From Candidatus Nomurabacteria bacterium (GTDB lineage: Bacteria; Patescibacteriota; Minisyncoccia; Phycocordibacterales; UBA5272): a stretch of 52,381 nucleotides of DNA. Below the pieces are notes generated by a model, which saw only the letters and a program-made list of their open reading frames with translations, did not search any database and was not told the DNA's origin. Positions 1 through 52,381 of this stretch are shown piece after piece; the first letter of the stretch is position 1; each line of letters opens with the position of its first letter. The position numbers were made by a program, and so were the translations under genes. The DNA lies in NCBI GenBank assembly GCA_029288775.1, contig JARIGQ010000003.1:1-52381 (forward strand). Direction: 5' to 3'.

Positions 1-1
1 A

Positions 2-337
2 GATCACTTTTTCAAGGAAATCAAAAAAGCAATTCCTGAAGTTACTATCTATGGTGATCTCAAAGATCGTCTTCCGAACAATATCAATATTCGCGTGCCT
101 GGCATTCCATCGGATGAAATGATACTTCGCTTGGATGCAAAGGGTTTTGCGGTATCGCATAAGTCTGCTTGTGCTTCCCAGGAGACCGATGGAAGCTATG
201 TACTTGTAGCGCTTGGGGCAAGCGAACAGGAAGCGCTTGAAAATGTTCGCATTACGATGGGGTGCGATACGACCAAAGAGGATATAGATGCACTTGTACA
301 AGCAATTAAGGAGATCAAAGAGAAGTTTGCTCGATAG
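2..337 (+). CDS. cysteine desulfurase (NifS/IscS-like class V aminotransferase), C-terminal fragment; 5' end is outside the window
   Basis: The frame is open from position 2 (DHFFKEIKKAIPEVTIYGD...GFAVSHKSACAS...ITMGCDTTKEDIDALV). The SACAS active-site Cys loop context is present. TAG stop at 335-337. Confidence 0.7.
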   Translation, partial: DHFFKEIKKAIPEVTIYGDLKDRLPNNINIRVPGIPSDEMILRLDAKGFAVSHKSACASQETDGSYVLVALGASEQEALENVRITMGCDTTKEDIDALVQAIKEIKEKFAR

Positions 338-390
338 GGGTTTGTAGTACACTAGAAACTATCATTTACTAACTAATATATTTTATTATT

Positions 391-951
391 ATGTACGAAC
401 CAAAAGATTTTTCGCACCTCCTTGGGCTTCAAGGATTTAGCGACACCTTATTGAATAATCACTTCACGCTCTATCAGGGGTACGTGAAGAATACGAATGC
501 TTTGATCGAAAAGTTCAAGTCTATTGATCCTGCATCGGCAGAAGCCGCTGAGCTTCATCGACGATTTGGATGGGAGTGGAACGGCATGCGTCTCCATGAG
601 CTTTATTTTGGCAATATGGTAAAAGGTGGAGTGAATCTAAGCGAGCGTATTCTTAAGCAAAAGATTGATGCAACATGGGGATCGGTAGAGAATTGGCAGA
701 AAGAATTTACCAGCATGGCGGCTATGCGCGGAATCGGCTGGGTTATCTTGGCTCATGATAAAAGAGAAGGAAAGCTTTTCAATGTGTGGATCAATGAGCA
801 TGATGCGGGGCACCTAGCGGGAGCAACCCCGCTTCTTGTGATGGATGTGTTTGAACATGCGTTCATGGTTGACTATGGGCTTAAGCGTGCGGATTACATC
901 AACGCCTTCATGGCATCTATTGATTGGCATGCGGTAGAAGAAAGGATATAG
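391..951 (+). CDS. Fe/Mn superoxide dismutase-family protein (divergent)
   Basis: 186 aa. DVFEHAFMVDY matches the DVWEHAYY Asp/His ligand motif, and LHELYF matches the second His-ligand region. The N-terminal NNHFTLYQGYV aligns to HHxKHHxxYV, but the first His ligand position is ambiguous. Confidence 0.6.
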   Translation: MYEPKDFSHLLGLQGFSDTLLNNHFTLYQGYVKNTNALIEKFKSIDPASAEAAELHRRFGWEWNGMRLHELYFGNMVKGGVNLSERILKQKIDATWGSVENWQKEFTSMAAMRGIGWVILAHDKREGKLFNVWINEHDAGHLAGATPLLVMDVFEHAFMVDYGLKRADYINAFMASIDWHAVEERI

Positions 952-989
952 GACGCAAAAAACGCACAAATATTACTAAAGTACATAGT

Positions 990-1017
990 AAAAACGGACC
1001 TCAAAGGTCCGTTTTTA
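990..1017 (+). terminator. rho-independent terminator after the SOD-like gene
   Basis: AAAACGGACC-tcaaa-GGTCCGTTTT hairpin followed by a T-run. Confidence 0.75.
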
Positions 1018-1147
1018 CTTAATGAGCCTTAGTTTTCAAGGCAAAGAGGCACAATATGGTTTCAATACCACTATTTTTCAATGGTTTTTGGAGAAATTTC
1101 CCTAAAACGCCTTGAAGAATAAGGGTAAAAAAGTTTGAAATAGTTCA

Positions 1148-1175
1148 TTGACTTCCCATAGTACTTCCGTACAAT
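1148..1175 (+). promoter_or_regulatory. sigma70-like promoter upstream of the 1248 gene
   Basis: TTGACT (1148-1153), 16-nt spacer, TACAAT (1170-1175). Confidence 0.5.
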
Positions 1176-1247
1176 GGAATGTAACGCTATATCGCTTCGT
1201 GCCATATCAACGCAACTCGAAACGCTTAAAAAAGCGTTTTTAATTGT

Positions 1248-2699
1248 ATGCACAAAACTTTGACTTCGAATCGTTTACTCGATACTGCCTTGGCGGGACT
1301 AGGTATCGGGTTTGTACTTTTATTCGTTTTATCTACCAACGCTTCGGCTGCTACTGCCTGTAATCTCTCGTTTGGAATGACGACAACTACAGTTGCCGTA
1401 CAACCTGGGGGAAATCTTACACGGACCGTTACGGTAAAAAATACTGGTGCGGGAATTTGTAAGCAACCAAGCTTCTCTTTGTACTATGCGCCGAATGAAA
1501 CTTTCGTTTCTGCAACACCTGCTGCGCGAGCTGCGAACTATTATTGGACACTTCCCAGTCTTGGAGCCGGTAAGTCAACGACGGTTACGGTGACGACAAA
1601 GCATAATTCTTCTGTTGAAGGTTCAACCATTGATACGGAAGGGTGTGCGACAGCAAACAATGGGCAAGATGCATGTGCAACGTCATCGGTTGCTGTGGGT
1701 GCAGGTTCGACTGGTTCGGTGAGTACTCCTTCAGTTCCGACACCAACACCTTCAACTCCGACAACTGATCCAGCAACGACACCTGTTTCTACTCCTACGC
1801 CTGCGCCAGTAACTTCGGGCAAGGAACAGGGTATGTGGATTTGGGACTTCCCATCACAGATGTTAAGTTCGACAGCTGATACGAAGCTTAAGACGCTTCA
1901 AGCGAAAGGATTCAATACGGTGTATATTACCGTAGACGACTATCTCGACATCGCAAACATGGCAGATGGCTCTGCAAAGACTGCTACAATGAATACTTAC
2001 TTTAGCAATCTCGCTGCCTTTGTAAAAAAGGCAAATGGGTATGGTATGCAGGTAGATGCTGAAGCCGGATGGCGTGATTGGGCAAAGCAGGAAAATCGCT
2101 ACAAGGGATTTGCCATCATTGATATGGTAAAGGCGTATAACAGTGCTCATCCAGAAGCCCGTCTTCGTGGATTCGAATACGACGTTGAACCATATCTTCT
2201 TCCTGAGTATGAGACCAACAAAGGGCCGGTACTTACTGATTACGTAGCATTTGTCGATCAGTCAGTACAGCGCCTTGTGGGAACGGATATCAAATTCTCA
2301 ATTACTATTCCGCACTTCTACGATGACGTTGTAGGGTGGACACCTAAGATTACCTACGGTGGAACAACCGATTATACGTACACTATCTTGCTTAAGATTC
2401 TGGAAAAGAAACCAGGAAGCGAAATCCTTCTTATGTCCTATCGAAATACCTTCGCTGGATCAAACGGAACACGCGCTGTTTCTGAAACAGAAGTTAAAGA
2501 AGCAAGCGGTACGCATACAACGGTAATCGTTGGCCAGGAAACTGGTAACGTAGATCCGGCGTACACGACCTTCTACGGCATGAGTAAGACTGATGTTGCT
2601 AATGCAATCTCGACCATCGGTTCTGCATTCTCGTCGTACAGTAACTACGCGGGAACAGCAGTGGACTATCTTGATCCATACATGGCGCTTGGCAATTAA
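1248..2699 (+). CDS. exported protein of unknown function (signal/TM, Thr/Pro-rich linker, possible glycoside-hydrolase-like TIM-barrel domain)
   Basis: 483 aa. It has an N-terminal hydrophobic segment (LAGLGIGFVLLFVLSTNASA) and a linker (STPSVPTPTPSTPTTDPATTPVSTPTPAP). The C-terminal region starting GMWIWDF...KGFNTVYITVDDY resembles GH-like barrels. The family is not certain. Confidence 0.45.
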   Translation: MHKTLTSNRLLDTALAGLGIGFVLLFVLSTNASAATACNLSFGMTTTTVAVQPGGNLTRTVTVKNTGAGICKQPSFSLYYAPNETFVSATPAARAANYYWTLPSLGAGKSTTVTVTTKHNSSVEGSTIDTEGCATANNGQDACATSSVAVGAGSTGSVSTPSVPTPTPSTPTTDPATTPVSTPTPAPVTSGKEQGMWIWDFPSQMLSSTADTKLKTLQAKGFNTVYITVDDYLDIANMADGSAKTATMNTYFSNLAAFVKKANGYGMQVDAEAGWRDWAKQENRYKGFAIIDMVKAYNSAHPEARLRGFEYDVEPYLLPEYETNKGPVLTDYVAFVDQSVQRLVGTDIKFSITIPHFYDDVVGWTPKITYGGTTDYTYTILLKILEKKPGSEILLMSYRNTFAGSNGTRAVSETEVKEASGTHTTVIVGQETGNVDPAYTTFYGMSKTDVANAISTIGSAFSSYSNYAGTAVDYLDPYMALGN

Positions 2700-2724
2700 C
2701 AGCAAGCACTCTATATGTTCTCAA

Positions 2725-2759
2725 AAAACAAAACCGGCAAAAGCCGGTTTTGTTTTTTT
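2725..2759 (+). terminator. rho-independent terminator
   Basis: AAAACAAAACCGGC-aaaa-GCCGGTTTTGTTTT followed by a T-run. Confidence 0.8.
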
Positions 2760-2944
2760 GAGTATATTGTTTGCCGTAGTTGACTTTCTTTTCTTGTTTG
2801 TTAGAAATAAGGTATACAGAGACGCCCGCTTATCCACCTTGATTGTCACGACTGCACCACAGAAAACGTTATACTGAAAGAAAGAAAATCCCGTACACGT
2901 CTGTAGTACTGAGTATCACATTAGTAACTGAACTTTCGAAACCC

Positions 2945-5641
2945 ATGCCCCCAAATTTCAACAATTTCACAACCAAAGCAAAGGAAGTGATTCGCCGGGC
3001 GCATGAACTTGCTATTGAGCGAGGACAGAACCAGGTGAGTCCGCTGCACTTAATGGGTGCGCTTCTTACACAAGAAGAGTCCCTTGTGCATGCTATTTTG
3101 GAAAAACTCGATATTGATATCGTACATCTTACTGATTCGATCGTAGATGCAATTGAAGTGCCAGGTGCATCAGCTACGATGAGTCCGTCATATCAGATGT
3201 ATTTGACACCTGAACTTGCAACGACACTTGAGATGTCGCTTAAGGTTGCGCAAGCGCTTGGAGATGAATTTGTCTCAACCGAGCATCTTTTCCTTGCGCT
3301 TTTGGAAGCACAAGGCCAAGTACGCGAAGTATTGGCCCGATTCCGCATCGACAAGGATGCTGCGTATCACACGCTTGAAGAACTTCGTTCGCAGAATATT
3401 ACTGAAGCTCAAGGTGGAAAGAAAAATAAAGCGCTTGCCAAGTATACGCGCAACTTTACTGAGCTTGCCAAGCAAGACAAACTCGATCCCGTGATTGGCC
3501 GTGATGTGGAAATCATGCGCCTTATGCAAATTCTTTCTCGTCGTACCAAGAATAATCCGATTCTGATCGGAGAGGCGGGGGTGGGGAAGACAGCTGTTGT
3601 CGAAGGATTGGCTATTCGTATGGCAAAGGGGGATGTGCCAGATTCGCTCAAGGATAAGGAGCTCGTGTCGCTTGATCTCGGTATGCTCATTGCCGGAACC
3701 AAATTCCGCGGTGAATTCGAAGAGCGCCTCAAAGCCATCATGAAGGAAATCGAACGGTCGCAAGGCGGCATCATTCTCTTCATTGATGAAATTCACACTA
3801 TCGTAGGAGCGGGGATGGCAGAAGGAGGGGCTGATGCGGCAAACCTCCTTAAGCCTGCGCTTTCTCGTGGCGAACTTCGTGCAATCGGAGCTACGACGCT
3901 TAAGGAATATCAAAAGCATATCGAAAAGGATCCGGCACTTGCACGTCGTTTCCAGCCGGTCTTTGTAGAAGAGCCATCCGAATCAGATGCCCTTGCTATT
4001 TTGCGCGGGCTTAAAGAAAAGTATGAACTATTCCACGGGGTGCGCATCACCGATGACGCTCTTGTTTCTGCGGTGAATCTTTCTACCCGTTATATTACGT
4101 CGCGATTCCTTCCGGATAAGGCAATTGACCTTATCGATGAAGCGGCTTCTTCGCTTCGTATTGCGCTTGAAAACAAACCACCTATCTTGGATGAAGCTCA
4201 TCGCAAGATAATGCGTTTGGAAATTGAAAAGGAAGCGCTCACCAAAGAACTCGTGGCTCATGAAGACGATGATGATACGGCAACCGAAAATCGCATTCGT
4301 GCAATTGATGAAGAAATTGCAAATGTGAAGGAAAAGACGCGAGAGCTTGAGCTTAAGTGGAAGAATGAAAAGAAAACATTAAGCGAAATTGGAGATATCA
4401 AAAAGACGCTCGAAGCGCTTCGTCTTGAATCCGAGAATGCCGAAATGCGCGGTGATCTTACTCGAATCGCGGAGATTCGTTATGGTCAAATTCCTGAACT
4501 TACTCGTGAGCTTCAGGAAAAAATGGAAAGACTAAAGAAGCTGCAAAAGACGCGTCGTATTCTCAAGGAAGAAATTACCGAAGAAGAAGTTGCTGCAGTT
4601 GTCGCCCGATGGACAGGTATTCCGGTATCTCGCATGCTTGAAGAGGAGGAAGAAAAGCTTGCGCGTATGGAAGACGAACTCGGGAAGCGCGTGGTTGGTC
4701 AGCGCGATCCGATTGAAAAGATTTCAGGCGCGGTGCGCCGTTCGCGAGCAGGCATCAATGACCCAGAACGTCCAATTGGTTCATTCCTTTTCCTTGGTCC
4801 AACAGGTGTGGGTAAAACCGAGCTCACCAAAGCATTAGCTTCTTTCATGTTCAATGACGAAAAAGCGCTCATCAAGGTTGACATGAGTGAGTACATGGAA
4901 AAGCACAGCGTGTCTAAGCTCATTGGTTCACCCCCAGGATATGTCGGGTATGAAGAATCCGGCCAGCTTACAGAAGCGGTACGTCATCGCCCGTATGCTG
5001 TCATTCTTTTTGACGAGGTGGAAAAGGCACATCCGGAAGTATTCAACCTCCTCCTTCAAATGCTTGATGAAGGCCGTTTGACTGACTCAAAAGGTCGCGT
5101 GGTTAACTTCAAGAACACCATCATCATTATGACTTCCAATATCGGAAGTAACCATATTCAGAAGATGGAGCAGATTGGATTTGCAAATCACAGCGAAGGA
5201 AGCGAATATACCCAAGTGAAAGAGCGTGTTATGGATGCGCTTAAGGAATTCTTTAAGCCTGAATTCTTGAATCGTCTTGATGAAACAATTATCTTCGATG
5301 TCTTGAACCGCGATCAGGTCAAGCAAATTGTTGGACTCCAAATTAAGCAAATCGCAGACCGTTTGCTCCAGAAGGAAATTGTTCTAGAAGTGTCTGATGA
5401 TACGGTTGCACACATCGCTGATAAGTCGTTTGACCCTCATTATGGTGCGCGTCCAGTGAAGCGTTATATTCAGACACATATTCTCAACAAGATTGCTGCA
5501 CTCATGCTTTCTAAGAAGTTTATGAAGGGTGGCATTGCAGAAGTGTCGCTTGATAAGAAAGGGGAGATTGTTATTGAGGCTAAAAAGCCGAAGAAAATTC
5601 CAAGCCCAATTCAAAGTGAGGAGCTGGCAAAGAGTAAGTAA
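2945..5641 (+). CDS. clpB: ATP-dependent chaperone ClpB
   Basis: Start moved to ATG 2945 (MPPNFNNFTTKAKEVIRRAHELA, Clp N domain). It has two AAA+ modules (GEAGVGKT, GPTGVGKT) and a long coiled-coil middle domain. About 898 aa. Confidence 0.95.
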   Translation: MPPNFNNFTTKAKEVIRRAHELAIERGQNQVSPLHLMGALLTQEESLVHAILEKLDIDIVHLTDSIVDAIEVPGASATMSPSYQMYLTPELATTLEMSLKVAQALGDEFVSTEHLFLALLEAQGQVREVLARFRIDKDAAYHTLEELRSQNITEAQGGKKNKALAKYTRNFTELAKQDKLDPVIGRDVEIMRLMQILSRRTKNNPILIGEAGVGKTAVVEGLAIRMAKGDVPDSLKDKELVSLDLGMLIAGTKFRGEFEERLKAIMKEIERSQGGIILFIDEIHTIVGAGMAEGGADAANLLKPALSRGELRAIGATTLKEYQKHIEKDPALARRFQPVFVEEPSESDALAILRGLKEKYELFHGVRITDDALVSAVNLSTRYITSRFLPDKAIDLIDEAASSLRIALENKPPILDEAHRKIMRLEIEKEALTKELVAHEDDDDTATENRIRAIDEEIANVKEKTRELELKWKNEKKTLSEIGDIKKTLEALRLESENAEMRGDLTRIAEIRYGQIPELTRELQEKMERLKKLQKTRRILKEEITEEEVAAVVARWTGIPVSRMLEEEEEKLARMEDELGKRVVGQRDPIEKISGAVRRSRAGINDPERPIGSFLFLGPTGVGKTELTKALASFMFNDEKALIKVDMSEYMEKHSVSKLIGSPPGYVGYEESGQLTEAVRHRPYAVILFDEVEKAHPEVFNLLLQMLDEGRLTDSKGRVVNFKNTIIIMTSNIGSNHIQKMEQIGFANHSEGSEYTQVKERVMDALKEFFKPEFLNRLDETIIFDVLNRDQVKQIVGLQIKQIADRLLQKEIVLEVSDDTVAHIADKSFDPHYGARPVKRYIQTHILNKIAALMLSKKFMKGGIAEVSLDKKGEIVIEAKKPKKIPSPIQSEELAKSK

Positions 5642-5653
5642 CAGATACTCTTC

Positions 5654-5688
5654 AAAAAAGAAAGCACCCTGTGGGTGCTTTCTTTTTT
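5654..5688 (+). terminator. rho-independent terminator after clpB
   Basis: AAGAAAGCACCC-tgt-GGGTGCTTTCTT followed by a T-run. Confidence 0.8.
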
Positions 5689-5717
5689 GTCAAAAAATGT
5701 TAGAATATTTTTCACTT

Positions 5718-5801
5718 GCGTCGGTGGTGGAGTGGTCAATCACAACAGACTGTAAATCTGTCGCCCTTCGGGCTTCGCTGGTTCAAATCCAGCCCGGCGC
5801 A
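5718..5801 (+). tRNA. tRNA-Tyr (anticodon GTA), type II with long variable arm, CCA not encoded
   Basis: Acceptor GCGTCGG/CCGGCGC (one G-T pair). Anticodon arm ACAGA-CTGTAAA-TCTGT. Variable arm CGCCCTTCGGGC. T-arm GCTGG-TTCAAAT-CCAGC. Discriminator A. Confidence 0.9.
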
Positions 5802-5810
5802 CATGAAAGT

Positions 5811-5837
5811 AAAAAGACAGCAAGAAGCTGTCTTTTT
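5811..5837 (+). terminator. rho-independent terminator after tRNA-Tyr
   Basis: AAAAAGACAGC-aagaa-GCTGTCTTTTT. Confidence 0.8.
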
Positions 5838-5943
5838 ACTTTTACGATATAAGCCGCTAGATGTGAACAGGGTCGCGAAACTAGTTCGAGCCTTGCGAGG
5901 CAGATTTGTGATAATTTCACGCCCGCTCCACCACATTCGCTGT

Positions 5944-5949
5944 TATACT
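5944..5949 (+). promoter_or_regulatory. -10 hexamer TATACT (TGn-extended) 6 nt before ATG 5956; putative leaderless promoter
   Basis: cTGtTATACTgcagtaATG. Confidence 0.5.
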
Positions 5950-5955
5950 GCAGTA

Positions 5956-6576
5956 ATGAATATATTACTTATTATCATTGTACTCATTGCGGGTTGGTCC
6001 TTGTATGGATATTTTAGCTCTCATGTAGAGCAAGCACAGTACACAGTAGAGAAAAAAGCGAATGGATATGAGATCAGAAAATATCCTTCTCACATTGTAG
6101 CTCAGACTACGGTGGATGGTTCGTATGATCAAGCGGTAAGAAACGGCTTTAGTATTGTAGCGAACTATATTTTTGGAGCTAATGAGAAAAAGAACAAAAT
6201 CGCTATGACCTCCCCGGTTGTAGTGAAGGACACTCCTTCTGAAAAGATTGCCATGACAGCTCCCGTTATGGTTGAAGATGCAAGCAAAGAACGGGTGATT
6301 TCTTTTGGCATGCCAAAATCGTATACATTGGACACACTTCCAGTTCCGCTTGACCCGCGTGTAAAAGTGGTGGAAATTCCCGAAAAGAGAGTTGCCGCTA
6401 TTCGCTTTTCTGGCTATCGCAGCTATGCTCGTGTGCAGCGTATGGAACAAAAGCTCAGTGAATTGCTTGCTCAAGACGGCATTCAAACGACAGGAACACC
6501 TTTCTATGCTGGATACAATGCTCCTTGGACGCCTCCATGGATGATGCGCAACGAAGTAATGATTGAACTTCGCTAA
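5956..6576 (+). CDS. SOUL heme-binding family protein, membrane anchored
   Basis: Start moved to ATG 5956, because the track ORF start overlaps tRNA-Tyr. It has an N-terminal TM and a SOUL-like core (YEIRKYP, MTSPV, MTAPV, GYNAPWTPPWMMRNEVMIEL). Confidence 0.7.
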   Translation: MNILLIIIVLIAGWSLYGYFSSHVEQAQYTVEKKANGYEIRKYPSHIVAQTTVDGSYDQAVRNGFSIVANYIFGANEKKNKIAMTSPVVVKDTPSEKIAMTAPVMVEDASKERVISFGMPKSYTLDTLPVPLDPRVKVVEIPEKRVAAIRFSGYRSYARVQRMEQKLSELLAQDGIQTTGTPFYAGYNAPWTPPWMMRNEVMIELR

Positions 6577-6616
6577 TACATCTTGTTCTTTTGCTTGATA
6601 TACTGAATTACCATAT

Positions 6617-7738
6617 ATGGCACGTAAACAGAAAGTACAATTGAATTCGGCTGTTGTGCGTGCAGCTACTATCTCAGTACTCATAAGTGCCATTATTTTA
6701 GGAGGAGTTTTTTGGTATTCGCATGTGTCTACTCCACAAACCTATTCCAATATTGTTTCTATGGTTGCGGGGGAATCTTCTTCTACTGAAGTTGTTCCAC
6801 AGTATCCGCCACTTGATCAGAAAGCGTATGATGCTAAGCTTCTTTCACTTGCCAATCTCCCACGCCAAGCTACAAGTACTGCTACCTCCACTGCAACAAG
6901 CACTCTTAAAAAATATAAATGGCCTGTACAGAATCTTCCGTATCCTAAAGATGGAGCATTGCTTCCGTTTAATCGAATTGTTGCCTATTACGGTAATTTT
7001 TATTCCAAGCAAATGGGAGTACTTGGAGAATATCCACCAGATCAAGTATTGCAAAAGTTGCATTCCGAAGTAGAACACTGGGAGCAAGCAGACCCAAGCA
7101 CGCCTGTTATTCCTGCGATTCACTATATTGTGACGGTGGCTCAAGGTTCAGCAGGGGCTGACGGCGATTGGACAGCCCGCATGCCAGATGACCAGGTTCA
7201 AAAAGCTTTGGAGCTTGGAAAGGAAGCACATGGAGTTGTCTTTTTGGATGTGCAAGCTGGACAAAGCACAATTCAAAAAGAAGTCGCTGCTATTTCGGAG
7301 TACTTAAAGCTCCCTCAGGTTCATTTGGGTATTGATCCGGAATTTGCGATGAAAGGTGGACGAAAGCCGGGCGAGTACATCGGCACCCTTGATGCAAGTG
7401 AAATTAATGACGTAATTACTATGCTTTCCAAAATAGTAGATGAAAATAATCTGCCACCAAAGGTGCTCGTCGTACATCGTTTTACCGAGAATATGGTTAC
7501 TCACGCCAATCTCATTAAGCCAACTAAAGAAGTACAAGTGGTAATGACGATGGATGGATGGGGAACGCAGACGCTTAAGACTGGTATTTACAGACAGGTA
7601 GTTGCAAGTGAACCGGTGCAATTCACAGGCATCAAACTTTTTTATAAGAACGATTTAAGACCGCCGTCAACCGGTATACTTACTCCGGAAGCGATTCTCA
7701 AATGGAGTCCGCAGCCTAGCTACGTACAATATCAATAG
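6617..7738 (+). CDS. membrane-anchored protein of unknown function
   Basis: 373 aa. It has an N-terminal TM helix and a Ser/Thr repeat (TSTATSTATST). No family recognised. Confidence 0.5.
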   Translation: MARKQKVQLNSAVVRAATISVLISAIILGGVFWYSHVSTPQTYSNIVSMVAGESSSTEVVPQYPPLDQKAYDAKLLSLANLPRQATSTATSTATSTLKKYKWPVQNLPYPKDGALLPFNRIVAYYGNFYSKQMGVLGEYPPDQVLQKLHSEVEHWEQADPSTPVIPAIHYIVTVAQGSAGADGDWTARMPDDQVQKALELGKEAHGVVFLDVQAGQSTIQKEVAAISEYLKLPQVHLGIDPEFAMKGGRKPGEYIGTLDASEINDVITMLSKIVDENNLPPKVLVVHRFTENMVTHANLIKPTKEVQVVMTMDGWGTQTLKTGIYRQVVASEPVQFTGIKLFYKNDLRPPSTGILTPEAILKWSPQPSYVQYQ

Positions 7739-7739
7739 G

Positions 7740-7745
7740 TATACT
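7740..7745 (+). promoter_or_regulatory. -10 hexamer TATACT 6 nt before msrA ATG; putative leaderless promoter
   Basis: ggTATACTaagtgaATG. Confidence 0.5.
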
Positions 7746-7751
7746 AAGTGA

Positions 7752-8291
7752 ATGACTCAATCACTTATTCTAGCTGGCGGATGTTTTTGGTGTGTGGAAC
7801 ATGATGTAAAGGAGGCGCCTGGCGTGCTTTCGGTAACCTCAGGATATTCTGGCGGGGAGACCGACAATCCAACGTATGAAAACCATAAGGGGCATCGCGA
7901 AGTGGTGCTTGTAGCATATGATGACGAAAAGACTTCCTATAAGAAGTTGTTGCAGTTTTTCATCGACCACATCGATCCAACCGATGACGGTGGACAATTT
8001 GCAGATCGCGGCGAGAGCTACCGTACAGCCATTTATTTTGAAAACGACGAAGAGAAAGCAATTGCAGAAGCGGTGCTTACAGAGCTCGATGAATCTCATG
8101 TATATGACAAGCCTCATGCAGTGGACGTACTTCCGCGTAAGCCTTTTTACAAAGCTGAAGACTATCATCAGGATTATGCCAATAAAAATCCTACACACTA
8201 TAATCTCTATCGTGTGGGCTCTGGACGCGAAGCATTTGTAAATCGTACGTGCCAAATTCGTGAAGAGAAGAACATTCCGTGGAAGGAGTAG
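7752..8291 (+). CDS. msrA: peptide-methionine (S)-S-oxide reductase
   Basis: GGCFWC catalytic motif. 179 aa. Confidence 0.95.
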   Translation: MTQSLILAGGCFWCVEHDVKEAPGVLSVTSGYSGGETDNPTYENHKGHREVVLVAYDDEKTSYKKLLQFFIDHIDPTDDGGQFADRGESYRTAIYFENDEEKAIAEAVLTELDESHVYDKPHAVDVLPRKPFYKAEDYHQDYANKNPTHYNLYRVGSGREAFVNRTCQIREEKNIPWKE

Positions 8292-8297
8292 TATACT
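8292..8297 (+). promoter_or_regulatory. -10 hexamer TATACT 6 nt before msrB ATG; putative leaderless promoter
   Basis: gTATACTaagagtATG, nearly identical to the msrA arrangement. Confidence 0.5.
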
Positions 8298-8303
8298 AAG
8301 AGT

Positions 8304-8693
8304 ATGGATATACAAAAGCGAAAAGAAGCGTTAACTCCCGAAGAAAAGCATGTGCTGTTTGAAGGAGGAACTGAGGTGCCATTCACCGGTGCACTTTTGA
8401 ATGAGCATCGAAAGGGAAAGTTTGCCTGCAAAGTGTGTGGTACACCTCTATTTTCTTCGGATGCTAAATTCGAATCAGGTTCAGGTTGGCCGTCGTTTGA
8501 TCAGGCACTTCCAGGAGCAGTTGAATATGTGGAAGATACCTCGCTTGGCATGGTGCGTACCGAAGTGCGCTGTGCGACGTGCCATGCCCATTTAGGACAT
8601 GTGTTCGATGATGGACCCGCTACCACTGGTAAACGGTACTGCATGAATTCTATCTGCATGGAGTTTGAACCAGAAACTGAGAAAGAGATGTAA
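8304..8693 (+). CDS. msrB: peptide-methionine (R)-S-oxide reductase
   Basis: SelR domain with CKVCGTPLF, GWPSF and RCATCHAHLGHVFDDGP. Confidence 0.95.
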   Translation: MDIQKRKEALTPEEKHVLFEGGTEVPFTGALLNEHRKGKFACKVCGTPLFSSDAKFESGSGWPSFDQALPGAVEYVEDTSLGMVRTEVRCATCHAHLGHVFDDGPATTGKRYCMNSICMEFEPETEKEM

Positions 8694-8758
8694 TAAATCG
8701 TAAAGTTACATTGTACTTAGATGTACGCCTCAGGCTTTAGCATATTTCCTATTTTCCT

Positions 8759-10387
8759 ATGACACGTTTTCCCGCAGCGTCTTTTTCTAAAGCCTTTTCC
8801 CTTATTAAGACATACAAGATAATTTCCGTGCTTGTGGGAGTTTTTGTCATTGGAGGTGCTTGGTATGCTTTTCATGCTAAAACCGCTTCCGCTTCCGTAA
8901 TTATTCAGCAGGTAAAAGTGGTACGAGCTCCACTCTCGGTAGATGTGACTGGATCTGGAACTGTTTCGCCTACCAATACGGTTACTCTTAAGGTAAAAGG
9001 GTCTGGTGATATTCGTGTTATTTCTGTAAAAGCAGGAGACGTAGTAAAGCAAGGTAAAGCTTTGATTTCTTTGGACGCAACAGATGCTTATCGTGCGCTT
9101 CAGACTGCCAAAGTTAATCTTGAAACTGCGCAGCTTGAGTTGGATAAGATCAAAGAGCCAGCAGATACGGTGCAAGTACTTCAGCTTAAAAATCAGATTG
9201 CAGACGCGCAGCAGGCAATAAAGGATCAAGATCTCGCAGTAGCAAATGCCAAACGCGTGCTTTTTAATGCGGGTCTTCAAGCCCTTCCTGAGGTACAGAT
9301 GACAAGCTCACAGCCTCCTACTATCACCGGAAGTTATCTAGGAACCACTGAAGGGCAAATTAAGGTTACAACCTACATGACAGGAGATGGACTTCATTTC
9401 TTGGCTACTGGTCTTGCCAATGGACAAGGAGTTGCAAGTCTTACCACACCTCAACCGCTTGGAGACTCTGGGTTATATATCACCTTTGGGACCCTCGATG
9501 CTCAGCCTAATTGGATTATTTCCATTCCCAACAAAGCCGCTTCTTCATACCTTTCAGCATATACGTCCTATCAAAACGCACTCGCAACGCGTGATAAGAC
9601 AGATGCTTCAGAGCAAGGATCATTGGCTCAGCTTCAGGCTCAATTGGACAAGCTTATGGCAGGGGCCGATGCTTTGGATATACGTGCCAAAGAGCTTGCC
9701 GTTGCTCAGCGTCAAAACGAAGTGGCCGATGCTCAGGCACAGCTTGCGGACTACACGGTGTTTGCCCCGTTTGATGGTATTATCGCAGGAATCACTGCCG
9801 AGGTAGGAGATTCTGTCGGTCCTTCCACGTCACTTGGTACGATTATTACCGACAAAAAAGTTGCCGAAATTTCTTTAAACGAAGCTGATATTTCAAAAGT
9901 AAGTGTTGGTCAAAAGGCAACGCTTACTTTTGATGCTCTTCAGGGAGTCAAATTGAAAGGTACCGTAGCCCAGATTGATACCCTCGGCAGCACTACACAA
10001 GGTGTAGTAACCTATAAGGTAGAAATTGTATTTGATAATGAGGAAGGAGATATTAAGCCTGGAATGACCGTGAACGCAGATATCGAAATCGATCATAAGG
10101 ATGACGTGCTTGTCATTCCAAACGAAGCTATCAAAAGGGTCAAAGGAAAAACCTATGTTGAAGTTCCAAGTGGAAGTTCGGCCTCAAGCACAGCGCAGGT
10201 GGAGATCACAACGGGACTAAGCAATGATACGCAAACCGAAGTAGTAAGCGGGCTCGATGAGGGAGCGCTCGTCGTCATTCGAAGAAGGACTGTAGCTAGC
10301 ACCTCGGGAAGTGCACAAGCTCCTTCGCTTATTGGAGGTGGAGGAGGTAATGCTTCTTTTCGCGCTGGTGCCCGAGGCGGGTTCTAG
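8759..10387 (+). CDS. efflux transporter periplasmic adaptor (HlyD/MacA family)
   Basis: 542 aa. It has an N-terminal TM, lipoyl-like and coiled-coil segments and a beta-barrel C-terminal part. It sits directly upstream of the ABC ATPase and FtsX-type permease. Confidence 0.8.
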   Translation: MTRFPAASFSKAFSLIKTYKIISVLVGVFVIGGAWYAFHAKTASASVIIQQVKVVRAPLSVDVTGSGTVSPTNTVTLKVKGSGDIRVISVKAGDVVKQGKALISLDATDAYRALQTAKVNLETAQLELDKIKEPADTVQVLQLKNQIADAQQAIKDQDLAVANAKRVLFNAGLQALPEVQMTSSQPPTITGSYLGTTEGQIKVTTYMTGDGLHFLATGLANGQGVASLTTPQPLGDSGLYITFGTLDAQPNWIISIPNKAASSYLSAYTSYQNALATRDKTDASEQGSLAQLQAQLDKLMAGADALDIRAKELAVAQRQNEVADAQAQLADYTVFAPFDGIIAGITAEVGDSVGPSTSLGTIITDKKVAEISLNEADISKVSVGQKATLTFDALQGVKLKGTVAQIDTLGSTTQGVVTYKVEIVFDNEEGDIKPGMTVNADIEIDHKDDVLVIPNEAIKRVKGKTYVEVPSGSSASSTAQVEITTGLSNDTQTEVVSGLDEGALVVIRRRTVASTSGSAQAPSLIGGGGGNASFRAGARGGF

Positions 10388-10388
10388 T

Positions 10389-11057
10389 ATGATTGTCTGC
10401 AAATCACTTACCAAGGTGTACACAAACGGAGATACGGACACTCCTGTTCTTCACGGTGTGTCTTTTAGTATCAATAAGGGAGAATTTGTTGCTATTATGG
10501 GCCCTTCAGGTTCTGGTAAATCAACTATTATGAATATCCTTGGTTTGCTTGATAAGCCAACATCCGGTACCTATCACTTGGACGGAAAAGATGTTTCTTA
10601 TTTGAGTGATGATGAACAGGCGTATATACGCGCGCAAAAGATAGGATTTGTTTTTCAGTCGTTTAATCTTCTTCCGCGTACGACAGTACTTCGTAATGTT
10701 GCTTTGCCGCTTATTTATACTGGTTTTGATCCGCACATACGTGAAGAGAAGGCAAAAGAAGCTCTGCGTGCTTCGGGATTTCCAGAGGATCGCTGGGATC
10801 ATATGTCCAATCAGCTTTCGGGTGGACAAATTCAGCGTGTGGCAATTGCGCGTGCGCTTGTAAATGATCCTGCCATCATCCTTGCGGATGAACCCACAGG
10901 AAATTTGGATACCAAGACTGGAGAAATCGTACTTGCTACTTTCAAGAAGCTTAACAAGGAACAAGGCCGCACGATTATTCTTATTACTCATGAGCCTGAT
11001 GTCGCCTCACATGCCGATCGTGTTATCCATGTTCGCGACGGACATCTCGTGAGCTAA
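10389..11057 (+). CDS. ABC transporter ATP-binding protein (MacB/LolD-type)
   Basis: Start moved to ATG 10389 (MIVCKSLTKVY). Walker A GPSGSGKST, signature LSGGQIQR, Walker [12 protein letters not shown]. Confidence 0.9.
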   Translation: MIVCKSLTKVYTNGDTDTPVLHGVSFSINKGEFVAIMGPSGSGKSTIMNILGLLDKPTSGTYHLDGKDVSYLSDDEQAYIRAQKIGFVFQSFNLLPRTTVLRNVALPLIYTGFDPHIREEKAKEALRASGFPEDRWDHMSNQLSGGQIQRVAIARALVNDPAIILADEPTGNLDTKTGEIVLATFKKLNKEQGRTIILITHEPDVASHADRVIHVRDGHLVS

Positions 11058-11063
11058 TTACTT

Positions 11064-12284
11064 ATGACTTTTTTAGACACAGCAGAAGAGACCATAGCAG
11101 CTCTAACCGCCAACAAGACACGCTCCCTTCTTACGGTGCTTGGTATTGTGATTGGTATTGCTTCGGTAATTGTGGTACTTGCCGTTGGTAATGGCGCCAA
11201 AGCAAGCATTGAGTCCCGTATTAGTTCGCTCGGTACGAATCTCTTAACAGTGTCTCCTGGAGGCGGCCAGCGAGGAGGTGGAGCTTCCCAAGGACGAGGA
11301 TCAGGAAACTCTCTCACACTCGAGGATGCTTCCGCTATTACTTCTTTGACGGAGTATGTTTCTGCTGTGTCCCCTGAGACACAATCGCGTGCACAAGTGG
11401 TGGCAACGCCCAATAATACAAATACGACGATTTATGGAGTGACTGATGCGTACACCGACGTGCATTCGATTGACATGGAGGAAGGAAACTTTATAGCTAC
11501 CGATGAGAGCAATCAGTTTGCTAAAGTGGTAGTGCTTGGACCAACTACCCGCGATGATCTTTTTGGTCAAGGAGCAGATGTAATTGGAGAAAAGGTGCGT
11601 ATCAATAATCAGGAATTTACGGTAATAGGGGTCACGCTAGCTAAAGGAGGCAGCGGTCTCGGTAATACAGATGATCGTGTCTATATGCCGCTTCTTACTG
11701 AACAGCAGTATCTTACAGGGTCTAAGTATCTCTCAACCATTTCTGTGTCGGTAAGCGACGCCTCGAAAATGGCGGATGCGCAGACAGTTATTACCAATCT
11801 TCTTCTTCGTAGGCATAAGATACGCGATCCTTCGGCTGCAGATTTTTCTATTTTTAATCAGGCGGATCTTGCTGCAACTGCAAATTCAATCACTGGAACG
11901 CTTACGCTTCTTTTGGGTTCAGTGGCCGGAATCTCGCTTGTGGTAGGAGGTATCGGCATTATGAATATGATGCTTACTACCGTACGCGAGCGAACCCGCG
12001 AAATCGGCTTGCGTAAAGCAATTGGAGCTCGCAAGCGAGATATTTCATTTCAGTTTCTTTCCGAAGCAATCGCGCTTACTGTCTTTGGGGGTATCATTGG
12101 CATTGTTGTCGGGTATATCATATCCAAAGCCTTTACCTTAACTGGCCTTATTGCTACTTCGGTTACACTTGAACCAGTAGTAGTTGCTTTCGGAGTATCT
12201 GCGCTTATAGGGATTGTCTTTGGGTATTATCCGGCTAAGAAAGCGGCTGAACTTAATCCTATTGAAGCACTTAGGTATGAATAG
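11064..12284 (+). CDS. ABC transporter permease (MacB periplasmic domain plus FtsX-like TM domain)
   Basis: 406 aa. It has an N-terminal TM, a large extracytoplasmic domain and a C-terminal 3-TM FtsX-like region (REIGLRKAIGARKRDI). Confidence 0.85.
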   Translation: MTFLDTAEETIAALTANKTRSLLTVLGIVIGIASVIVVLAVGNGAKASIESRISSLGTNLLTVSPGGGQRGGGASQGRGSGNSLTLEDASAITSLTEYVSAVSPETQSRAQVVATPNNTNTTIYGVTDAYTDVHSIDMEEGNFIATDESNQFAKVVVLGPTTRDDLFGQGADVIGEKVRINNQEFTVIGVTLAKGGSGLGNTDDRVYMPLLTEQQYLTGSKYLSTISVSVSDASKMADAQTVITNLLLRRHKIRDPSAADFSIFNQADLAATANSITGTLTLLLGSVAGISLVVGGIGIMNMMLTTVRERTREIGLRKAIGARKRDISFQFLSEAIALTVFGGIIGIVVGYIISKAFTLTGLIATSVTLEPVVVAFGVSALIGIVFGYYPAKKAAELNPIEALRYE

Positions 12285-12292
12285 GAAAGTGG

Positions 12293-12298
12293 TATACT
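12293..12298 (+). promoter_or_regulatory. -10 hexamer TATACT (TGg-extended) 6 nt before ATG 12305; putative leaderless promoter
   Basis: gTGgTATACTttctgcATG. Confidence 0.5.
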
Positions 12299-12304
12299 TT
12301 CTGC

Positions 12305-12688
12305 ATGTCATCTATCTTTTCACAAATTATTGCAGGTGAGATTCCGTGCTATAAGATTTATGAGGATCCAAAGACGATAGCAATTCTCACTATTCGTCCG
12401 CACACTAAAGGGCACACCCTCGTTATTCCTAAGGTTGAGGTAGACCATTGGGATGATGTTCCGCCTGAATTTTTTGGTCATATGTGGCAAACTGCACAAT
12501 TCGTAGCCAAGATGCTCAAAGAAAAGCTTCATCCTGCTCGAGTGGGGATAATGGTAGCTGGATTTGAAGTGCCTCATGCCCATATTCATTTGATTCCCAT
12601 CAATGAAATGGAAGATCTCTCTATAGGAAAAGCGTATGACGCAACCCAAGAAGAGCTTAAAGAGGTTCATACTATCATTACCTCCTAA
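12305..12688 (+). CDS. HIT family (histidine triad) nucleotide hydrolase
   Basis: HAHIHLIP histidine-triad motif. 127 aa. Confidence 0.9.
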   Translation: MSSIFSQIIAGEIPCYKIYEDPKTIAILTIRPHTKGHTLVIPKVEVDHWDDVPPEFFGHMWQTAQFVAKMLKEKLHPARVGIMVAGFEVPHAHIHLIPINEMEDLSIGKAYDATQEELKEVHTIITS

Positions 12689-12689
12689 T

Positions 12690-12941
12690 ATGACCTTTAA
12701 AGAACAAGTGTATGATGTAGTGCGTGGTATTCCAGAAGGAACGTTTATGACGTATAAGGAAGTGGCGATAAAAGTCGGCAGGCCTCGCGCCATGCGAGCA
12801 GTGGGGATGGTATTAAGTCAGAATTATCATCCTGATGTGCCATGCCATCGCGTCATTCGAAGCGATGGGAAAATGGGTGGATATAATCGGGGAGGGGTCA
12901 CTAAGAAATTGGAAATCTTGACGCGCGAGGGCGCACTCTAA
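12690..12941 (+). CDS. methylated-DNA--protein-cysteine methyltransferase, DNA-binding/active-site domain only
   Basis: Start moved to ATG 12690. 83 aa. The PCHRVI active-site motif is present. The N-terminal domain is absent. Confidence 0.8.
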   Translation: MTFKEQVYDVVRGIPEGTFMTYKEVAIKVGRPRAMRAVGMVLSQNYHPDVPCHRVIRSDGKMGGYNRGGVTKKLEILTREGAL

Positions 12942-12943
12942 AT

Positions 12944-13282
12944 ATGAATTATCTGCTTTACAGAACGCTTGCTGTACTGGTTGCGAGTTACATTACCAAA
13001 GTGGGGGTGCCCATTGTATTTTCATGGCACACCGGATGGACCGCGTTTGTTTTTGCAATTGTCCTTGCAATTATCAACAATACGATTAAGCCAGCCATTG
13101 CAGGTATCACGCTTCCGATTACCCTGCTTACGCTTGGAGCTTTCTCATTGGTTGTTAATGGGCTTATGGTAGCTCTCGCAGCTTTTCTGGTTCCGGGGTT
13201 TGAAATACCCTCTTTTATCATGGCTATGGTGTTCGCCTCAGTACTTACGTTAGTGAATTGGATTCTTCACGTATTTGAATAA
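12944..13282 (+). CDS. small multi-pass membrane protein (DUF360 / phage-holin-4-like)
   Basis: 112 aa with 3-4 hydrophobic helices (LGAFSLVVNGLMVALAAFLVPGF). Confidence 0.55.
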   Translation: MNYLLYRTLAVLVASYITKVGVPIVFSWHTGWTAFVFAIVLAIINNTIKPAIAGITLPITLLTLGAFSLVVNGLMVALAAFLVPGFEIPSFIMAMVFASVLTLVNWILHVFE

Positions 13283-13392
13283 TGTAAGATTTGTTACAAA
13301 AAGGCGTCTCCTCTTGCGGAAACTCCTTGTTTCTGCGAAGGTGCCATATAACATGGAGGAGACACGTTGCAGCCGCGAAAAGCGGCTGCTTT

Positions 13393-13818
13393 TTATTGTT
13401 CTTCTGCTTCGGTTATCTCCTCCACATCTTCCTGAATTTCATCAATATCTTCCTGCATTTCTTCCACGTCTTCTTGCATTTCATCGATGTCTTCTTGAAT
13501 TTCGTCGACATCCTCTTGAATTTCTTCCACATCTTCCTGAATTTCATCAATGTCCTTTTCTACATTGGCAAGGGCTCGTGCTTGATGATTCACGCTCATT
13601 TGGATAAATATAGAAAGATAAATTGCTTCTAGGGAGACGAGTGTGGTAAGTACGAGAAGTACGCGATCAAGATCTGCTCCAAAGAGTACTAATAAAAACG
13701 CACCTATAAAGAAAAGGGTGTGAACAATAACCGACGGTACGGAGCCTATCCACTTCGTCACAAGAAGTGCAAGCTCTTCCGCCTTGGAGAAGGGCGTTTT
13801 TGGAGAAGAAACTGCCAT
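13393..13818 (-). CDS. DUF1003-like membrane protein with C-terminal acidic heptad repeats
   Basis: 141 aa. It has two TM helices, the segment SIFIQMSVNHQ, then six 7-aa repeats (IDEIQED, VEEIQED and similar). Confidence 0.55.
   Translation of the reverse strand: MAVSSPKTPFSKAEELALLVTKWIGSVPSVIVHTLFFIGAFLLVLFGADLDRVLLVLTTLVSLEAIYLSIFIQMSVNHQARALANVEKDIDEIQEDVEEIQEDVDEIQEDIDEMQEDVEEMQEDIDEIQEDVEEITEAEEQ
13426..13551. repeat. tandem repeat, 6 x 21 nt, inside the 13393-13818 CDS
   Basis: Units are atcttcctgaatttcatcaat / atcttcctgcatttcttccac / gtcttcttgcatttcatcgat / gtcttcttgaatttcgtcgac / atcctcttgaatttcttccac / atcttcctgaatttcatcaat. The first and last units are identical. Confidence 0.9.
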
Positions 13819-13824
13819 ATTTCC

Positions 13825-13830
13825 ACTATA
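13825..13830 (-). promoter_or_regulatory. -10 hexamer TATAGT (TGa-extended) 6 nt before the minus-strand ATG at 13818; putative leaderless promoter
   Basis: Minus strand reads aTGaTATAGTggaaatATG. Confidence 0.5.
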
Positions 13831-13842
13831 TCATGGAAGTGC

Positions 13843-13848
13843 TAGAAT
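13843..13848 (+). promoter_or_regulatory. -10 hexamer TAGAAT (TGc-extended) 8 nt before ATG 13857
   Basis: gTGcTAGAATggccgtgtATG. Confidence 0.45.
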
Positions 13849-13856
13849 GGCCGTGT

Positions 13857-14972
13857 ATGACCACTATTATCCTCATAGTGCTTGCAGTACTCCTTTTAGT
13901 CCTAGGAGGGATTGTAGCGCTTGTTGTATCGCTTATTAGGAAAAACACTACCATGGAATCAAAAACCAAAGCCGTTGACGTGTTCGTATATGCCGGAATC
14001 TTTATTTCGCTTCTTGTGAGTGTGTCTAATATTGTTCAAATCCTTTTTGCTGCAATTGAACGACGTTTTACTGATGTGCTTGAAGCGGGACAATATATGG
14101 ATGCATATTCAAGTGATATGCGTATGGCAATCGCATCTTTGATTGTCGCCTTTCCCATTTATTTGGCACTTTCCATGTATGTATCGAAGGATATTAGCAA
14201 ATTTCATTTCAAACGCGATCTTCTCATACGAAAGCTTTTCGTGTATGTAACACTCTTTGCAACGGCCATTACTGTGCTTGGGGCGCTTGTTGCAACAATT
14301 TATACCTATCTAGGCGGAGAGCTTACGGTCCGCTTTGGGCTTAAGGCACTTGCTACTATTCTCGTAGCCGCGCTTGTGGGAGGGTATTATCTGTATGCAC
14401 TTAAGCGAAATTACACAAAAGAAACCAAGCTTCCTTATCTTTTTGCCGGGGTATCAACAGTGCTTGTGCTTGCAGCGCTTGTGTGGAGCATTTCTATTAT
14501 CGGTACACCAAAGGAAATGCGGGCCCGACGCATTGATGATACGCGACTTTCGGATATCTCAAGTCTTCAGCAGCAGGTATACAACCATTTTCAGACTACT
14601 GATAAGCTCCCGGCTACTTTATCTGAGCTTAATGATGCTTTTCAAGGGTACGCAGTTCCTACAGATCCGATGACAAAGGCGTCCTATGAGTATCGTGTGA
14701 TTCAGCAGCCAACGATTGCGGTTGATTTTATGACGAAGAAGAAAGTAATGACATCCAACGCCATTTTTGAACTATGTGCTGACTTCGATACGGTACGGGA
14801 GACAAATGGAGATGGAAGCCCTTCATATCCTAAGGGTGGCATTGGAACGGACGCTCCGTATCTTGCTTCCAATTACTATTATGAAGGCGATCAGTCACCA
14901 TTTTGGAATCATGAAGCTGAGCATACATGCTTCAAGCGAGTGATTACTCCAAGCATGTATTACGGACAATAG
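13857..14972 (+). CDS. multi-pass membrane protein of unknown function with soluble C-terminal domain
   Basis: Start moved to ATG 13857 to avoid overlap with the divergent gene. The N-terminal half has several TM helices. No catalytic motif recognised. Confidence 0.5.
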   Translation: MTTIILIVLAVLLLVLGGIVALVVSLIRKNTTMESKTKAVDVFVYAGIFISLLVSVSNIVQILFAAIERRFTDVLEAGQYMDAYSSDMRMAIASLIVAFPIYLALSMYVSKDISKFHFKRDLLIRKLFVYVTLFATAITVLGALVATIYTYLGGELTVRFGLKALATILVAALVGGYYLYALKRNYTKETKLPYLFAGVSTVLVLAALVWSISIIGTPKEMRARRIDDTRLSDISSLQQQVYNHFQTTDKLPATLSELNDAFQGYAVPTDPMTKASYEYRVIQQPTIAVDFMTKKKVMTSNAIFELCADFDTVRETNGDGSPSYPKGGIGTDAPYLASNYYYEGDQSPFWNHEAEHTCFKRVITPSMYYGQ

Positions 14973-15049
14973 ATTGTACAAAGAGAGACTGTTTAAGGTC
15001 TCTTTTTTGCTCGACAAGAAACAGAATTTCACGTAAAGTTAAAAGTACT

Positions 15050-17929
15050 ATGAGCACCTACGACTATCACGCAATCGAGGAATACTGGAAGAAAAAGTGG
15101 GATGAGCAGAAGTTGTATACAACAGATATACACAGTTCTCGCCCGAAGCTCTATCTTCTTGTGGAATTTCCTTACCCCTCCGGTGCAGGGCTGCATATGG
15201 GGCATATGCGAAGTTATACGGCTATGGACGTGATTGCACGCAAGAAGCGTCGAGAAGGCTATGAAGTACTTTTCCCTATCGGATATGACGCTTTTGGTCT
15301 TCCTGCAGAAAATTATGCAATTAAGACTGGTATTCATCCAAAAGTGACTACTCAAGAAAATATTGAAAATTTTCGCAAGCAAATGAAAGCGTGTGGTTTT
15401 TCCTTTGATTGGGAACGTGAAATTGATACTACTGATCCGGCATATTACAAGTGGACGCAGTGGATTTTCCTGAAGCTCTATGAAAAGGGGCTAGCGTACA
15501 AGCGAGAAATGCCTGTGAATTGGTGTCCAAAAGACAAATGCGTACTTGCCAATGAAGAAGTGGTAGATGGAGCTTGTGAGCGGTGTGGTACGCCGGTTGA
15601 AAAGAAAAATAAAAAGCAGTGGATGTTGGCAATTACCAAATATGCGGAACGCCTAGACAAAGATCTGGATGAAACCACTTATTTGGATAAGATAAAAATT
15701 CAGCAGCGTAATTGGATTGGACTTTCAACGGGAAGTGAACTTACGTTCACGCTTAAAGCTCAAAATGAAAGTATTCCTTTTGCTATCTTTACTACGCGGG
15801 CTGATACTATTTTTGGGTGTACCTATTGTGTACTTGCACCCGAGCACCCACTGGTGGGGCAATTGCTCGATAAGGGATTACTTACCAATAAAGAAGAAGT
15901 AGCTCGTTACAAGGAAGATGCCGCGCTTAAACTTGATATTGATCGCTCGGCAGAAGGGAAAGAAAAGACAGGTGTTCGTTTGGAAGGAGTGACGGCAATT
16001 AACCCAGCAACACAAGAAGAGGTTCCGGTATTTATTGCTGATTATGTGCTTCCACAATACGGAACCGGAGCAATTATGGCCGTTCCGGCCCATGATGAGC
16101 GCGACTACGCGTTTGCTATTCGTTACAATCTTCCAATGAGGGAGGTAACACGGCCATATGTAATTGATCATGTAAATGTTCCACGTGCTGATAAGCCAAC
16201 CAAAGTAAGACGCAATGTGCATGCAATTGTGCGTGACCCAAAGAATGGAACTTTTCTTATTATTCGGAATTCTATTCACAGGTGGGACACTATTGTTATA
16301 GGAGGAGTGGAAGAAGGAGAGGATGTTATAGAAGCAGCAAGACGTGAGCTTCGAGAAGAGACAGGCTATACAGATGTTGAATATGTGAAGACCCTCGGTG
16401 ATCCTGTTCAGGCAGGTTATTTTGCACCGCATAAGGATGAAAATCGTTTAGCAATTGCAAGCGCGGTATATTTTGAGTTAAAGAGTGACACAAGGGAGCC
16501 GATAGCGCTCGATGGTGAAAACGAAGGTAATGAAATTTTGTGGGTGACACCTGAAGAATTTGTTCCAGGAAAGATGATCAATTCGGAGCTTCCATATTGG
16601 CTTACGCGGCTAGCAAGCGATAAGCCGGTATTATTTACCCACGAAGGCATTCTTGTAAATTCAGGATCATTTGATGGGCTTTCTGGGGAAGAAGCAAAGA
16701 AGAAAATTACGGAAGCACTCGGTGGAAAGGTTGTTGTGAAGTCAAAGCTTCGCGATTGGGTGTTTGCTCGCCAGCGTTATTGGGGGGAACCAACTCCAAT
16801 TGTGTACGGTGAAGACGGCACCATGTATCCTGTGCATGAGAGTAATTTGCCCATTATTCTTCCTAATGTAGCTAAGTTCGAACCAACAGATAATGGTGAA
16901 TCACCTCTCTATCAGGTGCCTGAATGGGTAAACGTAAAAGGTTATATTGATGAGCAAGGATACTTCCATGAAGATGCTGCGAAAGAGACTGTATTTAAGC
17001 GAGAAACTGATACTATGCCGCAATGGGCAGGTTCTTCATGGTATTTCATGCGTTATATTGACCCCAAGAATGATCACGCGATTGGTGATCCTGCCCTTTT
17101 AGGAAAATGGCTTCCAGTGGATTGGTATAACGGTGGCATGGAACACACCACACTTCATCTTTTGTATTCCCGATTTTGGTATAAGTTCCTTTATGACCTT
17201 GGTATTGTGCCTACAAGCGAACCATACATGAAGCGTACTTCGCAAGGAATGATTTTGGGGGAAGGTGGAGTGAAGATGAGTAAGTCTTTAGGAAACGTTG
17301 TAAGTCCAGATGACATTATCAAAGAATTCGGTGCTGACGTGCTTCGGGTGTATGAAATGTTTATTGGTCCTTTTGATCAATCAGTGGCGTGGGATAGTAA
17401 GGCAATCGTCGGTGTAGAGCGATTCTTGGATAAGGTACAGAAGATATGTTCTAAAGTAACGGAAGATGCCGAATCGCTTTCAATTACTCACCAAACAATC
17501 AAGAAAGTGACCGAAGGTATTGATGGTATGTTGTTCAATACCTGTGTATCGCAGCTTATGATTTGCGCCAATGAGTATGAAAAGACCAATGAAGTAGCCA
17601 AAGCAGACTTTGAGAATTTTGTATGTCTCTTGGCTCCTTTTGCGCCGTTTATTGCAGAAGAGCTTTGGAAAGATCTAGGGCAGACTGTAAGTGTCCACCG
17701 GGCTCCATGGCCAGAGTTTGATGAGACAAAGCTTGTTGAATCTACGGTTACTATTGCTATTCAAATAGGTGGCAAACTTCGCGGAACCCTTGTACTTCCT
17801 CGAGATATGGCCGAAATGAACGTATTGGATGAGGCGAAAAAGACTGATACGTATCAGAAATATGTAGGGGAAGCGACCCCTAAAAAGGTCATTTTTGTGC
17901 CAAATAAGCTCATAAACATCGTAATTTGA
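15050..17929 (+). CDS. leuS: leucine--tRNA ligase carrying an inserted Nudix hydrolase domain
   Basis: Start moved to ATG 15050 (MSTYDYHAIEEYWKKKW). HMGHMRSY (HIGH) and VKMSKSLGN (KMSKS) are present. CP1 editing motifs TTRADTIFG and GTGAIMAVPAHDERDY are present. The Nudix box GGVEEGEDVIEAARRELREETGY lies at 16301-16369. Confidence 0.95.
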   Translation: MSTYDYHAIEEYWKKKWDEQKLYTTDIHSSRPKLYLLVEFPYPSGAGLHMGHMRSYTAMDVIARKKRREGYEVLFPIGYDAFGLPAENYAIKTGIHPKVTTQENIENFRKQMKACGFSFDWEREIDTTDPAYYKWTQWIFLKLYEKGLAYKREMPVNWCPKDKCVLANEEVVDGACERCGTPVEKKNKKQWMLAITKYAERLDKDLDETTYLDKIKIQQRNWIGLSTGSELTFTLKAQNESIPFAIFTTRADTIFGCTYCVLAPEHPLVGQLLDKGLLTNKEEVARYKEDAALKLDIDRSAEGKEKTGVRLEGVTAINPATQEEVPVFIADYVLPQYGTGAIMAVPAHDERDYAFAIRYNLPMREVTRPYVIDHVNVPRADKPTKVRRNVHAIVRDPKNGTFLIIRNSIHRWDTIVIGGVEEGEDVIEAARRELREETGYTDVEYVKTLGDPVQAGYFAPHKDENRLAIASAVYFELKSDTREPIALDGENEGNEILWVTPEEFVPGKMINSELPYWLTRLASDKPVLFTHEGILVNSGSFDGLSGEEAKKKITEALGGKVVVKSKLRDWVFARQRYWGEPTPIVYGEDGTMYPVHESNLPIILPNVAKFEPTDNGESPLYQVPEWVNVKGYIDEQGYFHEDAAKETVFKRETDTMPQWAGSSWYFMRYIDPKNDHAIGDPALLGKWLPVDWYNGGMEHTTLHLLYSRFWYKFLYDLGIVPTSEPYMKRTSQGMILGEGGVKMSKSLGNVVSPDDIIKEFGADVLRVYEMFIGPFDQSVAWDSKAIVGVERFLDKVQKICSKVTEDAESLSITHQTIKKVTEGIDGMLFNTCVSQLMICANEYEKTNEVAKADFENFVCLLAPFAPFIAEELWKDLGQTVSVHRAPWPEFDETKLVESTVTIAIQIGGKLRGTLVLPRDMAEMNVLDEAKKTDTYQKYVGEATPKKVIFVPNKLINIVI

Positions 17930-17976
17930 CGTTTTTGGCAAGTTCTGGTAGAATGAATTACATCTTAATCACACGT

Positions 17977-19005
17977 ATGCCCGGAATTACTTTTAAACCC
18001 AAAGCCGTTTCGAAGAAGCTCTTGACCACGCTTAATCCACGAACCCGAGAAATTGTGGTTAATCGCTATGGCTTGGAAAAGGAAGGCCGTATGACCCTTG
18101 AAGCTATTGGTAAGACCTACGATATCACTCGTGAGCGCGTTCGCCAGATCGAAAATTTTGCACTTTCAACCATCAAGAAGTCCAAGGAATTTAAAGAACA
18201 TGCTTTTGTGTTTGATGAACTTAATGCAATTGTAAAAGAGCTCGGAGCTGTGGTTTCAGAGGAACAGCTCATGCGTCATATTTCAAAGGATCCAGTTGTT
18301 CAGAATCATATCAATCTTTACCTTGCGCTTGGAGAAGAATTCAAGAAGTACAAGGAAGATGATCGTTTCCATGCACATTTTACAGTAGATGATGTTCATG
18401 CAGAAAAGGTACGTCAGGCGCTGCACAAGTTGTATGAATCCATAGACGAGGAAGATCTTGTTTCTGAAGAAGAAATTTTCAATCGCTTTATGAGTCACTT
18501 GTCAGGCGTGCTTGATGAGTTCAAGAGCAACAAGGAAGTGATTTATCGTTACCTCGCGCTTTCAAAAGTAATTGGCAAGAATCAGTTGTCAGAATGGGGT
18601 CGCACTTCATCTCCTCATGTAAAGGCCCGTGGTATCAAGGATTATGCATATCTTATTATGCGCCGTGCGGGACGCCCGATGCACTTCAAGGAAGTAGCTC
18701 AGGAAATCAATAAGACATTTGGCAAAAAGGCTCACGTGGCAACGTGTCATAACGAACTTATCAAGGATCCACGTTTTGTCCTTGTAGGACGCGGTATGTA
18801 TGGTCTTAAGGATTGGGGACACACCGGAGGAGTTGTTCGTGATGTGATTACTGAAGTTCTCAAGGAGTCAGGCCGTCCGCTTCCAAAGGACGAAATCGTT
18901 AAGCGCGTGCTTGCAAAGCGCATTGTTAAGCCAAACACCGTACTCGTAAATCTTCAGAACGCAAAATATTTCCGCAAGGTTTCAGGAGAATATACACTTG
19001 CCTAA
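17977..19005 (+). CDS. DNA-binding protein with sigma-70 region-4-like HTH and C-terminal HARE-HTH (RNAP delta-like) repeats
   Basis: The region MTLEAIGKTYDITRERVRQIENFAL resembles sigma region 4.2. The C-terminal PMHFKEVAQEI...FVLVGRGMYGLKDW resembles HARE-HTH. The start is uncertain (17953 or 17977). Confidence 0.55.
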   Translation: MPGITFKPKAVSKKLLTTLNPRTREIVVNRYGLEKEGRMTLEAIGKTYDITRERVRQIENFALSTIKKSKEFKEHAFVFDELNAIVKELGAVVSEEQLMRHISKDPVVQNHINLYLALGEEFKKYKEDDRFHAHFTVDDVHAEKVRQALHKLYESIDEEDLVSEEEIFNRFMSHLSGVLDEFKSNKEVIYRYLALSKVIGKNQLSEWGRTSSPHVKARGIKDYAYLIMRRAGRPMHFKEVAQEINKTFGKKAHVATCHNELIKDPRFVLVGRGMYGLKDWGHTGGVVRDVITEVLKESGRPLPKDEIVKRVLAKRIVKPNTVLVNLQNAKYFRKVSGEYTLA

Positions 19006-19070
19006 TCCAGGTAAAAGAAAAGCGCCGAGAAACTCGGCGCTTTTCTACTGGTGAATAGTGTGGCGGCTGC

Positions 19071-19076
19071 TATACT
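19071..19076 (+). promoter_or_regulatory. -10 hexamer TATACT (TGc-extended) 7 nt before ATG 19084; putative leaderless promoter
   Basis: cTGcTATACTttagagtATG. Confidence 0.5.
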
Positions 19077-19083
19077 TTAGAGT

Positions 19084-20619
19084 ATGCAACTTTTGATAGA
19101 TGTAACTCTTACGCTTGTCTACTTCTTCGCTTTCTTGCTTATCTGCGCATGGTCGTGGCGGTTTTGGATGATGTATATCAATCAGAAGTATCTCAATAAG
19201 ACCAACAACGAATATATCATGCTTGAGATCAGACTCCCGCGTGAAATATTTAAGTCTCCTTTTGCTACCCAAATCGCCCTCACTTCGCTCTTACAGTTAG
19301 GAGGATATGGTACGTGGCATGATAAGTACTTCAAAGGTAATCTCCCGATATATTCTTCCCTGGAAATAGCTTCCATTGAAGGGGTGATTCATTTTTACGT
19401 GCGCATTCAGCAAAAGTTTCGTCCGCTTGTGGAGTCTAATTTTTATGCGCAATATCCTGGTATCGAAATTGTTGAAGCTGAAGATTATACGCAGCTCATT
19501 CGGTATACCCATGACAATGAAAGCAAAGTAGATTTGTGGGGTGCTGGATTTACCTTAGACAAGAAATGGCCGTGGGCAATGAAGAATGACAAAGGGGAGG
19601 ATTTGAAGATTAAGAATGAAGAGTATAAACCGCCGGCAGATTTTCTTCCTCTTAAAACTTATAATGATTTTGGGCTTACCAATCCTGATGATGAAAAGCA
19701 AGTAAATCCGCTCAATCCGCTTATTGAAATGATGGGTACCATGAAAAAAGGCGAGCATATGTGGTTTCAGATTATTCTTCAGGACGAGGGTTTGTATAAC
19801 GGCAAGAAATTACCTAAACTCTATGTTAACAAAGTCACCCATGAACACTTAAGTCTGTCTGATTTGTCTGAGAAATTTAAGAAACAAGTACGTACCGGTA
19901 AATGGATTAAGTCTGGAGATAAAGTGAAAGATGAATATGGTGATACAGTAAAAACATCTGTTCCAAGTGATGATGTTGATGCTGATGGAAAGCCGAAAAT
20001 GAAAACGGTGGATAAAACGTACAAAGAAGACAAATTGCTTCCTAAAAAGGAAACCGAGCTTACAATGGAAGAAAAGTGGATGGTAGAGGAAGCGAATAAA
20101 AAGTTTGGCTCACCTTTGGTGGTGGCAGCAATACGGCTTATCTATATAGCCGATCAAACCAAAGCAAAATTTAATTTTCACAACATTCAAAACATTTTGA
20201 GTTTCCCTCGTCCTTATGCAGGAGGTCCTAACAATCTCAGTCCTTCTCGTGTGGTAACGCCATATCCATTTGATTGGCAAAACACGCGAGGTCGGCGCGT
20301 ACCATGGCGCAAGGAAGAGCTTTTTGAGAGTTATGTGGAACGAGAAGCTTTTTATCCGCATATTACTCCTCGTGACTGGCTTGATAAGCGAGAAGACTTA
20401 TTCTTTTGGACTTCAACCATGAAAGCGCGCAAAACATGGCGTATGTTCTACGAAGCCTTTTTCCATCCTTTTTCCCATCCTCATTTAGATGAGGTCTCTA
20501 CCTATAATCTTGAGGAAATAGCGACCCTGTGGCATTTGCCTGGAGCTTCTACTACAACTCCTTCACTTCCACGCATTGATAGCGCCAAAAGCGTCGCTCC
20601 AGTCAATCTTCCTCAATAA
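19084..20619 (+). CDS. membrane-anchored protein of unknown function
   Basis: 511 aa. It has an N-terminal TM (LVYFFAFLLICAWSW) and a Lys/Asp-rich central region. It ends ...LEEIATLWHLPG.... No catalytic motif recognised. Confidence 0.5.
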   Translation: MQLLIDVTLTLVYFFAFLLICAWSWRFWMMYINQKYLNKTNNEYIMLEIRLPREIFKSPFATQIALTSLLQLGGYGTWHDKYFKGNLPIYSSLEIASIEGVIHFYVRIQQKFRPLVESNFYAQYPGIEIVEAEDYTQLIRYTHDNESKVDLWGAGFTLDKKWPWAMKNDKGEDLKIKNEEYKPPADFLPLKTYNDFGLTNPDDEKQVNPLNPLIEMMGTMKKGEHMWFQIILQDEGLYNGKKLPKLYVNKVTHEHLSLSDLSEKFKKQVRTGKWIKSGDKVKDEYGDTVKTSVPSDDVDADGKPKMKTVDKTYKEDKLLPKKETELTMEEKWMVEEANKKFGSPLVVAAIRLIYIADQTKAKFNFHNIQNILSFPRPYAGGPNNLSPSRVVTPYPFDWQNTRGRRVPWRKEELFESYVEREAFYPHITPRDWLDKREDLFFWTSTMKARKTWRMFYEAFFHPFSHPHLDEVSTYNLEEIATLWHLPGASTTTPSLPRIDSAKSVAPVNLPQ

Positions 20620-20627
20620 AGAGTACT

Positions 20628-21518
20628 ATGCATCAGCGAATTCAGATCATAAGCATCGGCACCTTACTTGTAGTTGCTCTTTTTGTTACGCTTTTTGTTA
20701 CGCGGGCCCCGCGGGAGTTTCCTCTTGGGGCTTCTTTTCAGGTACATGAAGGTGAAAGCTTGGGAAGTATTGGCGAAAGATTAGAAGAGGAACATGTAAT
20801 TAATTCTGCCCTCGTTTTTAAGGCGTGGGTGTCTATGCTCGGAAAAGATAAAAAGATCGGATTGGGTACCTATCATCTCGATATGAAGCTTTCTATGGCC
20901 GGAATAATTGCCAAGCTTACCCGTCTTCCAGACGAGCCACTCCTTTCGGTAACTATACCGGAAGGGTTTACGACGGAAGAAATTGCTGCCGCTTTTCATC
21001 AGGGAATTCCGGCGATTTCCGAAGCTCATTTTGTGCAGGTTGTACGAGATGAACAGCTTGATGGTTATTTATTCCCCTCTACCTACTATCCGTTACCGTC
21101 TTCTGATGAAGAAACCATTATTGAAAAAATGAAAGCACAATTTGATAAGGAATACGCTTTACATTTTACTCATGCCCCTTATCCAAAATATGTACCTACC
21201 CAACAGGCAGTGGTTACACTTGCCTCCATCTTGGAAGGTGAAGCAAAAACAAACGAAGATATGCGCATCGTATCTGGTATTTTACAGAAGCGTTTAGCTT
21301 CCGGTATGCGACTTCAGGTGGATGTGGCTCCTGACACCTACAAACAAACGGGACTTCCTGTGATACCTATTGCAAATCCTGGTCTTACGGCAATTGAAGC
21401 GGTATTTTATCCAATTACTACACATTACACCTACTACCTTACGGGAAAGGATGGTAAAATGCATTACGCTACCACCTACGAAGAGCATAAGAAAAATATT
21501 GCCAAGTATCTCCGCTAG
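20628..21518 (+). CDS. mltG: endolytic murein transglycosylase (YceG/MltG family)
   Basis: 296 aa. It has an N-terminal TM and a YceG-like core (LASILEGEAKTNEDMRIVSGILQKRL). Confidence 0.85.
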   Translation: MHQRIQIISIGTLLVVALFVTLFVTRAPREFPLGASFQVHEGESLGSIGERLEEEHVINSALVFKAWVSMLGKDKKIGLGTYHLDMKLSMAGIIAKLTRLPDEPLLSVTIPEGFTTEEIAAAFHQGIPAISEAHFVQVVRDEQLDGYLFPSTYYPLPSSDEETIIEKMKAQFDKEYALHFTHAPYPKYVPTQQAVVTLASILEGEAKTNEDMRIVSGILQKRLASGMRLQVDVAPDTYKQTGLPVIPIANPGLTAIEAVFYPITTHYTYYLTGKDGKMHYATTYEEHKKNIAKYLR

Positions 21519-21543
21519 CCATTACAGATAATTCAGTTTAGGA

Positions 21544-22095
21544 ATGAAAGTACATAATTTAGCATTTATCGACACGGAAACTACCGGAACAGATCCTTCT
21601 AAGCATGAGATCGTAGAACTTGCATGTATTATTTGCCGACAAGTTGAACGATCGGGACGAGGACCAGCCATTGAAATTATTGAAGAGTGCGAATGGAAAA
21701 TTAAGCCTAAACATATTGAAACTGCAGATGAGGAAGCGCTACGCATTAACGGCTACAACGAAGTTGATTGGATGTTTGCGGTAGATCTGGAAAAAGCCAT
21801 GGAAGAATTTGCAAAAAAGACCCAGAGTGCCACATTCATATCTCATAATCTCGTGTTCGATTACGCTTTTATAGAAAAAGCATTTGAAAGCACAGGTGTA
21901 GAAAGCCGCATGCATTATGCAAAGTTAGACACCATTTCTATTGCGTTTGCGCGACTCTATGACGCTCCACAAGCGGATAAGTTTTCTTTGCGAGCTTTAT
22001 GTGAACTTTTGAAGGTAGAAAATCCAAAAGCCCATACTGCTTTGGCGGACACTAAAGCACTTGTTGCGTGCTATAAGAAAATGATGGGTGCGTAA
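21544..22095 (+). CDS. 3'-5' exonuclease, DnaQ/DEDD family
   Basis: ExoI motif FIDTETTG, then ISHNLVFDYAFI, then the C-terminal HTALADTKAL (ExoIII). Confidence 0.8.
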   Translation: MKVHNLAFIDTETTGTDPSKHEIVELACIICRQVERSGRGPAIEIIEECEWKIKPKHIETADEEALRINGYNEVDWMFAVDLEKAMEEFAKKTQSATFISHNLVFDYAFIEKAFESTGVESRMHYAKLDTISIAFARLYDAPQADKFSLRALCELLKVENPKAHTALADTKALVACYKKMMGA

Positions 22096-22122
22096 AACCC
22101 CGCACGTAGTAGTGCGGGGTTT
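22095..22122. terminator. bidirectional hairpin terminator between the exonuclease gene and cassette A
   Basis: AAACCCCGCAC-gtagta-GTGCGGGGTTT. Confidence 0.75.
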
Positions 22123-22136
22123 GATGGCTGCTATCC

Positions 22137-22439
22137 TTAGCAGCGTTGCAAAGGGACTAAGAGTGGCACAATCTGGCCATTTCCCATCACGGTGTACTGA
22201 CCTGAAGGAACCCATTCCATACGGCATGAGATGATTCGGCTTTGGGGTGGTGGGTACACGGGACCAACGACAGCTGATCCGTAATAGAGCGGCTGTGGTT
22301 GGATGTAGACCGGAGGGGGAAACGCTGGTCGGACGAGCACCGGCGGACCGAAGGTCACATATCCGTGCCGATGGTGTTGCGCAGAGACTTGCGATGTACA
22401 TGTCGCCAAAGCAAGCACGAAAAAGAACTGTCGTATCAT
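22137..22439 (-). CDS. cassette A: small secreted proline-rich protein, unknown function
   Basis: 100 aa. It has a signal peptide (MIRQFFFVLALATCTSQVSA) and a PPV/PQP-rich mature part. AGGAG lies 8 nt before the ATG. The sequence is G+C-rich relative to its neighbours. Confidence 0.6.
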   Translation of the reverse strand: MIRQFFFVLALATCTSQVSAQHHRHGYVTFGPPVLVRPAFPPPVYIQPQPLYYGSAVVGPVYPPPQSRIISCRMEWVPSGQYTVMGNGQIVPLLVPLQRC

Positions 22440-22465
22440 TTCGGAGTCTCCTAGTGGTGTACTAT

Positions 22466-22499
22466 CTGTATCCTATACCCGCTCACCGGCTTTGTAAAC
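22466..22499 (-). promoter_or_regulatory. promoter module of cassette A (shared with cassette B)
   Basis: Minus strand reads GTTTACAAAG-N9-GGGTATAGGATACAG. This gives -35 TTTACA (22493-22498), a 17-nt spacer and -10 TAGGAT (22470-22475). The module has 25 fixed identical positions plus one match in the N9 gap (26 of 34) with 25941-25974. Confidence 0.55.
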
Positions 22500-22514
22500 T
22501 TACTATTCACATGC

Positions 22515-22520
22515 TAGATT
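22515..22520 (+). promoter_or_regulatory. -10 hexamer TAGATT (TGc-extended) 6 nt before mnmA ATG; putative leaderless promoter
   Basis: aTGcTAGATTggctttATG. The -35 TTGTAA (22492-22497) overlaps the -35 of the divergent cassette A promoter. Confidence 0.5.
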
Positions 22521-22526
22521 GGCTTT

Positions 22527-23573
22527 ATGAATAAAGGGAAGAAAGTATTTGTTGGCATGTCAGGTGGAGTTGATTCGTCGCTTTCGGCAGCACTTCTTAA
22601 GGAACAAGGTTACGATGTAACTGGAGTATTTATTAAAGTGTGGCAGCCGGATTTTATTGAATGTACCTGGAAAGAAGATAGGCTAGATGCAATGCGAGTC
22701 GCTTCGGAGTTAGATATTCCTTTTGTGACGCTTGATTTGGAAAAGGAATATAAACAAGGAGTGATTGATTACATGATTGAGGAGTATCGCAGTGGTCGCA
22801 CACCAAACCCTGACGTAATGTGCAATCGGGAAGTAAAATTTGGCGCCTTTTGGGAATGGGCAGAAGCTCAAGGCGCAGATTATATTGCTACCGGGCATTA
22901 CGCGGTAACCGACCATAAGCAGCTCTTGATGTCTAAGGATACCAATAAAGATCAGACCTATTTTTTATGGACGCTTACAAGTAAAGACTTAGAACATGTG
23001 CTTTTTCCCATTGGACATATGACCAAAGATGAAGTAAGAAATGAAGCACAAAAGAGGAATCTTTATACAAGTTCGAAGAAGGACAGCCAAGGACTTTGTT
23101 TTGTAGGCACGATAGATTTAAAGACACTCCTTAAAGAATATATTAAACAAGAAAAAGGAGAGGTGGTGGATGAAACAGGGCGTGTTATCGGACAGCATGA
23201 AGGTGCGATATTCTATACCATTGGAGAGCGACACGGATTTACTATTGTTACCACAACAGAAGTCTCTACGCCTTATTATGTAATTGCAAAAGATACTGAA
23301 GCTAATAGGCTTGTGGTGTCTCATACCAAGCCTTTATCTTCCGAAGAAGAAATCGTTCTTGAAAAAGTAAGTTTTGTTCAGGAGGAGCCTGGGGAAGGGG
23401 TAGTATGTCAGGCGCGAGGACGTTATCGAGCTCCACTTGCTACGGTTACGCTTCACAAAGATAATGAGGTATGGAAGGTTACTCGTAAAGAAGGGGAATT
23501 ACTTTTTACTTCAGGACAGTCCGTGGTGTTCTATGACGGATCGCAATGTCTTGGCGGGGGAATTATGAAATAG
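22527..23573 (+). CDS. mnmA: tRNA 2-thiouridine(34) synthase
   Basis: PP-loop VGMSGGVDSS. It also has NPDVMCNREVKF and SQGLCF motifs. Confidence 0.95.
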   Translation: MNKGKKVFVGMSGGVDSSLSAALLKEQGYDVTGVFIKVWQPDFIECTWKEDRLDAMRVASELDIPFVTLDLEKEYKQGVIDYMIEEYRSGRTPNPDVMCNREVKFGAFWEWAEAQGADYIATGHYAVTDHKQLLMSKDTNKDQTYFLWTLTSKDLEHVLFPIGHMTKDEVRNEAQKRNLYTSSKKDSQGLCFVGTIDLKTLLKEYIKQEKGEVVDETGRVIGQHEGAIFYTIGERHGFTIVTTTEVSTPYYVIAKDTEANRLVVSHTKPLSSEEEIVLEKVSFVQEEPGEGVVCQARGRYRAPLATVTLHKDNEVWKVTRKEGELLFTSGQSVVFYDGSQCLGGGIMK

Positions 23574-24315
23574 TTTGTACCAAGTTAAGGACAAAAAACA
23601 TTCCCACTGCTCCAATTACTGTCATGAGTACGGTTGTCCATTTGCTGTGACGGGAATGTGCTTCCGGAAGAATATCCGATGCGCCGATATACAAAAGAAA
23701 ACCTGCAAAGATTCCAAGGTATATAAGTCCAAAGGCGGAAGAGATGGTAAAGAGAAGCGTTGAGAGGGCACCGAGAATGGGTGCAACTGCATCAGCGATT
23801 AAGAACATAAGTGCGCGTACGCGTGAGTTGTTATGCGAGAGCATAAGTGAGACAGTATTGATGCCATCTGAAAAATCATGCGCTAGTACCGCAAAGGCGA
23901 TAGCTACTCCGGTTGCATGAGAAACTTGAAACGCTAAGCCAATGCCGATACCATCTAAGAAAGAGTGGCCAATAAGCGCAAGTGCCGATCCAACACCAAT
24001 CGTAGGGTGACGGTGTTCTCCGTATGCATGTTCATGGGTGTGGTGAATAAGAATATATTTTTCTACTACATGAAAAATAAGAAATCCACCAACAAGCGGA
24101 ACAAAAGCCATGTGGAGATCTACTCCTAAATGGTTGGCTAGTTCAACAATTTCTGGCAAGATATCGAATGAAACTACCGATAAAATTACTCCGGCGGTAA
24201 ACCCAAGGAGCAAATGGATGCGGGATTGTAATTGAAGCGCAATGAGGCCTCCAATGAGTGTGGCAAGGCTGGTGAGAATAATAAATAATGCAAATGAAGA
24301 AAGGTGGAGTTCCAT
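23563..24315 (-). CDS. ZIP family metal (zinc) transporter
   Basis: 250 aa and multi-pass. It is His-rich (HHTHEHAYGEHRHP) with HSFLDGIGIG / LAHDFSDG ZIP signatures. Confidence 0.85.
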   Translation of the reverse strand: MELHLSSFALFIILTSLATLIGGLIALQLQSRIHLLLGFTAGVILSVVSFDILPEIVELANHLGVDLHMAFVPLVGGFLIFHVVEKYILIHHTHEHAYGEHRHPTIGVGSALALIGHSFLDGIGIGLAFQVSHATGVAIAFAVLAHDFSDGINTVSLMLSHNNSRVRALMFLIADAVAPILGALSTLLFTISSAFGLIYLGIFAGFLLYIGASDILPEAHSRHSKWTTVLMTVIGAVGMFFVLNLVQTIS

Positions 24316-24321
24316 GGCCTT

Positions 24322-24327
24322 AGTCTA
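24322..24327 (-). promoter_or_regulatory. -10 hexamer TAGACT 6 nt before the ZIP ATG (24315); putative leaderless promoter
   Basis: Minus strand reads caTAGACTaaggccATG. Confidence 0.45.
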
Positions 24328-24349
24328 TGCAAAATGCGAACTATTTGCA
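24328..24349. promoter_or_regulatory. inverted repeat TGCAAA-N10-TTTGCA; candidate Fur-family operator
   Basis: It abuts the ZIP -10 element and lies between the divergent ZIP and Fur-family genes. Confidence 0.3.
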
Positions 24350-24380
24350 ATACACAGGAGACGTGCTACGATGTGGATAT

Positions 24381-24809
24381 ATGGCGTTGTACTCAAAAGA
24401 TGAACTCATAGACATGATTAAAGAAGGGGGTCTTCGTCTCACCGATCATCGTCTCCTTGTGCTAGAAATAGTTTCCAAGCAGAAGCATCCTATTACTGTC
24501 TACGAGCTTGTAGACCTTCTTCGCAAGAAAGAAAATATTGATCAAGCAACGGTGTATAGAAATCTAGCCTCGCTCCATGAAGCTGGTCTTTTGCGCCGAC
24601 TGGATTTCAATCATGGACATGCACATTACGAGCTCGAAACAGGACGGGCTTCACATTCCATTGTATGTAGTAATTGCGAAACAATTGAAAAGGTCGAAGG
24701 TATTTCCATTGATGATGTAGTTAAAAAAATGCTTAAGAAATCTAAAAAGTTCAAGGAAACGCGAACTCATTCAATGGAACTATACGGCTTGTGTCGCAGT
24801 TGTGCATAG
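24381..24809 (+). CDS. Fur family transcriptional regulator (Zur-like by context)
   Basis: It has GLRLTDHRLLVLEIV, a wHTH and C-terminal CxxC pairs (CSNCETIE, CRSC). The start is either 24327 or 24381. I prefer 24381. Confidence 0.8.
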   Translation: MALYSKDELIDMIKEGGLRLTDHRLLVLEIVSKQKHPITVYELVDLLRKKENIDQATVYRNLASLHEAGLLRRLDFNHGHAHYELETGRASHSIVCSNCETIEKVEGISIDDVVKKMLKKSKKFKETRTHSMELYGLCRSCA

Positions 24810-24810
24810 G

Positions 24811-24816
24811 TATACT
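24811..24816 (+). promoter_or_regulatory. -10 hexamer TATACT 6 nt before bcp ATG; putative leaderless promoter
   Basis: ggTATACTggagttATG. Confidence 0.5.
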
Positions 24817-24822
24817 GGAGTT

Positions 24823-25278
24823 ATGCTAAAAATTGGAACTAAAGCGCCTACTTTTTCACTTCCTGATCAGGAGGGAAAGATGCATTCGCTTGAGGATTAT
24901 CTGGGGAAGAAAGTGCTTCTTTATTTTTATCCCAAAGATGATACACCGGGGTGTACCACTGAAGCCTGCAATTTTCGTGATGGATATAAGGAATTTGAAA
25001 AGATGGGATTAGTAATTGTAGGAGTGAGCAAGGATAGTGTTACAAGTCATAAGAAGTTTGCTGAAAAATTTGATCTGCCATTCCCGCTCCTTTCTGATGA
25101 GATAGGTGAGGTGGTTGAGAAGTATGATTCTTGGGGTAAGAAGAAATTTATGGGCCGCGAATATATGGGAATCATTCGCAATAGTTTTCTTATAGACGAA
25201 GAAGGAAAGATTGCCAAAATCTATGAATCGGTAAAGCCAGCCGAACATGCAGAAGAAGTAAAATCAGACGTTAAGTAA
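24823..25278 (+). CDS. bcp: thioredoxin-dependent thiol peroxidase (peroxiredoxin Bcp)
   Basis: Start moved to ATG 24823. FYPKDDTPGCTTEAC peroxidatic Cys motif. Confidence 0.9.
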   Translation: MLKIGTKAPTFSLPDQEGKMHSLEDYLGKKVLLYFYPKDDTPGCTTEACNFRDGYKEFEKMGLVIVGVSKDSVTSHKKFAEKFDLPFPLLSDEIGEVVEKYDSWGKKKFMGREYMGIIRNSFLIDEEGKIAKIYESVKPAEHAEEVKSDVK

Positions 25279-25289
25279 TCTACAAAAGA

Positions 25290-25323
25290 AAAAAGCCGGC
25301 CATCTTGCGATGTCCGGCTTTTG
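25290..25323. terminator. bidirectional terminator between bcp and cassette B
   Basis: AAAAGCCGG-(14-nt loop)-CCGGCTTTT, with an A-run and a T-run on either side. Confidence 0.7.
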
Positions 25324-25344
25324 CGAGCGGCTATATCCCTGCCG

Positions 25345-25806
25345 CTATTCCTCCACACCCGCGTGTTCTGCGGCCATCTGCCGCGCCAGTAAGAAGGTGC
25401 GCGTATGGTTCCAGTCCCTCCGCGAACGGGGCATCGGTGGTGCCTTCAGTTTCGCTTCGGTTGTGAGGACGGCGGATGATGCGATCCGTCCTCCATTGGG
25501 CAGATAGAATCGGGCCTTGTGGAGCTCGTCTCCGCTGCCCATGATCGCATTCCACGCGTAGTTGCGATCCGGGATTTCCATCGTGCGCACCAGGTTGCCG
25601 TCGTAGCAGAAGCCGACCCATGCGCTGTTCTCGAAGACCTTGCCGATCAACTTGGCGGAGATCCGCACAGGCTGCTCTTCGGTGTTGATCTTCAGGTACA
25701 GGCCGGTTGGCTTTGCTGCCTCCGCTTTCAACCTCTTTTCGAAGGCGAGGGTTTGGTTCTGTTGTGAGCCAGAGACCTCTTCGGTCTCTTTTTCTTTTGC
25801 TGCCAT
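25345..25806 (-). CDS. cassette B: 153-aa protein of unknown function
   Basis: Third codon positions are strongly G/C-rich (CTG, GGC, ATC, AAC, GAC). GAAAGGA precedes the ATG. It has an approximately 130-nt 5' UTR. No family recognised. Confidence 0.65.
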   Translation of the reverse strand: MAAKEKETEEVSGSQQNQTLAFEKRLKAEAAKPTGLYLKINTEEQPVRISAKLIGKVFENSAWVGFCYDGNLVRTMEIPDRNYAWNAIMGSGDELHKARFYLPNGGRIASSAVLTTEAKLKAPPMPRSRRDWNHTRTFLLARQMAAEHAGVEE

Positions 25807-25940
25807 CTTATGTCCTTTCTTGGTGATGGCGGTACTTACAATGCTCGCTAGTTTTATTCTCCGGTAAACCGGGGCCGTCGACTAGCTTGCTCCTCAGCCT
25901 CTTTGGGTGCCCTTGTAGAATGGGTGCCTCAGAGTCCACT

Positions 25941-25974
25941 CTGTATCCTATACCCATGAAAAACCTTTGTAAAC
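25941..25974 (-). promoter_or_regulatory. promoter module of cassette B (shared with cassette A)
   Basis: Minus strand reads GTTTACAAAG-N9-GGGTATAGGATACAG. This gives -35 TTTACA (25968-25973), a 17-nt spacer and -10 TAGGAT (25945-25950). Confidence 0.55.
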
Positions 25975-25980
25975 CCTAAT

Positions 25981-26010
25981 AAAAATAGCGCTGTGTACAG
26001 CGCTATTTTT
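25981..26010. terminator. bidirectional terminator after the DsbA-like gene
   Basis: AAAAATAGCGCTG-tgta-CAGCGCTATTTTT. Confidence 0.8.
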
Positions 26011-26011
26011 A

Positions 26012-26761
26012 TTACTCCGCAAGGGCTTGATCAATGGCGGCTTTGAAATATTCGTATTGGCGTGCACCGTCTATGAAGGCTATCACTTTATACCCTTTTT
26101 TCTCTTTAAGAAGAACAAAAGAAGAAGGGGTGCCTTGTACCCCGGCTTGAATACCGTCGTTAATGGAACTATCGATGGCAGTGGCCGTCGCTTGATCTTC
26201 TTCACATCGCTTGAAAGCGGCACTGTCGAGGCCTACGTTTTTAGCAATGTCCTCTTTTCCACTCGCTGGTAGCTGAGGGGAAGGATTTTGTTGGGTTTGG
26301 AGCGGGGCTTTGTAACCAAACAAAGCGTCTATATATTCATAGTATTTTTCTTTTCCTCCCAGGGTTCCCGCGCACGCTATTGCTTTTGCTTCATCATATG
26401 CATGAGGATGAATTTGAGTAAGAGGGAAATGACGGTATACAAATGCTATTTTGTCTCCGTAGTCTGTACGTAGTTGCTTCATGGTTGGGTGAAGCGAAAT
26501 ACAGTATGGGCATTCAGGGTCAGAGTATTCTACTACTACCACCTTGCTGTTAGTTTTTCCTTCTACATAGTCAGTCCCATCGATTGGTTTTCCGGTAAAG
26601 GAAGTTGTTTGCGTACCTGGAGTAGATTGAGAAATAAGACCGTACACGATATGACTTCCTCCTAGAATAAGGGAAGCCAGAATAATGGCTACGGGAGTAG
26701 AGAGTGTAAAATGACGCGCTTTTGATGCAAAAGATGAGAAAAGGGAGCGAAGCTTAGACAT
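26012..26761 (-). CDS. DsbA-family thiol:disulfide oxidoreductase, membrane anchored
   Basis: Start moved to ATG 26761 (MSKLRSLF). It has a CPYC active site and an N-terminal TM. Confidence 0.8.
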   Translation of the reverse strand: MSKLRSLFSSFASKARHFTLSTPVAIILASLILGGSHIVYGLISQSTPGTQTTSFTGKPIDGTDYVEGKTNSKVVVVEYSDPECPYCISLHPTMKQLRTDYGDKIAFVYRHFPLTQIHPHAYDEAKAIACAGTLGGKEKYYEYIDALFGYKAPLQTQQNPSPQLPASGKEDIAKNVGLDSAAFKRCEEDQATATAIDSSINDGIQAGVQGTPSSFVLLKEKKGYKVIAFIDGARQYEYFKAAIDQALAE

Positions 26762-26804
26762 ATATACTATACTTAATAGTAACGAGTATACCACTTACCT
26801 TCCT

Positions 26805-27401
26805 ATGATCACCATCCCAGCCCCAGTATTACGACGCTTCCTTCTAGGTACTCTTCTTGAGTTTGGTCCGATTATTATCTTTCTTTCCACGTTTGCTCAT
26901 TTCCACATCTATAAAGCAACTACGTTTTTAATGATTGCTACTATTATTTCTACTATTCTTACGTATCGGCTTCAGAAACGTCTTCCGTACCTTGCTTTGT
27001 ACGTTGCTTTGCTTACGATTTTATTTGGCTATCTTACGCTTATGCATCGTGAGCCGAGGTTTATTCAGATGCGAGATACGCTCTATGACCTTACATGTGC
27101 TTTCACGCTTATATGCGGTTTACTTTTCAATGTGCCTTTTCTTAAAATTGCCTTTGAGCAAGTCATTCCTATGTCGACGAAAGCATGGGTCAAACTTACG
27201 TATGCGTGGATCGGATATCTCCTTATAAGCGCCTCTCTTAATGAATATGTGCGACGTACTGAGTCGCTTAGAACCTGGTTTGAGTTTAAAGGATTCATGG
27301 TAATTGCGACTACGCTCTTTGGTTTTGCAGCACTTTTCTTTTTCTATGAGCGAACCTCATCTAAAGGCAACCACTCAGTAGAAAAAAAGGGAGAAATGTG
27401 A
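26805..27401 (+). CDS. inner-membrane protein, septation protein IspZ/YciB-like
   Basis: 198 aa with about 5 TM helices. The N-terminal LLEFGPIIIFL resembles the YciB family. Confidence 0.5.
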   Translation: MITIPAPVLRRFLLGTLLEFGPIIIFLSTFAHFHIYKATTFLMIATIISTILTYRLQKRLPYLALYVALLTILFGYLTLMHREPRFIQMRDTLYDLTCAFTLICGLLFNVPFLKIAFEQVIPMSTKAWVKLTYAWIGYLLISASLNEYVRRTESLRTWFEFKGFMVIATTLFGFAALFFFYERTSSKGNHSVEKKGEM

Positions 27402-27417
27402 TAAAATTGCCTCTGTT

Positions 27418-28239
27418 ATGCACGAATCTCAAGAGAACTCATCTTTTTTTCATGTGCGCGAAGAGGTGCCTTCTATCGCTTCCCCAGTACTGGGTAATAT
27501 TGGCCCGCTTACGATTGCTACCTCTACGGTGACCACGCTTCTCATTACGTTTCTGTTTGTGTATGTAGCTATTAAAGCCTCTCGTTCAAAGCTTATTCCA
27601 TCCCGGTTACAGGCTGCTTTTGAGTTGTTTTATGAATATGTTGCCGAGTTTATTGAATCTATTGTGGGAGACAAGGAAAAAGCCGCCACAATTGTCCCTT
27701 ATGTGGGAGCCTTGATGACTTATCTTTTGGTTGCTAACCTTTTGCCGATGATGCCAGGGATTTCGGGATTTTATATAACTGCAGCTAATGGTCTCCATGT
27801 GCCACTTTTCCGGGGAGCGACAACGGATTTCAATACTACCTTCGGTCTCGCGCTTGCAGTGATAGTGATTATGCAAATTGTGGGTATTCGCGAACAAGGA
27901 TTTTTTGGATACACATCACATTTCATTCAGATCAAGCAGGTATGGAAAGGTTTTAAGACTTCATTGAGTGAAGGCGCTGTATCTATTATCGGTTTTTTTG
28001 TAGGACTTATCGAAATTATTTCCGAGTTGGCTAAGATTCTTTCGCTTTCACTTCGTTTGTTTGGCAATATGTTTGCGCACGAAGTGCTTACGGTGATTTT
28101 ATTGGGAACTTTTTCGATCGCGGTACCGGCTATTTGGATGGGAATGGGAGTGCTTGTGGGTGTTGTCCAGTCAATTGTGTTCGTTGCTCTTGTGACGGTG
28201 TACTACTCTTTGGTCCTTAAAAAGGAAGAAGAGCATTAA
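27418..28239 (+). CDS. atpB: F0F1 ATP synthase subunit a
   Basis: LSLSLRLFGNMFAHE, the conserved Arg-containing helix of subunit a. Confidence 0.9.
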   Translation: MHESQENSSFFHVREEVPSIASPVLGNIGPLTIATSTVTTLLITFLFVYVAIKASRSKLIPSRLQAAFELFYEYVAEFIESIVGDKEKAATIVPYVGALMTYLLVANLLPMMPGISGFYITAANGLHVPLFRGATTDFNTTFGLALAVIVIMQIVGIREQGFFGYTSHFIQIKQVWKGFKTSLSEGAVSIIGFFVGLIEIISELAKILSLSLRLFGNMFAHEVLTVILLGTFSIAVPAIWMGMGVLVGVVQSIVFVALVTVYYSLVLKKEEEH

Positions 28240-28265
28240 AAAAGACCTCTCACGAGGTCTTTTTC
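28239..28265. terminator. bidirectional terminator after atpB; overlaps the stop codon of cassette C
   Basis: AAAGACCTC-tcacg-GAGGTCTTT, flanked by an A-run and a T-run. Confidence 0.75.
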
Positions 28266-28576
28266 TGTTGAAGTGCGCGCAGTTCACGAAGTGCGCACTC
28301 TTGCAACTCGATTAAGTTGCAGATCCATGTTGGAACCGCACCATTTCGATTGAAGTCAACGCTTACGCGTTTGGCTTCCTTGGGCCGTGTGCGAACGATG
28401 GTTGCTTTCGAGTCAGTATCGGCTGCTCTCAGGTACATCCGCGGTTGTGCGGAAAGCAGGATATACGTAACACCGGGTCTTGCCCGTTGTTCACGCCTCC
28501 CATTTTCTTCTTTTTGTGCTTCTTGGGGTGCAATGCGGTATACCACACGCATAACCGGTTTTCTCTGAGTTATCAC
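28250..28576 (-). CDS. cassette C: 108-aa protein of unknown function, antisense between atpB and atpE
   Basis: GTG start with AGGAG (28584-28588) 7 nt upstream. An alternative start is ATG at codon 9. It is G+C-rich and ends in TGA inside the atpB terminator. Confidence 0.55.
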   Translation of the reverse strand: MITQRKPVMRVVYRIAPQEAQKEENGRREQRARPGVTYILLSAQPRMYLRAADTDSKATIVRTRPKEAKRVSVDFNRNGAVPTWICNLIELQECALRELRALQQKKTS

Positions 28577-28604
28577 GAACGGTCTCCTGGGAACAATTTC
28601 TTAA

Positions 28605-28633
28605 ACTGTAGCTTTTTATATGATGTTAGTCAA
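28605..28633 (-). promoter_or_regulatory. promoter of cassette C
   Basis: Minus strand reads TTGACT (28628-28633), 17-nt spacer, TACAGT (28605-28610). Confidence 0.5.
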
Positions 28634-28732
28634 AAGTAGAGTTAAAATTCACTACCGAAAGAGTGGAAAATATGCTATAATAGATACATCAAGCCCGCAC
28701 GGGCGGATTTTATTGAGTAGCTAATATTTAGT

Positions 28733-28951
28733 ATGACACCAGAAGCAGCAGTTTATATCGCAAAAGGCATGACCATTCTTGCCATGGTAGGTACGGCAAT
28801 CGGCCAGGGATATCTCGTAGGAAAGACTATGGAAGCGATTGGACGTAATCCAGACATTCAAGGATCTCTTTTTTCTAAGATGATCATCGGTGTAGCGATG
28901 ACGGAAACCACGGCGATCTTTGCTCTCGTTGCGTTTTTCCTCCTTGGTTAA
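28733..28951 (+). CDS. atpE: F0F1 ATP synthase subunit c
   Basis: 72-aa hairpin with GRNPD loop and the carboxylate in AMTETTAIFALV. Confidence 0.9.
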   Translation: MTPEAAVYIAKGMTILAMVGTAIGQGYLVGKTMEAIGRNPDIQGSLFSKMIIGVAMTETTAIFALVAFFLLG

Positions 28952-28963
28952 TATCCCGTTCTC

Positions 28964-29458
28964 ATGGACAAGATCTTAAGCATCCTCGGAAGCGTAGGTT
29001 TTAATTGGCATGTTGCGCTTGCGAATTTCATCAATTTTCTCATTATCCTTTTCATTTTGAACAGGTTCTTCTTTGGGAGTCTCAAAAAGACATTGGATGA
29101 ACGGAAAAGCGTAGTGGAGAGAGGATTGACTCAGGCAAGCGAGGCAGAAAAAGCGCTGATGAATGCTGAAGAAAAAAAGCATGAGATTCTACGTGAAGCT
29201 AAAAAGGAAGGTCATGTCATCATAAGTGAAGCTCAAGATCAAGCTACTCGTTTGGCGGAAACTATCAAAGCGCAAGCGGAAACCGAAGCGGAAGCAAAGA
29301 TGAAACTTCTTGTAGAGAAGGAAACGCACCTTAAGGAAAAAGTAGAGAAAGATGTAGCAGAGGCTTTGCCTTCATTGGTGGCGACCTTGTATGCTGCGAC
29401 ACTTCAGAAAAATCTCACCGAAGAAGAAAACAATAGGCTTATTGCAAGCATGAAGTAA
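28964..29458 (+). CDS. atpF: F0F1 ATP synthase subunit b
   Basis: N-terminal TM then a long charged helix. Assigned also by operon position. Confidence 0.85.
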   Translation: MDKILSILGSVGFNWHVALANFINFLIILFILNRFFFGSLKKTLDERKSVVERGLTQASEAEKALMNAEEKKHEILREAKKEGHVIISEAQDQATRLAETIKAQAETEAEAKMKLLVEKETHLKEKVEKDVAEALPSLVATLYAATLQKNLTEEENNRLIASMK

Positions 29459-29460
29459 GT

Positions 29461-29808
29461 ATGACCCTATCCCGCAAGATTGCTCACATCCTCAAAGAGA
29501 AGAATATCCCAAGCGATCTTCTGATTGAAACGCTTAAGGAATATAATCTGCTTGCACTTCTTCCAAATATTAAAAGCGCTCTTCTTGAACTTGCAGTTTC
29601 TGAAAAGGAAGGTAGTACTATCGATATTGAGTCTCCTTTTCCACTTTCCAAAGACGCTGAAAGTCGCATCAAACGTATTGTTGGAAATGACCTCGCGGAA
29701 GTACGAATCGCTATCAATAAAGAACTATTAGCGGGATTTAGGGCTCGTTATAAAGGAAAGCTTTATGACGGTTCCGCTCAAAGAATTATTAATCAACTCA
29801 CCCACTAA
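29461..29808 (+). CDS. atpH: F0F1 ATP synthase subunit delta (short, 115 aa)
   Basis: Assigned by its position between b and alpha. The C-terminal LLAGFRARYKGKLYDGSAQRIINQL resembles the OSCP C-terminal region. The N-terminal domain appears reduced. Confidence 0.65.
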   Translation: MTLSRKIAHILKEKNIPSDLLIETLKEYNLLALLPNIKSALLELAVSEKEGSTIDIESPFPLSKDAESRIKRIVGNDLAEVRIAINKELLAGFRARYKGKLYDGSAQRIINQLTH

Positions 29809-29811
29809 ACC

Positions 29812-31308
29812 ATGTCAGTAGAAAAAATCATCAAAGATCTGGAATCAAAAATTGCTACGCTCTCTACGGATGTAGCTATCGCTGAGACGGGAAATGTCAT
29901 TTCGGTAGCTGACGGTATTGCTCGCGTGGCGGGCCTTACTCATGTAGCCAGCATGGAAGAAGTGTCGTTTGCATCCGGTGCCAAAGGGCTCGCGCTTAAC
30001 TTGGAAGCCGATATGGTGGGTGTGGTAATCGTTAATGGTGGAGACAAAGTGCGCGAAGGAGAAGAAGTTACTCGATCGGGTCGCGTACTTTCTATTCCGG
30101 TTGGCGAATCGCTCTTGGGGCGTGTCGTTGATCCTCTCATGAATCCGCTTGATGGAGAAAAGCTCTCCGGCCTCAATGATATTGAACTTGTGGAGAAAAT
30201 TGCTCCCGGAGTGGTGGAGCGCGAGCCGGTGAACGTGCCGCTGCAAACAGGGGTGAAGGCAATTGATGCCATGATTCCTGTTGGACGCGGACAGCGCGAG
30301 CTTATTATCGGTGACCGTCAGACTGGAAAGACAACAATTGCAATCGATACCATTATCAACCAGAAGGGAACTGGTGTACTGTGTGTATATGTGGCAATTG
30401 GTCAGAAGGAATCAAAGATTGCACAAATCGTAGAGAAGCTTCGCGAAACCGGAGCACTTGAATATACCGTAATAGTATTAGCTGGCGCTTCCCACTCTGC
30501 TGCGCTTTCTTACCTGGCACCGTATTCTGGTACTGCGATTGCAGAATACTTCATGAATAAAAAGAAGGACGTACTTGTGGTATATGACGATCTTTCCAAG
30601 CATGCGGTTGCCTATCGTGAAATGTCGCTTCTTCTCAAGCGCCCACCAGGACGAGAAGCATATCCTGGAGATGTATTTTATCTTCACTCACGACTTCTTG
30701 AACGTGCATGTCGCCGCAATGAAGAGGCAGGAGGAGGGTCCATCACTGCGCTTCCTATTATCGAAACTCAAGCTGGAGATGTGTCCGCATATATTCCTAC
30801 GAACGTGATTTCTATTACGGATGGTCAGATTTTCTTGGATGCAAACCTTTTCTACAAAGGTATGCGTCCGGCAATTGATGTCGGTCTTTCGGTATCACGT
30901 GTGGGATCCTCCGCGCAAACAAAGGCGATGAAGAAAAACGCCGGCAAGATGAAGCTCGCCATGGCTCAATATCGCGAGCTTGAAAGTTTCGCTCAATTCG
31001 ACTCTGATCTTGATGCTGATACCAAAAAAACAATCGAACGCGGCAAGCGAACACAAGAAATGCTCAAGCAGGTTAATGGTGCCCCGCTTCGTACGGGACT
31101 TCAGGTTGCTTCTGTGTATGCGGTAAACAATGGTTTCTTGGATTCTGTGCAAGTAGCTGATATTGGTGGCTGGGAAAAGGCAATGCATACCTATATGCTT
31201 TCATCTGGAAAAGAAGTAGTAGAAGCGATTGAAAAGGATTGGAATGATGAGATTGAGGGCAAGTTAAAGCATGCACTCGAATCATTTGTTCATACGCACG
31301 CTAAGTAA
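29812..31308 (+). CDS. atpA: F0F1 ATP synthase subunit alpha
   Basis: Walker A GDRQTGKT. 498 aa. Confidence 0.95.
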
Positions 31309-31311
31309 ACA

Positions 31312-33998
<2,687 letters not shown>

Positions 33999-34143
33999 TA
34001 AGGGAAGGAGGTTCAATCTCCAGAAAGGGTGTGCCGATGAGCAAGTCCACCTAGCGTTTGCGCCACGTCTTCCAATATTCCTCGGACCATGCATCCGATG
34101 ATTCCACAGAAAACTCGCTGGTCGCCACACGCCCTAACCAGCC

Positions 34144-34169
34144 CCTGAAGCGAAAGCTTCAGGTTTTTT
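34144..34169 (+). terminator. rho-independent terminator about 145 nt after atpC
   Basis: CCTGAAGC-gaaa-GCTTCAGG followed by TTTTTT. Confidence 0.8.
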
Positions 34170-34181
34170 CTTTTGTAACTC

Positions 34182-34210
34182 TTGCTTAAATGAAGAAGGA
34201 TTTTTATAAT
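34182..34210 (+). promoter_or_regulatory. strong sigma70-like promoter with no downstream CDS
   Basis: TTGCTT (34182-34187), 17-nt spacer, TATAAT (34205-34210). Confidence 0.5.
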
Positions 34211-34216
34211 GAAATG

Positions 34217-34332
34217 GGAATGTTCCCATAACTCTGGAAAGGTGTGTGCGCGACGAACGGGTTTTTGTGATGGTAAGATGTTCGCCGATAAGGGCATCAT
34301 GGCAGCAACCGCGGACGAAAGTCCGCGGTTTT
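34217..34332 (+). ncRNA. candidate small RNA (about 115 nt), unclassified
   Basis: It is bounded by the promoter at 34182-34210 and the hairpin AACCGCGGAC-gaaa-GTCCGCGGTT plus TT (34307-34332). The next gene, uppP, is convergent. Confidence 0.3.
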
Positions 34333-34335
34333 AAT

Positions 34336-35115
34336 TTATCGTGGAAAGAAAACAGTAAACGCAATAAGTCCGATTAGTATTCTATAAAATCCAAACGCAA
34401 CGAAGGTGTGCTTGCGGATGTAATCCAAGAAAAGCTTGATAACGAAGGTTGCAACTATAAAAGATGTGACCATGCCGATTGCAAGCGTTTCAAGATTGCC
34501 AACTTGTGCGACTACGTGAATATTTTTATACAGTGAATACAATGTTGCTGCAGCCATGGTTGGTACTGCAAGAAGGAATGTAAATTCGGTAAGTACTTTG
34601 CGGTCCAATTTCATCAAGAGTCCCCCGACAATCATCGCACCTGACCGGGATACGCCTGGAATGAGTGCTATGATTTGATACAGTCCAAGAAAAAATGCTT
34701 CCTTCATGGATACTTCATGTCGAAGAATAACTTTTCCGTTTTCCTTCCATCCATAATAGGCATTTTCCACAAATAAAATAACAATGCCTCCAAGAAATAA
34801 ACTCGCGGCGACAACAAGCGGGCTCTGAAGCAGTACTTTCAAGTGAGGATAAATCACAAATCCAGCAATACCTGTGGGAATAAAACCGACCACGAGACGT
34901 TTGATGGTGGACATGGTAAATAGTTTTTTCCAGTACATGTACACAACAGCCATGATGGCGCCAAGTTGAATGGCGATCTCAAAGACGACCATGAAATCAG
35001 AATCCGGAATGTGGAGAAGGTGGGAGGCAAGGATGAGGTGACCCGTGGAAGAGACAGGGAGGAATTCGGTGAGACCTTCGATAATACCGAGATAAAGGGC
35101 GTGCAATGATGTCAT
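34336..35115 (-). CDS. uppP: undecaprenyl-diphosphate phosphatase
   Basis: BacA family motifs: GIIEGLTEFLPVSSTGH and PGVSRSGA. Confidence 0.95.
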   Translation of the reverse strand: MTSLHALYLGIIEGLTEFLPVSSTGHLILASHLLHIPDSDFMVVFEIAIQLGAIMAVVYMYWKKLFTMSTIKRLVVGFIPTGIAGFVIYPHLKVLLQSPLVVAASLFLGGIVILFVENAYYGWKENGKVILRHEVSMKEAFFLGLYQIIALIPGVSRSGAMIVGGLLMKLDRKVLTEFTFLLAVPTMAAATLYSLYKNIHVVAQVGNLETLAIGMVTSFIVATFVIKLFLDYIRKHTFVAFGFYRILIGLIAFTVFFPR

Positions 35116-35121
35116 GTAAAA

Positions 35122-35127
35122 AGCATA
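35122..35127 (-). promoter_or_regulatory. -10 hexamer TATGCT 6 nt before the uppP ATG (35115); putative leaderless promoter
   Basis: Minus strand reads ggTATGCTttttacATG. Confidence 0.4.
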
Positions 35128-35156
35128 CCATACGTCCTAATGGTATTCTGATACAT

Positions 35157-35618
35157 ATGAATTGGATAATTATCTTTTGTGCGAAGGATTTGATTTACGT
35201 GGCATCGTTGTACGCTTTTTATCATGTGCTAAAGCGTCATGAAAGAAAACATCATGTACGACATGTTCTCACTCTTTTCTTTTCTGCAGGAGCTTCTTAT
35301 ATTTTTGCTGGGTATTTGAAAAACTTATTTCATTTACCTAGACCGGATTTATCCAAAGCTTTATTTCAATTACAAGATACTTCAAGCTATGGGCTTCCCT
35401 CAGGACATGCAGCATATATGTTTGCGCTTGCAGCTGCTATGTATTCGTTTGATAAGAAAGCTGGATATGTGTTGTATGTGGTAGCTATTATTGTTGGTAC
35501 TGCTCGTGTGCTTGCTGGTGTTCATTTTTGGTATGACATTGTGGGTGGTGCAGTGCTTGGGTATGCGATTGGCTGGGTGGTATCGTCTGTTGCCAAGCGA
35601 CTCATTCGACATGCTTAG
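35157..35618 (+). CDS. PAP2 superfamily phosphatase (membrane)
   Basis: Start moved to ATG 35157. PAP2 motifs KNLFHLPRP, PSGHA and ARVLAGVHFWYDIVGG. Confidence 0.85.
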   Translation: MNWIIIFCAKDLIYVASLYAFYHVLKRHERKHHVRHVLTLFFSAGASYIFAGYLKNLFHLPRPDLSKALFQLQDTSSYGLPSGHAAYMFALAAAMYSFDKKAGYVLYVVAIIVGTARVLAGVHFWYDIVGGAVLGYAIGWVVSSVAKRLIRHA

Positions 35619-35668
35619 GCAGGTGTGATAGATTTTGTGGTGATATAGTTCACCACAAGGAGCAATCC

Positions 35669-35881
35669 ATGAGTGTTTCTAGGATGTTTATCCCGCGGGT
35701 GTGGGATAGGAGCATGATCACCATGATGTCGGCCATGTACATGGCTCTCAGCAGCGCGTTCTCGTCCATGACTCCTGTCTTAGACGAAGGAAGCTTTCCC
35801 AAGAAAAAGCGTGGCCGCGCGGCACCGCTTAAGGGTGATCGACGCAAGAAGCCGGCTCGGCTGCGGAAAGGGAAGCAATGA
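35669..35881 (+). CDS. cassette D, ORF1: 70-aa Met-rich protein with a basic C-terminal tail, unknown function
   Basis: AAGGAG (35657-35662) lies 6 nt before the ATG. It is G+C-rich. Its TGA overlaps the ATG of ORF2 (ATGA). Confidence 0.45.
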   Translation: MSVSRMFIPRVWDRSMITMMSAMYMALSSAFSSMTPVLDEGSFPKKKRGRAAPLKGDRRKKPARLRKGKQ

Positions 35882-36087
35882 AAGCCAATTCCATACAGAA
35901 TGGGCGCATGATGGTTCCGCCCCGCAACAGCCAGAAGTACTCGAAGACGCAACGTCTTGAGAAAAGGCAGCAGCGTTTTCTGGAAAAGAAACGCAAGCAA
36001 CAAGCTGAACAACTGGAAGATGAGCTTTCTCCAAAGCCCGCAAAAAAGCGATCCGGCTCCTTCTTCCGCACGGTTCGTCACTCGTAA
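35878..36087 (+). CDS. cassette D, ORF2: 69-aa highly basic Lys/Arg/Gln-rich protein, unknown function
   Basis: It is translationally coupled to ORF1 and is followed by the terminator at 36102-36130. Confidence 0.45.
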   Translation: MKANSIQNGRMMVPPRNSQKYSKTQRLEKRQQRFLEKKRKQQAEQLEDELSPKPAKKRSGSFFRTVRHS

Positions 36088-36101
36088 GGAAGAGACGATG
36101 A

Positions 36102-36130
36102 AGCGCGCCACAAGCGCGCTCTTCTTTTTT
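36102..36130 (+). terminator. rho-independent terminator of cassette D
   Basis: AGCGCGC-cacaa-GCGCGCT followed by cttctttttt. Confidence 0.75.
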
Positions 36131-36176
36131 ATTTCAACACCAGAGCACACTTATTGCATGGTACACTTTTTCTATC

Positions 36177-38417
36177 ATGCGGCTTTCGCATATTACTATC
36201 CAAGGGTTCAAGTCCTTTGCTAAAAAAACGACGCTTGATGTTACGCATCAGCTTACTGGTGTTGTGGGACCGAATGGTTCCGGAAAATCAAATATTGCCG
36301 AAGCTATTCGCTTTGTGCTTGGCGAGCAGTCAATGAAATCCATGCGCGGAAAGATTGGCGCGGACATTATTTTTAAAGGATCGGAACATTTAGCTTCCAT
36401 GTCGAGAGCTTCCGTGACGATGGTTATTGATAATCGGGATAAGACTGCTCACAGCGGAGATATGAGTCATGCGTCCGACACGCTTGCGCCTTTTCTTGTG
36501 TACGACGAGCTTGTGCTTGCGCGCGTGATCTATTCGGATGGGACGAGTGATTACATGTTAAATGATGCCAAGATCCGTCTCAAGGACGTGCAAGAGCTTT
36601 TGTCGTTTGCGGGTATTGGAGCAAGCGCTCATACGATTATCAATCAAGGTGAAGCGGATCGTATTTTACTTGCGTCTCCTAAAGATAGAAAAGAAGCACT
36701 TGAGGATGCTCTTGGGCTTCGCATCTATCATATGCGTCTTAATGAATCTAAACGCAAATTGGATCGTGTGAAAGCGCATGTGCACGAAGTTGAGTTATTA
36801 AGGAAAGAAATCAAGCCGCACTTGGACCATCTCAAGCGCCAAGTGGATAAGATTGAATCTCAAGAAGAGGAACGCAAGAAATTGCATATGCTTTTGATCG
36901 CGTATCTTACGCGTGAAGAAGAAGAGCTTATGAAGCTTAACGAACGAATCCGTGAGCAGGGAACTTCTTCTTCGCTCCTTCTTATTACAGATTCCATCAA
37001 AAAAGAATTGCACATGTTAAGGAACGCTACTCATGACAGTGTGAGTGTTTCCATTCATGAAAAGCAGACGCTCCAGGCAGAAATGAGAAGCTTGCTTGAA
37101 CGACGTGATCAGGTGTCCAAGACACTTGGTCGTATGGAGGCTGAAAAGGCATATTTGGAAAAAGAGTTAGGGCGGGAACAGGAAGGCACTTCTATTACCA
37201 TCGAACAAGACGAGTGGCAGGAAACTCATGTGGTCCTCGGACACGGTTTTGAAAACCTTACATCAGCGCTTCGAAGTGGAGAACACGAGAAAGCACAGGT
37301 GCATGCGCGTGACCTCCACACCACTACAGAAACCTTCTTCACCAAGCATGGCGGTAAGGAAACTACACGAAAAGAGGCAATTCAAAGAGATCTTGATGTT
37401 CTTTCTGCGAGTATTCTGGAACATGAAGGCAAGGAACGCGATCTTTCGCATGAAATGGTCGTCCTTCAGGAAAGAATAGATGCGGTAGATACAACCGCCC
37501 AAGCAACGCTCCAATCCAAGCATGAGGAGGAAAAGAAAATGATGACACTTGAAAGCAAGCTTCGCGAACTTGATTCGACAATTGCTTTGCGTCGCCAAGA
37601 AGAAGGAGAGTATGCGCTTCGTAAAAGTCATTTTGATGCGCTTGTGCAAGAAGGAGTTACTATTGTTGGTCGCGAAGTATTGGAATACAAATCACATGAA
37701 GCAGATGAACGTTTTAAAGATACCCAATCAAGTGATCTCATGCGCGCTATCGAGCGTAGCAAGCTTCGTATAGAAGAAGCAGGTGTGCCGAATCGTGAAG
37801 AGGTTATGGCGGAATATCGTTCTACGCGTGAGCGCGACGAATACCTTACCAAAGAGCTTGCTGACATCAAGGAAAGTGAAGGCAAGCTTTTGGAGCTTAT
37901 TGACGAACTGGAAACTACGCTCTCTGAACGATTCTCTACCGGAGTGAAAGAAGTATCAAAAGTATTTAGCGAATTTTTCGGCGAAGTCTTTATTGGTGGC
38001 AAGGGTAAGCTTGTTTTAATGGACATTGCAAAGATAGATGACGAAGGAAATCAGCTTATTGAACAAGGTATCGATATTGACGTATCGCTTCCGAATAAAA
38101 AAGTAAAAGAAATCAGCATGTTCTCCGGAGGCGAGCGCGCGCTTGTCTCCATCGCACTTTTGTTTGCAATGTCATCGATCACACCGCCGCCATTTATGGT
38201 GCTTGATGAAACTGATGCGCCGCTTGATGAATCAAACGCGCGCAAGTATGGTGTGATGCTTCGCAGGCTTGCGGAGAAGTCTAAGCTTTTGGTTATTACG
38301 CACAATCGCGAGACGATGAATCATTGTGACATGCTTTATGGTGTAACAATCGGAGTTGATGGATCGTCCAAACTTCTATCAATCAATTTTAAGGAAGCCG
38401 AAAGCTACGCACAATAA
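36177..38417 (+). CDS. smc: SMC-like chromosome partition ATPase, short (746 aa) and without a recognisable hinge
   Basis: N-terminal ITIQGFKSFAKKT...GPNGSGKSN. C-terminal signature FSGGERALVSIALLFA and Walker B FMVLDETDAPLD. The centre is coiled coil only. Confidence 0.75.
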   Translation: MRLSHITIQGFKSFAKKTTLDVTHQLTGVVGPNGSGKSNIAEAIRFVLGEQSMKSMRGKIGADIIFKGSEHLASMSRASVTMVIDNRDKTAHSGDMSHASDTLAPFLVYDELVLARVIYSDGTSDYMLNDAKIRLKDVQELLSFAGIGASAHTIINQGEADRILLASPKDRKEALEDALGLRIYHMRLNESKRKLDRVKAHVHEVELLRKEIKPHLDHLKRQVDKIESQEEERKKLHMLLIAYLTREEEELMKLNERIREQGTSSSLLLITDSIKKELHMLRNATHDSVSVSIHEKQTLQAEMRSLLERRDQVSKTLGRMEAEKAYLEKELGREQEGTSITIEQDEWQETHVVLGHGFENLTSALRSGEHEKAQVHARDLHTTTETFFTKHGGKETTRKEAIQRDLDVLSASILEHEGKERDLSHEMVVLQERIDAVDTTAQATLQSKHEEEKKMMTLESKLRELDSTIALRRQEEGEYALRKSHFDALVQEGVTIVGREVLEYKSHEADERFKDTQSSDLMRAIERSKLRIEEAGVPNREEVMAEYRSTRERDEYLTKELADIKESEGKLLELIDELETTLSERFSTGVKEVSKVFSEFFGEVFIGGKGKLVLMDIAKIDDEGNQLIEQGIDIDVSLPNKKVKEISMFSGGERALVSIALLFAMSSITPPPFMVLDETDAPLDESNARKYGVMLRRLAEKSKLLVITHNRETMNHCDMLYGVTIGVDGSSKLLSINFKEAESYAQ

Positions 38418-38505
38418 AAATGAAAACCTATTAAGGTGGGTGTAGGATTACATTTTGGTGGTAAGTAAAGCAATGAAGAAGAGTATGATATAGTAAAAGG
38501 ATTAT

Positions 38506-40440
38506 ATGGAAAGGATTTTTACGGGGCAGATTAGTATTACGACAAAGAAAGATGGATATGTGCGCGTGGAAGCTTTAGAAAATGATGGTGCTGTTTTTGT
38601 TGACCATAGCCATCTTAATACTGCGCTTCATCATGATATCGTAAAAATCGAGCTTTTGGGAAAGCATGATAATGCTAAAGGTGAAAAAGAGCTCTATGGA
38701 AGAGTATTGGAAATTGTTGAACGAGCTCGTCATGGCTACGCAGGCATCATAGAAGAAGATCATGGGCATTATTTCCTCGTGCCGCAGGACAAGCGTATGT
38801 ATACGGACATTCTTATTCCTAAAGAATCACTACAAGGCGCGGAAGTTGGCATCAAAGTGATTGCGACTATTGAAGAATGGAAGGACCCTAAGAAATCTCC
38901 GATAGGAAGAGTGACGCATGTACTCGGTAAGCCTGGGGACAATGATGCGGAAATGCTTGCTTATGCGCTTGAGCGAGGATTTTCTGATGAGCATGCTGAA
39001 AAAGTAAATGAGGAAGCCGAAGCTATTAAGCGCAGAGGTATTACCGAAGAAGATAAAGCCGGACGTCGTGATTTTCGTGATGTAGCGGTCTTTACTATCG
39101 ACCCTCTTGATGCCAAAGATTTTGACGATGCTCTTTCTTTCAAGAAGCTCGATAATGGTCACTATGAAGTCGGTATCCATATTGCTGATGTTTCCTATTA
39201 TGTAAAACCGGGTATGGCACTTGATGATGAAGCTATTGCACGCGAAACATCGGTGTATCTGGTAGACCGCGTGATTCCGATGCTTCCAGAAGTACTTTCA
39301 AATGATTTGTGTTCGCTTGTGCAGGACAAGGATCGTTTGGTCATGTCTGCGGTATTTGAAATTGACGATGAAGGGGTTGTATATAACGAGTGGTATGGAC
39401 GATCAGTGATTAATTCCAAGCGCAGGTACACCTACGAGGATGCGCAAAAGACACTCGATGATAAGCAGGGTGATTTTTATGAGGAGCTTGATACCTTAAA
39501 TCGCATTGCCAAGAAAATGCAGGCGAAGCGATTCGAATCTGGTGCGCTTGTATTGGAGACCGAAGAAGTTAGATTCAAGCTGGACGAAAAGGGGGTACCG
39601 ATTGATGTATATGTAAAAGAGCGCGGTGATACGCATAAGATGATTGAGGAGTTTATGCTTTTGGCGAACAAGTACGTGAGTAAGTACATTACGGAGGTAC
39701 AAGAAAAAAAGAATGGATATTCTATTTGTGTGTATCGTATTCACGATAAGCCTGATCCGGAAAAGATGCATGACCTCGATCTCTACATTAGGTCGCTTGG
39801 GTATAAAGTGCGATTTATGGATGGTCTAATTCCGTCTAAGGATTTGAATGACTTGCTGAAAAAGCTTGGAGATAAGCCGGAAAAGCAATTGCTTCAGGTA
39901 CATATTACACGTGCAATGGCCAAGGCGATCTATAGTACTAAAAATGTTGGTCACTATGGACTTGGGTTTGAATTCTATTCACACTTCACCTCTCCAATTC
40001 GTCGTTATCCCGATGTGTTAACGCATCGTATTTTGGAGCGCGTCCTTACGGGAGATTATCCGAAAGAAGAAGAGCGCGGACTCTTTGATGCATTGTGCGC
40101 CAAGGCTAGCCGCCGAGAAAAGGAAGCTGCAGATGCTGAGCGGGGGTCTATCAAGTACAAGCAGGTGGAATATATGTCTTATCGCATCGGCCAAGTCTTC
40201 GATGGGGTTGTTTCCGGAGTGTCTGAATGGGGAATTTTTGTGGAAGAGAAAAAGTCCAAATGCGAAGGCATGGTGAGATTGCGTGATTTGGGCGAAGATT
40301 TCTTCGTCTTTGATCAGAAGAACGGGCGTGTCTTTGGGGAACGAACGGGAGTTGAGTACAAGATTGGTACGCCGGTAAAGATTAAGGTAAAGAGTGCTAA
40401 TTTGGATTTGCGAGTCATTGATTATGCGCTTGTCCTCTAA
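38506..40440 (+). CDS. rnr: ribonuclease R (RNB family, VacB)
   Basis: RNB motifs TIDPLDAKDFDDALS and HFTSPIRRYPDVLTHR. C-terminal S1 domain. Confidence 0.9.
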   Translation: MERIFTGQISITTKKDGYVRVEALENDGAVFVDHSHLNTALHHDIVKIELLGKHDNAKGEKELYGRVLEIVERARHGYAGIIEEDHGHYFLVPQDKRMYTDILIPKESLQGAEVGIKVIATIEEWKDPKKSPIGRVTHVLGKPGDNDAEMLAYALERGFSDEHAEKVNEEAEAIKRRGITEEDKAGRRDFRDVAVFTIDPLDAKDFDDALSFKKLDNGHYEVGIHIADVSYYVKPGMALDDEAIARETSVYLVDRVIPMLPEVLSNDLCSLVQDKDRLVMSAVFEIDDEGVVYNEWYGRSVINSKRRYTYEDAQKTLDDKQGDFYEELDTLNRIAKKMQAKRFESGALVLETEEVRFKLDEKGVPIDVYVKERGDTHKMIEEFMLLANKYVSKYITEVQEKKNGYSICVYRIHDKPDPEKMHDLDLYIRSLGYKVRFMDGLIPSKDLNDLLKKLGDKPEKQLLQVHITRAMAKAIYSTKNVGHYGLGFEFYSHFTSPIRRYPDVLTHRILERVLTGDYPKEEERGLFDALCAKASRREKEAADAERGSIKYKQVEYMSYRIGQVFDGVVSGVSEWGIFVEEKKSKCEGMVRLRDLGEDFFVFDQKNGRVFGERTGVEYKIGTPVKIKVKSANLDLRVIDYALVL

Positions 40441-40476
40441 GGTGCTACACTAAAAGCCTAGAAAGGAGGATGCCAT

Positions 40477-40716
40477 ATGAGCATTCCTATAACGATAGAA
40501 ACCCTCCGCGCTCTTCAGGAACAAGACGAGACCGCTTACGCTAATCAGCGTGGTTTTGATCACGATTACTGTCCCGGGTTTTCGGACGGAAATCCGGCTG
40601 GACTTCCGTGTGACTGCCCCAAAGCCCGGGAATTCCTTCTCGGAACAGGCGAAGCCACCCTCGTTTGTTATACGGGAGTATGCCCTGTACGGGCAGTGCT
40701 TGCCTATTACGACTAG
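40477..40716 (+). CDS. cassette E: 79-aa Cys-containing protein of unknown function
   Basis: AAGGAGG (40463-40469) lies 7 nt before the ATG. It has 5 Cys (YCPGF, PCDCP, VCYTGVCP). It is G+C-rich. Its own terminator is at 40735-40760. Confidence 0.55.
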   Translation: MSIPITIETLRALQEQDETAYANQRGFDHDYCPGFSDGNPAGLPCDCPKAREFLLGTGEATLVCYTGVCPVRAVLAYYD

Positions 40717-40734
40717 CAGCTTTTCTCCCTATAG

Positions 40735-40760
40735 GTCCCTGCAAAGGGGCTTTTCTTTTT
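40735..40760 (+). terminator. rho-independent terminator of cassette E
   Basis: GTCCCT-GCAA-AGGGGC followed by ttttcttttt. Confidence 0.7.
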
Positions 40761-40773
40761 CTACGGTTTATGG

Positions 40774-40779
40774 TAGAAT
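40774..40779 (+). promoter_or_regulatory. -10 hexamer TAGAAT (TGg-extended) 7 nt before rpsP ATG; putative leaderless promoter
   Basis: aTGgTAGAATtgggaacATG. Confidence 0.5.
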
Positions 40780-40786
40780 TGGGAAC

Positions 40787-41086
40787 ATGTTAAAAATCAG
40801 ACTACAACGTACAGGACGCAAGAACGACCCACATTTTCGTCTTATCGTCGCAGAGTCTACACTTAAGCCAAAGACTACCCAGTTTGCGGAAATTGTAGGA
40901 ACCTACAATGTGAAGGCTGGTATCTTTGAGGCTAAGGCTGACCGCGTGAAGCATTGGATGGCAAATGGAGCCCAGGCTACTCCAACTGTCCACAATCTCC
41001 TTATTTCTAAGGGGGTTATCGAAGGAAAGAAGATTAATGTCCTTCCTAAGAAGAAGCCTGTAGTAAAGGAAGCCAAAGCAGCGTAA
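40787..41086 (+). CDS. rpsP: 30S ribosomal protein S16
   Basis: Start moved to ATG 40787 (MLKIRLQRTGRKNDPHFRLIVAES). Confidence 0.95.
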   Translation: MLKIRLQRTGRKNDPHFRLIVAESTLKPKTTQFAEIVGTYNVKAGIFEAKADRVKHWMANGAQATPTVHNLLISKGVIEGKKINVLPKKKPVVKEAKAA

Positions 41087-41095
41087 TACATACAG

Positions 41096-41125
41096 CAATC
41101 AAAAACCGCCCATGGGCGGTTTTTG
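41096..41125 (+). terminator. rho-independent terminator after rpsP
   Basis: AAAAACCGCCC-at-GGGCGGTTTTT palindrome. Confidence 0.75.
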
Positions 41126-41143
41126 ATTAACGGGAGTCTGCTT

Positions 41144-41241
41144 GGAAAACCAAGTCTATGGTTTTTCCGTGGAGGAGACAAGCGAAGCGTTAGGAACCGA
41201 GCGGTTCCTACAACAAATCCAGTGAAACAGGGAATTTGTTG
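41144..41241 (+). other. three consecutive 8-bp hairpins without U-tracts (structured spacer or possible ncRNA)
   Basis: GGAAAACC/GGTTTTCC (41144-41167), TAGGAACC/GGTTCCTA (41191-41210) and CAACAAAT/ATTTGTTG (41211-41241). Confidence 0.4.
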
Positions 41242-41309
41242 ACGGGGGATAACTAGTTTGATAGAACAAGGGGGATTGATAGACTAAAGATAGCTAATCC
41301 ATTAAAGAT

Positions 41310-41663
41310 ATGAAAGACCAAGAATTTGTCGAGTATGTAGTGAAGGCGTTGGTGGATAATCCAGAGAAAGTGAAGGTAGACCGTAGGGTAGATGAAATGG
41401 GTGTACTTATTACACTTGATGTAGCCGCTGAAGATATGGGAAAAATCATCGGGCGCGATGGTGCGACTGCAAAGGCACTTCGTACGCTTTTGCGGGTTGT
41501 AGGGATGAAGAATAATGCTCGGGTGAATCTCAAGATTAATGAGCCAGAAGGTCGCGGATACGATTATGCTCGCGATTCTAATGAAGGCGAGCGAGCCTAT
41601 TCCTCTACACGATTTGATACATCGGATGTAGATGCAGTGATGAATGATCTTAAGTCTTTGTAG
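41310..41663 (+). CDS. KH-domain RNA-binding protein (YlqC/UPF0109 family) with C-terminal extension
   Basis: VKALVDNPEKVKV...GKIIGRDGATAKALRTLL. 117 aa. Confidence 0.85.
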   Translation: MKDQEFVEYVVKALVDNPEKVKVDRRVDEMGVLITLDVAAEDMGKIIGRDGATAKALRTLLRVVGMKNNARVNLKINEPEGRGYDYARDSNEGERAYSSTRFDTSDVDAVMNDLKSL

Positions 41664-41692
41664 TAAAACTATTTCATCTACTTTGTCGCTAC

Positions 41693-41746
41693 GGAATGTT
41701 TCTCAGTCAACGTAGCCTCTAAACTACGTCTCCTTCCAAACATTCC
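41693..41746 (+). other. nested long hairpin downstream of the KH gene
   Basis: Outer stem GGAATGTTT/AAACATTCC. Inner stem ACGTAG/CTACGT. Confidence 0.4.
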
Positions 41747-41787
41747 TAGGCTTCGCGTATGTAAAGCAGTTTTCCAACAAAGAAGAA

Positions 41788-41820
41788 AGCAAAAAGCGCT
41801 TCTCGGCGCTTTTTGCTTTT
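41788..41820 (+). terminator. rho-independent terminator
   Basis: AGCAAAAAGCGC-ttctcg-GCGCTTTTTGCT followed by ttt. Confidence 0.8.
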
Positions 41821-41835
41821 ACAAAACATTTTTGT

Positions 41836-41841
41836 TATAAT
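41836..41841 (+). promoter_or_regulatory. -10 hexamer TATAAT 7 nt before trmD ATG 41849; putative leaderless promoter
   Basis: tTGtTATAATgtcaagtATG. Confidence 0.5.
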
Positions 41842-41848
41842 GTCAAGT

Positions 41849-42526
41849 ATGCGTTACCACATTGTAACAATCTTTCCGAACATGCTCGACTCATATTTTG
41901 CCGAGTCTATTATTTCGCGTGCAATCGATAACAAACTGATCGAAATCCATACGTATGCACTTCGCGAATATACCAAGGACAAGCACCGACGCGTAGATGG
42001 CAAACCGTATGGGGGCGGTCCCGGTATGGTCATGTGGGCAGATCCTATTCTTAATTGTGTAGCAAAAATAGAAAAGAAACTTGCTCGCAAGAAAAACGTG
42101 AAGATACTTTTCGTATTATTCAATCCAGGAGGGGAAATGTTTTCAAATACTATCGCGAAGAATGTTTCCAAGAAATATACCGACATTGTATTTATCTGCG
42201 GTCGCTACGAAGGTATTGATGCGCGTGTGAAGAAAATTCTTAAGGCCAAAGAATGGAGCATAGGAAATTATGTACTTACAGGAGGTGAGCTTCCGGCTAT
42301 GGTGTGTATCGATGCTATCACTCGCCAAATCAGAGGAGTTCTCCATGATGAGAATTCGCTTGAAGAAACACGTGTAGCCTCACATGAAATGTATGCCCGT
42401 CCGGAAGTCTATGAATACAGAGGAAAGAAGTATCGTGTACCAAAAGTGCTTCTTTCAGGAAATCACAAGGAGATAGAGGCCTACCGCGCAAAGAAGGAAA
42501 ACAAAATAGGGAAATTAATAAAATAA
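41849..42526 (+). CDS. trmD: tRNA (guanine37-N1)-methyltransferase
   Basis: Start at ATG 41849 (alternative 41840). MRYHIVTIFPNM, GRYEGIDARV, VLTGGELPAMV. Confidence 0.95.
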   Translation: MRYHIVTIFPNMLDSYFAESIISRAIDNKLIEIHTYALREYTKDKHRRVDGKPYGGGPGMVMWADPILNCVAKIEKKLARKKNVKILFVLFNPGGEMFSNTIAKNVSKKYTDIVFICGRYEGIDARVKKILKAKEWSIGNYVLTGGELPAMVCIDAITRQIRGVLHDENSLEETRVASHEMYARPEVYEYRGKKYRVPKVLLSGNHKEIEAYRAKKENKIGKLIK

Positions 42527-42532
42527 TTTTTG

Positions 42533-42605
42533 AGCCAGAGGCGAGGATCGAACTCGCGACCTCTTCGTTACGAGTGAAGTGCTCTACCAACTGAGCTACT
42601 CTGGC
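42533..42605 (-). tRNA. tRNA-Thr (anticodon CGT), CCA not encoded
   Basis: Minus strand reads GCCAGAG-TA-GCTC-AGTTGGTA-GAGC-A-CTTCA-CTCGTAA-CGAAG-AGGTC-GCGAG-TTCGATC-CTCGC-CTCTGGC-T. Confidence 0.9.
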
Positions 42606-42622
42606 AACGACCATCCTGGTCT

Positions 42623-42698
42623 TGGAGCCAATGGCCGGGATCGAACCGGCGACCTCTTCCTTACCATGGAAGTGCTCTACCAACTGAGCTACATTGGC
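42623..42698 (-). tRNA. tRNA-Thr (anticodon GGT), CCA encoded
   Basis: Minus strand reads GCCAATG-TA-GCTC-AGTTGGTA-GAGC-A-CTTCC-ATGGTAA-GGAAG-AGGTC-GCCGG-TTCGATC-CCGGC-CATTGGC-T-CCA. Confidence 0.9.
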
Positions 42699-42755
42699 TG
42701 ATTTCTTTTGAAACAGTCGCTCTATTCTAGCTAAAATTGCATAGGAATTCAATGG

Positions 42756-43790
42756 ATGAACATTGCTATACTGAAGCACATGAAAGCCTTTTTGCTCACC
42801 CTCCTTCTCATTTGTATCGGAGCTCTAGCCTATGCCTCTTTTCGCTCTACACGTACGATTTCATTCGTTTCCGATACTGTACCGCCGGTATCTTACTCTT
42901 CTTCTTTGCCTCTTCTTTTTGTGGGGGATATTATGCTTGGCCGGTATGTGGAAGAGTTAAGTGCCTCTGATCATACGTACCCATTTATTCGAATAAAAGA
43001 TTTTTTAAAAGGCTATCAGGTGGTTGCTAATTTAGAAGGACCCATTCCAAGAGAGCATGTACAAACACCCATTCAAGGATTTACCTTTTCTCAACCACTC
43101 TACACGCCCTTGCTTCTCAAAGCTATGGGAATAACCGCAGTGAGTTTGGCAAACAATCATGCATTTGATTATGGGTATTCCGGATGGGAAGAAACTAAGC
43201 AAGCACTTGATGCAGCAGGTATAGCTCATACAGGGAGCTATCAACCTACTCAAGAAGATGTTTGGGAAACTAAGCTTGGAAGTACGACAGTACTTGTATA
43301 TGGCATCAATATGATCGCAACAGGATGGAATGAAACACAAGCATTGGAAGTTACCGCTAAGCTTCGAAGTGAACACAAAGATGCCTATATAATTGCTTTT
43401 CTTCATTGGGGGAATGAATATGACACACAAAAAGCTGTACAGCAGGAATTTGCCCACAAGCTTATTGATGGAGGAGTGGACGCAATTGTCGGATCCCATC
43501 CGCATGTGGTGCAAGGTATTGAACTCTATAAAAATAAGCCCATTTTCTATTCTCTGGGTAATTTTATTTTTGATCAATATTTCTCCAAAGAAGTACAGGA
43601 AGGTTTGACACTTTCGTTGACAAAAAAAGAGAATCAAATGGTGTATACACTCATGCCTATTATTGAGCAAAGATCTGTGCCAAGGCTTTCTACGAGTACG
43701 GACGTGCTTGCTCGAGTGGCGCACATGTCAGACCCAGAGCTCTTTGGCGTCATAACACGCGGAGAACTAGCCATTCCTTCTCCCAAGTAG
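42756..43790 (+). CDS. CapA family protein (PGA_cap metallophosphatase-like)
   Basis: It has an N-terminal TM. Motifs: LFVGDIMLGR, SLANNHAFDYG, FLHWGNEY, GSHPHVVQG, YSLGNFIFDQ. Confidence 0.8.
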   Translation: MNIAILKHMKAFLLTLLLICIGALAYASFRSTRTISFVSDTVPPVSYSSSLPLLFVGDIMLGRYVEELSASDHTYPFIRIKDFLKGYQVVANLEGPIPREHVQTPIQGFTFSQPLYTPLLLKAMGITAVSLANNHAFDYGYSGWEETKQALDAAGIAHTGSYQPTQEDVWETKLGSTTVLVYGINMIATGWNETQALEVTAKLRSEHKDAYIIAFLHWGNEYDTQKAVQQEFAHKLIDGGVDAIVGSHPHVVQGIELYKNKPIFYSLGNFIFDQYFSKEVQEGLTLSLTKKENQMVYTLMPIIEQRSVPRLSTSTDVLARVAHMSDPELFGVITRGELAIPSPK

Positions 43791-43803
43791 AACAATTGTT
43801 CTA
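43788..43803. promoter_or_regulatory. perfect 16-bp palindrome TAGAACAATTGTTCTA (GAAC-N4-GTTC, Cheo/LexA-box-like) upstream of rarA
   Basis: It ends 10 nt before the rarA -10 element and therefore occupies the -35 region. Confidence 0.45.
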
Positions 43804-43813
43804 GATAAGGTGA

Positions 43814-43819
43814 TATACT
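43814..43819 (+). promoter_or_regulatory. -10 hexamer TATACT (TGa-extended) 7 nt before rarA ATG; putative leaderless promoter
   Basis: gTGaTATACTcgattatATG. Confidence 0.5.
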
Positions 43820-43826
43820 CGATTAT

Positions 43827-44972
43827 ATGGAACCGCTTGCGCAAAAGCTTCGTCCAAAAACGCTGGATGAATTTATAGGGCAAGTTCATCTTGTTGGCCC
43901 CGACAAGCCACTTCGTGTTGCTATTGAGAAGAAGCATGTGTTTTCTTTCATTCTCTGGGGTCCGCCAGGAGTTGGAAAGACCACTCTTGCTCGCATCTAT
44001 GCGGAAAGCATTAATGCCGACTACTATGAGCTCTCTGCGGTGTCGGCAGGGAAGGATGATATACGAAAACTTGTAGAAACAGGTGGCGAATTATTCGGTC
44101 CAAAAGTTTTATTTTTAGACGAAATTCACCGGTTCAACAAAGCCCAGCAGGATTATCTTTTGCCATATGTAGAAAAGGGAAAGCTTATTTTGATCGGAGC
44201 CACCACGGAGAACCCTTCATTTGAAGTAATACCAGCACTTCTTTCGCGATGTCGCGTGTTTGTTTTGAATGAATTGACAGACGATGAGATGAAAGAAATT
44301 CTCAGCCGTACAGGATATGCTCTTTCTGAAGATGCTATGGAATGGCTCGTAGCTATAGCCTCCGGCGACGCCCGCTCCGCTCTCGGTGTGCTATCAAATA
44401 CTAAAGAACTGTATGGGGAGATTTCGGTGGAGAATTTGAAAAACGCGATTCAATCAAAACATCTTCGGTATGACAAAAAAGGCGAGGAACACTACAACAC
44501 GATAAGTGCTTTCATTAAATCTATGCGAGCTTCCCAACCAGATGCGGCACTTTATTATTTGGCGCGCATGGTAACTTCCGGTGAGGACCCCAAATTCATT
44601 GCTCGCCGCATGGTAATATTTGCTTCCGAAGATATTGGTATGAAGGACCCTATGGCACTTGTAGTAGCTAACGAGGTATTTAAAGCCGTGGAGATAATTG
44701 GTATGCCGGAAGCAGGAATCAATCTTGCTCATGGGGTGGTGTATCTAGCTGAAGCGCAAAAAGAAAAGCGCGCCTATGAAGCCTACAAGATGGCGCTTCA
44801 TGACGCTGAAAAGTATGGCAATCTTCCTATTCCCATGAGTATTAGGAATGCGCCGACCAAACTCATGAAAGATCTTGGGTACGGTGAAGGATATGAACGA
44901 TATACAAAAAAGGATTTAATGCCGGAAGAACTTCGCGATAAGAAGTATCTTAAAGATGCAGAAGAAAAGTAG
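43827..44972 (+). CDS. rarA: replication-associated recombination protein A (MgsA/RarA AAA+ ATPase)
   Basis: LRPKTLDEFIGQ, Walker A GPPGVGKTT, Walker B LFLDEIHRFNK, and C-terminal ARRMVIFASEDIG. Confidence 0.9.
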   Translation: MEPLAQKLRPKTLDEFIGQVHLVGPDKPLRVAIEKKHVFSFILWGPPGVGKTTLARIYAESINADYYELSAVSAGKDDIRKLVETGGELFGPKVLFLDEIHRFNKAQQDYLLPYVEKGKLILIGATTENPSFEVIPALLSRCRVFVLNELTDDEMKEILSRTGYALSEDAMEWLVAIASGDARSALGVLSNTKELYGEISVENLKNAIQSKHLRYDKKGEEHYNTISAFIKSMRASQPDAALYYLARMVTSGEDPKFIARRMVIFASEDIGMKDPMALVVANEVFKAVEIIGMPEAGINLAHGVVYLAEAQKEKRAYEAYKMALHDAEKYGNLPIPMSIRNAPTKLMKDLGYGEGYERYTKKDLMPEELRDKKYLKDAEEK

Positions 44973-45041
44973 TATTGGAAAAATAAGGAGATTTTTGATA
45001 GGGTAAAGGCTGAGGTTCACTATTTGCACCAGGAGTACATC

Positions 45042-45344
45042 ATGACAGAGCAACCAACTCTGGAACATGACCTGGTGCGAAAAACACTCAGGTCCTTAAC
45101 GATGGAGCGGCGCACTTTGGAGGAAATTCAGCATAATTACACCCAGCTTTTCCCTCCCTTGTTTCTTTTTCGAAACACTCAATCCGTATCACTTGCTAAT
45201 CTCAAACGGGCTTTAACTTTCCTAGTGCGAGAAGGGTACGTTTCGGAAGAAGTGACAAGGTATCTTGAGCGACCGCTCAAGCGCGACACGAAAGTGTATT
45301 GTCTTTCCGGCAAAGGAATGTCATATCTTTCTAAGAAAAAGTAG
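45042..45344 (+). CDS. small winged-helix-like protein of unknown function
   Basis: 100 aa. AGGAG lies 6 nt before ATG 45042. LKRALTFLVREGYVSEE...KVYCLSGKG resembles a wHTH recognition helix plus wing. Terminator AGCACCGCC-ctagtc-GGCGGTGCT follows. Confidence 0.45.
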   Translation: MTEQPTLEHDLVRKTLRSLTMERRTLEEIQHNYTQLFPPLFLFRNTQSVSLANLKRALTFLVREGYVSEEVTRYLERPLKRDTKVYCLSGKGMSYLSKKK

Positions 45345-45377
45345 CACCGCCCTAGTCGGCGGTGCTTATTTGTTATA

Positions 45378-46268
45378 ATGCCTACAATCATGGAACCTTC
45401 CTCAATAGATCAAGAAATAGCCGAACTTGAAGCGCAGATGAATAGCGTAGATTTTTGGGTTGACAAGGAAAAGGCACAAGAGACGATAAAGAAGATAAAG
45501 GAATTAAAGGATAAGCGGGATGGTGTATCTTCTTTGGATAAAGGAAACGCGATTTTGACTATATTGGCGGGTGCCGGAGGAGATGATAGTGAAGATTTTG
45601 CCCGCATGCTCTATGAAATGTATGACGCGTATGTAAAGCGCCAAGGATATAGCTATTCTTTTTTACATGAAAATAAAAATGATCATGGCGGTTTTCGCAA
45701 TGTAACAATAGAAATTGAAGGGAAGAATGCATACGGTAATTTGAAGAATGAGTCCGGTGTGCATCGACTTGTGCGTATTTCGCCATTTAATGCACAGGCC
45801 AAGCGACACACGTCTTTTGCTCTGGTGGAAGTGTTGCCAATTATCCCCCACGTTGAGCAGAAGCCGATCCCGCCGGACGAGATTCGTATTGAAACATCAA
45901 AATCTTCTGGCCCGGGCGGACAAAATGTGAATAAGCGTGAGACTGCTGTGCGTATCGTGCATATCCCTACCAATATTGCGGTGCACGTAGCAACGGAGCG
46001 TGAGCAAGAAAGAAACAAGCAAAAAGCGCTAGAGATTTTGGCGGCAAAACTTTTTAAACTCGAAGAAGAAAAAAGAAAAGCAGAAATTGAAGGAAGGCAG
46101 ATTTCGAAGACCACTGAGATTGAGTGGGGAAATCAGATTCGCTCTTATGTGCTTCATCCTTACAAGATGGTGAAGGATCATCGTACGGATGTAGAAACCA
46201 GTAATGTAGAAGCGGTTCTTGAGAAAGGGGAGATTGATGAGTTTATAGAAGCAGAAAAGAAGCTCTAA
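45378..46268 (+). CDS. prfB: peptide chain release factor 2 (short N-terminal domain, no frameshift site)
   Basis: The SPF tripeptide (ISPFNAQ) and GGQ (SGPGGQNVNK) are present. 291-296 aa. The start is 45378 or 45393. Confidence 0.85.
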   Translation: MPTIMEPSSIDQEIAELEAQMNSVDFWVDKEKAQETIKKIKELKDKRDGVSSLDKGNAILTILAGAGGDDSEDFARMLYEMYDAYVKRQGYSYSFLHENKNDHGGFRNVTIEIEGKNAYGNLKNESGVHRLVRISPFNAQAKRHTSFALVEVLPIIPHVEQKPIPPDEIRIETSKSSGPGGQNVNKRETAVRIVHIPTNIAVHVATEREQERNKQKALEILAAKLFKLEEEKRKAEIEGRQISKTTEIEWGNQIRSYVLHPYKMVKDHRTDVETSNVEAVLEKGEIDEFIEAEKKL

Positions 46269-46297
46269 TTGACGTGGGGAAGGTAAAACGGTAGTGT
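46269..46297 (+). promoter_or_regulatory. candidate promoter of cassette F
   Basis: TTGACG (46269-46274), 17-nt spacer, TAGTGT (46292-46297). A 12-bp hairpin at 46320-46349 follows in the leader. Confidence 0.4.
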
Positions 46298-46398
46298 GAA
46301 AGCGGAAGTTACTAGACTGCAGCGAAGAGGAATAAGATCTTCTTCGCTGTGGTGTAGCCTACTATCGGGTTCAACATTGTACAGCATAAGGATCGATC

Positions 46399-47100
46399 AT
46401 GGACGATAGAAAAGTGAAACCTGCGCAAGCCATCAACCTCATGGGTCGCCTGGGTGGTGCTGTTCGCTGGGGAGACTTCGAAGTGAAGGACGTTCAGAAA
46501 ATCATCGAAACTCCTCGCTTATCAGGAAGGCATTTCGAGGAGTTCATGCGGCAAGGGGGCAGGATGTCCCTCGAAAATATTCCCATTTGTATTCTCGAGG
46601 AGCGAACGGTTGGACTCCGCTCAGGAGACTGGAGTGATCAGGTTCATTACGTGGAGCAGGTCATCGAAACAGATCTTCTGTTTTCACGCTCGTCCCATCA
46701 CGTCCTCGTTCGGGGAAGTGTGCTTCTTGCACCGGAAGATTGGAGACAAAGACGGGAAGCGAAAGTGGTGGTACTGGAGATCATTCCCGAATACGCAGGA
46801 GACATAGACGGCCACTCGGTCGTGCGGCGCTACAGGATGCTTGAGCTTATGGAGCTCCTGGATCTCTACCCTTCTACTTTTCCGGAAGCTGTGGCATTTT
46901 TCGAGCAAGTTCCAACTACCCATAAGCCTGTAGTCATCCTGAACGCGTGGAAAAACATTTATAAGGAGGTGGGTGATGTAGTGTTCACTTCAAAGCAAAC
47001 CGCCGGACGTCCCGTCTACGAGTTCGGTCCGATTGACGGCCGCGTCAACGACCCCGAAGCCTGCGGCGGTCACCACTACTATCTTGCCACCCGGTATTGA
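46399..47100 (+). CDS. cassette F: 233-aa protein of unknown function
   Basis: AAGGA lies 6 nt before the ATG. It has a G+C-rich, G/C-ending codon bias and a TGA stop. Its own terminator is at 47121-47143. Confidence 0.65.
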   Translation: MDDRKVKPAQAINLMGRLGGAVRWGDFEVKDVQKIIETPRLSGRHFEEFMRQGGRMSLENIPICILEERTVGLRSGDWSDQVHYVEQVIETDLLFSRSSHHVLVRGSVLLAPEDWRQRREAKVVVLEIIPEYAGDIDGHSVVRRYRMLELMELLDLYPSTFPEAVAFFEQVPTTHKPVVILNAWKNIYKEVGDVVFTSKQTAGRPVYEFGPIDGRVNDPEACGGHHYYLATRY

Positions 47101-47120
47101 CGAGCTGAGAAAATAATCGA

Positions 47121-47143
47121 AGCCGCCTTCGGGCGGTTTTTTC
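47121..47143 (+). terminator. rho-independent terminator of cassette F
   Basis: AGCCGCC-ttcg-GGCGGTT followed by a T-run. Confidence 0.8.
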
Positions 47144-47195
47144 TTTGTATACAAAGTATTATTCACACATTGTCACAAATCGTTTTTTGATGTGT

Positions 47196-47201
47196 TAAGA
47201 T
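47196..47201 (+). promoter_or_regulatory. -10 hexamer TAAGAT 6 nt before ftsE ATG; putative leaderless promoter
   Basis: gtTAAGATaagagtATG. Confidence 0.45.
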
Positions 47202-47207
47202 AAGAGT

Positions 47208-47888
47208 ATGCTTTACTTCGACAAAGTTTCGAAGGAATACGAGAACGGAACGAAAGTCATTGATGACATTTCGCTTACCATCCATCCAGGAGAACTCGTA
47301 TCCATTGTAGGTCACTCAGGCGCTGGGAAAACCACGCTTATCAAATTGCTTCTTGCAGAAGAGCACCCAACATCGGGCAAGGTGCATTTTCACTCGGAAG
47401 ATATCCATAAGCTCCGTGGCAAGGACATGACCAATTATCGCCGCAAGGTAGGCGTCGTGTTCCAGGACTTTCGACTTATTCCAAACAAGACGGCGTATGA
47501 AAATGTGGCTTTTGCCATGGAAGCGGCAGGTAAGCATGACGACGATATTCGGGAGGATGTTCCGCACGTGCTTGATCTTGTGGACTTGAAAGACAAGATG
47601 CACCACTTCCCACACCAGCTCTCTGGTGGTGAACAGCAGCGTGTCGCAATTGCTCGCGCTATCATCAATCGTCCGGAAATCATCATTGCAGACGAACCAA
47701 CAGGAAACTTAGATCCGCTCAACACTTACGATATCGTGCAGATTTTGAAGAAGATCAATGATTTAGGTACTACGGTTATTCTTACTACTCATAACAAAGG
47801 CATTGTGGACAATCTCGGTCGCCGCGTAATTACCATGGAAGATGGTCGTGTCACCCGTGATCAGAAATCCGGTAAGTTCACCATGTAA
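47208..47888 (+). CDS. ftsE: cell division ATP-binding protein FtsE
   Basis: Walker [10 protein letters not shown], signature LSGGEQQR, Walker [12 protein letters not shown]. It is followed by ftsX. Confidence 0.9.
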
Positions 47889-47898
47889 TTTTATTTTT

Positions 47899-48825
47899 AT
47901 GCGAACCACACTTGCTCGTCGAATTGTTACTGCCGGCCTTAGAGGATTTTACCGAAATCGCACGGTTTCGCTTTCTTCGATTTTCATTTTGACGATTACG
48001 CTTTCTATCATGACGGCGTTCTTCATTTTCCACGCTATTTTCAATTACACCCTCGAGCAGGTGACAGAGAAGGTGGATGTGCGTATTTACTTTACAACTG
48101 ATGCAACGGATTCTGAGATAAATGATGTCAAAGCACGTATTGTGGGACTGCCTGAGGTAAAATCAGTCACTCTCACTACGCGCGATCAGGCACTTGCCGA
48201 TTTCCGCGACAAGCATGCAGGAGATCAACTGACGCTTCAGGCACTCGATGAGCTTGGTACCAATCCATTCGGCGCTTCGCTTTCTGTGGTTGCCAAGGAT
48301 ACTTCACAGTATCAAGCAATTGCCGATCAACTTTCTGGTGATTCTGGCCTTTTGGGAGGGAGCCAAGGATCGGTGGATAAGATTAACTACTATCAGCTCA
48401 AGGATTCCATTGATAAATTGAATAATATTATCGGATGGACGAATACGGTAGGATTTTGGATTTCGCTTGTCTTCGTACTTATGAGTTGTATGATCGTATA
48501 CAACACGATTCGTCTCGCCATTTTCGTCTATCGTGATGAAATTGCGGTTATGAAGCTGGTAGGGGCATCGAATATGTTCATTCGTGGTCCGTTTATTGTC
48601 GAGGCTACGCTCTATGCGCTTGTAGCCACCCTTATCACACTCATCTTCTATTGGCCGGCGACTATCTGGGTAACTAAGAAAACAGTCTTTTTCTTCGAAG
48701 GGCTTAATCTTCACTCATATTACGTTTCGCACATTTTCCAACTCGGCGGTATTTTGCTTCTCTCGGGTATTATTCTCTCGGTTATTTCCTCTCTTCTTGC
48801 CGTTCGAAAATATTTGAACATTTAA
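47899..48825 (+). CDS. ftsX: cell division permease FtsX
   Basis: Start moved to ATG 47899. It has an N-terminal TM, a periplasmic domain and a C-terminal 3 TM with MKLVGASNMFIRGPF. Confidence 0.85.
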   Translation: MRTTLARRIVTAGLRGFYRNRTVSLSSIFILTITLSIMTAFFIFHAIFNYTLEQVTEKVDVRIYFTTDATDSEINDVKARIVGLPEVKSVTLTTRDQALADFRDKHAGDQLTLQALDELGTNPFGASLSVVAKDTSQYQAIADQLSGDSGLLGGSQGSVDKINYYQLKDSIDKLNNIIGWTNTVGFWISLVFVLMSCMIVYNTIRLAIFVYRDEIAVMKLVGASNMFIRGPFIVEATLYALVATLITLIFYWPATIWVTKKTVFFFEGLNLHSYYVSHIFQLGGILLLSGIILSVISSLLAVRKYLNI

Positions 48826-48851
48826 ACCACAAGCATAGAGTGCTGGTACTA

Positions 48852-48865
48852 AGAACAATTGTTCT
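48852..48865. promoter_or_regulatory. perfect 14-bp palindrome AGAACAATTGTTCT (GAAC-N4-GTTC) upstream of the helicase gene
   Basis: It has the same 14-mer core as 43789-43802. It lies 31 nt upstream of the TATACT at 48897-48902. Confidence 0.45.
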
Positions 48866-48912
48866 ACTATCAACATAGAAGCTTTCTTTTCTGCGGTATA
48901 CTAAAAGCCTCT

Positions 48913-50565
48913 ATGACGCAGAAAACTGCTCTTTCAATTTTGAAACTTGGCCACACGGTCTTTTTGACTGGAGCTGCAGGTTCGGGAAAGTCGTATACGC
49001 TTCGTGAATACATTACCTACCTCAAAAAGCACGGCATACGCTATGCGGTAACTGCATCTACCGGTATTGCCTCCACTCATGTTGGTGGGACGACTATTCA
49101 CGCCTGGAGCGGTATTGGTATTAAGCAGCGCCTTACAGACTATGAATTGGATGCTATTGAAGAAAAGGCGAATGTGTACAAACGTTGGAATGAAACCCAG
49201 GTGCTTATTATTGATGAGATTTCCATGCTCCACGCTTCGTTTGTAGATATGTTGGACAAGGTAGCCAAGCATATGCGGAGAAATGATAAGCCTTTCGGCG
49301 GTCTTCAGGTTGTATTTACGGGGGACTTCTTTCAATTGCCTCCGGTTGTGCGAAATGATAGCACCTATGAAAGTCAGGAGGTGTACGCATTTGCTTCGCG
49401 GGCATGGAAAGAAGCCAAGCCTGTGATCTGTTATTTGACCGAACAGCATCGCCAGGATGATGACTCACTTTCCACTATTTTAAATGCCATTCGCGCAGGG
49501 GAGGTGGAAGAAGAGCATTATGAAATGCTTCGTGAAGCAACGCAGGCGCATACCGATGATCACATCAAGCTTTATACACATAATGAAAACGTCGACCTTA
49601 TCAATAGGAAAGCGTTTAATGAACTTCCGGGAGATGTGCGTACCTATGAGATGGTAGCAAGTGGCAAAGGTGCACTTCTTGAAGCTCTTAAGAACAATTG
49701 TTTGGCAGATGAAACCCTTGAACTCAAAAAAGGCGCCAAGGTTATCTTCATCAAGAATGATATCGAACGCAGATTTGTTAATGGTTCCATGGGGGAAGTG
49801 GTGGATTTTGAAACAGACGATACGCCAGTAGTGGAACTTGCTAGTGGGAGACGTGTTTCGGTAAAGGCAGATTCGTGGCGCATTGAGGAGGATGGCAAAG
49901 TAAAAGCCGAAATCTCGCAATTGCCACTTAAGCTTGCCTGGGCAATTACCGTACACAAGAGCCAGGGAATGACCCTTGAAAGGGCAGAAATTGACTTGAG
50001 CCGGGCCTTTGCTTCCGGTCAGGGATATGTGGCACTTTCACGCTTGAAGAGTCTCCAGGGGCTTCATCTGGTCGGGTTTAATCCTCAAGCTCTCCAGGTT
50101 TCGGAAATTGTTCGGGAAGCGGATTATTCATTTCGTACAAAGAGTGAACAAGCCGAACAAGCTCTGGATAAATACGATACAGAGGAGTTGCAAAAGCTCC
50201 ATGAAAAGTTCCTGACCCAATCCGGAGGATCGATAGAGGAATTATCCGAAGAAGAAGCTGAAGAGCTTCAGGAAAAAACAAAATCGCATGTCGTCACCCA
50301 AGAAATGCTAGCAACCGGCATGGCACTTAAGGATATTGCTGAAGTTCGCGGACTTTCTATTGATACCATTATTGGTCACATTGAAAAGCTGGCTGAACTC
50401 AAAGAAAAAGTAGAGCTTGCACATGTGCTTCCAAAGAAGAAAGAAGTAACAGAAATCAAAAAAGCTTTTGAGGTGTTGGAAACTACGAAACTTACTCCTG
50501 TGTTTGATCACCTTAAGGGTAAGTATACGTTTCATCAGATTCGTCTTGTGCGAGTGCTTGTATAA
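48913..50565 (+). CDS. Pif1/RecD-like AAA ATPase DNA helicase with C-terminal HTH-like domain
   Basis: Start moved to ATG 48913. Walker A GAAGSGKS, Walker B LIIDEISML, plus FTGDFFQLPPV and AITVHKSQG. Confidence 0.8.
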   Translation: MTQKTALSILKLGHTVFLTGAAGSGKSYTLREYITYLKKHGIRYAVTASTGIASTHVGGTTIHAWSGIGIKQRLTDYELDAIEEKANVYKRWNETQVLIIDEISMLHASFVDMLDKVAKHMRRNDKPFGGLQVVFTGDFFQLPPVVRNDSTYESQEVYAFASRAWKEAKPVICYLTEQHRQDDDSLSTILNAIRAGEVEEEHYEMLREATQAHTDDHIKLYTHNENVDLINRKAFNELPGDVRTYEMVASGKGALLEALKNNCLADETLELKKGAKVIFIKNDIERRFVNGSMGEVVDFETDDTPVVELASGRRVSVKADSWRIEEDGKVKAEISQLPLKLAWAITVHKSQGMTLERAEIDLSRAFASGQGYVALSRLKSLQGLHLVGFNPQALQVSEIVREADYSFRTKSEQAEQALDKYDTEELQKLHEKFLTQSGGSIEELSEEEAEELQEKTKSHVVTQEMLATGMALKDIAEVRGLSIDTIIGHIEKLAELKEKVELAHVLPKKKEVTEIKKAFEVLETTKLTPVFDHLKGKYTFHQIRLVRVLV

Positions 50566-50573
50566 AAAGAAAG

Positions 50574-50595
50574 GCGGCGAGCGTGGGCTCGCCGC
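50574..50595 (-). terminator. hairpin terminator of cassette G (may also serve the helicase gene)
   Basis: GCGGCGAGC-gtgg-GCTCGCCGC. On the minus strand it is followed by ctttctttt. Confidence 0.65.
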
Positions 50596-50602
50596 AGTGG
50601 CT

Positions 50603-50764
50603 TCACGCCATCTGGTAGAAAGGCAGTTGTTCCTGGCGCGTGTCTGCCGGTGCCGACCGCGGCGGAACTTCCTCTTCTTGCGCGCAGGTCTGCAAGGGCG
50701 TGGTTCCGTTGAAAAGGTCAGGATGGTCCGGGTTGTCCGGATCGATGTCGTAATCGTTGCTCAT
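50603..50764 (-). CDS. cassette G: 53-aa acidic protein of unknown function (below the ORF-track length cutoff)
   Basis: Minus strand reads AAAGGAG-tatatcg-ATG and encodes MSNDYDIDPDNPDHPDLFNGTTPLQTCAQEEEVPPRSAPADTRQEQLPFYQMA. TGA stop. G+C-rich. Confidence 0.4.
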   Translation of the reverse strand: MSNDYDIDPDNPDHPDLFNGTTPLQTCAQEEEVPPRSAPADTRQEQLPFYQMA

Positions 50765-50850
50765 CGATATACTCCTTTTGGGATGGACCCACTTTTAAGC
50801 ATACACCTCTTCCAATGCGAGGGTGTTTATAACTTGTATATGTCTTTATC

Positions 50851-50948
50851 TGGATGCAGGCACCGGATTCGAACCGGCTTTTCTTTCGCAATATCCTAAG
50901 ACACGAAGCATCTTACGAAAGAAAATGTTACCAGGTAAACTGCCCGCA
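50851..50948 (-). ncRNA. non-canonical tRNA-like RNA gene (98 nt, CCA encoded)
   Basis: Acceptor is 7 bp, TGCGGGC/GCCTGCA (one G-T pair). T-arm GCCGG-TTCGAAT-CCGGT is canonical. The 3' end is T-CCA. The D-arm is vestigial (TTAC-ctg-GTAA). The anticodon-arm position is occupied by a 10-bp helix (TTTTCTTTCG/CGAAAGAAAA) enclosing a hairpin TAAGA-(9 nt)-TCTTA. Confidence 0.4.
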
Positions 50949-51062
50949 TTGCGAGTGCGATTTGGATAGCACTCGAAGTAAATAGACGCAGCTACTTACA
51001 AAATCTTACACTTTGGCAATTGTTGAAAGATTGGTCTAAAAATGGTACTATGATGGCCACAT

Positions 51063-51133
51063 TGGGGTATCGTCTAATGGTAGGACAACGGATTCTGGCT
51101 CCGTTAATCGTGGTTCGAGTCCATGTACCCCAG
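51063..51133 (+). tRNA. tRNA-Gln (anticodon CTG), CCA not encoded
   Basis: TGGGGTA-TC-GTCT-AATGGTA-GGAC-A-ACGGA-TTCTGGC-TCCGT-TAAT-CGTGG-TTCGAGT-CCATG-TACCCCA-G. The upstream promoter is TTGAAA-17-TACTAT. Confidence 0.9.
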
Positions 51134-51137
51134 CTGA

Positions 51138-51143
51138 TATACT
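51138..51143 (+). promoter_or_regulatory. -10 hexamer TATACT (TGa-extended) 7 nt before ATG 51151; putative leaderless promoter
   Basis: cTGaTATACTtgtcatcATG. Confidence 0.5.
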
Positions 51144-51150
51144 TGTCATC

Positions 51151-51840
51151 ATGACAACACAACTACGAGAAGATAATCCATTTGAAGATTCAAAGATGGC
51201 ACAGGAGTGGATTGATGCTATTGAGACTGAAAGAGGAGGAGCTCGAGAAAAGGAAGTGTACCCAATGATTAATAGTTGGGTAAAAGAAAATCACCTTCAA
51301 ACAGTTTTGGAAGTAGGAGCTGGGCAAGGTGTCTGTTCTCCATATGTTGAAACTGAATATATTGGTGTCGAACCATCTCAAGCTCTTATCGATAGGGCAT
51401 TTGAGTTGTATCCTCAAAAGAAATTTATTAAAGGGTCTTCTTACGAGCTTCCACTAGAAAAGGGAAGTGTGGACGGAGCTTTTTCAGTCGGTGTTTGGTT
51501 TCATATTGAAAACCTAGACGACGCACATAAGGAGCTCTCCCGAGTTTTAAAACCAGAGGGTAAGGTTTTTATTATCACTTCCAACCCAGAAACTCACGAT
51601 GAATGGGAGTCTCTTTTTACAGGAACTAAAGAAGGGAAGAAGTTGGACGGAGCGGTAAAGCTGCCTACAGGTAAAATGACTCGTAATGTATTCTTTTTGC
51701 ACACAAAAGAAGATATCATCAGTTCACTTGAGAAAGCTGGTTTTGAAATAATAAGCACTAAAAACTTTGGTTATGGCAGTGAGAATGTGGAAGACAGAGG
51801 TTTGGGATTCTGGATTGCTATTGAAGCACGGAAGAGGTAA
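51151..51840 (+). CDS. class I SAM-dependent methyltransferase
   Basis: Motif I VLEVGAGQGV. Also LKPEGKVFIITSN. Confidence 0.85.
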   Translation: MTTQLREDNPFEDSKMAQEWIDAIETERGGAREKEVYPMINSWVKENHLQTVLEVGAGQGVCSPYVETEYIGVEPSQALIDRAFELYPQKKFIKGSSYELPLEKGSVDGAFSVGVWFHIENLDDAHKELSRVLKPEGKVFIITSNPETHDEWESLFTGTKEGKKLDGAVKLPTGKMTRNVFFLHTKEDIISSLEKAGFEIISTKNFGYGSENVEDRGLGFWIAIEARKR

Positions 51841-51880
51841 GAAAAGTTCGAACTTCTTCCATGAGCAGCTCGAGAATTTA

Positions 51881-51916
51881 AAAACAAAGACCGCCGAAGC
51901 GATCTTGCTTGGCGGT
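51881..51916 (-). terminator. hairpin terminator for the minus-strand ORF 51924-52124
   Basis: ACCGCC-(15 nt)-GGCGGT. On the minus strand it is followed by ctttgttttt. Confidence 0.55.
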
Positions 51917-51923
51917 GTGGTGT

Positions 51924-52124
51924 TCAGCGTTGACGGTCCTGCTCCGGCCTGGGTGTGTGGATGAGAATCATGCCGCCTCGTGCAGGACCCAGTACCTGCC
52001 TGACCACCTCTCCCAATTGGACCATGAGTTGGCTTTTTTGGGTTTCGGTGATCTGCTTGTCGAGTGCCAGATCGATATTGAACGCGTATGTCTCTTCCAA
52101 AGCGATCTCCTTCAAAAGCTCCAA
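51924..52124 (-). CDS. cassette H, ORF1: 66-aa protein of unknown function (start uncertain, TTG)
   Basis: It is G+C-rich with a TGA stop. A consensus promoter ends 7 nt before the TTG. There is no SD. Internal ATG alternatives exist. Confidence 0.35.
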   Translation of the reverse strand: MELLKEIALEETYAFNIDLALDKQITETQKSQLMVQLGEVVRQVLGPARGGMILIHTPRPEQDRQR

Positions 52125-52131
52125 GGTATTT

Positions 52132-52160
52132 ATTGTATCACATTAAGTTAATTATGTCAA
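52132..52160 (-). promoter_or_regulatory. near-consensus sigma70 promoter facing ORF 51924-52124
   Basis: Minus strand reads TTGACA (52155-52160), 17-nt spacer, TACAAT (52132-52137). Confidence 0.55.
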
Positions 52161-52255
52161 TATTAAAGTTCTAACTTCGCCCCAGAGCCCCAGCTCGAAG
52201 GTTTGTGATAGTTTTATGATAAAATTCGGAATGAACTTCCCGAGGAGAATTGTTC

Positions 52256-52381
52256 ATGCAGGAAGCATCCGTTGAAACTTGCCAAACCTTCACCTTTGCG
52301 GGAACAAGGGAGCAAAGGAATGCTCTGGATGAGGTCTACCCCAAGATCTCTAAGGAGTACAACATCAAGTTTTCCGAGGAA
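52256..52381 (+). CDS. cassette H, ORF2: 5' part of an ORF of unknown function, runs off the window
   Basis: GAGGAG (52242-52247) lies 8 nt before ATG 52256. It encodes MQEASVETCQTFTFAGTREQRNALDEVYPKISKEYNIKFSEE. The upstream -10 is TGaTAAAAT. Confidence 0.4.
   Translation, partial: MQEASVETCQTFTFAGTREQRNALDEVYPKISKEYNIKFSEE

Follow-up and report, generated by a model that had tools for sequence, protein, structure and literature searches.

Phage 'morons' are extra single-gene transcription units that lie between the conserved genes of lambdoid phages. In bacterial genomes, atypical genes are frequently of lower GC content than typical ones (GeneMarkS-2; PMC6028130). Group C genomes of the same classification, e.g. 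those of Actinobacteria, mix leaderless with Shine-Dalgarno (SD)-led initiation, and RBS sites are expected at their operon-internal genes (PMC6028130). In Parcubacteria, the anti-SD motif often goes undetected and was reported in only 48% of them (PMC9297842).

The window analysed here is the entire 52.4-kb contig of a Parcubacteria/Paceibacterota MAG, with a GC content of 0.445. An earlier note on this DNA had described a set of small cassettes (A to H) in the spacers of housekeeping operons as self-contained units compositionally unlike their neighbours, and the present analysis supports that description. The features are given below with the GC and GC3 of the ORFs; the promoters were predicted from sequence.

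Cassette A, 22095..22498, minus strand: promoter TTTACA-N17-TAGGAT at 22470-22498, SD AGGAGA, terminator hairpin at 22095-22120; ORF 22137-22439, minus strand, 100 aa; GC 0.545, GC3 0.545
Cassette B, 25285..25973, minus strand: promoter TTTACA-N17-TAGGAT at 25945-25973, leader of ~135 nt, weak SD, terminator at ~25285-25319; ORF 25345-25806, minus strand, 153 aa; GC 0.582, GC3 0.734
Cassette C, 28250..28633, minus strand: antisense between atpB and atpE, promoter-like site at 28605-28633, SD AGGAG; ORF 28250-28576, minus strand, 108 aa, or 100 aa in the public annotation, which starts at an internal ATG; GC 0.508, GC3 0.468
Cassette D, 35606..36130, plus strand: promoter at 35606-35634, SD AAGGAG, terminator at 36102-36130
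D1, 35669-35881, plus strand: ORF of 70 aa; GC 0.554, GC3 0.676
D2, 35878-36087, plus strand: ORF of 69 aa, ATGA stop/start overlap with D1; GC 0.505, GC3 0.586
Cassette E, 40477..40762, plus strand: SD AAGGAGG, terminator at 40733-40762, just 5' of the putatively leaderless rpsP (start 40787); ORF 40477-40716, plus strand, 79 aa, Cys-rich; GC 0.533, GC3 0.487
Additional small gene of this type, absent from the earlier note, 45042..45344, plus strand: publicly annotated 100-aa ORF upstream of prfB
Cassette F, 46399..47150, plus strand: between prfB and ftsE, weak SD AAGGA, terminator at 47119-47150; ORF 46399-47100, plus strand, 233 aa; GC 0.528, GC3 0.568
Cassette G, 50574..50764, minus strand: SD AAAGGAG, terminator at 50574-50595; ORF 50603-50764, minus strand, 53 aa, acidic; GC 0.593, GC3 0.704
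tRNA-like element, 50851..50949, minus strand: lies 5' of G in the same orientation, with an acceptor stem, a canonical T arm and a CCA at the 3' end
Cassette H1, 51887..52160, minus strand: promoter TTGACA-N17-TGnTACAAT at 52132-52160, terminator at 51887-51906; ORF 51924-52124, minus strand, 66 codons, TTG start 7 nt past the -10 element; GC 0.537, GC3 0.657
Cassette H2, 52256..52381, plus strand: SD GAGGAG; ORF continuing past the contig end

The composition of the cassettes was compared with that of 49 native genes, which had a GC content of 0.438±0.023 (range 0.394-0.492) and a GC3 of 0.402±0.047 (maximum 0.515). The cassette ORFs spanned ~0.51-0.59 in GC with a top GC3 of 0.73, bearing out the claim that they are GC-richer than their flanks. 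When GC3 was tested against length-matched in-frame pieces cut from native genes, the values of A, B, D1, D2, F, G, H1 and H2 were exceeded by no more than 1.4% of pieces; those of C and E were not significant, being exceeded in 11 and 10%, respectively. The Q, K and E codons of the cassettes were hardly moved towards G, in contrast to typical high-GC genomes. The previous report of SD-led cassettes among mostly SD-less natives also held: an SD-like motif, scored 3-11 nt upstream of the start, was present for 8 of 10 cassette ORFs compared with 5 of 49 native genes. It was of the AGGAG type in A, C, D1, E, G and H2 and a weak AGGA in B and F, with none found in this interval before D2 or H1. 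The SD of C is valid only if the GTG start is used. Native genes stopped with TAA (32), TAG (15) or TGA (2, leuS and 26805-27401), exactly the two TGA exceptions named before, compared with TGA in five of nine cassettes. These traits had been presented as four independent differences; however, GC, GC3 and TGA use all track one compositional variable.

Intrinsic terminators were located 3' of A, B, D2, E, F, G and H1, and -35/-10 promoters upstream of A, B, C, D and H1, in agreement with the earlier statement that most cassettes have their own promoter and terminator. In its complete form, a stand-alone unit would run from a -35/-10 promoter through a short 5' UTR bearing an AGGAG SD and a small ORF to an intrinsic terminator, all within a spacer between core genes. 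No family matched any cassette protein in Pfam, NCBIfam, PHROG or PADLOC, and among the cassettes the public annotation includes only B, C (from the internal ATG), E and F; A, D1 and D2 are absent from it.

The ORF of F was longer than expected by chance (P<0.001), as were those of A, B and C (P 0.02-0.04) and, weakly, E (P 0.08). The lengths of D1/D2, G and H1 fell within the chance range (P 0.4-0.7). It is possible, although we consider it doubtful, that these three, and perhaps C, are chance ORFs in GC-richer spacer or non-coding RNAs whose transcription would start at the promoters seen here and stop at the terminators. D1/D2, G and H1 are neither annotated nor provided with a homologue, and the slot of G also holds the tRNA-like element, which scored 23.5 bits with the Rfam tRNA-Sec model, under the threshold of 47, and was detected by ARAGORN only with the intron option. 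For H1, the lack of an SD and a TTG start 7 nt after a promoter matching the consensus at 11 of 12 positions suggest that it may be leaderless or non-coding, possibly an sRNA instead of a protein gene. Against such a reading, D1, G and H2 have a canonical AGGAG at the correct spacing, D2, G and H1 show coding-like GC1/GC2/GC3 periodicity, and D1 and D2 share an ATGA overlap as in coupled genes. Furthermore, an Rfam search matched no family to any cassette, and folding z-scores stood out only for B (-2.9) and D (-2.0).

The slots of cassettes A-G were then compared in relatives, using the gene order common to the window, L004, L081-L085, L088 and L089. Spacer occupancy differed between related genomes, and the slots of cassettes that lack an orthologue repeatedly contain, in other genomes, unrelated small genes of the same signature. 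Cassettes A, B, E and F had positional orthologues in the same slot on the same strand, with protein identities of 21-53% compared with about 80-95% for the flanking core proteins. Same-locus orthologues of the same composition had been named beforehand as the mark of old native genes; they were found for these four of the eight cassettes, and none was detected for C, D or G in the relatives examined. At least half of the cassettes are, judging from these alignments, old and very fast-evolving genes held at the same spots.

The product of cassette A is a predicted secreted peptide in which a putative Sec signal precedes a mature N-terminus rich in His; the sequence also contains a PPPVY motif and a pair of Cys. 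Its orthologues occupy the slot between RNase T and mnmA in L082, L083, L084 and L089, with a GC3 of 0.55-0.82 among homologues. In the alignment of the window with L082, L083 and L084, the -35 and -10 elements and the AAGGAGA SD were invariant, whereas the protein was just 21-27% identical. Members of the cassette E family precede rpsP in five genomes and share five invariant Cys; the invariant residues are C32, P33, C45, C47, P48, C64, C69, V71 and R72. The SD was retained in all four orthologues with upstream sequence read. The orthologue in L004 was not GC-rich, so the compositional offset is not universal.

Homologues of cassette F were limited to six cluster representatives among 1.84 billion proteins. 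Orthologues were located between prfB and ftsE in L081 and L087, at 52 and 29% identity, and directly 5' of ftsE on the short contig L086 at 34%. The identities of 52/34/29% compare with 96/89/92% for ftsE, and the order of divergence broadly parallels those of ftsE and prfB. In four genomes, the GC3 of F homologues was 0.08-0.19 above the mean of the two flanking genes. An AF2 model (pLDDT 71) gave no match in a fold search. The further gene at 45042..45344, for which a Pfam search returned no family, had orthologues at 34-38% identity in L081, L004 and L009, that of L081 with an AAGGAG SD and a TGA stop.

Cassette B had no homologue beyond the window's own protein among 5.8 billion proteins; L088 has a weak orthologue in its slot B (31% identity across 62 aligned residues, E 1e-5 in a single comparison). 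The promoter and the start of the leader were conserved in slot B of L082 and L085, and across genomes this slot held at least two or three protein families that could not be aligned with each other. Repeated replacement from outside could equally account for this diversity. The atpB/atpE slot of cassette C had no occupant in L083, L084 or the P0030 contig, and contained an unrelated 146-aa membrane protein on the plus strand in L085 and an 80-aa gene on the minus strand in L088. The slot of D was empty in L004 and L084 and held a small plus-strand gene in L082 (61 aa) and in the P0016 contig (62 aa); similarity of the L082 gene to cassette D was not obvious by eye. Cassette G was missing from L004, where the gap from recD to tRNA-Gln is 88 nt. 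In other spacers, L001 carries a phosphoribosyltransferase-like gene with a GC of 0.61 between smc and rnr. An ORF with a reverse-transcriptase-like YVDD motif was present amid GC-rich ORFs of L082.

As the window is a metagenome-assembled contig, GC-rich pieces could in principle be chimeric insertions from other community members. Eight short inserts with native sequence on both sides would be an implausible pattern for chimeras, and orthologous or analogous inserts occupy the same slots in independent NCBI, JGI and Logan assemblies, across which the promoter and SD of A are conserved. We regard this origin as extremely improbable.

The signature was also found more widely. In five relatives, genes without a family hit (n=29) and core genes (n=66), a split that is a crude proxy for the two gene classes, differed in SD (52 vs 1.5%), TGA (45 vs 1.5%) and ΔGC3 (+0.127 vs 0), with P values of 1e-7 to 1e-9. 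In 43 additional Parcubacteria loci, SD-led ORFs were raised in GC3 by 0.076 (Wilcoxon P 3e-4).

The earlier note had read the cassettes as repeated acquisitions of single small genes from higher-G+C donors. On this model, each would be a recent, independent single-gene acquisition from a host, phage or other bacterium, entering an intergenic gap by illegitimate recombination. The joint GC, GC3, SD and TGA profile does look like that of higher-GC bacteria in general; C, D and G are missing from the corresponding slots of several relatives, slots B, C and D are filled by unrelated proteins in different genomes, and both the GC 0.61 gene in the smc/rnr gap of L001 and the YVDD ORF of L082 would fit. 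As a general reading, however, it is not supported, given the orthologues of A, B, E and F, which keep the SD, and in A and F the raised GC3, at 21-53% identity, where a standard amelioration model would have brought GC3 to the host value. Raised GC3 was retained in the orthologues of A and F and mostly in those of E; since synonymous sites are saturated at such protein divergence, it cannot be explained by a recent transfer that has yet to ameliorate. No donor homologue was found for B or F among 5.8 billion and 1.84 billion proteins, or for B, C and F in phage or IMG/VR collections, and all three F relatives checked for context sit in the same Patescibacteria slot. The barely G-shifted Q, K and E codons also argue against acquisition. 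As reported before, no mobility features accompany the cassettes: their surroundings held no integrase, transposase or att site, and no shared repeats, terminal inverted repeats or target duplications were found. Overall, recent acquisition of every cassette appears unlikely; an external origin is conceivable for C, D, G and H, although the analysis gave no positive sign of one.

The cassettes are probably best explained as a second gene class, lineage-wide and native to this Parcubacteria/Paceibacterota clade, whose members are monocistronic, SD-led and fast-evolving. The same spacers would be used again and again across the clade: A, B, E and F would be inherited vertically while evolving several to ~10 times faster than their neighbours, and the occupants of slots B, C, D and G would be lost or swapped for unrelated small genes. 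Higher GC, C-ending codons, TGA stops and reliance on an SD would be traits of the class and not a fading foreign mark; the signature persists in most orthologues after saturating divergence. The units would be expressed and translated via their SD, and core genes would initiate leaderless or without an SD. The same-strand downstream core genes inspected (mnmA, atpE, smc, rpsP and ftsE) have a -10-like hexamer 6-9 nt before the ATG; if these are leaderless-type promoters, a cassette would leave expression of the operon intact. The composition may be kept apart by selection acting on leadered mRNAs or on C-ending codons, by GC-biased conversion where slots are prone to recombination, or by ongoing exchange with an unsampled GC-richer gene pool.

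Among known systems, the cassettes resemble morons in being single small genes with their own promoter and terminator, of deviating composition and free of recombinase and repeats, between genes that are adjacent in relatives. Unlike morons, they belong to a bacterial chromosome and exceed their surroundings in GC; no phage homologues were found, and at least four appear to be old and vertically inherited. Like integron gene cassettes, they are small, variable, promoter-dependent ORFs at a fixed position, slot B combining a conserved upstream promoter with variable ORFs downstream; in contrast to them, there is no integrase, attI/attC-like repeat or array here, and the units occur singly, one per slot, each ending in a terminator of its own. 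ORFan or 'atypical' genes (PMC6028130) are likewise short, restricted to narrow clades, without family, fast-evolving, compositionally odd and often missed by gene finders. These are usually read as recent transfers, whereas the cassettes are GC-richer, keep their signature in most orthologues and differ from core genes in the translation-initiation signal. As in group C genomes, a -10 box lies ~7 nt ahead of the ATG in many first genes, and a minority of genes have a canonical SD. Unlike in group C, the core genes examined lack an RBS, including the operon-internal atpA and atpG, and the SD is almost restricted to a small GC-rich accessory class.

The window, a single complete NCBI contig of 52,381 bp with a G+C content of 0.445, encodes ClpB, MsrA/B, LeuRS, MltG, MnmA, a ZIP protein, Fur, Bcp, the F-type ATPase operon, UppP, SMC, RNase R, S16, TrmD, RarA, RF2, FtsEX and a RecD-like helicase. 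GC-rich small genes, referred to as cassettes A to H, lie between these housekeeping operons and comprise ten ORFs:

22137-22439, minus strand, cassette A
25345-25806, minus strand, cassette B
28250-28576, minus strand, cassette C
35669-35881, plus strand, cassette D, first ORF (D1)
35878-36087, plus strand, cassette D, second ORF (D2)
40477-40716, plus strand, cassette E
46399-47100, plus strand, cassette F
50603-50764, minus strand, cassette G
51924-52124, minus strand, cassette H, first ORF (H1)
52256 to the contig end, plus strand, cassette H, second ORF (H2)

The composition of these ORFs was compared with that of the 49 other genes of the window, here called native genes. GC was 0.438±0.023 and GC3 0.402±0.047 for the native genes, compared to 0.48-0.59 and up to 0.73, respectively, for the cassette ORFs, whose GC z-scores ranged from 2.9 to 6.8. 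In a 150-nt sliding GC profile, the seven top peaks were all at least 0.59, with six on cassettes and the seventh (0.593) on D, while intergenic DNA outside the cassettes had a GC of 0.41. When in-frame pieces of native genes, matched for length, served as the reference, GC3 was exceptional in eight of the ten cassette ORFs, all except C and E. The codon shift was mainly from T-ending to C-ending codons: the C/(C+T) ratio at two-fold pyrimidine codons and Ile was 0.31±0.09 in native genes and 0.48-0.84 in cassettes. It was weak for Gln, Lys and Glu, and is confounded by replication-strand effects, since minus-strand genes make up half of the cassettes. Simple symmetric GC pressure was considered against the finding that the T-to-C shift was the strongest; given the strand confounding, no conclusion is drawn.

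A Shine-Dalgarno (SD)-like motif at the correct spacing preceded eight of the ten cassette ORFs but only 5 of the 49 native genes. TGA stops were found in five of nine cassette ORFs and in 2/49 native genes, the latter being exactly the two named in the earlier note. Many native genes had a TATACT-type -10 box 6-8 nt 5' of the ATG, a position consistent with leaderless transcripts. Promoter-like -35/-10 pairs were present upstream of A, B, C, D and H1, and intrinsic terminators downstream of A, B, D2, E, F, G and H1. The ORF lengths of D1/D2, G and H1 did not exceed chance expectation, and either an sRNA or a leaderless transcript may be produced from H1. The earlier note, made by eye, had described the cassettes as compositionally unlike their neighbours, preceded by SD motifs that native genes mostly lack and frequently ending in TGA; the computed values agree, and the pattern is statistically strong. 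The architecture was also correctly described; however, GC, GC3 and TGA usage, treated there as separate, are one signal, not three.

The same note had proposed repeated recent capture of genes from higher-GC donors. As expected of a recent islet the composition was atypical; however, no mobility hallmarks were found, nor any donor homologues in the searches made with B, C and F. Cassettes and scanned flanks contained no integrase, transposase, terminal inverted repeats or target duplications, as had been noted at first reading, and no recombinase family was matched by the cassette proteins or the scanned flanking genes. A search for flanking motifs shared among the cassettes returned only terminator hairpins, with no repeats, inverted termini or duplications. 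The proteins, none of which had been recognised previously, gave only sub-threshold noise against Pfam, NCBIfam, PHROGs and PADLOC, and PDB sequence searches with F, E and B returned nothing. No matches outside the clade were obtained for F and B, word-indexed searches recovering only the window's own proteins. Scans of JGI metagenomes with B, of IMG/VR with B, C and F, and of GenBank phages by tblastn with B and F were likewise negative. Modelling with AF2 produced an unusable single-sequence prediction for B (pLDDT 44) and, for F, a model (pLDDT 71) for which Foldseek returned no fold match in PDB or BFVD. Rfam searches at gathering and permissive thresholds detected only tRNAs (four at gathering score), none of them inside cassettes.

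The sole hint of a mobility hallmark was a tRNA-like element near G (50851-50949), which lies on the minus strand, as G does, 87 nt upstream of it. Its acceptor stem spans 7-9 bp, its T arm (GCCGG-TTCGAAT-CCGGT) is canonical, and it also has a 3' CCA and a long central hairpin. ARAGORN reported it only with the intron option, as tRNA-Arg with a 26-nt intron, and the Rfam tRNA-Sec model, with CUUUCGU as anticodon loop, scored 23.5 bits, below the threshold of 47. No copy was found among the fetched related loci or in JGI metagenomes.

Syntenic regions of related genomes were collected, those denoted L001-L080 being centred on RNase R and L081-L089 on close homologues of Bcp and F. The nearest genomes came from uncultured Patescibacteria and carry the labels Paceibacterota, Nomurabacteria or 'Saccharibacteria', with 76-80% RNase R identity to the window. 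Two blocks were strongly conserved, the spacer where a cassette sits being termed its slot. The first ran leuS, a sigma-like gene, a 506-aa gene, mltG, RNase T, slot A, mnmA, ZIP, fur, bcp, slot B, dsbA-like, ispA, atpB, slot C, then atpE and the genes that follow it. The second comprised PAP2, slot D, smc, rnr, slot E, rpsP, KH and trmD and, in its later part, prfB, slot F, ftsE, ftsX, recD, slot G and tRNA-Gln. The flanking core genes shared 70-90% DNA identity, which dropped to background exactly at the slot edges. Comparison of the same gaps divided the cassettes: A, B, E and F had orthologues in place, while C, D and G were missing from the corresponding slots in several relatives. The positional orthologues contradict recent capture for A, B, E and F, and for the remaining cassettes it is without positive support.

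Several features of the core genes themselves were also recorded. The 1000-aa LeuRS (14927-17929, plus strand) showed weak RNA-pyrophosphohydrolase matches at residues ~426-494, and its orthologues in relatives carry a Pfam NUDIX domain inserted within the synthetase. A sigma-70 region-4 segment and an RNA polymerase delta/HARE-HTH-like segment are joined in the adjoining 359-aa protein (17926-19005, plus strand), whose position beside leuS is conserved in every relative examined. The longest SOUL haem-binding ORF (5716-6576, plus strand) overlaps tRNA-Tyr (5718-5802) at its 5' end, and the true start codon must therefore lie farther downstream; an antisense ORF at 5965-6693, initially counted among the native genes, is probably spurious.

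For slot A, a minus-strand ORF was found in L082 (annotated, 84 aa) and, via six-frame translation only, in L083, L084 and L089, the last being read as a partial frame only. All of these orthologues share a PPxVY-type Pro-rich motif and a Cys pair, and those of L082, L083 and L084 have a Sec signal peptide followed by a His-rich mature N-terminus. Protein identity to A was 21-27% for the three aligned orthologues, compared to ~81-87% for Bcp. The -35 element TTTACA, the TAGGAT-like -10 box and the SD AAGGAGA were nevertheless invariant in the window, L082, L083 and L084. The A homologues were strongly GC3-rich wherever measured (0.55-0.82 against backgrounds of ~0.40-0.47). Slot A of L085 is empty and, by eye, not visibly GC-rich.

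Gene A is absent from the public annotation of the window, and of the four related assemblies that were read only L082 has it among its gene calls, L083, L084 and L089 having missed it. The A regions lie at ~7400-7640 in L083, where an over-extended RNase T ORF swallows the slot, and at ~4750-5070 in L084. A and B have near-identical promoters of the form TTTACAAAG-N9-GGGTATAGGAT (22470-22498 and 25945-25973, both minus strand); two matches were found where 0.06 would be expected by chance. The same promoter type also occurs at slots A and B of L082, L084 and L085, which suggests that genes in the two slots are co-regulated.

For F, only six relatives emerged when 1.84 billion cluster representatives were searched exhaustively with HMMER. 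The three with readable context (P0003/L081, P0005/L086 and P0008/L087) were all directly upstream of ftsE. The upstream neighbour was prfB in L081 and L087, and a different protein on the short L086 contig. F identity to the window was 52, 34 and 29% (L081, L086 and L087), compared to 96, 89 and 92% for FtsE, with RF2 at 87 and 80%. Judged from these identities, the divergence order of F is broadly congruent with that of its neighbours, and F evolves several to roughly ten times faster. GC3 of the F homologues was 0.08-0.19 above the mean of both flanking genes in four genomes with differing backgrounds. A 100-aa ORF upstream of prfB, which the earlier note did not list, is a gene of the same kind, with 34-38% identity in L081, L004 and L009. 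A reading of this ORF (45024-45344) as the first portion of a prfB gene broken by a frameshift was rejected, as it is a separate conserved gene.

Members of the E family are Cys-rich, 78-97 aa long and encoded immediately 5' of rpsP in five genomes (the window, L004, L081, L082 and L001). Nine residues were invariant across the five (C32, P33, C45, C47, P48, C64, C69, V71 and R72), and an AGGAG(G) SD was seen in the window, L004, L081 and L082. At slot B, the 122-aa minus-strand gene of L088, which has an SD and a TGA stop, aligned with B at 31% identity over 62 residues (E 1e-5). The slot-B promoter was conserved in the window, L082 and L085, and between the window and L082 the conservation included the opening nucleotides of the leader; conserved secondary structure was looked for in the leader and none was found. 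Slot B contained at least two to three mutually unalignable families, namely window plus L088, L085 plus L089, and L082 as the third.

Other slots were also occupied by different genes in relatives: slot C by a 146-aa membrane protein (L085) or an 80-aa minus-strand gene (L088), and slot D by 61-62-aa genes in L082 and the P0016 contig. Most occupants of slots B, C and D in relatives were GC-rich, and many were SD-led and TGA-terminated. Either divergence of orthologues past recognition or replacement from an unsampled pool could account for them. When D1 and D2 were considered as a candidate type II toxin-antitoxin pair, an overlapping bicistronic layout was seen and no toxin or antitoxin family was matched; the two ORFs, no longer than chance, are putative.

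Further small ORFs were observed in these regions. A 95-codon ORF with a TGA stop (34013-34300, minus strand) lies between atpC and uppP with terminator hairpins on both sides; it had no family match, is absent from the public annotation and may be another unit of the cassette class. Between smc and rnr, L082 has three GC-rich small ORFs (16315-17595, minus strand), of which an 86-aa ORF shows, by eye only, a reverse-transcriptase-like YVDD motif and is possibly a retroelement remnant; RNase R is broken into several ORFs in this assembly. At the same place L001 has a 275-aa ORF (9169-9996, minus strand) whose motif VIIIDDVITDG looks, by eye, phosphoribosyltransferase-like; the segment around it has a GC of ~0.61, compared to 0.43 for the genome, and resembles a larger GC-rich insertion.

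According to the standard amelioration argument, an imported gene eventually takes on host GC3. Synonymous sites have reached saturation once proteins are only 21-53% identical, so an import would already show the host value. Since the A and F homologues have retained raised GC3, the signature is maintained rather than passively inherited. The L004 orthologue of E, with its SD intact yet not GC-rich, is an exception.

The pattern extended beyond the orthologues when genes of L081, L082, L084, L085 and L087 were classified by the presence or absence of a family match. The 66 genes with a match had an SD in 1.5%, a TGA stop in 1.5% and a ΔGC3 of ~0, compared to 52%, 45% and +0.127 for the 29 genes without (Fisher P 9e-9 for SD and 2e-7 for TGA; Mann-Whitney P 2e-9). 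In 43 other Parcubacteria loci with crude ORF calls, GC3 of SD-led ORFs was 0.076 higher than that of the rest, with 31/43 loci positive (Wilcoxon P 3e-4). SD-led ORFs were rare overall in these loci, which fits a published survey that detected the anti-SD motif in only 48% of Parcubacteria (PMC9297842). No 16S rRNA 3' end, where the anti-SD could have been read, occurred in the related loci. Conservation of AGGAG before A, E and F suggests that the motif is in use and that SD-dependent initiation still operates.

Core genes ended in TGA in only 3 of 115 cases (2/49 in the window and 1/66 in the five relatives), despite RF2 being encoded. RF2 (296 aa, 45378-46268) matched the prfB model only from position 113, and its N-terminal domain looks short or divergent.

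The best-supported reading is that the cassettes represent a native second gene class of this Parcubacteria clade, consisting of monocistronic, SD-led, fast-evolving small genes. Such genes would occupy fixed inter-operon slots, would typically be GC/C3-rich and often TGA-terminated, and would turn over in some slots. A bolder proposal, which we consider rather unlikely, is that selection keeps two gene-expression 'dialects' for the core and accessory sets, the signature being a functional label and not a foreign mark. Genes of the core set would lack a leader or an SD, favour T-ending codons and hardly ever stop at TGA, while small, rapidly diversifying accessory genes in fixed slots would be SD-led, use C-ending codons and often end in TGA. 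The split would allow accessory translation to be switched independently of the housekeeping genes, and the accessory set would include secreted, membrane and Cys-rich proteins, possibly for host contact.

A native second class matters for the calling of horizontal transfer: composition, codons, stop and ribosome-binding site all signal 'foreign', but synteny identifies at least half of the cassettes as old residents, and composition-type tests would systematically mis-call such genes in Patescibacteria. It also exposes an annotation gap, as the conserved secreted protein A was missed and D1, D2, G and H1 are likewise uncalled. The conserved AGGAG motifs suggest SD usage in a group thought to be without it, nearly all core genes here being SD-less. 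With an episymbiotic lifestyle, slots holding fast-evolving or swapped secreted, membrane or Cys-rich proteins are natural candidates for roles in host interaction or the envelope.

Among known systems, integron cassettes have attC sites and an adjacent integrase, whereas here no imperfect palindromes were common to the cassettes and no integrase was present in the window. Phage morons are similar in having their own promoter and terminator between genes that are adjacent in relatives, and in slots being empty in some relatives; however, the flanks here are housekeeping genes rather than phage or prophage, with no PHROG matches of note. The cassettes also resemble lineage-specific orphan genes in their narrow distribution, lack of family assignment and a rate of evolution well above that of neighbouring core genes.
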